From Okamejei kenojei (Eukaryota): a stretch of 64,000 bases of DNA. Positions 1 through 64,000 of this stretch are shown piece by piece. Each line of letters opens with the position of its first letter. The stretch's first letter is position 1. The notes under the pieces are model-generated. The model made no database searches. It had not been told where the DNA came from and saw only the letters and a program-made list of their open reading frames with translations. Position numbers and translations under genes: made by a program. Location: NCBI GenBank assembly GCA_035221665.1, contig CM069161.1, positions 2,108,001 to 2,172,000 of the forward strand, in the 5' to 3' direction.

Positions 1-389
1 CAACTAATTTGCTCCAAATTGTAGGACAATCCCTCCCAATCCAAAAATTATCCAAGTGAACCTTTTCAGAATAGCCTCCAATGGAATAGTATTTTCTTTT
101 AAATGGGGAAACCAAAATTTATGCCAGAACGCCAGACGTCTCACAAGTGTCTTGTACAGTTGCACTAAGGCTCTGCCCTCATTGCTGAATCTGCCATCTC
201 ATTGTTAGAAAATGATGTGCTGAACTCTGCTGATTACAGTGAAAGATCTCCGTGTGAGATCATCTTTCACTATGTGACAAATCTCAATGTTAATTTCTTT
301 CCAGGGGAGTGACTTCCTGCGAGGAACACAGACTTGCTGCCCAAGCAGCCTCCTTCCATGCTGCAACATAATGATTCAATGACTGCAGC

Positions 390-1520
390 CAACATAACTA
401 AGGATCACTCACGCTCCAGTTATTTCCTCTTCTCTTCCATTGGGCAGAAGGTACAGAAACTTGAAAGCATGTCACCATGTTCAAGGACAGCTTCTTCCCT
501 GTTAACCATATAACCATATAACAATTACAGCACGGAAACAGGCCCTCTCAGCCCTTCCAGTCCGTGCCGATCATTTGTTTTCCCCTAGTCCCATCTACCT
601 GCACTCAGACCACACCCGTCCATTCCCTTCCCGTCCATATACCTATCCACTTTACTTTTAAATGTTAAAATCGATCCTGCCTCCACCACTTCTGCTGGAA
701 GCTCATTCCACACAGCCACCACCCTCTGAGTAAAGAAGTTCCCCCTCATGTTACCCCTAAACTTCTGTCCCTTAATTCGCATGTCATGCCCTCTTGTTTG
801 AATCTTCCCTACCCTCAATGGGAAAAGCTTATCCACGTCAACTCTGTCTATCCCTTTCATCATTTTAAAGACCTCAATCAAGTCCCCCCTTAACCTTCTG
901 CGCTCCAAAGAATAAAGACCTAACTTGTTCAACCTTTCTCTGTAACATAGTTGCTGGAACCCTGGCAACATTCTAGTAAATCTCCTCTGTACTCTCTCTA
1001 TTTTGTTGACATCCTTCCTATAATTAGGCGACCAAAATTGTACACCATACTCCAGAATTGGTCTTACCAATGCCTTGTACAATTTTAACATTACTTCCCT
1101 ACTCCTATATTCAATGCTCTGATTTATAAAGGCCAGCACACCAAAGGCTTTCTTTACCACCCCATCTACATGCGATTCCACCTTCAGGGAACTATGCACA
1201 GTTATTCCTAGATCCCTCTGTTCCACAGCATTGTTGCCTTTGTACAGGCATCCAACATGCTAGGAATGTATTCCTGATCTCCCAACCTACCTTGCATCTT
1301 TTTTGAATCTGCACTTTACAGCTGGGAAACTATATTCTCCACTGTGTTCACTTTTTTTCTCTTTAAGGGTGTTGTGCTTATGTTTGGTAAGAGAGCACTC
1401 TAACATTGAAGATCGCACACATCTAAGATAGTGTGGTGAGATTGCACTCACGCATGGTACCATTTTCCCTGGATAGTACGCAAAACAGTTTTTCGCTGTA
1501 TCTCATGACATGACAATGAT
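390..1520 (+). mobile_element. Degenerate Rex1/Babar-like LINE 3' fragment, interrupted by the CR1 at 504-1230
   Basis: ggcagaaggtacagaaacttgaaagc...caaggacagcttcttccc motif before the CR1; ttttcgctgtatctcatgacatgacaat-type tail after it. Family recalled, not searched. Confidence 0.45.
504..1230 (-). mobile_element. 5'-truncated CR1 LINE (ORF2 C-terminus plus 3' tail)
   Basis: ORF 585-1226 is uninterrupted, with CR1 motifs LYKALVRPILEY, LERRRLRGDLIEVFK, FFTQRVV; 8-nt tail repeat (aaccatat)x2. Confidence 0.92.
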
Positions 1521-1589
1521 GTAATGACAATGACCTATGAGCAATTGTTCTTGTGCAAGGCTCCATTGGAGAAGATGTAGAGATTTGCA

Positions 1590-1935
1590 TCCTTTCAGAA
1601 GCTTAAAGAAAATCCGAGAGTTTTGCAGCCAATTAAATGCTTTTAGGGGTGCATGCTTGGAAATGTGAGTGTAACTGCAGTGGGCAGATTATCTGTTCTG
1701 GTGATGCTGGTTGAAGGATCAGTATTGGCTGGGGATAAATTACCAGATCTTCATCAATATCTTTCCAATTTACCTGACATGGCAAACCCCATTTCACCTG
1801 CAGCACGGAACCTGTGATGATCTTGTTTACTTTCGGCTATACTCTAGGGCTACTGACCTAGATTACAACTCTCATGAAATTAGGGTAACATCTTATTTTA
1901 GAATCTTCTGCCTCAGAGGTGAAGGTGTATGCAGG
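1590..1935 (-). mobile_element. Degenerate SacSINE1/DeuSINE-like SINE
   Basis: Resembles the recalled reverse consensus (gttgaaggatcagtattggc...cctagatt...cttctgcctcagaggtga). Confidence 0.5.
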
Positions 1936-2084
1936 GAATTTAAAGTAAAATCAGGAAATGCTGGAAAAACATAGAACAGGGAACATCTGTGGAAAAAGAG
2001 TATTAAACGTTCAGGCCCAGGATCATTGATTGGACGGAGAAGGCTGCTTCACCTGAATTATTAACCTTTCCTCTTTACGTAGAT

Positions 2085-2278
2085 GTGCAGGAGGAACTGC
2101 AGATGCTGGTTTACTCCGAAGATAGGCACAAAATGCTGGAGTAACTCAGCAAGATAGACAGCAGGAATGGGGAACGTTGAGACCCTTCTTCCATCTGAAG
2201 ATCCTGAAACGTCATCCATTCCTTCTATCCAGAGATGCTGTCTGACAGGCTGAGTTACTCCAGTATTTTGTGTCTATG
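2085..2278. mobile_element. Degenerate palindromic Penelope-derived mini-element
   Basis: Arms cacaaaatgctggagtaactcagc / gctgagttactccagtattttgtg around a decayed ctgaaga..gaaacgtc core. Confidence 0.7.
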
Positions 2279-3089
2279 CTCTTTACACAGATGCTGCCTG
2301 ACCTCTGGAGGGATTCCAGTATTTTCTGATGATATTTGAGATACTTTGGAAGTGGGGCCAGGAACTCATCACAAATCATGGTGCACGGTCATCAGGCTGA
2401 AGACTTCATCAACAGGGGAGTGAGACTTTTCTACTTCACTTCCCAGCCATGAGGTCCAAGGAGTTGGGTTAATGACTTGGAGTACAGATGGAGTAGGTGT
2501 TCCAGCGCTGAGTAATTATCACTCAGCGACCAGACTGAGAACATCGTATCTGTTACAAGAGTGTTCATGCCCAGAGCTCAACATAAGCACTGAACGATTT
2601 TACATACAAACAGTCTGGGGAAGGAATTAATTTTGGTCAGTGATATCGTATCTACTGGCAGTCCAGTTTCAGTGGGAGTGAATGTGGAGGAAGCCTTACA
2701 ACAGGCAGGAAGTGCAAGTCAAATATCTACCTCGCTTCACTTTTTGCAAATGTAAACTTTGGTTCATACCTTTTGTGATTCAATTATAAAATAATTTACT
2801 GATGGTTGTTTTCAATGTAATTTGTGTTTGCATTCATCTGTGGAAAAATGCAAACCTCCAACTGAGAAGGAATAGGTCATTTGTTGCATTTGTAGATTTC
2901 ACTATATTTTACTGTAGTAGAGCTCAACTGTGTTAGTGCACATGAAGGAATACCGTCTGGCTGAAAATTAAAAAGCGATACGTACCCTCACTAAAGTCAT
3001 CGGGTATAAAATCCAAGCTGTAAAAAGAGGTTACCAATCACCAACAGAAGTGTGACCCTGCTGAGCATGACAGCATTCATTCCTATGCA

Positions 3090-3305
3090 AAAAATACATA
3101 GTTCTGGAGTAACTCTGCGAGTCAGGCAGCACCTCTGTACAACACGGACAGGTGACAATTTGCGCCGGGGCCCTTCTTCAGAATGAAGTGTCCTGACCCA
3201 AAGAGTCGCCTACCCGTTCTCTAAAGATGCTGCTTATCCCGGTGATTACTCCAGCATGTTGTGTTTTTTTGCTCAAGATTCCAGCATCTGCCGTTCCTTG
3301 TGTCT
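3090..3305. mobile_element. Degenerate palindromic Penelope-derived mini-element
   Basis: Inverted arms (ctggagtaactc / gattactccag), central cccttcttcaga, terminal ccagcatctg..gttccttgtgtct. Confidence 0.65.
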
Positions 3306-3731
3306 AGCCTCTTTCATACTTTGTAACTTACTAAACTGAATCGGCTAAATTGTATCATTCAGGCTAGTTTATGAATACAAATGTGAAATGAGCTGTTTAT
3401 GGTCTGTGAGTTTGAGAAGTACAGAAGAAACCGTGTAGACGATGCTACCAGATAGATGTTTAAGATGGTAGATTGTGCTATTCAATCAAACTGCATCCTT
3501 CTGAGTGTTGAGCATCAGTGTCCTTTGATCTGCGCCCATTTAGCAAAATGACCAATGTTATATCTTACTCCGATCTTGCTCCTTACAGGCAATGGACAGT
3601 TTGGGGGATGTCAGGAAGTAAGTCTTTCACTCAAGATTACAAAGTGTCAACCCTGTTTGTTTTGCCAGAGTGTTTATCGGGCGGCTTCGGATAATGAAAG
3701 GGTGAAATGCAGGCGTCAGAACATTGATGTC

Positions 3732-4745
3732 GACACAGAATGCTGGATTAACTCAACGGGACAGGCAGCATCTCTGGAGAGAAGGAATGGGTGACGTTTC
3801 GGGTCGAGACCCTTCTTCAGACTGATGCCAGGGGAGTGGGCGGTACAGATATAGAATGTAGTTGGAGACAGTAAGACTGGTGGATGAACTGGGAAGGGGG
3901 AGGGGACGGAGAGAGACGGAAAGCAAGGGCTACTTGAAGTTAGAGAAGGTAATATTCATACCTCTGGGGTGTAAGCTACCAAGGAAAATATGAGGTGCTG
4001 TTCCTCCAATTTGCGCTAGGCCTCTCTGACAATGGAGGAGCCCAGGACAGAAAGGTCAGATTGAGAATGGGAGGGGGAGTTAAAGCGTTGAGCAACCAGG
4101 TGATCAGATAGGTTAAGGCAGACTGAGCGGAGGTGTTCAGTGAAACGATCGCCGAGCCTGCGCTTGGTCTTGCCGATATACTGGAGTTGTCACCTGGAAC
4201 AGCGGATACAGTAGATGAGGCTGGAGGAAGTGCAAGCCTCACCTGAAAAGATTGTCAGGGTTCTTGGATAGAGTTGAGGGAGGGGGTAAAGGGACAGGTG
4301 TTGCATCTCCTGCGTTTTCAGGAGAAAGTGCTTGGGGAGGGAAACAGTCTGCAAAAAGCAGAAGGGGGTGAAGATGGGAAGATGTGGCCAGTAGTGAGAT
4401 CCCGTTGGAGATGGCGAAAATGTTGTAAGATTATATACTGTATTCGACTGCTGATGGGGTGGAAGGCGAGGGCAAGGGGGACTTTGTCCTTGTTACAAAT
4501 GGGGGGAGGGGGAGCAAGAGCGGAGCTGCGGGATATCGAGATCTTAGTGAGAGCCTCATCTATAATGGATGAGGGGAACCCCCGCTCGCTAAAGAATGAT
4601 GACCTGGCATGGAAAACCCTCATCCTGGCCGCAGATGCAGCGTAGATGGAGGAATTGGAAGCAAAGGATACTCTTTGCAGGAAGCAGGGTGGGTAGATGT
4701 GTAGTCTAGATAGCTATGGGTGTCAGTGGGTTTGTAATAGATATT
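3732..4745 (-). mobile_element. Penelope-like element fragment (RT C-terminus, GIY-YIG, 3' repeat with hammerhead core), frameshifted
   Basis: Minus strand encodes IYYKPTDTHSYLDYTSTHP (Penelope RT) and F.ERGFPSSIIDEAL; the GIY-YIG DNA matches the 5818-6158 copy. Confidence 0.85.
3793..3820 (-). ncRNA. Minimal hammerhead ribozyme core (Penelope-associated)
   Basis: CTGAAGA-A-GGGTC-TC-GACCC-GAAA-CGTC: intact core boxes and stem II, palindromic ACGT stem III; stem I weak. Confidence 0.65.
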
Positions 4746-5817
4746 ATTAATGATAATGCTGACTTATTGATGGTGTCTCATAACAGGACCCAAGTATGAG
4801 GTTCGACTGTCAGTGGAGTTGGGCATTGCCTGATACTTGTATGCCATGAAAATAACACAAAAAAACATAGATGTTGGAAATCTGGAATAAAAAAGCATGA
4901 AAATATTGGAAATACTCAGCAGGATCGGCATCATCTTTGGAAAGAGAAAAATAATCAATGTTTCAGGTTAATGGTCTGAGTGTGTGCTACTTTCCATCAA
5001 CAGCTTAAATCTGTATGTTACGACTTTCTGCTTCACAATCTGTGCATTGGTCATTGACCAGTCACTACTTCTGGATCACAGCATGCTCCATCCCAATATA
5101 TTTTCTCCTATGACAATTCCACGGCCTTTTAATTTGTGATGGCACTTGCAATGATTTGTGTCCACTGCTCCAGATTTCTGCTGTTTACTATTTTTCAGGC
5201 ATTTTGAGATTCTATTCTTCCCACCAAAATATACCACTCATGGAGATCAAATTAAAGTTCATTTACCTACTACCCAATCTGACAGTTAATTACTTTGCTT
5301 CTGTACTTGAAATAATATAATATGCTGGAAACAGTCAAAAGGTCAAGCAGCATCTGTTGAAAAAGAGAAATAATGTTTTTGTTCTAAAACTCTTTGTGCA
5401 TTTATTTTTTCAAAATACTTTTTTATTACTTTTATTTTCCTGGATTTTATCAGCTATCAATAGATTGAACTCCCCAGTTCAAGTTTTAACGCTGGTCCTT
5501 ATCTTGGTCATCACAAAATACCTCAGTGAACCTCCTGATGAGCGGATTAACTTTCATACCCTATTGCCAATTTTCTAACTAGCACTTAAAGTTGAAAGGC
5601 ATTGTATTTCCTCGATATCTGAAAAATATAAACATGCTAGTTTCTCACTAATAGTTCATAAGAGCTGTAACTGAAAAATGGTTTCACCCATGCCACAATT
5701 TTCCGGCGTTTAGAGGCACTTTGTTGGCAGCCAACAATATAGCCACATCCACGTGTTTATAGTTTTGTTATATCTTTTAGTTTGGAGATATGGTGTGGAA
5801 ACAGACCCTTCGGTCCA

Positions 5818-6485
5818 AGCAGTCCTTCCAGGTCCGACAGAGGTTCACCTGCACCTCCTCCAACCTCATCTACTGCATCCGCTGCTCCAGATGCCAGATG
5901 ATCTATATCGGTGAGACCAAGCGGAGGCTTGGCGATCGTTTCGCCGAACACCTCCGCTCGGTCCGCAATAACCAACCCGACCTCCCGGTGGTTCAGCACT
6001 TCAACTCCCCCTCCCATTCCGTAACCGATCTCTCGGTCCTGGGCCTCCTCCACGGCCAGAGTGAACAACATCGCAAGTTGGAGGAACAGCACCTCATATT
6101 CCGCTTGGGGAGTCTGCATCCTCTGGGCTTGAACATTGAATTTTCTCAATTCTGTTAACCCTTGCTTTCTCCTCCCCTTCCCACCTCTCCCTCAGCCCTC
6201 GGGCCCTGGCATTCCCTCTCTCTCTATCTCTCTCCCCCACCCTAGTCACACTAGCTTCTCATTTTCACACCACAAACAGCTTACAATGGCTTGTTCCCTT
6301 TATCATCGAATACTTTTTTGCATATCTTTCATTCATTGTTCTTTATCTCTCCTCATCACCGTCTATATCTCTCGTTTCCCTGATCCCTGACCAGTCTGAA
6401 GAAGGGTCTCGACCCGAAACGTCGCCTATCTCCTTCGCTCCTTAGATGCTGCTGCACCCGCTGAGTTTCTCCAGCTTTATGTGTA
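5818..6485 (+). mobile_element. 5'-truncated Penelope-like element: GIY-YIG endonuclease end plus 3' repeat
   Basis: ORF FTCTSSNLIYCIRCSRCQMIYIGETKRRLGDRFAEH...GLN. Flanked by ccttcggtcca (5807-5817) and ccttcgatcca (6486-6496). Confidence 0.9.
6396..6423 (+). ncRNA. Minimal hammerhead ribozyme core in the Penelope 3' repeat
   Basis: ctgaaga agggtctcgaccc gaaa cgtc. Confidence 0.65.
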
Positions 6486-7029
6486 CCTTCGATCCACTAT
6501 GTCCGTGCAGACCAACAATCAGGCATACGCTAGCTTTAATCCTACCCGTACGGATAATTTATAGAAGCCAACTAACCTCCAAACCTGCACATCTTTGGAA
6601 TGTGGAAAGAAAGCAGAACACCCGGTGAAAAACAAGGAAAATGTACAAACTCCTTGCAGACAGAACCTGGTTCTCTGGCGCTGCAAGGCAGCAACTCTAC
6701 TACTACGGAATTGTGCTGCGTGTTGACTAATCCTCATGCCGAAGCTGCAAATCTGAAACAGCACAAAGTATTGGAAACATTCACCCGGTCCTAGTGCTTC
6801 CAGGTTTTTCTGCTTTTATTTTATTGTTTCTGCCCATTTTTGTTACACCTCATCAAATTTCAGAACTATTGGGATCCAAAAGCCTCAAGTGGTTAAATAA
6901 GGATCAGACGTGTCCCGTTTGCAAAGTCCTTCCTTGGCATCATCCCTCCCTACATCGCTAATATCGCCAACACCAAGCAAGGCCTTCCTCCAGCGCCATC
7001 TACTTGGCAGTGCTGTCGACCAGCTAGTA

Positions 7030-7560
7030 GAGTCATAGAATGATAGTGTGGAGATAGTGTCCCACTTGCCTGCGCTTGGTCCATACCCCTCCAATAGTCC
7101 CGGCCTCAACTACCTCCTCTGGCAACTTGTTCCATACACCCACCACCTTTTGTGAGAAAAAGTTACCCCTCGGATTCCTTTTAAATATTTTCCCCCTCAC
7201 CTTGAGTATATATCCTCTGGTACTCGATTCCCCTACTCTGGGCAAGAGACTGTGTATCTACCCGATCTATTCCTCTCATGATTTTATACATCTCTATAAG
7301 TTCACCCCTCACCCTCCTGCGCTCCATGGAATAGGGACCCAGCCTACTCAACCTCTCCCCATAGCTCACACCCTCCAGTCCTGGCAACATCCTCGTAAAT
7401 CTTTTCTGAACCCTTTCAAGCTTGACAATATCTTTCCTATAACATAGTGCCCAGAACTGAACACAATATTCTAGATACAGTCTCACCAATGTCTTATACA
7501 ACTGCAACATGACCTACCAACTTCTATACTCAATACTCTGACGGATGAAGGCCAAGTACT
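7030..7560 (-). mobile_element. CR1 LINE 3' fragment, frameshifted
   Basis: ORFs 7181-7510 and 7033-7245 carry CR1 ORF2 C-terminal motifs. Confidence 0.88.
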
Positions 7561-7949
7561 CAAAGCTCTGGAATTTACTCTGCATTTGTATCTCTTGTCA
7601 CTCTGCAAAATCTACCTCTGTCTTTGCCACCATCATATACATCTCAACAAAACATTATTTGTCTTGACTTAATACTTCCAACAATATTTGATATTTAATA
7701 TCTTAATATTTGAGGCTGAGATTTTCCTAATGGAGCAAAGTGCAATTGGGATTTCTTTGGAATTGAAGAATTATGTGATAGTAAGGGGAAAATATTTTCT
7801 GAGATGTGTCAACATTATTACTTCAGAATTAACTGTGTTTATTTTGTTTTTGTCTGGTAGGTACATTGTGTAGGTCCTTGGCTTTTGAGATTGCAGGAAA
7901 GAATTGAGGATTGGTGTGAGCAGCACATTCAAGGTAAGATCTCATGAAA

Positions 7950-8177
7950 GGACAGAAAGAGCTGAATAACTCAGCAGGTCAGGTAGCATCACTGGTGAAC
8001 ATCGATATGTGATGTTTCAGTCAAGAACCTTCTTCAGACTGATTGGTCTGAGGAAGGGTCTTAATCAGAAATGTCACCTACCCATGTTCTCAGGAGACGC
8101 TGCCTGATCTGCTGAGTTACTGAAGCAAATTGTGACGTTTTGCATATTAACCAGCATCTGTAGTTTTTTGTTTCTAC
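7950..8177. mobile_element. Degenerate palindromic Penelope-derived mini-element
   Basis: taactcagcaggtcagg / cctgatctgctgagtta arms with decayed hammerhead cores on both strands. Confidence 0.7.
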
Positions 8178-8399
8178 TCTAAGATCCCATGAATGAAGAT
8201 CTTTCCAAAGTAGAAAATTCTTAGTAAGATGCATCCGTAGATAATGAGCCTGCAATGAAGTATGACTCTGTAGCAGCTTGCTACCACTTGATTAAATATT
8301 CATCACGCACATTCTATCAAAGTTGCTCTGTGTTTCAATACTCCTTTGATGGAACAGCAGGTATTTCATATACAGGAATTTCAAAAATAACATTAATGA

Positions 8400-11300
8400 A
8401 AGTTGGGCTGTGGTGTTTCATTTAATTTGAAGTGTTAACCATTTATAAATATGTACAGTATTTCCATACAGTAAATTGCACAGATCATAATCTGTAAATG
8501 AAAAATAAAAACAGAAGCATTTGTTTATTTTTTTTGTTTTGTTTTTGCACTAACTCACAGCCCACATGTACAGACAATATTACTCTGCTCAGCAAGCAAC
8601 ACAGCAAAGAGAAATCTCCATCCAAAATATGGAAAGGGCCGCAGCCCAGGACGACCTGGACACAATATCACAACCTTTTGTAATTATTAATCAGTAACTG
8701 GAACAAAACATGCAGTTGATAATATACAGGAAAACTTCTTTACATTGAAAGAGAGAGGGAGAGAGAATGAGGGTGGCATGGAGAGAGAGGAAGGGACGAG
8801 AGAGAAATCCAATTTTTTTTTTACACAGCTCCTCAGATGATGCCTCGCTGTGTAAAAATGCCTTCCTGGCGTATTATTAAAAGTACAGCAAAAATAAAGG
8901 AACCCATGAATTAACGCAGAAATAACACATGGTGCAATATAATTTTCTGCGATTACATTCAAATGGTTAGTATTTTGTCCAAAAAAATCAAAGGAAGAAA
9001 AGCACCTACATGCATCCCTGCCGCAGCTGATTCTGCATCTTATTTATTCAACATTAATAAAAAATAACATTGCACTCCTCATTACGAAGGAACATTACTT
9101 CCTGTTACACGTTGCACTGTTTTGAGCTAATGATATAAAGATCAGACAGTTCTGAGTCATAAGTGTGTTTATCTTCTGGAGTGTCAATACCATTAAGGTC
9201 AATAATTTTAACTGCAAATATACATGTTCACTTAAAGTCAGAATATAAGCTTAAATGTACATTATGATAAACAATGTTCTGAAAATGCTCAGGGCTATTT
9301 TCAATGTGATATTTCTGGTGAAGGCCTGACAATTGATGTTCATGAACTATATATTGCACCTTGCCCCAATATTTTAATTTCCTCCCATAACAATATGATA
9401 CATTTGGGAAACTAAGCCAGTTTAGACACTGTACTTTGGAATCACTAGAGACAGAAGCAACAGATCTGTAAGATATATGTAGATATGTAATCACTAAATT
9501 ACATTTTTAAATCATGGCACTTTTAAAATAGTAGATTCCTGAATGTTTTATGCAGTTTTAGTGCTGCACAATACATGATTTAACCAGCCTCCATGGTGGT
9601 TCACCAACATATTTAAGACAATTTTTGTTGGTTTACACAGCGTTGATTTTATGACCCTCACTTATCCATGCACCAAGCTACTAAATGGCCGATAAATATA
9701 CAGCATGTGTGCCTAATTTAATTTGGGTATACTTGCATCTTTGAGATCGAAGATGATAAAGCATTAATGTCTCATAATTTGCCACATTTAAAGAGTGCTT
9801 CAAAACATCACTAGAATAAGATGCTCTTTATATTATAAGGTTGCTGAGGGTTGGTGTTACTGTTTACATTAGGAGCAATCAATAACTTTAATATCAAACA
9901 TCATAAATTGAAAAGTAAATGATAAAATCACACAGTATTGAACATTCTACAAATAGGCCAGAGAGTACAATTGGATCAAATTTTAGTCCTATAAAGCCGT
10001 TTCAGTTTCCTGTTGAAAGGTTACTCCCATAGTTCTGTTGGCAGTGGCATTGCATTGATCATTGTCAGCAGGTTATGCAATTGGACAATGGAAACCCAGT
10101 CAACGAGGTCCAGCAAAAACAACAACTCTCTGTTCAGCAAAACCACAAGATCTAGCAAGATGATCTGCGCTTCAGTCACAGGAATCACATTGATATCTTA
10201 ACTTTAAGCTAGTTAAAGATATGGGCAACAAGAATATAGAATTGCCGTGACAATGAAAGTTAGCATGTTCCTGTGATCTTAAACGTTGCAGGCTAAAGGA
10301 AACATTCAGCCAACACAACTTAACTCCAAATTACATTACCGCTGCTTGATCTATCATTAACAAAAGGCTTCAAAGAGATTTTGAGAACCAGATTGATATA
10401 AATAGGCATGCTCAAGATTTCTTCAGAATATAACCCAACGAGTGGCCCTGATTGTGCATTTTACTTAGGCCAGAATTAAGAAATGGTATTTTTCCACTCT
10501 AAGCCTTCCAGTAATTCCATTGTGATCTTTCTAGCTGGTGATACTAGCCCCACATACTTTATGAAAATGACCCATCCAATGCATCCATTTTCCTAGCAGT
10601 TTTAGGTAGTTTCTCTTCTCCTTATTAACTCTTGCAAATAAATTGTTTTTGCCTAGAGTACAGTCCAATATAATTTACAAGCAGAAAATCCATGAACTCA
10701 TTCTTAGTTGTGCTGTTCCAATCTAGATTTATAAGCAAATGTGAGGTGAAGCCATCATACATCGCAGGCCCTCTCTCATCAATGTAACGGTGAGTTTCTA
10801 CAACTGAATTCTGTACTACAAAAATATTATAGGCACATGAGAAAATGAATTTATGTGCATTTCCAGGCAATATGTACCTTGGCTATGTTCATTATATACA
10901 CGGTGAAAGTGGGAGTTAAGTTATGCGCTGTTGGAGTTTCCAAGGAAGTGCATTTGTGGAATGCTGGATTAGTGCCAAATGTGGCATTTATTTGCAGCAA
11001 CCCTTTTGTGCTACAAATTTAGAATTTTGTTTTTTTTCCCTGTGAAATATCAAGGATCACAATTGTTCATCTCCTAATGAGAGCACTAATCACAATTATC
11101 TATCCAGTATATAAAGATCAACAATAAAGTGCACTCATATACAGGAAATATGGATGGCAAACTTTCAGTACAATTTCTTGAAATATGTGATGATGTAATT
11201 AAGGAGCTGCACACTATGATTTATGTGTTTTTTTGCCTATCCTTTTGTATTTTAATGCTAAATGACTTCATATATCTTCATATAACTTCATTTATCTGAA

Positions 11301-13421
11301 GTGCATCTGGGGGACATTTCCAAATATTACTAGAATTAAATGGCAGTGAAGTAGAGATAGCTCCAAAAGAAAAAGCAAGCTATCTTGTAAACAAAATTGA
11401 GCAACATGCTAATTCATACAGTTGGAAATTATAACAGAGGAAGGAGTAAAAAGAATGACAAAGGTAGGATCAAAATATTCTTAATAGTAATAGAGATAAA
11501 TTAAGCAGTACGACAGCAATGACTTCTAGATTTGAGGAGCTGGAGAGAAGATAATGCTTAGCAGAAGACAAACACTTCCCACAGGGAATATTAGGAGAAA
11601 CAAGGAAACCAAGTTATGAACTTGATAGCAGTTCATTTCATGACAATTGTGGTTCTAATTTCAACTCAGAATATGTGCAACTCGATCTCTCTTTAAAGCG
11701 AAGGATTTAAAAACCAACAGGTGGAGCGTTATTGGAAAACAAAGTAGGAATAAGGCTGGGAAAAATATCAGGAATGTTAATTGGGACAAATAATCCAACT
11801 TAAATATATGTACAATGTGTTTTAGATACCCCTAATGTTAATTTTTTATTATCTTAAATAACAAGAGCGATGGACCACATCAGGACTACATGGTTCTGCA
11901 TGAAACATTTTTCCAACGGCAGTGCAGTGGGATTTTATAAAAGGAACTTTAAATATAAAATCTAAAGTACACAATTGAAACTAAAATAGAGCAGGAAACG
12001 AGTAGTGTGCAAGTGGGCAGCTTTCATACAATTGAATCTAATTGTGGGGTACTGCTGAATATATGTAATGGCATTTTAAAACCATACAGTTGGATATCTG
12101 AGTAATTCTGCTCAGACCTTTGTGCATTTTCGAATTACTCCTTTGAGGATGGTGCATTTTAGCACCGTCGGAACTTACAACAGAATTCTATCTTTTATTT
12201 GGAATATCTACTGCCAAGAATTGTTAAATTCACTTCAGCAATTTAGTGTAGAATATAAAGGAACCTTGGTAAACCAGCATCTGCAGTTCCTTGTTTCTAC
12301 ATAAAAGAACTTTTTAGTTGTTGGTGGAGAGGGGACAAGTGTTCGTTCTGAAAGTGTTCCATTGCTGGCAACCTAACAGATTTCTTTGTAGGTGAGATGG
12401 GACAGCACAATGAAAGAGGTGGAGAGGTTGGCCAATAGAACATGAAAACCATCAAAGCAGGTGTAGTTGCTTAAGAGTAGAAGCGAATAGTCCTGGGAAC
12501 ACCAGAGAAATGGTGTCTATTCCCTTTATCTGGGTTTTCTGGGTTCCCACAGCCTTTCTGTCCAAGAAATAGTGAAGGGGCAGGAGAATGCCAGGGATAA
12601 TCAGCTCTACAGTTTGGGAATGTCCCCTTGTATTCACATCAATTCAGCAATTGTTGCACCTGGTTTAAAATAAAGTTTAGAAAAATGTTACCCTATACAA
12701 GTTGACTTAACTTAAAATATTCTTAAATATTAATAACTACAGGTCTGTAGAGAGCAAAACTTCATACAACATTTACAGTATTAAACAGAATAACCTTGCA
12801 GCTGAAACAAACACTGTTTATCTCTGAAGGTAGAATATTTCTAATCCCATGCTGGTGCTGAGAATTGATTTTTATGCAGATTAGTGCTTGAGGTTTTGGA
12901 AACATACCGACAGTTCTGTGTAATGTGCCCATTATGTATAAATTATAGTAAATTGATTACAAGTTGTACAAATCACAGCATTGTCTTTGAAAATAAATGT
13001 CAATTATCTGCACCGTATTGTAATTTATGTGTCAGACTTCCTTAAAAAGTCCAATTAAAATTGCTCATTGTACATTTTAACTATACCTATGTAAAGTAAA
13101 AAGGTGAGCTGACCTGATAATGGATTAGTCTAGCATTCGTCACTTAACCATTCATACTTTGAATTTGATTTCATGTCTCTTTCCCCAACATTTAAACTTC
13201 TGTACATTTGTTAGAAAAGTTAGAAACAACAAAGAATTCAGTAACGAAATAAAACTAAACCCACTAGTTTCTTTTCCTCTGGCTTATTTCGAATGCAAGT
13301 GGAAGCAGCTTCATTGCACAGTGCACCGTGTGATTACATGTGCAGGAGATATAATAGCAGATCTGCTATTATACTTCTGCAGTGGCTCACAACATGGGAT
13401 TTAGAATCTAGAGGATTGCCT
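8400..13421 (-). other. TANC2: Probable TANC2 3'UTR (~5 kb)
   Basis: AT-rich and essentially TE-free from the stop codon to candidate poly(A) signals; TE density resumes below ~8200. The end point is inferred. Confidence 0.6.
8421..8529 (-). terminator. Candidate TANC2 polyadenylation signals AATAAA (8524-8529) and ATTAAA (8421-8426)
   Basis: Minus-strand hexamers, each preceded by TGTA motifs, located where the TE-free zone ends. Confidence 0.5.
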
Positions 13422-15429
13422 TTATACATTTGACTCTACGAATGGTCTCTTTGGTTTTAAAGGTGATGTTGGCCCTTGTCGTGAGTCTCTGGAAAGCTGC
13501 CGATATATGCTGTCCTGATATGCCTGTGCAACAGGCAGCGTTCTGGCCACTTTTACATCTGGATACGAGGGAGTTTGACTAACTCTCTCCAAAATTTCTG
13601 CCCGGGATCCATTGGTCAGCTTCCCATGGGGGATACACATGTCCTCCTCAAGCAGGTGACCATTTTGGGCATTGTTAGTCTTATTGAAAAAAGCAATATT
13701 ACTAACTGGGGGTGGGCTGTAGGAGGCGGATTGAGGGGACATTCCTCCAGAGGAAGTGGGGCTGGTGATGACAGTGTCGACAGAGGACACAGCCCACGTT
13801 CGGCTCTGCTGGTGCATGTGGGTGTATTGCTGTGTCCGAGCTGTTTTATCTATGATCCCCATGAAAGGTGTGGTCCTTGAACGACCAGAGTCTCCAGGGT
13901 AACCCTGGGTTGGAGAGATGGGAGACTGTTCTTCATTGGATCGGCTTTCATAGGAGGGTTTTATTGGAATCTCCATCTGTTGGATGGAAGCAGAAGGTCG
14001 AAATGATGACACAACATTAGAGCTCGAAGAAAGGCTATTGTTAGAGGGGGAGAAACGAAGGCCAGTGCTTTGGGAATGGAGCAGTGGTCGGGGAGTTGGT
14101 GGGTGAGGTTTGATCTCTGGAGGATTCACAGTGAGTGCCCTCCTGATCATGTGAGATACATCTGGAGATGAAATCTGGCTAGATGGAACAGAAGATCTTT
14201 CCAATTCATGCTTGGAATGGGATACAGGATAATATGATGCAGACTGACTGCGACCAATCTGAGGGGTCTGGCCATACCTCACTCCTCCTCGAAAGGCTGA
14301 AGAAGGTCTTTGGCTGTGATCCTCTTTGGTCAACACTGATCCAGGATGTTGACAAACATTGCTGATTGCACCTGCACTCAGACTGGCCTGCACATGCTGG
14401 ACGGGTCTGCTGTCAGCTACCACTCCACCCATTACAGGCTGATATACCAGGCGACTTTGAGTAGGAGCCATATCAACTGAAGACTGATGTTTGGTACTCA
14501 TGGAGTGAGGTCCCTGGTTATAGGATCCACCAAGTATAACAACACTAGAGTGTACCGCAGAGCTGGGCTGATTGGTGCGAACAATTTGAGCTTTGGCTGG
14601 TTGTAACCTAAGTCCTTGTTGGGGTAGACCGGATGGAGGTTGAGATAATTGATAGGGTCTTTGGGCCATTTTAGACAAAGGAGACTTTGGCCTACCAGGA
14701 TGCTGGCCTATTGAGGTTTCTTGCTGATAGCGGACTGGGGAGCCAGACTGAGACCTATATACACTCATACTATCTGCAGGAGGACTAGCTCTGTACTGTG
14801 GGGCCCTACGCAGTGGAGAAGGTGGGGGACTTGACTGGTAATCTTTGTTTGGGCCACTTACAGGAGGCGGGCTAAAGCGGTATGAAGAGCCCTGATGAGC
14901 AGGGGAGGTGGGAGGAGGGCTAGGCCGATAATGAGAATTCTGATGGGTAGGAGAAATTGATGGTGATGTGGATTGGTACCCCTGCCGAGTGGGGGAGGAG
15001 ATGGAAGGATTTGGTCTGTAGTCAAAAACCTGGTGGGAGTTGAGAGGCGAGCTGGATCTGTAGGTGGGTTCACGGTGGGCCGGGGAAGGTGGTGGACTCT
15101 GGATAACAGGCTGCCCTTGGCTAGGTCTTGTTTCATTCTGTAAGCCAACAGAGACATTGTCCAACTCCTGCTCCAAATATTCCTCATCATAAATTTCATG
15201 CATTGAGTCTAAGTCTTCTTGCTGAGTCTGTTGCTGTTGTTGCTGTGACTGCTGCTGCTGCTGTTGTTGTTGCTGTTGCTGTTGCTGTGGTTGCCCATAT
15301 TGTAACGGCTGGCCATATTGCAACTGCCTGAATTCCTCTTCTACCCGTATCAACAAGCGTTGTATCTCACGGTTATTCGGGCAAAGCTTCACAGCCTCAT
15401 GCAAATCTTCCAGGGCTGCTGGAAACTGC
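13422..15429 (-). CDS. TANC2: TANC2 terminal coding exon: end of TPR, polyQ, Pro/Ser-rich tail, C-terminal PDZ-binding motif ESNV
   Basis: catgcAG acceptor at 15430-15431, phase 2 ([22 protein letters not shown]). The 660-aa ORF ends [11 protein letters not shown]-stop, the TANC2-type terminus. Confidence 0.97.
15219..15323 (-). repeat. Coding CAG/CAA polyglutamine tract (Q13-S-Q6-T-Q2) preceded by duplicated LQYGQP
   Basis: Read directly from sequence and translation. Confidence 0.95.
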
Positions 15430-15924
15430 CTGCATGGAAGAATATTGTATGTAAGATAAATATGGTCTTACTTGAGATACATCATCCATCATTTATTAAA
15501 AGTTATCTCCAATAAATTTTGGGATGTGTCCACGATGAAAAATGAACTCGCATTCCCTAGTCTCCAAATTATTTGCTTATCCACATTCTGGAGAAGATAC
15601 TATTATCATAGACTTCAACGTTTTCTCATCCCTGTTTATTTGATGCTACTTTCATTCTGCTCTGCATTCTTTTCAAATTTTCATTATTACATTTGCGATC
15701 ACAAATTAAATCAGTTAAAATTACTATTCTTATTGATTAAAATCTATTCTTTTCTTTTTCTACTTTCTAAAAAAATAGAAGTTTATAAGAATTACTTGTA
15801 ACATTCGTATACTTATTGAAATAAGTTGGTTGTGTATTTGAAAAGTTGTTATACCGTTGTTATGATGGATTACTTCTAATAAAAATATTATTACAACAAA
15901 TTAAATCAGTTAAATTTTGTTGGG

Positions 15925-16260
15925 GCTTGCCATATTTCCATGATTTCCTGAAGCGCCTCATGGCCAATGAATTATATAATATGTGTAGCTGGAGTATAAT
16001 TTGGGGAAATGTGATAGTCAATTTGCATTCAACAAAGTCCCATAAACAACAATTAGATAACCTAATCGAGCATGTTGATTGATGAACTGAGCTTGGAGAC
16101 AGGGAGAGGCTGTGTTCTTTTTCAAACAGTGCCAGTTTTGTGGTTCATCTGAAAGTGCACAATGCAGCCGGTCAATGTTATGTGTACAAGTATCTGAAAA
16201 GAGATTTTAACTCAGGCTTTTTAATTCGGATGCGAGTGTGCACCAACTAAATCCAGTTGG
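15925..16260 (-). mobile_element. Degenerate DeuSINE/SacSINE1-like SINE
   Basis: aagcgcctcatggccaatgaa...aatttgcattcaacaaagtcccataaacaacaat resembles the recalled reverse Deu domain. Confidence 0.5.
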
Positions 16261-17914
16261 GTATAGATATAAAGCAGTACTCAACACATGCACTATGCCT
16301 TTCAGCACATGCATGGAGTTGAAATAGTTTAAAGTATTACTCTCAACTACATTCACAAGCTAATTGCCACTGACAGGTTCCTGCAGGTATACTCTAATTC
16401 TTGGTCAACTAAGCATACTAACATCAAATACAAAACATGGAGTGGACAATACATTACATTGCAAAATTAACACATCATTCATAATAACCTTTAATAAGGG
16501 TAGAAAGCATCCGGCATCCTATCAGTGTTGTCCTACTTACAGGACTAACATTCAAAGATCCGTTCCAGTGTGATAAAAATATAAAAGGTGAATTAATTGT
16601 AGGGTTTTGACAGGTTTCTTAGGCAAAGAAATGAGTAAGGATGTTTTAATATGAAATTAGAACCTTACTGAAACAAGTAGCAAACGGGCACATCCATTAT
16701 TAATTCAGTAGAAAAATAGTCAATAACATCTTAAAAGTAGATGCTTCTGAGGTGAAATAATCAATATCTCAAGCTACTGGGTCAAAATAATAATGCCCGC
16801 TTTAAGTTTTCTGTCCTATGAACAAATTTGTAAAAAGTCCAGTCTTCTATCTGCTGTGCTAACTCCAGTTTATCCAGGCAGGGTATTCAAGTAAGGAAGT
16901 TACACTCCATCATCCAAACAGTTACGCGTGACTTATTAATGGATTTCTCAAGTTTTATTCCTAAAGAAAACAAATAATTTCCTGCAATAAAGAAGAGCCT
17001 TTATTCCAATAATGCAAGGGGCATTGATCCTTGCAAGAAAAGCAATGAAGGTGATGGATGACACTCTGATACATTTGATTCCATAACATAGCTTAGCAGA
17101 AAAATGAAAGTCTGCACTAACCTACAACCAGAAGGATCCAGCTACAATAATGCATTTTTAATTTAAATTGGGAGTGAGATAGAATTAATAATACACACAC
17201 ATCCAGCAAACCTTGCAGAGATCTTGTTCAAAGAGGAATTACGTGGATGAGAATGCCTCAGAAAATTAGAATTTTAGTTTCATTTTTATGAGGAGATAGT
17301 CATCACTGAAAAGGGGAGTATTTATACCACATCTATGGCTCCATCCCCAAGTGCTCTTGAGGTGACTGCAAGTGTAGTTTATTTGATGAAGATGTTCCAA
17401 TGAGACTTTTTTTGTGGAGAATTTCATGGTTTTGACACAAATTTGATGAAAGAATGTGTGATATAATGCCAGGATAGGATAGTGCGAAAAGTAATTTGCA
17501 GGCAATGATGCACACACGTTTCTGCTCCCTTACGCTTTGGGGAGCTTATAGGTGTTATCAAAAAAGCTTTGGTCAGTTGCAGAACAAATTCTTGTACATG
17601 ATACATACTGAAGCCATGAGTGCTAGTGATTATGTAAACTCTTACTCTCTGTATAGGGCAAGGTTTCCTGCGTGTTCCTGAATCTGCACTCAGCCAGTAA
17701 ATTAAGAGTATTCCATTCCACTCCTGCTGTGTGGTGGGAACACTTTAGTAAGTGAGGTCACTCCCCGTGAGATATCCAACCTTTAACCTACTCTGGTTTA
17801 GTTAAATGTCTGGTCAAAGATCATCATCATTTGTACAAGAATGGTAATGTAAAATTAAAAAAAAACAAGAGAAAAAAAAGGATCATCATGGTGAAATGTC
17901 CAGTTGGTAATGAT

Positions 17915-18930
17915 ATTATAAAGTCATAGTAATACAGCACCGAGGCCTTTCAGCCTTACCCATCCATGGCGACCAAGGTACTCCTTCTAAGATAGTCGCA
18001 TTTACCCCCATTTGGCCCATAACCCCTAAACCTTTTCCATCCATATAGCTGTCCATATATCTTTTAAATGTTGTTATTGTAACTGCCTCAATTATTTCGT
18101 CTGACAGTTCGTCTGATATACCCACTTCCCTCTGAGTGGAAAAGTTGTCCCTCAATTTCCTATTAAATCTTTCCCCTCTCAGCTTAAACACATGCCTCTA
18201 GTTCTTGATTTGAATACCATGGGTAAAAGACTATATGCATTCACCTTATCTATTGCCCTCATGATGTTATACACCTCTATTAGGTCACCCCTCAACCTCC
18301 TGCACTCCAAGAAATAAACTCCTAGCCTGCCCAACCGTTTCCCTATAGCATCTATACCTCTAATCATATCCAAATGCATATATCTTATCCCATTTGAGTA
18401 ACTTTCCTGCCACCGATGTAAGGCTTACTGATCTATAATTTCCAGGTTTTTCTTTGTAGCCCTTCTTAAATAGAAGCACAATGTTAGCTACTCTCCAGTC
18501 CTCCGCCACCTCGCCTGTATCTAAATAATACGTCTCAGTTTGTGCTCTTCCAAATTCTTTTTGCTTCCCACCTTGGATATATCTGATCAGCCCAGTAGAT
18601 TTATCTACCTTCATATGTCTTAGAACATCCAGCACCTTCTCAACTTTCTAATACGGACTGTCATCAAGACATCACCATTAACTGTCCCAAGTTCCCTCGT
18701 CTTCCAGTCTTTCTCCGTATTAAACACAGATGTGAAATCTTCATTGGGAATCTTGCCCATCTCCTGCTGCTCCACACGTAAATGACTATGAATTTCTGAG
18801 GAGCCCTATCTATACTCTCTCTGCTTATCTATATACTTATAAAATCTATTTGGACTTTCCTTAATCTTACCTGCCAGAATTATCACATGCCCCCTTTTTG
18901 CACTCCCAATTTCCTTCTTAAGTATGTTAT
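17915..18930 (-). mobile_element. Degenerate CR1 LINE with internal deletion
   Basis: ORFs with DWRVANIV..GNYRSVSLTS, RRLRGDLIEVY and NFSTQREV motifs. Confidence 0.85.
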
Positions 18931-20041
18931 TTTCTATTCTCAATTATATAAGGGTCCAATACTTCTTTGGAAGGTATTTGAAGGAATCCCCTGCAGGCTG
19001 AGGTAATAGTCCATTTCTGATCAGCAACACTGGTCAGGCCAAAAAGTTTGCTTAAAATTCAATATTGTATTCAACTATGATACACTATCTTATCAAAGCC
19101 TTTTGAGGCACAGAAACATTGATTGAAAGTAGCATTAGCTGTGGTTTATCTAATTATTCCAATCTTGATGTGGGAGACTGACAGTTGTGCTCTCAAAATA
19201 CTTTAATATTCACTATGATTCAATAATTTGTAATATCCTTTCTCTCAATCGTAAACTCTGAATCGAATGTTGATGCTAAATATCCTTTGAAATGTAACTA
19301 TAAATTTGACGGGACTAATCTTGCTGACAAAATAATGTCAATGTTGTCAAGTGTAAATTGGCCAACAAATGCAGAGAATTGAGACATTGCAAAGTATGAA
19401 TCAGTAGAATTTGCTGGCAGATTTACACTGGCTAGACATTTTCTTTACATGAACAGCATCTGAACGCCATCGTTCCTTTTACTTTTACTTATCTGCACAT
19501 GAATGCTGAGTCTGGTAAACTTTCAATGTCACAATAATTATTGATTATTACCAATCTACTGCCCTAATCCAAAAGGGAACTATTGAAATTATGGAGTCTC
19601 AATCCTATAGGAAATGAGTTGCTTGAGATCACAAAAAAGTCAACTTTGATTTTTGTTCCTTTTTTTTTTAAGCTATCTCTTAAACCAAACATTTCTTTGC
19701 CTTTCTTTATCTGATTTGATTTTATTGTTTCCAGCATTGCTCTGGTTGCTCTCTAAAACCTTACATTTCATACTGCTGTTCAGTAAGGTTCAAGATAGCT
19801 TGATCCAACATATTAAAGGGAAAGCAAAAGCAATTATAATTTAAGGAGGCTGGAAAAGTCCATTAGCAAATGCTATTAAATGCCCATTTCAACAAGATCC
19901 AGCCCAATTTCTATCATCTTGCTAGATAAATGGGCACATCAAGACACAGTCAGCAGAAATAAATAGTATACACAATTATTTCCAATAACTAATGTCACAT
20001 GGCCCACCCTGAATGCAAAACATTTCTTTCTCCCCTTTTTA

Positions 20042-20233
<192 letters not shown>

Positions 20234-21034
20234 TCAACTAAAATATTTTTCACTCTCATTTTTTCAGGTTACAATGCCACACAAGCAACTATTGACTATT
20301 GTATCAGAAATTGATGGTATTCTACTGAATATGAACACTAAATCTGCAAGTCATCCAACCAATCTACAAAATTGAACTCCTTGAACAAAATAGATAGAAC
20401 TTGTTATTACCATTCAATCACAGTCACCTCCAAAATATTGCCATTGTTTTCTGGCCCTTTTTTGCACATTGAGTGATTTTAATTATAAAAGGGTACATTT
20501 TGCTATCACTGGATCACATGCGGTTATATTTCACAAGTCCAGCTCAAACCAGGTCTGATTGCATGGTTTAACATGGAGTTAACTAGATGCAAGAGTAAAG
20601 AGATAGTGCTGTCAACACATACAACCACTGTTGTGAGCAGAAGGGTCACAAACACTTCAATAATCTGTTTTTAAATATTGCAAGCTGCTAAGACAGCTCC
20701 AGTCTGGTCCATTAGCCTAACCGGTCATATAAATAAATCTAAAATGTAAAAAAAAATTGTAACACATTCAGCGAAGAATAAAGACAGAACCAATTTTATA
20801 CAGTTTAAAAGTCCATTCAATAAAGAGAACAACTTCAACAAGAGTAACAAATTTCTCCCTACATTGAGTATGAATTTAATTTCACTCATCTTAGGTATGC
20901 ACAAATATCACACTCACCACTTTTAACCACCTCTCTCCTCCTGCAATCACCATCTCAACTACCTTTAGTTTCACTTTCTAAACTTTTAATGCACACCTCA
21001 GAAAACTGAATCCTGATAATTATGTCAACATCAT

Positions 21035-21345
21035 AGAATCATGGCATGGAAACAGGCCGTTCAAGTCTACTAAATCTGTGCTGTGCTGACTACCAAGCAC
21101 CCATTTATACCAATCACTTAAAAAAAAATCCTATAACCTAAAGGTTTTCCCACTCATCCAGAAACTAGGGGCAATATACAGTGGCCAACTAACCTAACAA
21201 CTTGCATATCCTTGGGATGCAGGAGGGAAACTGAGCACCGAGAACCGAGAGGAAGCCCACATTGTCGGAGGAGCTCGTGCACACTCCACATGGACAGCAC
21301 CAGACATCAGGATTACATCTAGGTTGCTTAAGCTGCACCACTGTG
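21035..21345 (-). mobile_element. Degenerate HE1/V-SINE
   Basis: Tail catggaaacaggcc, V-domain relic, head gctgcaccactgtgc. Confidence 0.6.
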
Positions 21346-21837
21346 CAAGTCTTCTGAGCTTTCTGGTTAGGTTGTTAATGGATATATGGTCTAAAGTATA
21401 TATAAAATAAAACTAGATGCAAATTGCTCCTATGTTGCAGTCAGTAGCAAGGCAAGGGATTGAGCTAAAATTATCAATTGAGACACAAGGAATGACAGAT
21501 GCTGGCTGACCAGCTGCGTTACTCCAGCACTTTGTGTTTTGCTTGAATTGATGAATTATTTACCTGGAGATGGGCCAAAGATACTTAAATCGGACAACAT
21601 GTGAAGATAATGCACTATAGAAAGGTTTGGCCTCCTTTCTCTCAGAATTTATTCTGCAGCAAGCAGGGAATCCCATGATCTAATCTTTGTGTGCCTTGCT
21701 ATGCGAAGTGAGAGAAAAGAAAAGGTGTGTTCAAGAGGAACGTAAATTACCATACATCACCATTTCTTTTGCATTATCATTAGGTTGAATTGGTTGAATT
21801 CTTTGCATTATCGTTAGACACAGCTGAGGTGCCAGAC

Positions 21838-22780
21838 CACTGCAGTGGTGCAGCTGATAGTGCCGCTGCCACATAGCACCAAGACAATAACACATAGACT
21901 AAGGTTCGATCCTGACCTCGGGTGCTGTTTTTGTCAGGTTTGCAAGTTCTCCCTGTGACTGGATGGGTTTCCTCCGCCTGCTCTGGTTTCCTGCCACATC
22001 CCTAAGATGTGCGGGTTTGGATGTTAATAGGCCTCTATAAATTGCCCCTAGAATGTTTGGAATGAACGAGAAAGTGGAATAACGTAGAACTAAGTGAACG
22101 AGTGGTTAATAGTCGGAGGTAGACACAAAAGCTGGTGTGACTCAGCGGGACAGGCAGCATCCCTGGAGAGAAGGAATGGGCGACGTTTCGGGTCAAGACC
22201 GTTCTTCAGACTGATGTCGGGGAGGGGTGGGACAAAGATAGAATGTAGTCTGAGACATTAAGACACGAGGGAGAACTGGGAAGCGGAAGGGGATAGAGAG
22301 AGAAAGCAAGGGCTATCTGAAGTTAGAGAAGTCAATGTTCATACCGCTGGGGTGTAAACTACCCAAGCAAAATATGAGGTGCTGTTCCTCCAATTTGCGC
22401 TAGGCCTCACTCTGACAATGGTGGCGGCCCAGGACAGAAAGGTCATAGTAATACAGCACAGAATGGTCAGATTGGGAATGGGAGCGGGAGTTGAAGTGTT
22501 GACTAACTGGAAGATCAGGTAGATTAAGACGGACTAAGCGGAGGTGATCAGGGGGATGGTAACACACGGCAAGGGTGGGGGTTGGGGTTGGAGGAAGGCA
22601 AGTGAGTAGATGGAGACGAGGCGATGTCTGGTGGGTGTTCAGAGAGGAGGGGGACATGAGGACTATTATATTGGTGGGGAGTAGCTGGGGTCACCTGGCT
22701 AAAAGGGGAAGGGGTCAATAGTCGGCTTAGACTCGATGGGCCAAAAGGCCTGTTTCCGTGCTGTATCTAAAACAAAACTG
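21838..22780 (+). mobile_element. HE1/V-SINE split by a Penelope insertion (pieces 21838-22116 and 22726-22780)
   Basis: A-box-like gtggtgcagctg, B-box ggttcgatcc at 21903, V-domain; tail gggccaaaaggcctgtttcc resumes after the insertion. Confidence 0.8.
22117..22716 (-). mobile_element. Penelope-like insertion with a 9-bp TSD (aatagtcgg)
   Basis: TSD at 22108-22116 and 22717-22725; GIY-YIG remnant LPVSQHFNS; hammerhead core at 22182-22209 with one stem II mismatch. Confidence 0.82.
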
Positions 22781-22789
22781 ATGGCTAAT

Positions 22790-23290
22790 ACTGTGTCAAG
22801 AAGGGCTGAAAGAAAAACCTGGGAACTGCAGATCAGTAAGCCCAACATCTATGGTAGATAACTTATTGGAGGGGATTAAGATATACGTGCATTTGTAAAG
22901 ACAGGGGTTAATTAAGGATGTGTAGGAAGGAACTGTAGATGTTGGTTTAAACCGAAGATAGACACCAAAAGCTGGAGTAACAGGCAAGTATCTCTGGAGA
23001 GAAGGAAGAGTGATGTTTTGGGTCAAGATTCTGCTTCAGACTATTAAGGATAGTCAGTACTGATTTGTGTGTGGGAGATTGTGTCTCACAAAATGTTTTA
23101 AAGAGGAAACCAAGAAAGTCAATGATGGCATGGCCATAGACATAGTTTATATGGACTTCAGCAAAGTCTTTAATAAGATTCCACGTGGTAGAGGTTTAGA
23201 TCAAACCGAGGCAAATAGGACTAGCCTAGATAGGCATCTGATAAGCACAGATGAGTTGGGCTAATGGGCCTATTTCTGTGATGTATATGA
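22790..23290 (+). mobile_element. Degenerate CR1 fragment interrupted by a single-arm Penelope mini-element (22920-23042, TSD attaaggat)
   Basis: DIVYMDFSKVFNKIP RT motif; 9-bp duplication at 22911-22919 and 23043-23051. Confidence 0.75.
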
Positions 23291-23595
23291 GAATGGGTTG
23301 CAGGAAATAGGTGGGGAAATGTGATTGATGAGACTGGTCGAGAGATTCAATGGGTTTGAATGGTTTCATTCTATATCATAAGAAAGTATGATTAGGTGAA
23401 ATGTGGCAACTGAAAAACTGTTCCCAAGAAGTTTCCAATACTTAAACAAGAACATAATTATTTTGAAATTTGACCCATTATCATTATTTTAAGTGTTTTG
23501 GTTTATTAATCACTTGAAAACATGCATAGCATTCAAGCATCTGTACATATGAGCTTGATTGCTCTGTATGCCTTTATTTGTATTAAAAAATGTCA

Positions 23596-23889
<294 letters not shown>

Positions 23890-24769
23890 TTAGCTAACAT
23901 GCAGAATTCTGTAAATTACATATTTTGGCTTGCTTGGAACTATCAGCTAAAAAACATGTTAAAAGGGATTAACTATTGCTGACTTTAAAACTCATCAAGG
24001 GAAGAATCTTCGGATTACCAAGCAACCACACGCTTGTTAGACCTCATACAGAGATATTTCAAAATATAGCAATCTTAAGAAATAAACTGATCTATATTAT
24101 CCTAAAATGACTGCAAATCAATCCTGATGTTTCTGATATTTCCATGTTAGAAGAAAGCCAAAATAATTGTCCGAAATGGAGAAAAGCATTTAGCTCATAT
24201 TGTGCAATAAAGTAATACTTCTTGGGGATGTTACTCACAAAGTCCAACTGTACAACTGCTTTCAGTCATTTATTATATATCTGCAGCGATTCCAAATAAT
24301 GAACAAGATTTGGGATATCTTTTAGAATTTGGTGCTGTCTGTAATTTTTCCTCTGGACAATTCACCACAGATTGTATGATATGCTTCTGCTCAATTCCAA
24401 GAATTCTGTTCAAAATTCTATTAAAATCCTTAACATAGTTAGTAACTTACCTTTACAGTGAATTCAATTGTCATAGAAAATAAGTATATTATTACAACAC
24501 TAGTGTGTAACGGGGATAAAATTAAAATAGAATGTTTTAACGTGGTAATGGAGTCATGTAGCACAGAAATAGGCCCTTCATCCCAACTCAACCATGCCAT
24601 ATTTAACCATATCCCTCTAAACACTTCCTTTCAATATACATGTCCAAACGTGATATCAAATGCAGACAAGTTAACAACTTTTCCAAACATCCCCATTCTG
24701 GCTGAAATAATTTTGCTACTGCCCCGTGGCTTGTTATCTAGCACCTCCTGCTACATCTATGGTTACGTT

Positions 24770-25070
24770 AATGGACTAACATTCAGAATTCTGGACCTGG
24801 AGTTTGAATTCAAGCATTGCATTTGCAGAACTAAAATCCACACAATTAATTAAACTTACAATTTAAAACAAGTCAGCAACTGTGAGTGTGAAACTACTGA
24901 ATTGTAAAACAATGCTTATGCAATTACCAAAAGGAAACCTGCCATATTAATGCAGTCTGGGCAATTTGTGACTCTTCCAATTTTACTTCCTCAGTTCAGG
25001 AGCAATTACGGATGGACAACAAATGCTGCCACTGCCAGCGACATCCACTTCCAATAAATGATTGTGAAAA
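24770..25070 (+). mobile_element. Degenerate SINE with a LINE-derived tail
   Basis: B-box-like gagtttgaattc; tail ggacaacaaatgctgccactgccagcgacatccac...aatga. Confidence 0.5.
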
Positions 25071-28000
25071 ATATCTATGCTTTGATTTTTAATACTATTT
25101 CAGTCTTGTTCAACTCAAACTTCAGAAATAGTTTTTAAACTTAGTGTTAAAAAATATCTACCCCAATGCACATTCCTTGTTTGGTGAATAATTACAGAAT
25201 CAACTGTGGAATCTCACCAGGACTCTGGATACTCAGTATCCCACTCATTTAAACATTTAATCATCACGTTCCTTCACTTTTCATCCATTCATGGTCCATT
25301 TTCTACCTTCCACTTTGGATTTGTTTTGGCCATCTCTCCTCTTCTAAAACTTATGATGTTTTTTGTATCAACCAAGATCTTTCACTTTTTTTAGCTTTTA
25401 AATAATTGTTTACATGCCACTAAAGAGAAATATGTTAGTTTGAACTTTTCCTGTAATTCCTTCTTACTGCATTTGTTAGTCCATTTAAGCGGTCCTAACA
25501 TCATCCTTTTTCTCTAATTCTGATAAAGATTATCATCACAAAACCTTAACCTATTTTTTGCTTCTGTGAGATGCAGATATAGCTATGCATTAAAGCCTTC
25601 ACTGTTTTAAGAACGCATTCGCTATGCAGCCAGAGGCAAAAACTAGACATGACTCAATACAGAGAGCTACTTATCCTGAAATAAATTTATCACAGCCCTT
25701 TGAGTGGATATTTGGTGAAATATTAAATACATTTCCACAAGGCATAATTTAGAAGTCAATTCAGCCAGCTTGATCAATTCCCAAGGATCCAGATTAGGGC
25801 TGAAGGAACAAAGTATCAGGCCAACATGAGATGTTTCAACTATTAATCACTTGTCAAAGGCATTGTTAATGCCACAGAATATTGGAGAGGCTTTACATTA
25901 AGTTTACTGCCCAAATAATTGGATAAAGATGTTTAAGTCAAGGAGCTTCTTCGGGAATAGATAGAATGAGGAAGCGGAGTGGAAATAGATCTCCAAACTT
26001 GGGATTGAGGTCGCTGCCAATTGTGGTGGGCATGAGTGTTGAATTAGAAGAGTGTTTAGAAGTGAGGGGGCAATAGATAAGAAATTAGAGAGGAGGAGGC
26101 ATTCTCTTGGGAAGGTGAATACTGAAGCATCATAGCGATCTAGAAAGTTAGGACAGTTCCTCCATACCTACAGATAATTTCCATCCCCAACTCATTATTG
26201 GTATTCTTTGAACACTGAAGTTGCATCGAAGAAGACAGAAATGCTCACCAAAATGATAAATGGAATGAGCTACAAGGAGTTTAGATGGTTCAGTGGATTA
26301 ACTCAAGAATCAATATAGGAAAAGGAAAGAAAATCTGTTTTCACCACTACTAAAAAGATGTGTAACAAACTCCAGTTCTAAAGAATTCTATAAGAATAAT
26401 GCTATGACATTGGACCCATCACCCTACTTTTTTTTACAATATATGTAAGATGTGCCTCACAAGTCTAACCACAAGCTCAGTTGCCAAAATATGATGACAT
26501 TTATAATTGTGCTTTGTGAAAGAACTTAGATGATTCCAATTGGACAATTAATCAATGCTGTAATCAAGTAACCTAGAGAACTAAGTCCTGACAATATGCC
26601 AAGATTGTAAAGTTATTAAAGGCAAGGCAGTCCAGAACTTTGCTATTGTGTAGGGACACGAAAATTCCAGCTGCGCCACTAGGTGTCAGGGTTACCGTGC
26701 GAGATGAATGATTGACTCTACAAATATTGTGAAACCAGGTGCCAAGATATGTGCAACTCCAGAAATTCTCCAGAGGCCTTTATTTTGAAACTCCCACAAT
26801 GCAAAGCATTGTAACGTTTGCACGCAATACGTCCACGATCCCGTCTGCGCTCACAATACTCACAATATGATCATGGCTGATCATCCAAATATTGAAATAC
26901 ATTATTCCCACATTCCATTCACATTGCCTGTTTCTTCCAATGTTTTAACAGTTGGGATTTAGGTGCAGGAAGCCAACCAGAGGAAATCCCCAGAGATTTT
27001 CCTCACTTCTCTATGTTCAGCATTTCTCCGGGTTAGAATTCCGAGGCTGGGAATCTGAGTTGTACAGATATTCAGCTACATTATGGAACAACACTTTGAT
27101 GCATTCACAGCTACATCAGCCAGTCAGCTTCTTGTTTATTTACACAGATCAGCTTGAATATTTCAAATTTGGAATTGACAAATAGTTTTTGATGTTTCCC
27201 AAATCGTGCTTCCCACCACTCAGCCTTCTTTTCTCCCTATGGTATAATTTTGCTTATTTCTTAAGGTGTGTAAGAAGATCGTGATCCATTCTCTACCTTT
27301 TATTCTTTACCAATTTAAATATATAATAATTCTTTGAGGTCATTATAAAAAAAGCAAAACATGAGGGTTCATTTCCAGAGGAATAGTATTGAAGCGCAGT
27401 AATGTTATGCATTGGATCTTGGATGAACCTTACATAATCTTTATAATAAAAACATGTGGTCGCCATTTGACCCATTGGATCCATGTAGCTTGCCGTGAGC
27501 AATTCCATTATTCCCGTTTTCCCATCTTCTTACTTGTATCCCTGCAATGTGTCCTCTCTCACATCTTCCAATCAACTCCCCTTTGATTCTTTTTGCTATT
27601 AACCTGCACTAAGGAGTAATATATAATGAATGAACCTAGCAGCACACTTTGGGGTTTCAATGGAAATTGAAGTACTCAGAGGAAACTTGCAATCATGGAA
27701 AGAATGTGCAAAATGGCCCAAAATCACCAAAGATTTTTGTATCTATTGAACCTCCAAGGTCAAAGGAGTGTAATGTAACAGTTTGTGCTGTTACCTCACC
27801 ACACATCTCCAACTTGTGCACAGTGAAGCATTTTATTTTATAAAAATACAATGGAAACGAGGTTTACCAGAATGAGTGCAGAATTGAAAAGTTACATCCA
27901 TCTGGAAAGACTTAGTAGACGGAAGTTTTTTTAATTCTAATAAGGATATGACAATGAGGTGATCGTGGTTTGATAAGGTTTGTCAGGGAAGTCATTATGA

Positions 28001-29184
28001 AGTTTTCCATTGCAAGGTAGACCAGCGACAAAGGTAATAAATAAGTGCATGTTAAATGGCAAGAGGACTGACCATACGATTTCTTCTCTGTCATTTCGTA
28101 AGATCCTGGCTGATCATTTACTTCAACAGTGCTTTTCTGCTATATCTGTTCATTTCTTTGAATACAAGTGGCCACTAATGAATCAAATATATGATTCAGG
28201 AGTAATGTTACCAGCTCAAATCGGGTAAGAAATTGAAATAGTTCAGGGAAAATGCATAGATGCATTTAAAGAGAAGTCAGATGATGGACAAAGGACCAGA
28301 AGGATACATTGCTGGAGTTGAACAAAGAGTGATGGGAGATGTGGACCAGTTGGCTGAATGGACTGTAAATATTAGTTATACTTCCCATGTAAGAGCTACG
28401 ATGTAGGTCCCTCAAGCCAGCTCTGCTATGCAATGCCATAATTGATACTGCTTCAAGTCTACATTTCTGCCTGCTCACCATATTCCTTTATTCCTGAGTG
28501 AATAAAATTCATTCTCAGCCATATACTGAGCATCCACAACCCTTTAGGATGGTGAACGGCAAAGAAGCGCAATCTCTTATGTGAAGAAATTTCTCAACTA
28601 TAAATTGCTGATGTTTATCTTGGGAAATGAACACAGCTCTGCAACTAAGGGAACCAATTTATCTGTACCTACCTATCAATCCATTTCAGATTTTAATATA
28701 TCCCAATGTTATTACTTCTTCTCAACTCTTGAGAGCCCAGAAGTGAATGTAGTCCAGTTCTATCTGATCTTACATGGAGAAAATTCTTACCCTCAGATTA
28801 ACTACATTCTTGGTATTGTTTCAGTGAACCGATATTCCATTACCCCTAAGGCATTTTTCTTTTCACATGGACACTAAAATCAAAAACAACTCCAGACTTG
28901 GTTTTACTAGTTCCTATGTAGTGGTGTTGCGAGGCTTCTTTATTCTTGTATTAAAACTGCCTCCAGCTCACCTCGCAATAAAGGCATTTGCAAATGCAAC
29001 CTGGCATTTGGCTTCCTAACCTCTCTCCATCACTGCAGGCTAACTTTGTTAATTTATATCTCCCACCTTATACAGATTATACTGAAGAACCTGACTGAAA
29101 TTGTTAAATCATCACCGTTCTGAGTTTGTTTTTTTCCTTTTGCTTATCTCGTGCAGAAGTATCAGTAATGTAAGGAAAGGGTGA

Positions 29185-29330
29185 AACATAGAATATGGAA
29201 ACATAGAAAATAGGTGCAGGAGTAGGCCATTCGGCCCTTCGAGCCAGCACCGCCTTTCAATATGATCTTGCCTGATCATCCAAAATCAGTACCCTGTTCC
29301 TGCTTTTTCCCCAATATCCCTTGATTCCAT
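29185..29330 (-). mobile_element. CR1 3'-end fragment
   Basis: acatagaaaataggtgcaggagtaggccattc tail, near-identical to 41698-41830. Confidence 0.8.
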
Positions 29331-29667
29331 TTCAGGTGCCTTGCCATGGATGAGTGAAACTAACTCTGCTATTTTGTGAAGCTGATGTGCGTGAATTTGG
29401 AAAGGATAGAACAGTATAACGTCCGTTCCTTAATGGTGAGGTCCATCCCAACAATCTAGCAGCCATGTCCAGAACTACATCAGATCAGAAAAAATTGGGA
29501 GTAATCTAGAGGGAGTCTACTTTTTTCTGAAGCATTGTTGAATTATACTGCATATGGTATATTGCTGATGGGAAGATTTTCAAATTTAGGTACAACTAAG
29601 GCAAGTAAATAAAAGCATTCTAGGTAATTTTATCCAGGTATTAAAAGTAGTATCAGAATTAACTTGG

Positions 29668-29890
29668 GTTACACAAAAAGCTGGAGACACTCAGCGGGTG
29701 CAGCAGCATCTAAGAGGCGAAGGAGACAGGCGACGTTTCGGGTCGAGACCCTTCTTCAGACTAAAGAAGGGTCTCGACCCGAAACGTCGCCTATCTCCTT
29801 CGCCTCTTAGATGCTGCTGCACCCGCTGAGTTTCTCCAGCTTTTTGTGTAACCCTCGATTCTCCAGCATCTGCAGTTTCTTCGTTAACAC
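29668..29890. mobile_element. Young palindromic Penelope-derived element with twin hammerhead cores and a 16-bp TSD
   Basis: TSD atcagaattaacttgg at 29652-29667 and 29891-29906. Arms 29666-29756 and 29764-29854 pair with 2 mismatches. Confidence 0.9.
29732..29759 (-). ncRNA. Intact minimal hammerhead core, sense to the TANC2 pre-mRNA
   Basis: CTGAAGA AGGGTCTCGACCC GAAA CGTC on the minus strand. Confidence 0.62.
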
Positions 29891-29976
29891 ATCAGAATTA
29901 ACTTGGTGCCCAGAGGAAAAGGGAAGTGCCTTGGCCAGTTGCAGTTTGGTACTGGCACCAGCTAATCTCTGGTTCA

Positions 29977-30144
<168 letters not shown>

Positions 30145-33063
30145 CTATAGGCGAATGAAGGTAGAGAACAACTTTCCATGTTTAGATATTGTGCCATATG
30201 ACTATCATTTAAAATAGCGTCAATCTCAATTGTTAGGGCATGCAGCTAAGTATATATAGTAGCCTAATAAGAGTAAACTTCCTAAAATTTATTTTTATTG
30301 AATGGGAACAATTACTGGTGGGGATTTTGGTTTTGATGCTTCTATGTGCCTCAGTGTTAGTAAATCACTTATTTCATAATATGTCAGAACTATTATGCGT
30401 AATAATTGTAATTTTATTAATTAAGTGATTATGGAGATGTGGGAATGGTATATTAAACTAAAAAAAAAATGCAATTTAGTCACAATCACAGCTAAGCCTC
30501 ACCCTGCACTGTTCGCCTATGAAGGTTCAGACAATATACACGATCATTCTTTTGAGTGGCATCTTACACTTAAACATGAGTTTGTATCATGTCAGCCGTC
30601 TGTGCTATCTAGAATGGTGAAAGTGTTTTAAAGCCTGCAAACTTTAGGTTAATTTAATATGAACTCCATTTGGTTTAGTACTGTGAAACTATGTTAATTA
30701 AAAATGGAAATAGATATTTTGGGTATGTTTAACTGAAAGCAATTTGATATTCATCACAAAGAGATCAACTGTCGCCTGTTCGGCAGTTCAGAGAAATAAG
30801 AAGGCAGAGCTCTAACTCTTTTGAGGTCTAACTAATTTGGCATTCACCTGAGTTTAAGGGGCTTATTTGTTAACACTCTTTCCGAAAATTCTTTATGTAC
30901 ATTGTGTTACTTACACCAATGGATTAAAAGCTTGTCAAAATGACAGGCCGACAAATTGTCAACAAGAACTACTCAACTAAAAGTCTTACCCAGTGAGACT
31001 TCGATCTTAACTGGGAACATTTGAATTACTCATGGCAGGTTTATACCAAAGAAGACAACTGCGGGAATATTTGAGGTGACCGAACAATCATTTATGTCCA
31101 GCAGTAAAATAAGAGGCAGTAATACAATTAAAAATAATTAAATGGGTGATTGCTCGGTGCTGAAGAGAAAACTTGAGCGTAAATACCTGGCAGTAGGACG
31201 AGGGTGACTGTGCCATTCGTTAGGCCAGATTGAAAACAGATTGGATTGATTTTTCAATAGCAATTTAGGTGCAGAATGAGATATGATCATAATTCCATTA
31301 ATTAATATAGGAACAGGAAGCAGCCAGATGTAAGCATGGCAATAGATTCAATTGAAGGGCACGGTGCAAGGGAGGTAAGCGGGAACAAAGCCCCCCCCAC
31401 CCAATAAAATGTAAAACAATTCTATAATGTTGAGGACAGGTGTGCACCATCTAAAAGCCAGAAAATTAAAAATGCACACACTCTTGAGGCACTGATATAG
31501 ATAGGTGCTGACCATAGAATTTGGTGCAATTTCCATGACAACTGTGTATGTGAACATACTCCAAGGATGTTACTTGTAAGGTTTGCTAGATAGTGTAAGG
31601 GGGAACCTCGCTGCAAGTTCAAAACATTCATCATCTCTATAGCAAAAGAGAAACGATGTACACATTGAAAGCAGCTCTTACAAATGCTGCGCTATAGTGA
31701 GGGGGAGAAATGGCAGCACTGCAAAGTAGAACTCTCCCATTTAAGGAATGCTGTATTTATATGTAGCTTTAATATTTGTTTTGGTAACAATGCTGTGTTA
31801 ATGTAGTTGAATGGGATTTTTAATTCTTTATATGAAACACCATCGGGTCTAAGAAAAACTGCATGAGTGACTTCTTACTATTGTTTTTTACATTTATAAA
31901 TCATGTCCACATGATTAAATTTATTAAAACTGGACATGTTCGCAAACACATTGCTGATTTGGGTTTAAAGACAGTAAAAAAATCTACTTAGTGAGAGGTG
32001 ATGGAGAAAATGAGGGTGATTTTTTTCTCCCCAGAAACAATGACATCCATTTTGAATTTGACGAACACATCATCATGGTAATTTATTTCACTGACGTTTT
32101 AAATGTTGGAAACAACAGCCTCACTACTCTTCTTACAAGGACCATCAATGAATCAGTCACACGCCAATGCCTCTGTAAAGGTTTGTGTTTTAGATCCTTG
32201 TTCTTGTATGTGACAAATTTGAAAGGGATTGTGCTATGTCACTTGAGGAGGTTCTTGAAACAGAAACAAATCTCAAGGATTTGAATCAGTGGCTCTTCAG
32301 CCACACGACAGCTTCTGACATGGTCATCAGCAATACTGCATACATTGTCAGAAACTGAGTACTTCAGGCATCTAGCTCTCTGCCTCTAATTTCTGGAGCA
32401 CACTGACAGGGAAATGTTTTGACGTCATAGCTCACAAAATTCCATGTTGATATCTGAAATTTGAATTAATTTAGAAATGTTACATGGCAGATATTTAATA
32501 TTCAAAAACCTTCTTCAAGATTGTGCAGAAACAGTCTGACAGTTTGAGAAATGTTGGTATGAAACCATCAATAGAATTGGAAGAAGTGAGAAACAGGAAA
32601 AGGAAGGGGTTACTGGATTTTCAGTGGTTTTATTTGCAGGGAGGCAGCTACTGCAATTTATTAAAAAAACAAAAGCAAAGAACATATCCTTAACACCAAC
32701 CAATGAACTTCACATCCAATAGATTATTCCTGGAGCACTGCTATAATAATATCATTAATTTGGTGACCGATTGCAGATAATTAACATTTTATCCAATTAA
32801 TTGGAGCCAAAAATAACATGATAATCATGGCATCAATAGTGGTTAAAAGGGACTAGGTATATCCATATTGTCCCCTTCCCATCTGATCCAAAAGATATAT
32901 CACTGAATCACAATTTAGTGTTACTATTTACCAAATAAGTTGTCCTCTACAACAATCCTATTGGTTGCTTTCATCAGGGATAAAGAAAGAAAAGCACATG
33001 AATCTTTCATGCTGTCCAGAATGAACTGGATGGGGGCAAACAAAAACAAATCAAATCGTGTAC

Positions 33064-33093
33064 CTCGAGGACGACTTGGGAGTGTTTGGCAAC
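33064..33093 (-). CDS. TANC2: TANC2 30-nt alternative cassette microexon (G-CQTLPSRPR-G)
   Basis: Long pyrimidine tract ending tgacaAG, then GT TGC CAA ACA CTC CCA AGT CGT CCT CGA G, then GTACAC donor. Phase 1-1, frame-preserving. Peptide matches a 10-aa insert I recall in a mammalian TANC2 isoform. Confidence 0.85.
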
Positions 33094-36020
33094 CTTGTCA
33101 GTGATGAAGGAAAGAGAAAGAGGGAAGGGAAGGGATTTTCAAAAGACATGAGGATGAAGAACAGAAAAGAAAAAAATTGCAGTGAGCAAGCAGCAAAGCC
33201 AGTGCATCAGCAAATCATTGCACAAAAACACAGCCCACAAGAGGAACTGTGTGAAGCCAAGCATACACATAACTGTCTGAAGCACACGCACAGAAAGCTG
33301 CCTCTAGCATACAGTAACATCAGAAGCATTAGTTCCAAAGCTGGAAGATTTATTTGATTTGGGGACCTGACTCTCAAAATATTTAAAGAAAAATACAGGC
33401 CCTAGCTTTTTCTAATGTTTCTGCACAAAATATATGTACAGATGTAAAAGGCAACATAAATCATTGCACTAATTGTCTACATCAAATAATGTGGCGTTAT
33501 CATCTGCAAGATTGAGATCTGAGGTCCCCACTCAAACTTAAAACCAGCAGCAATGCTGTTGACTTTCTCTGACCCCACATCCACTTCTATTTTTGGGTTG
33601 TACATCAGAACCACTTCATAATAAATATCTATCATGATTTTAAAATGGTTTTGAAAATGTTACATAATGACAGTGAGATCAGACTTATCTCTTCTGAATA
33701 TCATATTAAAGGCAGTAGCATTGAAGTATACAAGAACACGTAGAAATTAAAGAAAAGTGTATATTAACAGAAGAAACCCTGATATAGATTAAAAACTTGA
33801 TGGTTAGATACACAACCAATCCAAAAGTATTGCATTCAATGGTAATATTCCATTGGTTAACATCAATAACAAAAACAACCAAAAATACATATTTTCCCCA
33901 TCTGTATGACTGGAACAAAGTATTGCTCATTCCTACACCACTCCTACCAAATAACAAATAGCAGACAAGTAACCAAATTGATTAAATCAAAAGTGTTCAT
34001 TTCCAGATATATTTTCCAAGTGATAATGACTTTTCAGGCTTAAGTGCGAAACAAAAGGAATCTCTATAATTTTCAGTGTAGAGGGCTCTTTATAACTTCC
34101 CTGTCGTAGAAAAAAAGATTGGAATAACACAAGCTCTTGTTAGCTTCAAGAAATATATCCATGTTCTCCTTTTGCTCTTCTGGTGGCCAAAGCAAGTTTA
34201 ATTATAAATATCTCACAGGATGAAAATGTTGGTCATCAGCCAATTTACCAAGTTTCTGAACATCTTTGAGCAATTAATAAATAAAACAACCAATTGTATC
34301 TCAATTTTCAAGAGATTTTTTGCGAAATTCCGAATCAATGAAACACTGTTAATATAAAGTTTCACTGAGGAACAAATGTATTACACTAACTACAAGGAAA
34401 AAAATAATAATGTGACATGAAAGCTTTCATGACAATTAAATGTACTCATATCAAGTTAACTGGCTTTTTAACAGATTTGGATGAAATACCAAGGTTCTGA
34501 TGCTTTCTACTGTAAAGGCATTATGGTGGTCATTAAAGTCTTTCGGAGACTACATCATCACTATTAATGCTAAACACATCCGGGGCCTGCTTTATTAGTG
34601 ATGCTACAAATTATTGAGCTTAAAAAGAGCAAAAACCTACATTCATTAACCTGGAGACTTTCACAACACTAGTTCTGATATTATAATAGCCCGAACAAAA
34701 AAAACATCCAGCTAAGAGGAAATTTACATTAATTAACATTTGATACGAAACATCTGCTCATATAACCAAAAATGTTTGCAAACCAGAAAACACTTCAAAA
34801 ATTATCTTTTATAACAACACTGTTTAAATGTGCACTAAATCTGCTGCATCTTATAAATATATAAGTCTGGTATATCAGTTGAAATGCTGGATTGATACAA
34901 TTCAATAATGAAGTGGGATTTTTTGCCACTAATCATACACAAAGCTTGAACCCATACATACGTATGGCCAAGAACTGCACATCATGTTGATCCATAACAG
35001 TAACCAATCTGGTAAAATAATATGGGAACATATATTCAAAGACATATCCCACAAGATGACCATTCTATTATGTACACTGAATTTGTCCGTCTCCTATCAT
35101 TGCAACCCCTTTTGGAACAGAACAGCAGTATGCAGAATCAAAGCTCCATCAATTCATCAAAAATATTGTATTTCCATTTCTGTAGTCACTATGTGATTGT
35201 GAAGCATTCAATCATGTGTCAGTACCATGTCTAAAATCTGTAGACCACTTTTTGAGTCATTTGGTTCATTTATGTTAATGAATCAAAGATGTGATGAGGA
35301 AGGATGTCTTATTATTTATACGTCTAACATCCGGCCACTGAAGAGGCAATATATACATTGAAATGTTTCATTAACAGACAGGTAATGAACATTAATGTAT
35401 TCTAAAATATGATCTAATAAGAGCTGCTAATATTAACTTCCATATACGCCAATGGTTTGGGCAGAGGATCTGCTTCCTAATGATGTAATATTTACATCAG
35501 CAAATAAAAAGGGAAAAAAAATCAAAAGTCTACTTTCCATTTATAATACTATATTTAATATTAATCTAACCAACAATGTTGGTACACTGTTTGATTTTCA
35601 AGAACATTTATTAACCAAATACTGTAACTGTATTGTGTTGTTAAGTATTATAATCAGGCTGAATATAATTAGTGGAAAACTTCATGAATTAGCAACAGGT
35701 AATTCATCAAACAAGATATTGTAGCATACGAAATGTGAATAAACATAATCAGAAATGAAGGACAAAATATTTCCAAAGCCGTATTTGGCAGTACGTGATT
35801 TAAATGTCTTTGATTTGAAGCAAATTTTAAAACTTTCTTTTAATACTTGTGAACTTTTAGGCAAGATCTATTCATGATAACCACAACCTGTGTAATTCTC
35901 ATCCAAATATAACATGTCAGTGCATTTTATTATTTCCAATGCATTCTCAAGATCTTCCATTTTCTGTTAAGGAAAGTAACTGCACTGTTAAGTTCTATTT
36001 TGTAATTATTTTTCCTAAAG

Positions 36021-36022
<2 letters not shown>

Positions 36023-36062
<40 letters not shown>
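36023..36062. repeat. (AT)20 microsatellite
   Basis: Directly visible. Confidence 0.97.
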
Positions 36063-36067
<5 letters not shown>

Positions 36068-39000
36068 TTAGAATTGATGTATCTAATACTATGTTATTCC
36101 CTCTACTCTCTTGAAATCCATCATCTTGTGTTTCCATCATGATTCAAACATCTGCCTGCAATTAGTTTTTGTTAGAAAATAAGGTAGACTTCCCATGCTG
36201 GAATACTGTCCATGAGGCATCATAGAGAAGTTTGTAAGAAAAACACCAAACGTATCTCACCTAATTGATTAAAGGCTTGTTAGCTTGTTATTACTTCCTT
36301 CTTAGCATGGAGACTAAATGTGGTAGAAGGCAATTAAGATTAAATTTAAAAATAACTCCCGAAGAACAATAATGTTTCTTCAGTTTAGTAACTTATTTGA
36401 AGTGCAAGCATCAATAATTGCAAATAGTAATTATTGCTTCGTTTCCTCTTTATCCCTATTTATTAACAATGTTTAGGTCAACTATTTTGCAGTTGGCTTC
36501 AATGCAAATTAGAAAGGTTAACAGGAATATGCATGGCAGCATCTACTGTAAGTGAAGTGGGAAAGGTTATTATGTTATTTATAGGAAATTCCAATGAATG
36601 ACACAAGGAAAACATTCCTATGAAATAACAAACAAGATTCTAGTGTTTCTATAAAGGCATCTATTATAAAAGCAAGGAAACCACAGTGAATATATACAAG
36701 CTTAGAACACAGATTCCATTTCATATGGCTGTTTTAGCTGTTAAGAGGCAGAAGGAATACCAGAAGCCATTCAGTGGTGTTAGAAAGGACATTCTGAAAT
36801 TATACCAACAAGGAGAGATTCCAGTTAAAAAGGGAACAGTTTGAAAAATGCCCTGCCTTTTTAATTCTAATACTTTTACAAATCTGGTTAGAAAATTATT
36901 AACATAGTACAAAAATTGAAGAATGAAGTTTAAAGGTATTTTTATTGACAAAAGATTATTAAAAAAATACTTTATCACAAGTGACTGTTGTGAGGGAGAC
37001 TAGCATAATTTAAAAGGGAAATGGAAAAACATTTAAAGAGGGAAGAAAAGAAAGAACAGACTGAGAGAAGGTAGGTCTGGTTGAATATCTAATAGTGTTT
37101 ATCCGTGCTTTAGGTTTCTATTGCAATCTTTTTAAATAAAATGTCATAATAATAAGAGGAACTACGTTTTTTGAAAAGGCAAAATTACTTTAAGACAAAA
37201 ATTGAACAGTGGATTGATTGACCAATTGGTAAGTGAACATAACATACTTTGCAGCAGTGGACCAGCCCGTACTAAATTCATTGTAGATCCGAGAAGACAC
37301 AACATTACGCTATACCGATTCGATGTAGCTGTGCTCAATTGCAATGCGTGGATTTATGCCAGAAAAGTGTTAAGGAAAGGATTAAGAAATTGGCTGCAAT
37401 TGGCCCACCATTCAATGCACTAATATAATAATTATTATTTTTTGATACAAAAGGTACAGGAGGATGCTACACCTGAGCAACTGCACCATTATAACCAGGA
37501 AAACTTGGAACTTGCAGATTAACAGAGGGCAAAGTCAGTCTTTGATATAACATCACATTTTAATTGGTTGCAAAAGCAAAGTAATTAATAAAACAAAAAA
37601 AAACGAATTGCAAATCAGGTTCAATGAAGAAGTATCGTAAATGATTCTCAAACAATAACTCTGGGCATCAGTGATTATTGCTCAGAAGTTACTTTATCTG
37701 ACCTTCCTTAGTGTTAAATCCACTGTGAATTTTTGTGAGATTTCTATACAGTAATCTGGAATAAAATTCATGGAGAAAAAAGCGTCAAGAAATGTCTCCC
37801 TGTTAAAGGAAATGCATGATCTGATTTAAGTGTGCAAAACCTCTTGCACCCAGCTTCAAGCAAGGTATGGAGGAAGAACTGATGGGACTATATTTTCCAG
37901 CTGCATTAAATAGATTGGTTGACTTTAACGCGGAACACTTTTGGATCTTTATCAGCAATCAGAAAGTATAAGGATGCAACATCAATATTAAGATTAAACA
38001 CTAATAGCTATAATTTAACTGTTTCCGAAAAAAAAGCTGAAGAAGCATTAATATATCACTCCAGACTTTCTACATTTCTGCCAGAGTTTAAGTTCTTTCA
38101 TAAACCATTAAGAATGAAGACCACTCCATTGCCCCTGCCCAAACAGGGTCCAAATTCTATTTGCGTGACTGAGAACCAAAATATAAAGAATAATTACGAA
38201 AACATGATACCATCACTTGCAGACACAAGTGACAAGGTGGCGACTTTGTACAGCTAAGCAAGACATAAAGGGAAATAGAAAAAAATAACTGTAAGCACAG
38301 ATCCAAACTAAACCACATTTGCAAGATAAGGTAGTATAGGGAGAACAGACATCCAGGAGAACTTCTTCAGACATAAAATGATTCTTATCGGGAATGTACT
38401 TCTGGAAGAGTGGCTGAAAGCAAACTTTCCAAAATTATTGCAAAAGACAGATTAGGCTGTGAAGACTATAGAAAGGTGGACTGTATAGCCTCCTTTTCCT
38501 GAAATTGTACTTATGTCTTTTGTGTCCTTTTTCAGTCTTATTAAAGTCTGAATCAGGCACTGGAAATATATTATTTTCTTTTTAATCATCTGTAGAGTTT
38601 AAATCATCAATTCATATTAACCTTGGAAAGTTCAGAAATAGGAAAATTCAATACAACAGAAAAATTACAGTTGCACTTGGACGTATTAGCTCAGATGAAT
38701 GTGTGTGAAATAATGTTTTATATCTGGAGACATCAAAAGGACAAAACTTTGCGTATCCTTATGAGGATCAATTCTGCATTCTCTTGCAAACATTGTTAAA
38801 GATGGTTGAGGAGTGTTCCATCTGCATGATTTAATTACAATAGCATTCCCTGCCCATGACAAATAGAAAGATCAAGCTTTTATTATTTGGATCCTTATCA
38901 TGAACTCATTATCAAAACTGCTGCACATCCAGTGAACTACTCTCGGAAGTAGCGTGATAGTTGTTTTGAAGATTTTTTAGACAAAGCCTTCCGTAGCAAG

Positions 39001-41113
39001 TGTTGTTGCAGGATTTTTTTTGCAATAGTGGTTTTCTGCAAATACTGACGTATTCCTGGCAATCACTACCCTATCTTGCAAAACATCATGTCAGGTACTT
39101 AAAGGAAAACAGTGCCATCATTGCAGAAAATGTTTTTATTAGTATACAGCAACAAGAGAAATTGTGTTAGTGAGTCAACAAATACAGAAACATACAGAAA
39201 GCCGATGACAGAGGAATAGCAATCTGACGACCTTGAGGATTATGCATTCTGTGGGAGTGTCACCTGATTTTCATCCACATTTACAGCACAGCGTAAAGTA
39301 TCAGATGAGACTATATCAAAGGAGATCATAAGATCAGAAAGAGGTGTCCAGGCCACATGCAGCAAACCCCACATTTGGATAATCAGCTCTCAAGACCATA
39401 GGATTCCACTTCTACTTCTGATTTTGTTACTTTGTCATTCATATTTTTCAATTTTATGCCCACTGGGGTTGGAAAAGTGTATTGTCATGCACTCTTGCCA
39501 TGGTGCCAATTAAACCTCGAATCCCAACGAAAATCTAATGGTACCAACAAGTGAATGGGAAAATGGAAATAGTTGACAAATTTGCTATTGGATTTAAAGT
39601 TCATGCTTGTCCCCTGAGGCTGCAAACAAGCATGTTAGTGAGTGCATGAAGCTTGGACTCTCTTGCTCTGGAATAGCAGCACAGTGTTGTGAAAAGGCCA
39701 AAGCACAGATCAATGTCACTACGATATAAGTTCAGGCTAGTAAACAAAGATGAAGCAAATTGGGATGTATTATCATTTCCAGAATCGTGTTTCCTTAGAT
39801 TTTCTTCCTTCTAATAACAGAATTAATTCACAATGAAGTAAAACATTGTTGGGGTTTCAAGATACTACAGTCAATCAAAATTAATATTTTTTGTCACATT
39901 TATTTTAAAGTTTCACTTATTGGAGTTGAATTATAATAAATATCACTAAATGTTTAAAGTTAAATATATTTTCTTCCGATTGAAAATCCAACAACATGAA
40001 AAATAATCTGCATCCTTATTAACTTTCATCTGTTTGGACAATACCAAATATAGTGCTTAAAAGAACTAAAATTTTAGTTGTGTGATATCTGCTAAATTCA
40101 TGCAATTCTAAAACTGCCACTATTAGGTTTTGCTTCCTGATTCCACCATTTTCTCTAGCTTTTGGAGGTAGGCAATACATTTATACTGTTTCCACCAAAA
40201 TGTAACTGAAAGAACAATGAGAAAAGTCTGACACAAATCCAAAATTTTCACCCAGACCAAACATGAGCTGGCATCCTGCATTTGGATGTCCTTTCTCTTG
40301 GCCTCTCTTGGTAACTTCCAACTGCTCAATCAATTAAAAAAAGACTATTTGCATGGAACGTAATTGCATTACGATTTCTCATTGAGATGCCTTTATGCAT
40401 CTCACAGAAGGATTTTCATTCATTGGCCAAGGGTGGTGAATAGATGGGGGAAAAATATTATACATCTCAAAGGAATTACTTAAAAATTAGAATGTTGGAT
40501 ATGTATCTATGCTGTTTGTTTTCCAGCAGAAATTTCCAAACAGCAGAGGTTCATTGGACTCCACTGTGATAAATTAATGAATGTCTTTTGTAGCCACATG
40601 CTTTCTAAACAGATATATTGATCCAGTAATCCCAGTTATATGAATCTATACATTAGATTATCTGATGTTCCTATTTCAGACATAATCCATTTTCCTAGTT
40701 TTAACCTCACAAATGTAATTCCCTCTTGAACCATCTGGAATATCAGCATCCAACTATTTTCATGTTTAGCAGTATTGAATACAGTGACTTCAAGGTCAAT
40801 GCATTGTACACTGTAGTAAGCTGTGTGAAGTCAAAGTTTAATTTAGTGCTGAAGATATTAGGTTCACAGGTTACTGCAAATCTGACAACAAAGGCTAGAC
40901 ACATCATTTCCTTATTAATGTTCCCAACATAGAAACGTAATCCATGAATAGTAAAGTGATGGTGTTTGAATGTATGATTTTCTTTTAAATACAAGCAGTC
41001 ACTCCCATACAAAAGTGAACATAAATTCACTTTGTACTTCAAAAGAGAATGTCAAACCTATCCCCCTGCTTCAATGAAAAGCATATCTACTCCAAACAGT
41101 CTAATGACACTCA

Positions 41114-41284
<171 letters not shown>

Positions 41285-41697
41285 TCACCAAGTTTAACAA
41301 ATACAAACATCAAAGCATTAAATATTTTAGTGATCATAACTTATCAGTATGATTAAGAATAGCAGAAATATTGTTTGACAGACAATTCAGTATAAGGAAA
41401 AATATATTATTGCCTAGAAATGGAATTGGTTAATATTTTATTCACTATTGCCTTAGTTAGAAATTGACTTTACCTGGAGTGAAATGAGATTATGAACATC
41501 TCCAGGTCATTTTCCATCAGTCAGGAAATTCTGCCAGCATCCCCAGATACATTTTATATGATCAAATGTGATCTCCTTGTCAGAAATCAATGACATAAGG
41601 CATTTTCTGTGGAAAGCTCCTTGGAGCATCCGTGGGGAAAATTAAACCAAAGTGTCCAGGCAACAACAAGTGAGAAACACTCCCTGATAGGTAGGTT

Positions 41698-43522
41698 ACA
41701 TAGAAACATAGAAATTAGGTGCAGGAGTAGGCCATTCAGCCCTTCGAGCCTGCACCGCCATTCAATATGATCATGGCTGATCATCCAACTCAGTATCCCG
41801 TACCTGCCTTCTCTCCATACCCTCTGATCCCCTTAGCCACAAGGGCCACATCCAACTCACTCTTAAATATAGCCAATGAACTGGCCTCAACTACCCTCTG
41901 TGGCAGAGAGTTCCAGAGACTCACCACTCTCTGTGTGAAAAAAGTCTTTCTCATCTCGGTCTTAAAGGATTTCCCCCTTATCCTTAAGCTGTGACCCCTT
42001 GTCCTGGACTTCCCCAACATCGGGAACAATCTTCCTGCATCTAGCCTGTCCAACCCCTTAAGAATTTTGTAAGTTTCTATAAGATCCCCTCTCAATCTCC
42101 TAAATTCCAGCGAGTATAAACCGAGTCTATCCAGTCTTTCTTCATAAGACAGTCCTGACATCCCAGGAATCAGTCTGGTGAACCTTCTCTGCACTCCCTC
42201 TATGGCAATAATGTCCTTCCTCAGATTTGGAGACCAAAACTGTACGCAATACTCCAGGTGTGGTCTCACCAAGACCCTGTACAACTGAAGTAGAACCTCC
42301 CTGCTCCTGTACTCAAATCCTTTAATAGAGCAACAGCAGATTGGGACTCCCTGACAAATCTTATGGTGTTGGATAGATTGATGGGACTGAAGGCTGATAA
42401 ATCCCCAGGGCCTGATGGTCTGCGTCCCAGGGTACTTAAGGAAGTGGCTCTAGAAATCGTGGATGCCTTGGTGATAATTTTCCAATGTTCTATAGACTCA
42501 GGATCAGTTCCTGTGGATTGGAGGAATTAACCTGGTGAACCGACGCTGCACTCCCTCAATAGCAATAATGACCTTCCTCAAATTAGGAGACCAAAATTGC
42601 ACACAATACTCCAGGTGTGGGCTCACCGGGGCCTTATGCAGCTGCAGTAGGACCTCCATGTTCCTAAACTCAAATCCTCTTGCAATGAAGGCCAACATGC
42701 CATCAGCGTTCTTCACTGCCTGCTGTACCTGCATGCTTACTTTCAGTGACTGATGTACAAGCACACCCAGGTCTCGTTGCACCTCCCCTTTTCCTAATCT
42801 GACGCCATTCAGATAATAATCTGCCTTCCTGTTCTTGCCACCAAAGTGGATAACCTCATATTTATTAACATTATACTGCATCTGCAATGCATCTGCCCAC
42901 TCACGCAACCTATCCAAGTCACCCTGCAGCCTCATAGCATTTTTCCTGCATCTAGATTTTGTCTAAATCGTTAATATATATTGTAAATAACTGGGGTCCC
43001 AGCACCGAGCCTTGCGACACCCCACTAGTTATGCCCTGCCATTCTGAAAAAGGACCCGTTAATTCCTACTCTTTGCTTCCTTTCTGCCAACCTGTTCTCT
43101 ATTCATGTCAATACCCTACCCCCAATACCATGTGCTCTAATTTTGCACATTAATCTCTTGTGTGGGACATTGTCAAAGGCTTTTTGAAAGTTCTGATACA
43201 CCATATCCACTGGCCCTCCTTTACATCCTCAAAATATTCCAGAAGATTAGTCAAGCATGATTTCCCCTTTATAAATCCATGATGACTTTGACCCATCCTG
43301 TCACAGCTTTCCAAATGCGCTGCTATAACATCTTTAACAATCGACTCAAGCATCTTCCCCACTATCAATGTAAGGCTAACTGGTCTATAATTCCACGTTT
43401 TCTCTCTCCCTCCTTCCTTAAAAAGTGGGGTTACATTGCCTACCCTCCAGTCCACAGCAACTGATCCAGAGTCGAGAGAACATTGGAAAATGATCACCAA
43501 TGCATCCACGATTTCTAGGGCC
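41698..43522 (-). mobile_element. Composite CR1 cluster: 3' copy 41698-42325 (-), inverted internal piece ~42370-42524 (+), older internal copy 42525-43522 (-)
   Basis: ORFs 41790-42284, 42504-42935 and 43150-43566 carry CR1 RT motifs; (acatagaa)n tail. Confidence 0.88.
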
Positions 43523-43734
43523 AGACTCCCACCCACTGTTTTCTCCACTGCACCCATTTGTTTCACTGAGATTGAGACAATGATCCTTTGAAGTTCACAA
43601 CCTCCTGCATAACTGACTCTCCCGGAAGCCAGATGCCCTCATCATCTAATAGACTTCATCCCCCAACACCTTTGATCATCAAGAGCCAAGGCTCAACTCA
43701 CCAACACTCCTCACAGACCTACATCTCCACATTA

Positions 43735-44265
43735 AGGTGAGAGGGGAAAGATTTAAGAGGAACTTGAGGGATAACCTTATTCACACAAAGCATGGTGGGT
43801 ATCAGAATCGAGCTGGCAGCAGAAGTGGTAGAAGCTGGTACAATAACAACATTTAAAAGAGAGAGAGACGAGGAACTACAGATACCGGAATCTTGACCAA
43901 AACACAAAGTGCTGGAGTATCTCAGCAGGTCAGGCAGCATTTGTGGAGGGAATAGACAAGATGACATTTTGGGTGATGATCCTTAAGATCTTTGGTCAGG
44001 ACCTTCTTTGGACCCATCCTCAGGAGTCCAAAGAAAGGACCTGACCCAAAACAGTACCTACCTATTCCCTCCACAGTTACTGCCTGACCTGCTCAGCTAC
44101 TCCAGCACTCAGCTTTTGCTCAATATTTAAAATACATTTGGATAGGCACATGTATGGAAAATATTTAGAGGGACATGGGTGAAATGGGACCAACGTAGAT
44201 CTTGGCATCTTGGTTGACATGGACGAGTTGGGCCGAAGGGCTATTTCTACATTGTATGATTAAGT
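43735..44265 (+). mobile_element. CR1 3' end interrupted by a palindromic Penelope mini-element (43859-44120)
   Basis: Duplication caacatttaaaa (43847-43858) / caatatttaaaa (44121-44132); inverted arms between them. Confidence 0.75.
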
Positions 44266-44798
44266 GACATCATGACCTATCTAATCAATGCATGCTAACA
44301 ACTAAAGGAAGATGACAATGCCATTCCCACTGGATTTGCCCTGACCTTCTCTACGGATTCCATCTTGTAGGTCCCAACCTTTTAGTCTTTTTGCAGACTC
44401 TTTCTCCTGGTTGACGTGCGTTATGCAGACGTCCTCCCTGCCTCTGACACTCCACACAGACCCTTCCTTTCCTATTCCTAATGCCTTGTTTATCAGACCA
44501 TAGCCCTCTCCCTTATTTCTTTCTTGGTATTCATTGTGGGGATGGTACATTGGACATTATTGTTAGCACTGCACTATAATGATGATCGTGGTATAAAACA
44601 CTAAAACTAAAGACCATAGGTTTCAAAGGGGTAAGCGATAATAAGGGATCTGCGAAGGAACCTATTTACACAGAGGATGTTTGTAATCTGGAAAGCACTA
44701 CTCGAGTGGATGGTGGAGTTACATTCTCTCACAACATTTAAGAAATACTTAGACGGACACTTGAATTGGCAAGATATAGAGGGCTACAGACCCAAATC

Positions 44799-45099
44799 GC
44801 GGCACGAGGCTCTGCGGTAGATTTTCTGCTTTACAGCGCTAGAGACCTGGGTTCCATCCTGACTACGCGTGGTGTCTGTATGGAGTTTGTATGTTCTCTC
44901 CGTGACCGCATGGGTTTTCTCTGGATGCTCCGGTTTCCTCCCATACTCCAAAGACTTACAAGATTAATGGTTACTATGGCTTAGATAAAAATGGTAAAAT
45001 GTCCCTTGTGTGCAGGATAGTGTTAGTGTACGGGCATTGCTGGTCGGCTCGGACGGTGGGCTGAAGGGCCGGTTTCTATGCTGTATCTCTAAACTAAAC
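44799..45099 (+). mobile_element. Full-length HE1/V-SINE inserted in a CR1 3' fragment (~44600-45200)
   Basis: tRNA-like head, V-domain ctccggtttcctcccatactccaaagac, tail gggctgaagggccggtttc..ctaaactaaac. Confidence 0.85.
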
Positions 45100-45957
45100 G
45101 AAAGTGCTGCTAAACAGGATTAGAATCGATGGTTACTTGAAAGACAGCATGGATATAATAGCACTGAGGGCCTGTTTCTGTGTTGTATTGCACTGTGATT
45201 CGACACCTTTCATCATCTTGCAGTGTAAATTATTTTTTGCTAATAACCCACAGGAAGGAACAAAGGAATAACGAAACAATGACAATGTGACAACAGTAAA
45301 AATGAAGGGACAAGATGTGAAAAAAAAATGAACAAAACAAGTATATACAGGAGGAAGAGTGAGAGGCATTACTCAACCGCATTTGAAATGTCTGCAAGAT
45401 CAAAAGTTTGTTAGGATTACAGTATCCACTCAGTTACTAAATAATTAAATGTTAGTTTTCTGAGCATTTTGATTCTGTACCAAAAAAATCTAAATATCCT
45501 TCAAGTAAACATTGTACTTTGAATAAATCACCATTAAGAGTAGAATTATCTCATCATTCTTTTGTCATTAAGCTTTTTACCACCATATTAAATATCACTT
45601 AAATTAATGTTAAACCTAAAGTATATAAGGTCACAAGGCAGATCCCATGCCTTAATAGTAGCAGCAATCATGGGCCTTACCTGCATACTCATGACAGTGT
45701 GATCTTCTGCTGGTTTCCAAGCTGCCAGGCTAGAGACCTGGCTGTTGAGCCTGCACTGTGCAAGCATAACACTGTCCATTCAACTGAATGGATGAAATTG
45801 GCTGCCAGGAGCAAGATAGGCAGTATTTTTTATATTCAGTTAAATTAGTTTCATGTTTTAAAACAGTCTTTATGTGACATAAATATAATTTTAAAAAATG
45901 TCGTGCCAAAAACAACAAAAGAGATTTGATGGGCCAACTAACAGCAATGATAGTCTT

Positions 45958-46412
45958 TCTGAAGACGGGTCCTGACCCGAAACGTCACCTATCAATTTTT
46001 TCGAGAGATACAGCCTGACCCGCTGAGTTACTCCAGCACTTTGTACGNNNNNNNNNNNNNNNNNNNNNNNNNNNNNNNNNNNNNNNNNNNNNNNNNNNNN
46101 NNNNNNNNNNNNNNNNNNNNNNNNNNNNNNNNNNNNNNNNNNNNNNNNNNNNNNNNNNNNNNNNNNNNNNNNNNNNNNNNNNNNNNNNNNNNNNNNNNNN
46201 NNNNNNNNNNNNNNNNNNNNNNNNNNNNNNNNNNNCAAGGTGCACAAAAACATCGCCACACCTACATGTCTAATTATAGTTGTTTTTATATGGTCAAACA
46301 AAGTATCGGCTTTTACAAAAGATAGACACAAAATGCTGGAGTATCTCAGCGGGTCAGGCACCATCTCTGGAGAAAATGTATAGGTAATGTTCGGGTCGGG
46401 ACCCTTCTTCAG
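45958..46412. mobile_element. Two oppositely oriented Penelope mini-element arms flanking the assembly gap; intact plus-strand hammerhead core at 45959-45986
   Basis: ctgaaga cgggtcctgaccc gaaa cgtc on plus; decayed core on minus at ~46385-46411. Confidence 0.72.
46048..46235. other. Assembly gap (188 N)
   Basis: Run of N. Confidence 1.
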
Positions 46413-46655
46413 ACATTATCAGTTTTTGCAGTTTTGACCCATCTGTTAATTTAATGCAGACTATTTGGTTTTCAAATCTGAGAGAAACAAACCAAAAATG
46501 AATCTAATTAAAAAATCTGACCATATTTAGGTTTTTAATATCCCTTCCTTTGATTCAAGCACCGCTGTTTAAATAGGGAATGTGAAGTGATATTCCAGGA
46601 CGCCAAACATAAACCATGGTGAGCAACTGTTGATATTTTCAAGTCAACAGTGTTA

Positions 46656-46961
<306 letters not shown>

Positions 46962-47212
46962 TTATGAAATGACCAATGTTATCTGGAATCTAATCCTTTA
47001 TTCCACAAAACAATTAACTACATTTTTTTTCGGAAATGTCTAAACTCCGTTGACGAGGTTTTGATTTTCAGCTCATTTTTAAAACCATTTGATGACAGCA
47101 TCCATTTACCTGTCTTGTCTCTTTGAACAAAGGAATGTCTATAACTAATGCCCTTTAATGCATCGTCATGACATTTCTTGTGATGTCAAATAATAATATA
47201 TTTTATTGAAAA

Positions 47213-47335
47213 TTGAATGTTCTCAATTCTGTTAACCCTTGCTGTCTCCTCCCCTTCCCACCTCTCCGTCGCCTATCTCCTTCGCTCCTTAGATGCTGCT
47301 GCACCCGCCGAGTTTCTCCAGCCTTTTGTGTACCC
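47213..47335 (+). mobile_element. Internally deleted Penelope 3' fragment
   Basis: Nearly identical to 6136-6190 joined to 6421-6486; most of the hammerhead core is deleted. Confidence 0.8.
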
Positions 47336-48409
47336 ATAATATATTTTATGATCTGTTATGGGTTTCAGAAAGTTCATAGACAGTTGTTCTTGCTTCTATA
47401 CTTTGCACAATAATAGTCTTTGAACTTTGCCTTCTCTCCATTTGCATTGCCCAGTTGATGAGGTGAATGCAATTTAGGTTGCAGGGTTATCTAATTTCCT
47501 GTCATACCTGTAATATGGGGCTTATCTGGAATACTTCCAGCAGTATTTGCATTTAAATATGTCAGGACATTCATTTTAAAATTGCCGCATACATAATTTT
47601 GGTACATCTATTACTTTCTTCATTTCAGCCGGGCATAAAAATAGGTAGAGGAATGTAATTCAAATATTTTGATCCATTAACCACATATGCTTTTCTCAAA
47701 GTTGTCTGTTGAGGCAAAGGAAGAACAATACATTCCAGATGAGGAATAGGACACAGATGAGAAATTGGAGGAGCCCAGGACAGATCCTTTAGGGGCATTT
47801 GGCTACGTAGATTTTATCCAATAATAAATTCAGTGATGTTTACTGCAACAGGAAATCAAAAGCATTTACTTAATTTCATGAACATCTTTGTCTTCCTTGT
47901 TTTGATAGAATCATTATACGTGAAATTAACAGAGCAAACAGCTCTACAGTAAAGGCATAAACTGCCTCCTGATGTTGGTATATTCAGAGTCTTGGGGCAA
48001 TGTCTTTCTCAATGTCATACTCTGAAATACATGTTGGACACAGATGATGTGTAATGAGTTACATGGCAGTGGTTGGATCACGTGCGTCTAGTGATGTCAT
48101 CTACTGGAAGGGAATTGATACCCCAATTATTACCTCATAACCTAAATTCTTACATTTATAACAAAATGTACATTAATTGGTAATATTTATTACTGTGGTT
48201 TTTTTTAAATTACTGTCTTGATTTAAAAGTACTGTTTCCAGGGATTGTTGGAGAAAGGAGATCATAAAGCATAAAGAGTCATGGCTAAGTGTGACATGCT
48301 GAAGCAATTTAATGCTGAGATCACGGATATTCCCTTGGACAAGTACATCACAGATATGGAAAAAAGGCATATGGATCGGAGTAGTGGCATATATCAGCCA
48401 TGATTCGTA

Positions 48410-49246
48410 GGGGACGCCGTCGAGTATGGCTGCCCTGCCAGCAGCTGTTAGTCTTTTCACCCTTTTTTACATTTTTAGTTAGTTAAAAGTGTTTGTTTTG
48501 GAGGTTTTTAGCCTTTTTATGTGGGGGGTGGGGGGGGGGAAGGGGGAAACTAGTTTTCTCAGTACCTACCTGGTCGGAGATGCAGCTTTTCTCCGGGCCG
48601 TATCTTAGTCCCTTCCTCGCGGCTTACCGACAGTCTGGAGCGGCGTTTCCTGCCGGGACAGCCCAGACTTCAGCTTTGGCGGATGCACAGCGCTGGAGCG
48701 CCATCGTGGAGCGGGCAATGCCTTGCCCGGGTCGCCGTGCGGTAAGCTCCGGAGGGCTGGACGCCGACTCCAACATCGCGGAGCTGCAGTCTGCGGTCTG
48801 CGGAGCTTCCAGCCACGCGCGGCGCTGAACTGTAAACACCGGGGAGCCTGGGATCTCACGGAGGTCGCCAGAGTCGGAGCTCCGACCAGCGCAGCTCATG
48901 GACTTCGGGTGCCGTGGTCTTCGGGGAGGAAGCGGCCGCTCCAGACGCTCCAGGCCGCTGAGGAGTGTTCACCCGACGCCAGAGCTTCATCATCCGGCGA
49001 GAGGGCCTGAAGCATCGGACTGTCATAGCAGCGACTGCGGAGGCCTCAATAGGCCCGACTATGGGTGAACTGGGGATGGGACTGGACTTTGTTGCCTTCC
49101 CCCACAGTGGGAACCATTGTGGGGGGATGTTTTTATGTTTACTGTTAAATTCTTTAATGTTGTGTATTATCTTTATTTGTGTGCTGCATGGCAAGTCAAA
49201 TTTCACTGCACCAATTGGTGTATGTGCTAATAAATGTCCTTTGATC
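48410..49246 (+). mobile_element. GC/CpG-rich non-coding retroelement with a LINE-like 3' hairpin tail
   Basis: GC-rich head and body, T-rich and G-run segments, 3' aaatttcactgcaccaattggtgtatgtgctaataaa. Same architecture as 52239-53235. Confidence 0.65.
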
Positions 49247-49581
49247 TCAGAAACACCACTACGTATTCCATTATTTTTGCTCATTTAATCCCATTTAAAT
49301 TGGAGCAAAAACTTTATATATTTTAAACATTGACGCTGGAGTGCAGCGACATTTTGCCGCAGCCGGGCAAGATAATCTTAAATATACCTGTTGTTTTTAA
49401 AGCTGCAGTAAGTAAAAAAATAATTGTTCTAGTTGATATCTAGTACATATGACAAATTAATACTTTTGAGTCACTATCTACAACGACATTCATGATTAAT
49501 ATACTTTCATATCAATGCTATTTTAAACATTTGAATAATTGTGAAATGTATGATATTTTCAATGATTTCTCTATAAAACTA

Positions 49582-50100
<519 letters not shown>

Positions 50101-50139
50101 TTGATGCTTACATAAAATGATAATTCATGTTTTCAATTA

Positions 50140-50568
50140 ATTTGGGCCTGGATTAGTTGGTATTAGCTACAGGGAGAGGTTGCACTGTCTTGGATTGTTT
50201 TCTCTGGAACTCCAGAGGTTTCAGGGACACATGATAGAAGTATATAAAATTACAAGAGGCACAGATAGGATAGATTGACTATCATTTTTCCCAGGATGAA
50301 AAAAGTCATATACTAGAGGGCATAGCCTTAAGGTGAGAGGGGTGAAGTTTAAATGGGGCATGTTTTTCTTACACAGAGGCTGACAAGAGCCTGGAACGCC
50401 CTGCCACGGATGATGATTGAGGCAGATATGGTCGTGCCATTTAAGAGACTTTTGGATAGGCTTATCGTTATGCGGGAAATGGAGGGATATGGATTATGTG
50501 TAGGCGGCATGTATGCCACAGACGTTGTGGGACAAAGGGCTTGATCTTGTGCTCTATTGTTCTAAGTA
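50140..50568 (+). mobile_element. CR1 3' fragment
   Basis: FLTQRLTRAWNALP motif and CR1-type tail. Confidence 0.8.
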
Positions 50569-52238
50569 CAATCATTCATTTTCCAGCATCTGGGCAATGC
50601 TGGTAAGGCCATCATTTATTGACCATTATTGAGAAGGTGGTATGGAGGAAACTTCTTGACCTGCTCCAGTCATTTTAGTGTCAGGTAATGGCGCTGTTGG
50701 ATAGTGAACTTCAGAATCCACCCAGTGAAGGAACAACAATATACTTCCAACTGTGTAACATGGATAAGAACCAGCAGGTGTTCTCATACATCTGTGAACC
50801 TTGTCCTTCTTGGTAGAGATCACAGTTTTGGAAAGTTCTGTCAGGGCTGAATGGTGCATTTTCCAGATGGTACATGCCACAACTATTCTGCACGAATGCT
50901 GGAGGGAATGAAAGTTAGGTAGCTGATGAAGTGTTTATTAAGCAGGCCTGTTCACAGTGTTGTAGTTTGACTCATCCAGAGTATTCTATCACACCTTTGA
51001 TTTGTGCATTGTCGATGTTGGAACCATTCTGAAATATCAGGACATGAGTCACTGTCACAGAACACCCAACTTCTGATCTCCCCTTGTAGCCATGGTATCA
51101 TGTGGCCAGTCCGGTGGATTGTGCGGTCAATGGTGGCCACCAGGATGTTGATGGTGAGGGATTGAGAAATAATAATTCCACTAAAGATCAAAGATATGAG
51201 GCTAGAGTTTCCCTTTTATGAGATTGGCACCGTCTAACTACATAAATATGGTATTATACTTATCAGCCCATGACTGAACATTGTTTGGATCTTGCTGTGT
51301 GTAAAGGGGCTGTCCCACTTGAGCAACCTAATCTGTAAGTTAAGAAGAGTGTCTTCGACCTTCAAGCTCGAGGGAACTCGCTTGGAAAGCCTCGAGCTGG
51401 ATCGACCGCGCACACACACACATTGCAAACGCGGGGGCCAGGGAAAGTGGGGGAGCGCTGTCTGCGCAATGAAGAGGAAGGTAAACGGCTGCCACAGTGT
51501 ATGGTAAGTCCTTCAGAGAGCACGGGGGGCTGGGGCGGGAGGGGAGAGAGGGGGAGAGCAGGACAGAGAAGGGAAGAGAAGGGGAGAGAAGTGGGAGACA
51601 AGGGGAGAGAAGTTGAGAGAAGGGGGGGAGAAGGAGCGGAGACACATTTAAGAAGTACTAGACTAAGTGGGACCCGTTGGGTCCCATCATCACAAGGGAG
51701 GGCTGGTACCCCAACACAATATTCCACCTATCCACCAATTCCAATATTGGTGGCCAGTTTGGGGGGGGGGGGCTTTCTGGAGTGATATTATGGGTGTTGT
51801 GGGCTGAAGGGACTGGTTTACAGAGGGCTAGTATGGACTTTGTGGGCCGAATGGATTCTTGGACTGGCGGCTCAGTTACTCAAACCTGTTGTGCTGGCAG
51901 CTCACTCACTCTCGGCTGGTGGGCTGGCAATTGACTCAAGGCTATTCCATTTCAAGCAGGGTGCAAGGCCACCAAATTCAAGTGCAGTTTCATACCATTT
52001 AAAGCAGGGTGCAAGGCCACTAAAGACAACGAGTCGTGACCTCTTCCTCCTCCATTTTGCAGAGACTGAGCCACACCCACACTTTTGGGTTTTATAGTCC
52101 CTCCCACCAGAAGGAGCATGGCCTTCATGGCGTGATTGACAGGAGAAAGAATCTCAACATTTTTTAAACACTAATAACTCTTTTATTTTTCATCGATGGA
52201 AAAAATCCTCGGCACCTGATGAGCGGGGGGATCTAAAT

Positions 52239-53235
52239 CGCCGGAAGTGGCGGCGCTGCGTGGCAGCTGCGGCTCACCTGCAGTCCGTCTGTTTTTTTCT
52301 TTTTTTTTCGTCTTTTTGTGTCTGTTTTAGTTAGAATTTTGGTTTATTAGGCTGTGTTTGTGTGGGGGGGGGGGGAGAAACAAGGTTTTAGTCTCTCCCT
52401 TCGGGGGGATGCGACCTTTTCTTGTCGTGTCCCCCGTCACCGTCTCCGTCTGTGCTGAGGCCTAATGGCGGAGCTGGTGGCCTCGGAGATGTGGCGAGCG
52501 TTCGGAGCTCCGGTGTTCCAGCGGCGGCAACGGCCCGGCTTCGGGGCTTCGGCGCTCCAGCAGTTGCTCCAGCGGTGCTCCAGCAGCGGCCCGGCTTCGG
52601 CGCTCTGGCGGCTCTCCAGCGGTGCTCCGGCAGCGGCCCGGCTTCGGGGCTTCGGCGCTCCAGCGGCTCTCCAGCGGTGCTCCAGCGGCGGCCCGGCTGC
52701 GGCGCTCCAGCGGCTCTCCAGTGGTGCTCCGGCGGCGGCCCGGCTTCGGGGCTTCGGCGCTCCAGCGGCTCTCCAGCGGTGCCCCGGCGGCGGCCCGGCT
52801 GCGGCGCTCCAGCGGCTCTCCAGCGGTGCTCCAGCGGCGGCCCGGCTGCGGCGCTCCGGCGGCTCCAGCGTTCCCGTGGTCGATCCTGACTGGGAGCTGT
52901 GGTGTTGTTCCGGCATTCCGGCAGCGGTGGCGGTGACGGCCTGGCTTCGGAGGCTCGGCCGCGGGCCTAGTGGACGATGACATCGAAGGCCTGGATTGCC
53001 TCAGTACAGAGAGGGAACAAGTAGGGGAAAAAGACAAAGACTTTAAGACTTTTGCCTTCCACCACAGTGAGGAGGTGCCTGGTGAACTCACTGTGGTGGA
53101 TGTTAAATATGTGTTTATTGTGTGTTTTGTTTTAATTTATTACATGTTATGACTGCAAGGTAACAAATTTCGTTCAGACCGAAAGGTCTGAATGACAATA
53201 AAGGAATCTGAATCTGAATCTGAATCTGAATCTGA
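52239..53235 (+). mobile_element. GC-rich non-autonomous retroelement with (tgaatc)n tail and 8-bp TSD
   Basis: TSD atctaaat at 52231-52238 and 53236-53243; 3' stem-loop cgttcagacc-GAAA-ggtctgaatg (53171-53194), then aataaa and hexamer repeats. Confidence 0.85.
52520..52870. repeat. GC-rich minisatellite of 47- and 55-bp units
   Basis: Unit cagcggtgctccagcggcggcccggctgcggcgctccagcggctctc with or without an 8-bp insert; about 6-7 copies. Confidence 0.9.
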
Positions 53236-53347
53236 ATCTAAATAAGATGGCCAAAAATCACATCCGTACGTGGTAGCGTTTTTTTCTAAAATCAATATAA
53301 AGCGCAAACAGGAAGTGGTCAAGATTAGACTTTTAATTATATATAGA

Positions 53348-53544
53348 AGGCAAGGCAACTTTAATTAGGCAAGGCAACTTTAATTAGACAAGGCAACATT
53401 AATTAAGCAAGGCAACTTTAATTAGGCAACACAACTTTAGCATTTCCAAACCAAAGGCAACACAGCTTTAGCATTTCCAAACCAAAGGCAACACAGCTTT
53501 AGAATTTCCAAACCAAAGGCAACACAGCTTTAGCATTTCCAAAC
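53348..53544. repeat. Two adjacent minisatellites in the Helitron: 19 bp x4 and 31 bp x~4
   Basis: aggcaaggcaactttaatt (53348-53423); aggcaacacagctttagcatttccaaaccaa (53424-53544). Confidence 0.92.
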
Positions 53545-55134
53545 TATATTTTCAAACCACATTAAGGGCACTGACAGGTCAGTGAAACCACTCACAGTTT
53601 AGTAGAGATGTGTTCAGTGTTATTCACAGCTCAGACTGAGAGACGTGACCGTCTCGCTCCCCCATCTTGCAGAGACTGACTGAGGCACTCAACACTTCCG
53701 GGTTTTATAGTCCCTACGGAAGGGGTGTGGCCTTCAGGAGAGAGAATCTCAACATTTTTTAAACACTAATAACTGTTTTATTTTCCATCGATGGGAAAAA
53801 TCCTCTTGTCCTGCGCAGTGGAGGGGGACTCTGAGCAAGATGGCCAAAAATCACCGCCATAAGTGGCAGCGTTTTTTCTAAAATCAATATACAGAACAAC
53901 AGGAAGTGGTCAAGATCAGACTTTTACTAATATAGATAATAAAGCTTAGCGGGCATTTTACCTACTGGCAGGTTTTCCTTGGTCCCGAAAACTCCAATGA
54001 GCCAATCAAAATGCCCGGTCAGTTAAGGCGATTGCTTACGGCTGCCCTTGACTGCCTGTAATTAAATATCCACCCCACTCCGAGTGCACTACGAGTTAAA
54101 AAAAACCATGCCGACCAAATTTTATTCGCGGAAAATTTTTCAACATGCTGAAAAATGTTCTGTGACCTAGATGAGGCCACGGGTATTCGGGAACTTCCCT
54201 CGAGCATGAAGGAGAGTTCCAGCGACCTCATAGGACCTCCTATGACCATGTGTCGACCATGCTGCGAGTTTGAAGGTCGAAGACACTCTTCTAAACTCGC
54301 AGGTTAGGTCGCCCAAGTGGGACAGCCCCTTTAGGGTTCTGGCCTAAGGAACAGCTGTAGTAATGCCCTGGACTTGAATAATTGACATCCAATGGCCACA
54401 GTCGTCTTTTGTGAAAGAATAATTCACACTGCTGGAGTATTTTCCCATTGTTGCCAACTGGTCATAGCTTCCAGATGCACGCTTGATCAAATGTTACCTT
54501 GATAACATGGGCAGTAATTCTCTCCTCTCCTCAGGAATTCTGCTCTTTGGGCCATATTTGGGCCTGGAGACACATGCTCCTGGTGAAATAAGTGCCATTT
54601 GATAGCACTGTGTGTGATTATTTCCATCATTTTGTTCTTGATTGAGTCATCACTGCTGGGTATTAATCCAGGTATTTCTCACCCAAATGCACTAGGCCAG
54701 TACCTTCACCAAAGGATTTCCGGTGGTTCCAGACAGAGACTCATTACCACCTATTCAAAGGCAATTCAAGGACGCTTGCATTGACTAGATCTCAAAATAT
54801 GTTTTAAAAAATCACTGAAATTCAGCATGCAGATCAGAGTTGGACAGGACCTGAATAAATGTATCACGTTTGGGTTGGATACCAGAAAAAAATCCAAGTG
54901 CTGCCTTGTGATCAGGTCTGGCTGGGGTCTGCACAGACCACTAATGACAATGTAAAATTGAAAGCGACCCAGCTAATACTCATGGAACCACAAAAGAAAA
55001 TGGTGAAATGTAAGATGCGAACCAATACTGGTGATTTTCTGGTTAAAAGGTGGGAAGACTGGAGCAGTTGGATGACACAAAAATATTGAAATTCATGGAG
55101 GTATGGAATACCTTTGTCACAGCACGGCAATTCA

Positions 55135-55293
<159 letters not shown>

Positions 55294-55574
55294 TCAGTTC
55301 AGAAGGGCATGAGTATTTTGAAAAGAAAGTCAAGTCCAGCCCATCCATTTTATATTATTCAAATCAGATATGCTTCAGTGAGCTTCCAGAACCCACTTGT
55401 TTTGCCTGTTTCAAAGCACTGCTCTCTAACGGATTCCTAATTTTGGTGACTAGGCCACTGCTTTGCCGAACACTTGCCCTCTGTCCACCAGGACCAGTTG
55501 GACTTTTCGTTTGTTGGGCTCTTCAAGTTCCCTTCACATTCCCATGACATCCTGTCTGTCCTCAGCTTTCTCCT

Positions 55575-56200
55575 CTGTAAAAACAGCACCTTATATTCTG
55601 TTTGGATAGACTATAATCCTATGGCATGTACAATGAATTCTCCGGATTAAGGTAAACGCATGAGCCCACCCCCTCCTCTGAGCTACCCAGTTTTCCCTAT
55701 CCCCCAACTGCACAGAGCCCCACCTCTACCGTTTCCATCTGCTCAGCACCCACACCTCCATACTCCGAGTCCCCCAGTTTTCATCCCTCCATTCCCTATA
55801 CCATCCTTCCCGCTGGTTCTATTTTTCACCCACACTTTCTTTTCCTCTCAGATTCCACCCATTACATCCTGTTGTCTTCTCTACTTATCGCCTCCAGCCT
55901 TGGTTACTATCTCCACTCTTCTCTCCCCCACCCGACTTATCTGCTAAGTAATCCCTCTTCCTATTGCAACCAATCTACCACTTACTATTATTCCATCCCC
56001 TCACCACACTTCTTTCTACCAGCTAACTGCATTTTACTCCATCAGTCTTTGAAACTGTTGTGATCTGGAATGCTGCCTGTCCATTTCCTTTCACATATGC
56101 TGCCTGTCCATTTCCTTTCACATATGCTGCCTGACCCGCTGAGTTCCTCCCGCAGTCTATCTTTTGCTCCAGATTCCAGCATTGGCGGTCTCTTGTGTCT
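55575..56200 (+). mobile_element. Degenerate Penelope 3' fragment with an internal 27-bp tandem duplication (56071-56133)
   Basis: aacagcaccttatattctg GIY-YIG end, pyrimidine-rich spacer, tgctgcctgacccgctgagtt..ccagcat terminus. Confidence 0.65.
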
Positions 56201-57249
56201 CCTATTTTTGGAAAATGTTTTATCTGGCATCCTGCCTCTTGAAACTTGAAACCATTATTGAAGTAAAACAAAGTCTGACTGCATTAAGATTTCCAATTGC
56301 CTTCACATTCTGAGCCCAATTTACTTAACCTTCATTCCTGACACACCAAGCAAACTGCATTGTGTAAATAAATACCTTTCAAGAAAAAAAATCTTACTCA
56401 CAAGTGTAAGACCAGAACAATGCACATTATTCCACTGGCTAACAGCCTTTTTAAATCATTGAATTTATTAAATAGAAAGCATCACAAAAGTGATATTACA
56501 GAGCTAACCACAGAGCTATTTTATATTTCAGTTATCTTCAATATATTGCCCATAATTCTAAACATTTTTTTTCAAAATTATCAAGAAATTAAAGTGGTAC
56601 CCCTAGTTGAGAGAATTAGAGAGGACAGTATATTGGGCTTGTCTTCTTTAGAGAAGAGGTTACTCTTCTGTATATAGAGATAAAGAACACATTACCGATA
56701 ATGGGAAGAATAAGAATACAAAAAGAGCTACTTAAAAATGGGAAAGAAATGCTAATCAACCCCAGTTTTTCTATTATTATTACAACATTTAACCATAATT
56801 CCTAAAAGAGCTAGACTTATCACGAGGAAGTCAGATCTGCCTTATCTGTTTCATAGATCTGGCATGTTCTACAGTAGGGATGGACGTGCAGGAAGGAAAG
56901 AAGGAGAATGAGACTGGGTAGGTAGTAGAATCTTTTGCGAACAATGACTACAATTCTAAAAGCTTTATGGTAGACTACAGTAAGCTATGTAAAAAGATAC
57001 AGTTGGGCCTAAATTTAAGGTCTTAAATTGGGGGACGATTTACTTCAAAAGTATAAGACATGACTTGACAAGGGTAGAAAGGGAGCAACTGCGAGAAATT
57101 AAACTAACATCCAATAAATGGGAGGTGTTAAAAAAAACATAGTGAAATAGTGAATGTTGTGAGAGAGGGGTGTCTAAAACTAGAGGATACAGGTTTAAGA
57201 AGTAAAGATGGCAAGATTAGGCAACCAAAGGAAGTTGAGGGTTTGATCG

Positions 57250-57860
57250 GGAAAAAGGAAGCGGATGTCAGGTACAGGTAATCATAAGGGCATGAGAATT
57301 TTGAAAGATAAGGTCCATTGAATTCAACAAGTCCACCCTATCCAGTGATGTCTATGAGGTTTGTACGGAAAGTAGGAGAAATCTTAAGAAAGCTTTTAGT
57401 AGGACAAAAAGGAGACATGAAATTTCTCTTTTACAAATATATTTGAAGAGAATAGTGGTGAAAGATTGGATTTCATCAGCAACCAATAAGGTCTTTATGT
57501 GAAACCAGGGGACATGTTTGGTGCCCTGAATGAATATTTCATGTTAGTATTCACCAGGGAGAAGAATAAGGAGGGGAGTCTAAAATTGGAGGGCACAGGT
57601 TTAAAGTGAGAAGGTAATATTTCAGGGAATTCTGAGGGTTAAAATGTTCACTTTGGGTGATGGGTATATGGATCAAGGTGCTTGAGGTGGTGGTAGAGCC
57701 TGATGTAACTATAGCAATGAAAAAGCAGTTGGACAGGTACATGTACAGGAATGAATAGAGGTGCATTTGCCAAATGCAAAATGGGATTAGTAAAGGCAGG
57801 CAAACTCGGTTGGCAAGTAGAAGATAGGCCAAAGAACCTGTTTCCATGCTGTCCGACACT
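57250..57860 (+). mobile_element. Degenerate CR1 fragments
   Basis: gggcacaggtttaaagtgagaagg...aggccaaagaacctgtttccatgctgt 3' end. Confidence 0.65.
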
Positions 57861-58362
57861 TAAGTAAGCAATGTATATAGAAATATAATCATTTTACTCA
57901 GGAGGAATACCAAAGAAGTAAAGACCATGAAACCATATGAATTTTCCAATTTACAATTTAAATCAAATTAAATCAATTATGCAACAGAAAATCCAAGCAA
58001 AATTACTCTAGAATTCAAGATCATATGTTCAGCCAAGTACGTTGATGTATTTAAAGAGACATTAAATAAATGTAGAAGGAAAGAACATGAAGATATGCTG
58101 AAAGATGAATGAAGAGTCCAAGGAAGTTCATGTGGAGTCTAAACATCATCACATACTGAATTCCCAAGTAGTTTATTTCTCTTTCATACATTACGCAACT
58201 CAGTAATATGTAACTGTTTAATACAAAATTCTCCTAAGTTGTTCTATATTAACAAAGATCCTCAGCAGAGATGTGATCTCAGTTTCCATTTATTTCCCGA
58301 TGACACCTCAGGTAACGTCTGCAGATGGAACCAACAAATGTTACTTTTGAAATAGAAAATAA

Positions 58363-59054
58363 TTCATCTTTTGTACAAAAATTCAAAGGTTTTGGAGTGA
58401 AATCTTTGAAATTTTCACAAAAGTGTTTAAAATAAAAATGACACCAAAGCCAGAATGGATTATTTTCAGAATGACAGAAGGTAGTCCGGAATTAAATGTG
58501 CATCAAAATAATTTATTTGATTACGGCTTAATAATAGGAAAAAAACTAATCTTAAAATTCTGGAAAAATGCTCCTATACCAACATTAAATTTGTGGATTT
58601 CAACTATGTTTGAAACACTACATCTGGAAGATATGAGGCTCCGCCTGGAAGGAAAATCAGAATGCTTCTTTCAGACATGGTCTGCATTTATAGAATTGCT
58701 ACAAAGATAGGGTGCAGGAGTACCTCCGGCCTTGGTAGGAGGGGGATGAAAAACTATGGAGTTGGTGGATTCCTTTTGCGTGATATATATAACAGAGTAA
58801 CTGCCTTTTTTTTTCCTTTTCCTTTTTTTTAGGGTCTATCTCTTAACCCCCTTTCTCTATTTCTTTGACCAAGGGTTTCTTCTCCCTTTTGGCACGCTCT
58901 TTCACTATCACAACTCTTTTCACCTATTTCACTCTCTTTCTTTCTATTCTTTTTCTTTAAAAGCCATAAAATTATGGGGTACAATGATTGTAACAAGATA
59001 TATGTGAAGTACATTGATGTATTTACCTCTAATAAATAAAATATTAAAAAAAAA
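58363..59054 (+). mobile_element. 5'-truncated L1 (fish-type) with poly(A) tail and 14-bp TSD
   Basis: ORF2-like C-terminus KKLILKFWK...LE...FFQTWSAFI; aataaa plus A-tail; TSD gaaatagaaaataa at 58349-58362 and 59055-59068. Confidence 0.85.
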
Positions 59055-61605
59055 GAAATAGAAAATAAAAGTGTTTTATTAGTGATCACTGATGGTCTTA
59101 TGACAAATGGTTTCCTGCTGGAGTGGGGAAATATGCCTTGTATTTCGCTGCAGTTCCACATTTGGTCATTCTTTATCTTATCAAGTGTAATTAATTTTAA
59201 AACTTGCTAATTTCTGATATCTGCAAATTATTAATCCCCTTTTATATATGTCATTTTTTATATTTACGTATGCTTGAAAATAAACTCATACTGACAATAC
59301 TGGTGAATTCTACACTGTTTTTACACTGAGAATGTTGTGCGTGACTGAATAATTTTCTTTGGAACATTAGTTTGACGGCTGGATCAATGACATTCATTTG
59401 GGGGCAAGGTGGAGATGTCTCAGAAATGATTGTTAAGACAGCCTTTAGAAAATTCCATGTATACAATAAATTATTGGGTTTGTTTCTATGTTTGAAACTT
59501 AGTGATGTCAGCTCCTATCAAATCGAGAAAATTAAACTCAGGCTTCCAAAAATACCCTTACTGGTTATAAACACTTGACAAACATAATCAAAACAAAACA
59601 AGATTAATTACAAACACTCAAAATGCATGATTTTATGTTTTTTTACATGGAACATAAAGAAAGTCATAATTAAAAGAGTAATGCTCTTTTAATTCAAGAG
59701 CACTGGTAAGAACAGTTGCTTTTCATGGTGAGGTGAATGAAAGGAGTTGGAGACTGGGTACATAGGGTGACATAAGGCAGATGCAGATTATTAAACTTAA
59801 GAACCTAGTTAAAGTAATTCCAATTAAGCTTCCAAGTGAATGTGTCAGGGCACAGAAACAGGCACAAATCTTCTGCCTTGCACGAACACAGACTGTGGTA
59901 AAACTGCCGATTATACAGAAAAGGATTCCCTGTTATTGGTGTTGAAACCTCTGGAAAGAAGTGATCTCACACTCTAAATACAGTATGGTGGCCTGGAGCC
60001 AATGTTTAAACTTGAAGCATACAGTTTAAAAGGTTCTCAAATGGCAGGCTAACTGCTCTGAAGTTACTCATGCTTTGAAACAAATTTATTTTCGTATGTG
60101 AAAGTTTCCAATTCTATAAATCATTCTGGCAGTACGAGATGAGTGAATAGAACTCTGGACACAGTTTCAGTAAACATGCTTAAGCTCGCAATTTCCTTGT
60201 ATCCTTCGAAGAAATACTTGCAATACTGGGTTACTTCAACCAGTGTAAAAGAAGAGTCGTTAAAGCACGAGTCAAGTTATTGCCTTGCTTTGCTATACTG
60301 CAACTTAAGTTTTCCAGAAACAACAATCTGGTTTTCCAATGGATGTTAACTTTTTTTGCTACATCTGGTTATTTGCGGCTTTTTAGATTAACTCATTCAT
60401 TTCAAAATCTTTTATTTCTGTTTAAGACTACTTTCTACTGATTATAGTTTGAATAATAATAACCACCATTTTTTTTTTATTCACTGTATTATAATTGCAC
60501 AATAGAGTAACTAGGTAGAATGCTGATTTGCAAAATTCAAGGATAAAAATGGTTCAATTTTATTCAGACTTTCTATTGTTCCCGAGCCTTCAGTCTCTAG
60601 TAAAAAATCAACAGTGCAAAAAAAATGTTGCTTTTGAACCAGAACTCAATTCATACAATTGTCCAAACTTTCAATAATTTCCAATTTGGATTTGTTCTGA
60701 ACATACATCAAAAAAATTGTAGTCTGTCTAAAAGATATCTTGGAATCGTTTTTGGAACTTAAATCAACATGGTAGTCTGACTTCAATTGCTCACTGAAAT
60801 GGTATTAATATTTGTAACTTTGGTTATCAAAAACTACAGCAGGATCTTTATTGGTTGGGCTGAGGAATAATAAATGGAGTTTAATGTAGATAAATGCGAG
60901 GTGTTGCATTTTGGTAAGTCAACTAATTGTAAAGTAAAACACTGACATTACTATGATTGCAATCTGATTAAGCCAAGTAGCAAGGCATAAATAAAAATAA
61001 AATATATTTGATTTAATCAGACGGATCAATTTAGACAGGGAAGGACTGTTGGATACACAGAGCACAATATAGCCAGTGCTTTGAAAACTGTGTGAGCCAA
61101 ATTATACATTGGTGATATCTCCACGTTGGCAACTTTAGACTCATTTGATTAGTGGATGATGGGTTAATAATAATTACTAACCCTTCAAACTGAAGATTAA
61201 TATTAGCATTGATTTTCAGGATGTTTAGAAAAACTCCAAGTGTACAAGGGTAGCCCTTTACAGAGAACAGATTCAGGCCAAATTCCAACCCTGGCCAAAT
61301 CTTGACCCAGTCTCAGTTTCTCGTTGAACATCAATAGAGACCCTGCCCATTGCATCCAACAGCGCTGTTAGGGCAGGTTGTTGTGAATTCAGTTGCAGAG
61401 GTAAGTTTATTGTGTGAAGCAAGACACAAAGCACTGAAGCAACCCTTTGAAAGAATGTCCCTATTTATGTTCTCCAGAGATGCTGCCTGACCTGCTGAGT
61501 TGCTCCAGCAAATTAGCATCTGCAATTTCTTCTGTCTCCAGGTTTATCATAAGCTCCATCAACATACAAGCTATGATTTCCATCAATATTTTGGCTGTTA
61601 CATAC

Positions 61606-61699
61606 CTGTTTCTCCCCAAAGGGTATCAAAATTGTTAATCTGAGCTCGTTCCACTTCTTCTTCATCTTTTTCTGGCAGATCCAATAGATAAGAGACAGT
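61606..61699 (-). CDS. TANC2: TANC2 coding exon ([31 protein letters not shown])
   Basis: Not in the ORF track; translated by hand. catttcAG acceptor, GTATG donor; 94 nt, phase 0-1. Confidence 0.93.
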
Positions 61700-62854
61700 C
61701 TGAAATGGTTCAAAAGAATATTACGAGAATGAGATCAATTTGTTTCTGACTTTTGTGGGTCATATTTTGCATTATCTAATAAAGGGTTTGCAGATAATAG
61801 ATTACAGATAATAGATCCATTAAGGTGTTTTGGTTCACTAATGATTTGTGCCACAAAGCAGAAAAGCACCAAAATCTCAGCTTTGGGCAACTTAAGACTG
61901 TAACATTTCAGTACTTGGCAGAAGCATACCAAAATTCACCTGCTCAAATTGAGTTTCAAGAAATCCCATAGGATTTTTGGCTAAAATACATCAGGGAAAG
62001 ATACCTCAAATATATATTTCAAAAATCAAATCATTCCAAAATCCCATCTAGGGCAGTGATGGACAGAAGATACTTTTGTGTAGAACAAAATGAGATTGCA
62101 GTTTCAAACTTTCAACCTCTCCATAGAATCATTAATGAAAGAGACCTTTGGTAAAACTTACCAATTAGAACTATTTTAGAGTTCCTCCCCATTACTATTT
62201 TCCCCCTTGCTTCAAGAATTTTTCTTATTTATTTTTGAAAATTATTTACAAATGCTCTTCCATCGTTGGATGTTGTTGAAGTTGTACTCCTCAAGCAGAT
62301 TGTTGATTGCTTCAGATTCCAGCATCTGCAGTCTCGTGTTCCTAAAATGAAACCTTTTGGTTTTGTGCTAATATCTATTTCATTGGCGATATGTTCTCTC
62401 TTTCCCTCACATATAAATGTTTTTAATCTTCTGATATCATCTATCTTTGTTCAATAAATGCTTTGCCTACCAATTTGATTCAAGTCCACATGGATCAGAT
62501 CCTGTCTAAACATAATAAAGTAAGCCTTGCTGCAGTTAAATACTTTTATATTGATCATTTTTATGATAATTTTATGATATTTTTAAGCCCGCTTTTTTCA
62601 AGATCACACACAGAAGGATCAAATTCCAAATAATATTGTTGAACATTCATAACTCAACAAATTTTAAACGCTCTGCGAGGTCCATTGGAATGCTGATCTA
62701 TGGTGTTTTTCCCACTCTGTGGAAGAGAAGCAGGCACTTCTCTGTTGATTATATTGTTATACCCAGTACTTGGACAAAATACAATTAGATTCCTAGTTTC
62801 TATGGGATTATAAATCATAAAACAATTGCACTATTCATCATACACATTACGCAC

Positions 62855-63040
62855 CTCAGTATATCCCATGCTAGCTGCAGCTATAAGTGCCTGTTGAACT
62901 GCTTGGCTCTTTTTAATCACAGCTTGCTGTTGCCCTGCCAGTGTCCAATCGGCCTGGATCAGAAACTTAACAATTTCCAAGTGGCCACGCAGGGCTGCAT
63001 GAACTAAGGCGCACTGCCCATTCTTATCCAAGTGGTCCAC
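62855..63040 (-). CDS. TANC2: TANC2 coding exon ([20 protein letters not shown]...AASMGYTE)
   Basis: tttccaaAG acceptor, GTGCGT donor; 186 nt, phase 0-0; ankyrin motif. Confidence 0.95.
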
Positions 63041-63456
63041 CTTTGGAAAAGAGGAAAATATTAGCATGACCAGGAACGTCGGTTCACTTCCATTAAAGCA
63101 ATGCATTAGAAAGATTTAATTGAAGATTAGTATTTCCTGCAGAATAAAAGCTTCATTCGTTTCATCCCAAACATCTTCGACTCAATGTAGATTAAAATCA
63201 TTTACTGCAGTCCTAAATACTCTGACTCAGCAATCTGTCTAGAATTAGCATCAATCACTATAGTTCAAGGAACACAGTTTGATGGAAAAGAGAAAAAAAC
63301 AGTGCAGGAGGTTTTTACTTAAATCTTATTTAGAATCAATGAACATGATTTTTTAATTGACATGACAAAGTAGATCAACTGATTGAATTGATTCAGTAGA
63401 AAGAAAAAAAAATAGAAAATTATAGCAGTAATGGTCATCGTCAATATAAATTGTCA

Positions 63457-63732
<276 letters not shown>

Positions 63733-64000
63733 CTATTTATTGATAAGATTCTCAGCATTAGCGAGACGGTCAAAAAATAAATCAGGATCTCTACAATAAG
63801 TGCACAACGTATGCTGTGGTTTGGTCCTGTTGGGTTAAATAGTCAGCTGATCTTTTTCTCCACTACAACTGTATTCAAAATGCAGTTAAAAAAAGCGTTT
63901 TCACTGTACTCAGTACACGTGACAATAATAAATTGAATTAAACTAAACATGGTTTGCATTTGTCTCAATTATACTGTAAAAATGTATGTTCAATAGGTTC

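Follow-up and report, generated by a model that had tools for sequence, protein, structure and literature searches.

Short repeats in an elasmobranch genomic window appear to be 3′ ends of Neptune-type Penelope elements, many sharing a 5′ edge beside a hammerhead motif

We analysed a window of 64 kb, the whole stretch of DNA presented here, in which short repeats lie dispersed among 5′-truncated coding copies of Penelope elements (Table 1). Positions within a repeat are counted on the element's sense strand from the C of the CTGAAGA box (0). A profile search of the window gave 35 matches, 27 of which scored higher than any match in 10 shuffled windows (maximum 8.5 bits); no match came from the reversed window. 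These 27 arms occupy 3.9% of the window and represent about 19 to 20 events per 64 kb, 14 short versus 5 long. All 11 loci named in the original prediction are present in the sequence, but its list was selective and its density of one copy per 5 to 8 kb was too low. Further short single copies begin away from the box at 4900 (+15), 5315 (+36), 62317 (+70), and 12270 (+97, tail only), and further head-to-head copies lie at 21497 (junction ~+47/+102) and 61460 (+22; left arm weak).

Table 1. Penelope-derived features in the window
Feature	Coordinates	Strand	Content and basis	5′ end or junction	TSD
Very old, probably head-to-head copy, split by 2086-2278 insertion	1925..2335		nhmmer 2280-2333 E 3e-5; 2031-1950 E 0.55
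Head-to-head copy within older copy of same family	2086..2278	-/+	Tailed arm 2086-2193 (-), tail-less arm 2194-2278 (+); internal deletions in both	Near -1	13/15; 2071-2085 and 2279-2293
Head-to-head copy	3090..3308	-/+	Tail-less arm (-), tailed arm (+)	-1 to +3	Not significant
Coding copy, broken, 5′-truncated	3730..4765	-	RT C-terminal part, Cys linker, GIY-YIG, 3′ UTR, tail-less unit; box C at 3820; tblastn with P0005
Old single arm with tail	4859..4969	-	nhmmer E 8e-7	~+15
Old tail-less single arm	5317..5366	-	~+36 to +89; nhmmer E 4e-5	~+36	Candidate 8/8, p 0.07
Coding copy, 5′-truncated	5818..6485	+	GIY-YIG end, pyrimidine-rich 3′ UTR, tail-less unit; Pfam GIY-YIG E 1.4e-4, just under cut-off; elasmobranch homologs
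YCAG-T motif	6391..6397	+	At -5..+1
Minimal type I hammerhead motif, reference copy	6394..6425	+
Head-to-head copy	7949..8179	-/+	Tail-less arm (-), tailed arm (+)	Near -5	13/14
Tail-only insertion	12268..12300	+	nhmmer E 8e-5		Candidate 11/13, p 0.07
Head-to-head copy, different junction	21482..21545	-/+	Tail-only arm (-), arm from ~+47 (+)	8-bp internal inverted repeat	Candidate 6/6, not significant
Coding copy, 5′-truncated	22113..22551	-	GIY-YIG end, 3′ UTR, tail-less unit; box C at 22209
Single arm with tail	22920..23042	-			9/9; 22911-22919 and 23043-23051
Youngest head-to-head copy	29668..29890		Tail on + arm; arms 97% alike; subfamily of coding copies 6396 and 47267 (tree support 99/99)	-1	16/16
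Head-to-head copy	43859..44120	-/+	Tailed arm (-), with duplicated piece of hammerhead motif; tail-less arm (+)	Near -7	11/12
Single arm	45958..46047	+	3′ end lost in N gap 46048-46235	-1
Single arm without full tail	46320..46414	-		-2	Not significant
6396-subfamily copy	47207..47335	+	GIY-YIG stop region fused to +24..+28; UTR and ribozyme core deleted		14/14
Old coding copy	55450..56202	+	GIY-YIG remnant, 3′ UTR, decayed motif, 27-bp tandem duplication, tail
Probable head-to-head copy	61405..61540	-/+	Tailed arm (+), nhmmer E 2e-15; weak tail-less arm (-), E 3.6	+22
Old single arm	62288..62344	+	~+70 to tail end; nhmmer E 7e-6	~+70

EN+ elements are defined by an RT followed by a C-terminal GIY-YIG in one open reading frame. 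The copy at 3730-4765 aligns to P0005 from the C-terminal part of the RT through to the GIY-YIG; RVT_1 and GIY-YIG are both present in P0005 and P0024. Shark and ray homologs carry the CX2-5CxxC linker motif of the Neptune clade as CX4CxxC. In the aligned linker of the copy at 3732, the CxxC is retained and a stop occupies the first Cys position. The window holds fragments only, with no full-length Penelope element and no RT core. Passages in PMC3846280 and PMC8557442 describe EN+ Penelope-like elements (PLEs) of the Neptune clade with the order RT-linker-GIY-YIG, 5′ truncation, target site duplications (TSDs), and a hammerhead in the pLTR. As predicted, the coding copies at 3732, 6396, and 22117 end with the short unit. 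This unit, a pLTR with an optional "tail," corresponds to the Penelope element's 3′ end. The 3′ ends of the 27 arms are bimodal (14 at +86 to +107, 12 at +122 to +130, and 1 tandem piece at +61), giving 26 of them one of two unit ends, near +92 or +129. Judged from these comparisons of sequence, we conclude that the repeats are real and are the last ~95 or ~130 bp of Neptune-type Penelope elements of a skate-like elasmobranch, in agreement with the predicted Penelope origin.

All five predicted palindromes (2085, 3090, 7950, 29668, and 43859) proved to be head-to-head pairs, with junctions that differ among them. The tail is on one arm only in 7 of 7 head-to-head events (0.5^7 = 0.008). The very old copy at 1925-2335, which is excluded from the breakpoint count, has a centre similar to that of 7950. 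We tested 18 loci for TSDs, each against 60 random placements, with significance set at p ≤ 0.05; 45958 was left out because its 3′ end lies in the N gap. Six loci were significant (29668, 22920, 47267, 7950, 43859, and 2085), including four of the seven head-to-head events, and the other 12 were not. Hence, several copies do have TSDs, as had been claimed, but 3090 and 46320, which had been named, are not among the significant loci. In passages of PMC3846280 and PMC8557442, an inverted 5′-truncated copy adjoins a direct copy and a 30- to 40-bp tail is found at one end only, a description with which the one-tail structure agrees. Given the head-to-head arms, the single tail, and the target duplications, we conclude that the palindromes represent the known Penelope insertion pattern.

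The hammerhead motif of the reference copy at 6396 consists of a 2-bp stem I, CUGAAGA with an extra A, stem II (6404-6415), GAAA (6416-6419), and CGUC (6420-6423), with the predicted cut after 6423 (+27). It agrees with the published minimal Penelope hammerhead consensus (Fig. S3, PMC4209133), in whose rows helix I next to the core has 2 to 6 bp. The core, CUGANGA(H) plus GAAA..UH, matches at 11/11 in 7 of 13 arms, and an intact core is combined with a 4-bp stem II in 4 of 13. Stem II had been predicted to be kept around a varying 2-nt loop. Instead, the predicted fold has 4 bp in the stem and 4 nt in the loop, only 6 of the 13 scored arms have 4/4 pairs, and the TC/TT and CC/CT loop variants follow the pattern expected from CpG decay of C before G. 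Covariation in stem II, proposed earlier as a check, was no stronger than in shuffles, 226 of 500 of which equalled or exceeded it, with a two-sided change seen once; the sample, 13 decayed copies from one window, gives low power. Rfam gave eight matches at E ≤ 10, none to a hammerhead family, and the motif has decayed as much as the downstream conserved block (0.142 versus 0.141). Stem II pair probability is 0 to 0.03 in a 101-nt context. It is 0 in the 29668 palindrome, where the motif lies inside a predicted -183 kcal/mol hairpin and, on this model, would be locked rather than a free hammerhead. The minimal hammerheads described in PMC4209133 fail to cleave as monomers. Thus, the predicted hammerhead is present as a minimal motif, but the hairpin-locked motif and the lack of monomer cleavage do not support a scattering of active self-cleaving motifs.

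The original prediction offered a single ribozyme-SINE or retrozyme-like family. This candidate is not supported: palindromes sit among coding copies, stem II lacks covariation, and there are no tandem units and no tRNA head. The 29668 copy shares 94 to 96% identity with coding copy 6396. A clade of palindromes was rejected (AU p 1.4e-7; 0.012 without the 29668 subfamily), as were clades of tailed arms and of tail-less arms. Short copies as one clade gave AU p 2e-6 (21 rows) and 0.16 after four rows of the 29668 subfamily were dropped, in trees built from 88 columns, where good support was obtained for 2 of 18 branches. Tandem arrays of the unit were absent from 16 TRF rows, with one 27-bp internal duplication; there was no tRNA gene, and standard A- and B-box patterns gave two chance-like A-box matches and B-box matches in 0 of 27 arms. 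Several short non-autonomous lineages, each from one Penelope subfamily, with an internal promoter and mobilised SINE-like by Penelope RT in trans, are rather unlikely. They would fit the excess of short events, a unit that contains all that is conserved between subfamilies, the p of 0.16 without the youngest subfamily, the similar 7-nt centres of 7950 and the old copy at ~2030, and the pLTR-derived non-autonomous elements on record in publications. They fit poorly with the different junctions of the five named palindromes, with tailed and tail-less arms not sorting into clades, with the missing tRNA head and tandem units, and with a motif that decays as fast as its neighbouring block. The units very probably arose as independent insertions from several Neptune-type Penelope subfamilies rather than forming a single new family.

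As predicted, the 5′ ends are concentrated at the 5′ edge of the ribozyme rather than uniformly distributed. Eight of 19 events, and 8 of the 14 short ones, fall in an 11-nt window, at -7 to -1 with a spread as far as +3 (p ~5e-4 if ends are taken as uniform; 0 to 0.03 with exponential-length nulls), with most ends called by eye and the search profile seeded with edge-starting arms; the other 6 short events start elsewhere. Most of the signal comes from head-to-head copies, 5 of 7 of which are at the edge (p 0.005), in line with the claim that several palindromes invert at the box. Single arms are there in 3 of 7 cases (p 0.44 if the window is free; 0.02 if the palindromes fix it). These arms, predicted to begin near the box at 23042, 45958, and 46412, have 5′ ends at -3, -1, and -2, and the first, that of the 22920 arm, is set exactly by its perfect TSD. 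The flanks 5′ of 45958 and 46320 are 35 to 40% pyrimidine, versus 70 to 78% in long copies; hence, both are true truncations. Literature searches did not turn up a fixed 5′ breakpoint of this kind.

It is extremely unlikely that the ribozyme sets these ends, whether by self-cleavage or by RT stalling at the fold. Arrest and template switching at the fold, the other explanation originally offered, is not supported: RT arrives first at the 3′ side of the fold (+19 to +29), edge copies hold the whole fold, with its low stem II pair probability, and 0 of 7 junctions lie at stem II. Cleavage (+27) and fold arrest (3′ side) would both place ends elsewhere. By our own calls, 0 of 14 short events start in +23 to +33, the nearest being 61460 (p 0.26, weak alone). 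The 47267 deletion junction does span the predicted cut, and an anole Penelope hammerhead cuts with protein present, but ribozyme mutants left in vitro insertion products unchanged (PMC11167929).

The edge itself is a conserved YCAG-T motif at which inter-subfamily homology starts. Identity among four long copies begins at -6 to -4, and CAGT is identical in 4 of 4 long copies retaining the motif. Against standard consensus patterns, YCAG-T fits an initiator (A at -3), a match noticed post hoc and frequent at 1.3% of positions, as well as a 3′ splice acceptor preceded by pyrimidines. The pyrimidine tract, CAG, and T at -1 could together make up a 3′ splice site like that of Drosophila virilis Penelope, and RT would then either halt at splicing factors on unspliced RNA or read across the exon junction and end within a first exon of very small size; we consider this unlikely. 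In all four long copies CAG does follow the pyrimidine tract, at -4 to -2, the intron of D. virilis Penelope ends at the 5′ end of helix I (PMC4209133), and in part 2 of the PMC4209133 supplement ~20 of 43 motifs, counted by eye without the intron-less row and with related species non-independent, have YAG ≤10 nt before the box. However, the 5′ flanks of the three edge singles have no exon-1-like sequence in common (best 7 to 12 nt, E ≥ 0.3), the left arm of 7950 retains unspliced upstream bases to -6, donor-like motifs in 3 of 4 long copies each lie at a different distance, and a protein block would be a weaker stop than an RNA end.

The inversion point could also arise with no RNA end, by self-priming or fold-back at the small palindrome around -1 or by nuclease cleavage at that site, but this is improbable. 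A 4+4 palindrome is centred on -1 in 3732 and 22117 (3+3 in 6396), 21497 is joined at another internal inverted repeat, self-priming has been suggested for rotifer Penelope palindromic junctions, and the edge signal is strongest in head-to-head copies. Yet a 1-nt loop is unable to fold back, better palindromes at +8 to +19 and +38 to +49 are not used as centres, and the single arm 22920, at -3 beside a TSD, is left unexplained. In 6396 no local palindrome is better than stem II, and in 3732 stem II ties for best; it beats the -1 site in both, is reached first by RT, and hosts 0 of 7 junctions, indicating that microhomology alone does not choose the junction site.

Our preferred reading is that the edge would be the 5′ end of Penelope RNA. 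In published work on other Penelope elements, the protein is a predicted dimer that cleaves each target strand and extends it, and transcription begins inside the pLTR. RT initiation is internal, at two sites defining the tail (PMC11167929). We propose that the RNA would begin at YCAG-T (A at -3), just 5′ of the hammerhead, leaving the RT start sites only 95 to 130 nt from the transcript 5′ end. RT primed there would run off the end and produce a short cDNA of constant length, comparable to the strong-stop DNA of retroviruses. Inserted on its own, this cDNA would give a single arm; two, one per nicked strand, joined via the small palindrome around -1, would give a head-to-head copy with one tail. 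The ribozyme would be a passenger in the short copies. We hold the whole reading, with separate products, RNA starting at YCAG-T, and run-off cDNAs, tentatively, as just short of probable. D. virilis Penelope starts ~120 nt upstream, the hammerhead 5′ edge being the intron end (PMC2377424, PMC4209133); this start position counts against an RNA start at the hammerhead edge. It is possible, if doubtful, that the -5 to +130 block is a self-contained cassette, with an internal Pol II start over the hammerhead and both RT start sites, and that short copies preserve traces of how Penelope transposes, through a strong-stop-like step and priming on two strands. If so, copy ends would locate the transcript start in any genome, one-tailed head-to-head repeats would be explained, and short copies might act as Pol II, SINE-like sources.

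Penelope-end hammerheads, truncated-copy dispersal, and one-tailed inverted insertions are already published. What remains of use is the fixed 5′ edge and many short copies, which provide breakpoint counts to test inverted-repeat and tail formation. Within host introns the palindromes may yield long double-stranded RNA hairpins, with a possible bearing on editing or small-RNA pathways, rather than active ribozymes. In annotation, the copies can pass for microRNA hairpins (sub-threshold Rfam matches) or MITEs. The Chompy repeats of crocodilians are short hairpin-shaped repeats later placed under Penelope in repeat databases.

Domain order, truncation, an inverted neighbour copy, a one-sided tail, TSDs, and a hammerhead are common to these copies and Neptune-clade elements. 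In contrast, the two arms in the present copies are often shortened alike, to ~95 to 130 bp, and share a 5′ edge, whereas the passages in PMC3846280 and PMC8557442 describe palindromic junctions and variable truncation, with no fixed edge at the ribozyme. As in minimal type I hammerheads of metazoan PLEs (PMC4209133), the motif has CUGAAGA with one extra base, a G-C closing pair, GAAA-CG-UC with palindromic helix III, and a 2-bp helix I (Culex, Oikopleura, and D. virilis rows). Those motifs, too, are mostly dispersed singles, with opposite-strand pairs 100 to 700 bp apart; thousands of copies occur in coelacanth and Xenopus, and the searchable supplement text has no shark, Callorhinchus, or Leucoraja entry. 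Non-LTR retrozymes, recorded in one chondrichthyan genome (PMC7229834; bioRxiv 10.64898/2026.07.22.740005), are likewise non-coding, hammerhead bearing, and related to PLE pLTRs. They are head-to-tail tandems cut at the ribozyme and mostly intergenic in Xenopus, whereas the present copies are single or head to head and begin 5′ of the core, six of them between exons of a host gene. The anole Poseidon element PAc (PMC11167929) likewise has two 3′ ends ~35 to 40 nt apart, 3′ of the hammerhead, and inserts into sequence of its own family, as at 2085; it belongs, however, to the Poseidon clade. The PAc ORF starts at stem II.

A profile of the unit, the last ~95 or ~130 bp (pLTR plus optional tail) of Neptune-type Penelope elements, had 35 nhmmer matches in the window. 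Twenty-seven scored above the best shuffled score (8.5 bits) and were counted as arms, covering 3.9% of the window; the 8 matches at or below 8.5 bits were omitted from the arm count. The 27 arms were grouped into 19 events, comprising 7 head-to-head copies (palindromes), 7 short singles, and 5 long copies with upstream coding sequence. All the copies named in the original prediction were present. A target site duplication (TSD) with p<=0.05 was found at 6 of 18 tested loci.

Unit copies and neighboring features, by window position
Feature	Position	Strand	Remark
Copy continuing upstream into coding sequence	3732		
Copy continuing upstream into coding sequence	6396		
Copy continuing upstream into coding sequence	22117		
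Copy continuing upstream into coding sequence	47267		
Copy continuing upstream into coding sequence	55450-56202		
Very old split copy	1925-2335		Omitted from event count
Weak arms	1950-2031, 61405-61443		<=8.5 bits, yet read as arms
Palindrome 2085	2071-2335		Inside older copy of own family; 15 bp of host copy duplicated
Inner ~21 bp of palindrome 43859	43990-44045		Match better than arm remainder and have a common altered box, which suggests later local fold-back or conversion
Tail-only piece	12268-12300		Lone insertion with candidate TSD
Tail-only piece	21482-21507		Inverted arm of head-to-head copy
Two single arms, tail to tail	45958-46414		188-base N gap between; assembly may be unreliable here
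Deletion	47207-47335	+	Internal; joins GIY-YIG stop region to +24..+28, the interval in which the ribozyme cut is predicted; 14-bp TSD without mismatch; may reflect template jump from cleaved RNA or plain microhomology deletion (single case)
Second acceptor-like pyrimidine-CAG site	+38..+49 of unit (e.g., 3771-3782)	-	5+5 palindrome just 5' of ATG; frame from this ATG open through tail in some subfamilies, closed in others (by eye)
GIY-YIG peptide	5781-6155		Match just below Pfam cut-off
Candidate single large inverted insertion	3730-6485		Ruled out because arms are merely 75-84% alike and of different subfamilies, with two unrelated old copies between
Matches excluded from unit	22798-22895, 18371-18467		Resemble CR1-type ORF2 remnants
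LINE ORF2 remnants	585-1259, 7058-7513, 41790-43638		Taken by us to be CR1-type; RVT_1 match at 43153-43638
Host-gene exons	13422-15467, 46653-46961	-	Ankyrin repeats, long low-complexity last exon; gene presumably TANC1/TANC2-like; six named unit copies lie between
GC-rich nested minisatellite	52486-52967, 53348-53544		Minisatellite periods 11, 47, 55, 102; positions include adjoining 19-bp and 31-bp tandem arrays

The parent element is a Penelope. The GIY-YIG peptide had 37 longer homologs, with skate, shark, and ray proteins at the top, and both RT and GIY-YIG matches were found in 2 of 6 scanned homologs. Shark and ray homologs carry a CX4CxxC linker, a broken form of which is retained by copy 3732; linkers of this type are described as a mark of the Neptune clade (PMC8557442). 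A read-through zebra shark protein has a C-terminal LMKGLRPKR, compared with LKKGLDPKR at the matching point of copy 6396, and this likeness suggests that sharks carry the motif too, at the corresponding position. Among the papers listed by our searches, which covered mainly open-access literature, none described this elasmobranch family; the supplements of bioRxiv 10.64898/2026.07.22.740005 may list chondrichthyan families.

The original prediction offered, as one reading, a single non-autonomous ribozyme-SINE family. We built a tree of 21 rows and 88 columns, with tail columns excluded; 5 of 26 rows (2085L [the left arm of palindrome 2085], 56103a, 5315, 12270, and 62317) were too short or gapped to be included. 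Palindromes were mixed with coding copies, and palindrome 29668 clustered with coding copies 6396 and 47267 (support, 99/99). With all 21 rows, the tree test rejected a clade of palindromic arms, one of all short copies, and one of edge-starting arms (each p<=2e-6). Moreover, the junction sequences of the named palindromes differ from each other. Together, the clade rejections and differing junctions refute a single ribozyme-SINE family. Without the 4 rows of the 29668/6396/47267 group, the palindromic-arm clade was still rejected (0.012) but the all-short-copies clade was not (0.16), a result compatible with several small SINE-like lineages, which we consider unlikely. A master palindrome, with left arms grouping together and right arms together, was also rejected by the tree test.

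The palindromes are a standard Penelope structure. The 3' ends fall into two groups, at ~+92 and ~+129 (counted from the C of the CTGAAGA box), and the longer end occurs on one arm only in 7 of 7 head-to-head events, counting the weak arm of 61460. An inverted truncated copy with a 30- to 40-bp tail at one end has been described (PMC3846280, PMC8557442). In the anole element studied in PMC11167929, the tail is the stretch between two internal RT start sites, both target strands are cut and extended, and insertion is unchanged by ribozyme mutants.

As predicted, 5' ends pile up at the 5' edge of the ribozyme: 8 of 14 short events (5 of 7 head-to-head, 3 of 7 singles) begin or invert at -7..-1 (p about 5e-4). 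This p value is approximate because most ends were assigned visually and edge-starting arms were among the seeds of the profile. The single arm 22920 starts exactly at -3, adjoining a perfect TSD, and 4 long copies become alike from the edge onward, at a CAGT that follows a pyrimidine tract. In the same literature, none of the papers listed described a constant 5' edge at the hammerhead. The A at -3 falls at +1 of a pattern resembling an initiator, and the GUC is overlapped by a partial DPE-like match; both likenesses were fitted after the fact and hence are not a test. The same bases can be read as a splice acceptor, and the D. virilis Penelope has an intron ending at helix I, with a start site about 120 nt upstream (PMC2377424, PMC4209133). 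A splice-site boundary as the origin of the edge is a minority reading, if a credible one; exon-1 remnants 5' of the edge singles were looked for, and none were found.

We tentatively prefer, as quite possible, a run-off model. RT would be primed internally in an upstream pLTR, the cDNA would run off at the RNA 5' end, and two cDNAs would be joined through the small palindrome at -1; we infer both the RNA end at the edge and the joining step. Fold-back or a nuclease cut could also place ends there, and we regard this as improbable; copies 3732 and 6396 have a better palindrome at stem II than at -1, yet no junction lies at stem II. It is very improbable that ribozyme action sets the ends. Cleavage predicts ends at +28, and stalling predicts ends on the 3' side of the fold; the edge ends fit neither, and the other predicted reading, RT arrest at the ribozyme fold, is likewise not supported.

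The motif has the core, extra base, G-C closing pair, and GAAA-CG-UC of the minimal hammerhead consensus (PMC4209133). Of 13 arms, 7 have an intact core and 4 have both the core and stem II intact. No consistent helix was found for a longer stem I, the best upstream/downstream duplexes disagreeing among 3 long copies. Stem II, proposed earlier as a place to look for covariation, had no more than shuffles did, and CpG decay together with a single variable base accounts for its loop variants. Divergence from consensus was 0.142 for the motif versus 0.141 for the downstream conserved block, and thus the dispersed copies give no indication of being under selection. An Rfam search of the window returned no hammerhead family, only subthreshold matches, the best being the 29668 hairpin; the predicted fold of this palindrome (-183.3 kcal/mol) buries the motif.

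The finding is known in kind. Retrozymes, as described in PMC7229834 and bioRxiv 10.64898/2026.07.22.740005, are tandem units, whereas no tandems of the ~95- to 130-bp unit were found in the window. For the minimal hammerheads described in PMC4209133, no cleavage is reported for the monomer; thousands of such motifs are dispersed in coelacanth and Xenopus, opposite-strand pairs occur, and several of the published rows have a 2-bp stem I, as here.

Follow-up and report, generated by a model that had tools for sequence, protein, structure and literature searches.

The window, a stretch of 64,000 nucleotides from contig CM069161.1 of Okamejei kenojei (GCA_035221665.1), carries exons of the gene TANC2 on its minus strand. 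A 92-nt exon (30074-29983, minus strand) was assigned by protein match, being identical to TANC2 at 30 of 30 residues in all three proteins compared, and its splice donor GT lies at 29982-29981. The next exon starts near 23829, which gives an intron of about 6.15 kb. The last exon (13422-15467, minus strand) encodes a glutamine tract along with a short QYGQP motif that is duplicated, and its nearest named relatives are cartilaginous-fish TANC2 proteins (89%). Elsewhere in the window a GC-rich tandem repeat (52388-53136) is open in several frames on both strands. The insertion considered here lies within the TANC2 intron, 76 nt separating the donor from the near copy of its target site duplication (TSD), as had been claimed in the preliminary description of this DNA.

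The insert proper comprises 223 bp (29668-29890) between two 100% identical copies of ATCAGAATTAACTTGG, located on the plus strand at 29652-29667 and 29891-29906. Because the last two G's of the TSD double as the end of the element, the true duplication is 14-16 bp. The insert consists of two inverted arms of 94 bp each, followed on one side only by an unpaired tail of 36 nt (29855-29890, plus strand). Both arms are pLTR ends of a Penelope-like element (PLE). The inverted arm (29666-29759, minus strand) lacks the tail and extends from a hammerhead core to the inner of two reverse transcriptase (RT) start sites, the GTGTAACCC end; the direct arm (29761-29854, plus strand) leads into the tail, a subfamily variant of which follows the 5' pLTR and precedes the ORF region in long copies. 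They differ at three positions (29688/29832, 29727/29793 and 29757/29763), and are joined at 29757-29763 by the parent's own micro-palindrome, CAG-T-CTG, at which the 5' ends of the family pile up. The minus-strand core (29732-29759), which is in the TANC2 sense, is an intact minimal type-I hammerhead with C3 at 29759 and a predicted cut after 29732. The plus-strand core (29761-29788) has an A at position 5 (29763, within the joint), that is, G5A. Stem I is 2 bp. Thus the TSD and insert length, the twin cores and the short stem I initially reported were all found again, and the 91-bp arms with two mismatches proved to be the same structure, with 94 bp and three differences once the last three pairs are counted; the unpaired tail and the existence of a multi-copy family had been overlooked.

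The minimal hammerhead anatomy that had been proposed is present, including the conserved core, stem II and the palindromic 15.2-16.2 positions. As in the minimal type-I hammerheads of metazoan PLEs (PMC4209133), we found CUGANGA and GAAA core sequences, an extra base before stem II, a G10.1-C11.1 pair and no stem III. The TANC2 insert differs from these in having a stem I of 2 bp and a stem II of 4 bp, and in that its two cores lie on opposite strands and therefore cannot dimerise in cis, each being predicted to be masked by its antisense arm. A covariance-model search, which the preliminary description had proposed as a check, gave no match to the Rfam hammerhead models at the gathering score or at E<=10 (12 hits, all hairpin-type chance matches), as is to be expected of minimal forms without stem III.

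Upstream walking from copies of the pLTR end yielded a parent unit of approximately 3.96 kb, with an RT, a CxxxxCxxC linker and a GIY-YIG endonuclease (EN). The RT matches RVT_1 with an E-value of 3e-6, which is below the Pfam cut-off, and possesses a YIDD motif; the GIY-YIG domain (E-value 1.4e-4) scores 22.5 bits and thus falls just below its cut-off of 22.6. No unbroken full ORF was present among the copies read. A pLTR-tail-ORF-pLTR layout, i.e. a partial tandem pLTR, was recognized in two of five long loci (L106, L109), and the linker lies between RT and EN in the frames of L076 and L109. From the linker the parent probably belongs to the Neptune clade; Nematis also has a linker motif (PMC8557442). 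A difference from Neptune is that microsatellite targeting is not evident in most copies here. The window itself contains a longer, non-inverted 3' fragment of the parent (5781-6493, plus strand) comprising the GIY-YIG domain, the stop codon, the 3' region and a pLTR end with its natural upstream context. Besides this fragment, the window has seven or more additional copies of the PLE end, most of them older (2092-2273, 3147-3299, 7952-8200, 3733-4700, 22123-22450, 45958-46414 and 47267-47335), some of them inverted and some with GIY-YIG remnants; that at 47267 has an internal deletion.

The ORF with RT and C-terminal GIY-YIG, the partial tandem pLTR, the inverted 5'-truncated copy with tail, and the TSD are together those of an EN+ PLE insertion, and the PLE origin originally suggested is supported by this parent. 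The published EN+ insertions, namely Pen2a_Av of Adineta vaga (PMC3846280), the scheme in Figure 2 of PMC8557442 and Penelope of D. virilis (PMC2377424), share with it the head-to-head end, a one-sided tail of 30-40 bp, the TSD, the junction palindrome and TATA/Inr-like motifs in the pLTR. Unlike these, the TANC2 insert has no ORF between its arms, both of which are only 94 nt, and its joint lies at a 5'-end hotspot that is shared with non-inverted stubs. The layout of inverted pLTR, tail and TSD is accordingly already in print, and the TANC2 insert is a stub, the shortest form of a known type of PLE insertion.

A DNA search of the genome returned 3,127 candidates. Nearly the whole 223 bp was matched, at 88-100%, by 38 of the 40 loci scored (the window included), and a TSD of their own of at least 12 bp was found in 34 of 39 fetched copies, in which the outer ends and tail are constant and the centres variable. 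The exact 31-bp axis occurs at 631 loci, with none in the reversed control; the uniqueness and TANC2-specific role implied at the outset are not supported. The non-inverted end with its natural upstream sequence gave 15,530 exact 35-mer matches, and the window's subfamily 702 exact marker matches, long ORF-bearing copies among them. In copies L001-L039 the left boundary shows the tail-less end with a variable run of 0-6 G beside the TSD, which hints that, at the inner RT start site, slippage occurs or bases are added without a template. Two composite repeat families contain a short inverted PLE end whose flanks are identical across many loci (L141, L144 and L146; L154, L156, L160, L168 and L169), and therefore some stubs have been remobilised inside other elements. 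Three same-flank locus pairs (L006/L020, L149/L150 and L249/L250) are segmental duplications containing the insertion.

Fixed outer ends and many near-identical 223-bp copies could also be produced by a palindromic, non-autonomous element resembling a retrozyme or SINE, each copy of which is made in full from a hairpin master. We regard this as very unlikely, and it is largely refuted by the non-inverted copies and the variable axes. Relative to the tail, perfect axes are centred on A in six of ten cases and on T in four (one pair being a segmental duplicate), and no fixed left-right differences were found among the copies whose arms were compared. Moreover, the subfamily is mostly non-inverted and of all lengths; its long ORF-bearing copies led us to reject it as a palindromic master. 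Retrozymes have same-strand ribozymes in direct repeats that are copied as a unit, whereas here the ribozymes are on opposite strands, the axes vary and long copies exist. A recurrent A-to-G arm variant, seen in the window at 29727, also argues against such a master, being present in 108 copies genome-wide with inverted pairs accounting for only 3 of the 30 inspected. The same counts caused us to discard hairpin-RNA editing as its source, and its excess among the best matches arose from the choice of query.

As a rule the two arms go back to a single RNA or a single source locus, since the subfamily marker was concordant between arms in 48 of 52 copies (the others being one true TC/CT chimera and three point changes) and rare variants were common to both arms in L003, L044, L045, L050 and L052. 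Judging from two copies with arms of different subfamilies, L012 and L041 (L041:1345-1685), this single source would not be absolute. Unselected copies include inverted head-to-head pairs whose arms differ in length. The family has two fixed 3' ends, one directly following GTGT(A)ACCC and the other following the tail, which correspond to the two RT start sites of the Anolis PLE in vitro (PMC11167929). In that study both target strands were cut and extended by the PLE protein, RT began at two sites, one on each side of the tail, and ribozyme cleavage was dispensable. Its element, the Poseidon PAc of Anolis carolinensis, is like ours in the two RT starts, in the extension of both target strands and in the uncut RNA template; it differs in that the ribozyme overlaps the start of the ORF, and PMC11167929 reconstructed no inverted insertions and mapped no run-off end. 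Since the copy ends match the RT start sites of the Anolis protein, priming on both strands is the route that we prefer and infer, with the palindrome likely assembled at the moment of insertion. In LINE-1 twin priming, two cDNAs from both target strands are joined, leaving an inversion between TSDs. Here, in contrast, both primers start at fixed neighbouring sites; both cDNAs therefore copy the same sequence, giving a palindrome.

Alternatively, the mirror arm may have arisen at the micro-palindrome, through fold-back or self-priming of one cDNA or from an antisense template. PMC3846280 accounts for junction palindromes by self-priming on an antisense template, and this agrees with arms that nearly always have subfamily and rare variants in common and with the use of another micro-palindrome, AGGCCT, for joints at three loci. 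However, CAG-T-CTG has a 1-nt loop and cannot snap back, and it is at the second RT start site, not at the end of the tail, that the mirror arm stops. Unequal arms with non-palindromic joints and the two chimeric copies L012 and L041 also speak against self-priming, which we consider unlikely. Joints at AGGCCT, which lies one base away from the ribozyme cut site, define another class of perfect palindromes (L175/L176, L181/L182 and L199), and L181/L182 has the tail on both arms.

To locate the other end of the copies, we inspected 100 unselected ends of the subfamily, two pairs of which are duplicates. In parent-unit numbering, where C3 of the core is 3866, 33 of these begin at 3861-3869, 16 between 3871 and 3891 (two of them mis-called) and one at the cut site, 3894; the remaining ends lie still further upstream or span gaps. 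In the genome as a whole, the base before A3863 is non-native in 3,580 copies, compared with 275 having A or G before the cut site, a count that took in only the A/G-preceded ends of one subfamily. Among 30 of these 275 viewed by eye, three were flank junctions and about 11 inverted or rearranged joints, and the rest, about half, were point changes or internal deletions. A count of D-CAGTC gave 3,485, mostly in older subfamilies and palindromes, and was left aside. With one of 100 sampled ends, the ribozyme cut site was rejected as a main class of 5' ends in this genome.

An extra G before A3863 had been predicted beforehand. It was found in 13 of 21 independent ends (the first 30 less eight copies of two composite families and one duplicate) and in 3 of 3 sampled ends, i.e. 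in 16 of 24 (p about 1e-4 against 0.28). By hand count, the base before A3863 in the first 100 of the 3,580 copies was A in 42, G in 36 and T in 22. The extra G lies outside the TSD in L142, L143, L161 and L243 and is ambiguous in L157, L164 and L167. Ends at G3864 are preceded by G in 8 of 11 cases, and here the preceding bases often repeat those before the element's second GTCT, for 6 letters in L008, 5 in L233 and 4 in L223; the bases re-copied in L233 include its own private variant. The reading of each G ahead of a 5' end as a cap mark was thus abandoned for the G3864 class, which arises at least partly by re-copying from the second GTCT. These repeats suggest slip-back at the end of the template, as opposed to a cap mark. 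Re-copied stretches at the 5' joints of L008, L223, L233, L019 and L028 resemble realignment by a telomerase-related RT.

The natural context of A3863 is YCAGT, which resembles the initiator consensus. A CTAT[AC]T motif lies at -29 to -31 in all three window copies, representing two subfamilies. The axis points of the family likely mark the 5' end of the RNA, the start and the cap being deduced from the ends of DNA copies. The pattern of 5' ends suggests run-off copies of an uncut, probably capped RNA, primed from both target strands. Perhaps, instead, the axis was set by a splice acceptor at CAG|T, or by RT stalling where the ribozyme is folded or bound by protein. The ends are indeed spread across 3861-3891, and the pyrimidine tract and CAG just before the core also read as a splice acceptor; furthermore, the intron of D. 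virilis Penelope ends at Helix I (PMC4209133). Against this, the extra G before A3863 and the re-copying from the second GTCT suggest a template end, and the extra bases contain no shared upstream exon, with TSDs within 0-8 nt. A stall or splice site therefore appears somewhat unlikely.

Under our preferred reading, run-off at the RNA 5' end, the endonuclease would nick both target strands some 14-16 bp apart, and each nick would prime RT on the 5' end of a single-source RNA that is uncut, beginning at one or other of the two internal start sites on either side of the tail. Both cDNAs would run off about 95-130 nt later at the 5' end of that RNA, the initiator-like YCAGT three bases before the core, and would be joined there, often via the CAG-T-CTG micro-palindrome. 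Untemplated or re-copied bases at the joint would give rise to variants such as G5A. In its fullest form the proposal is tentative: we consider it quite possible, though still short of probable, that the capped RNA of the element starts three bases before its hammerhead core and that its uncut 5' end is the template; that RT starts at two sites, primed on both target strands, and in each case runs off at the cap in the manner of a strong-stop cDNA; that a C is added opposite the cap, or a telomerase-style slip-back onto the second GTCT takes place; and that the products are joined into a palindrome which silences its own ribozyme.

G5 is altered at 53 axes (A in 24, C in 25 and T in 4), representing about 4% of axis cores, and in 69 of 15,599 non-inverted cores (0.44%). 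The odds ratio is 9.4, or 6.4 for A alone, for two sets that are not age-matched. The change falls on the A-centred strand in 38 of 53 cases (p 0.002), and 21 of these 38 are C, the complement of the extra G. G5A is thus probably a scar of the joint rather than the result of later mutation or selection. The preliminary description had called it the standard inactivating change; given the recurrence of altered G5 at 53 axes, with the look of joint scars, a special meaning of G5A is not supported.

The young age of the insertion that had been proposed is supported. In related organisms the contigs continue past the TSD. Those of organisms B and C run for 6,132 and 1,487 nt beyond it, and those from two samples of organism A, the organism studied here, break 21 and 10 nt beyond it. 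From these contig extents we infer that the site is empty in B and C and filled in both A samples, one of which is possibly the assembled one. Right-flank reads gave no cover past 29904 in any of the four runs, which proves nothing, and no empty allele was seen in organism A. Matches to the tail at 99% or more numbered 429 and 427 in the two A runs and one in B, so that the subfamily looks species-restricted.

Transcribed with TANC2, the insert would fold into a 93-pair hairpin. On the minus strand this fold has a predicted energy of -201.5 kcal/mol (z -26.8), and none of 200 shuffled sequences was as good. By the time the intact core is transcribed, the antisense arm has already been made. 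At all six transcript lengths tested, an open core with stem II formed comes at a cost of 40.6-43.5 kcal/mol, versus 4.6-7.7 kcal/mol in a non-inverted copy. Hence the long hairpin first envisaged as masking the ribozyme is borne out by the folding, and the co-transcriptional cleavage of TANC2 pre-mRNA suggested alongside it is unlikely. The parent's outer stem I is lost in the insert, and single minimal hammerhead cores of metazoan PLEs showed no activity as monomers (PMC4209133). On these folding predictions, the stub would be inert as a ribozyme.

A long double-stranded RNA hairpin is a plausible target for ADAR, and in TANC2 pre-mRNA the 93-pair fold is a plausible substrate of this kind. 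Given this length and an intact core in the TANC2 sense, 76 nt plus the insert from the donor, one could envisage an effect on TANC2 splicing, either by a ribozyme that is active or regulated or by an editing hairpin. This reading is very unlikely: the core is buried at every transcript length, it lacks the outer stem I and belongs to a type that showed no monomer activity, the site appears empty in two related organisms, and in two of three fold windows the insert leaves the predicted pairing of the donor unchanged, albeit in a weak and window-dependent test. We are fairly confident, by contrast, that the TANC2 insert is a young PLE stub with two back-to-back element ends and a one-sided tail between TSDs, likely made at insertion and predicted to be inert as a ribozyme; its mechanism is the reconstruction offered above.

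How inverted ends form, and what role the hammerhead plays, are regarded as open questions of PLE biology (PMC11167929, PMC8557442). The literature searched (including PMC6155905 and PMC6765202, and apart from Repbase, Dfam and subscription journals) contained no description of this family, its 5'-end hotspot, the extra G or the slip-back. The replication step that these stubs may record was not found in that literature, and their family-level footprint is offered as a testable lead. For TANC2 the insertion probably matters little, as it is one of hundreds of similar intronic and intergenic stubs. Through such perfect hairpins, host introns are steadily supplied with long double-stranded RNA, and the thousands of young stubs give base-level predictions of the RNA start, of priming on both strands, of the uncut RNA and of slip-back at the template end.
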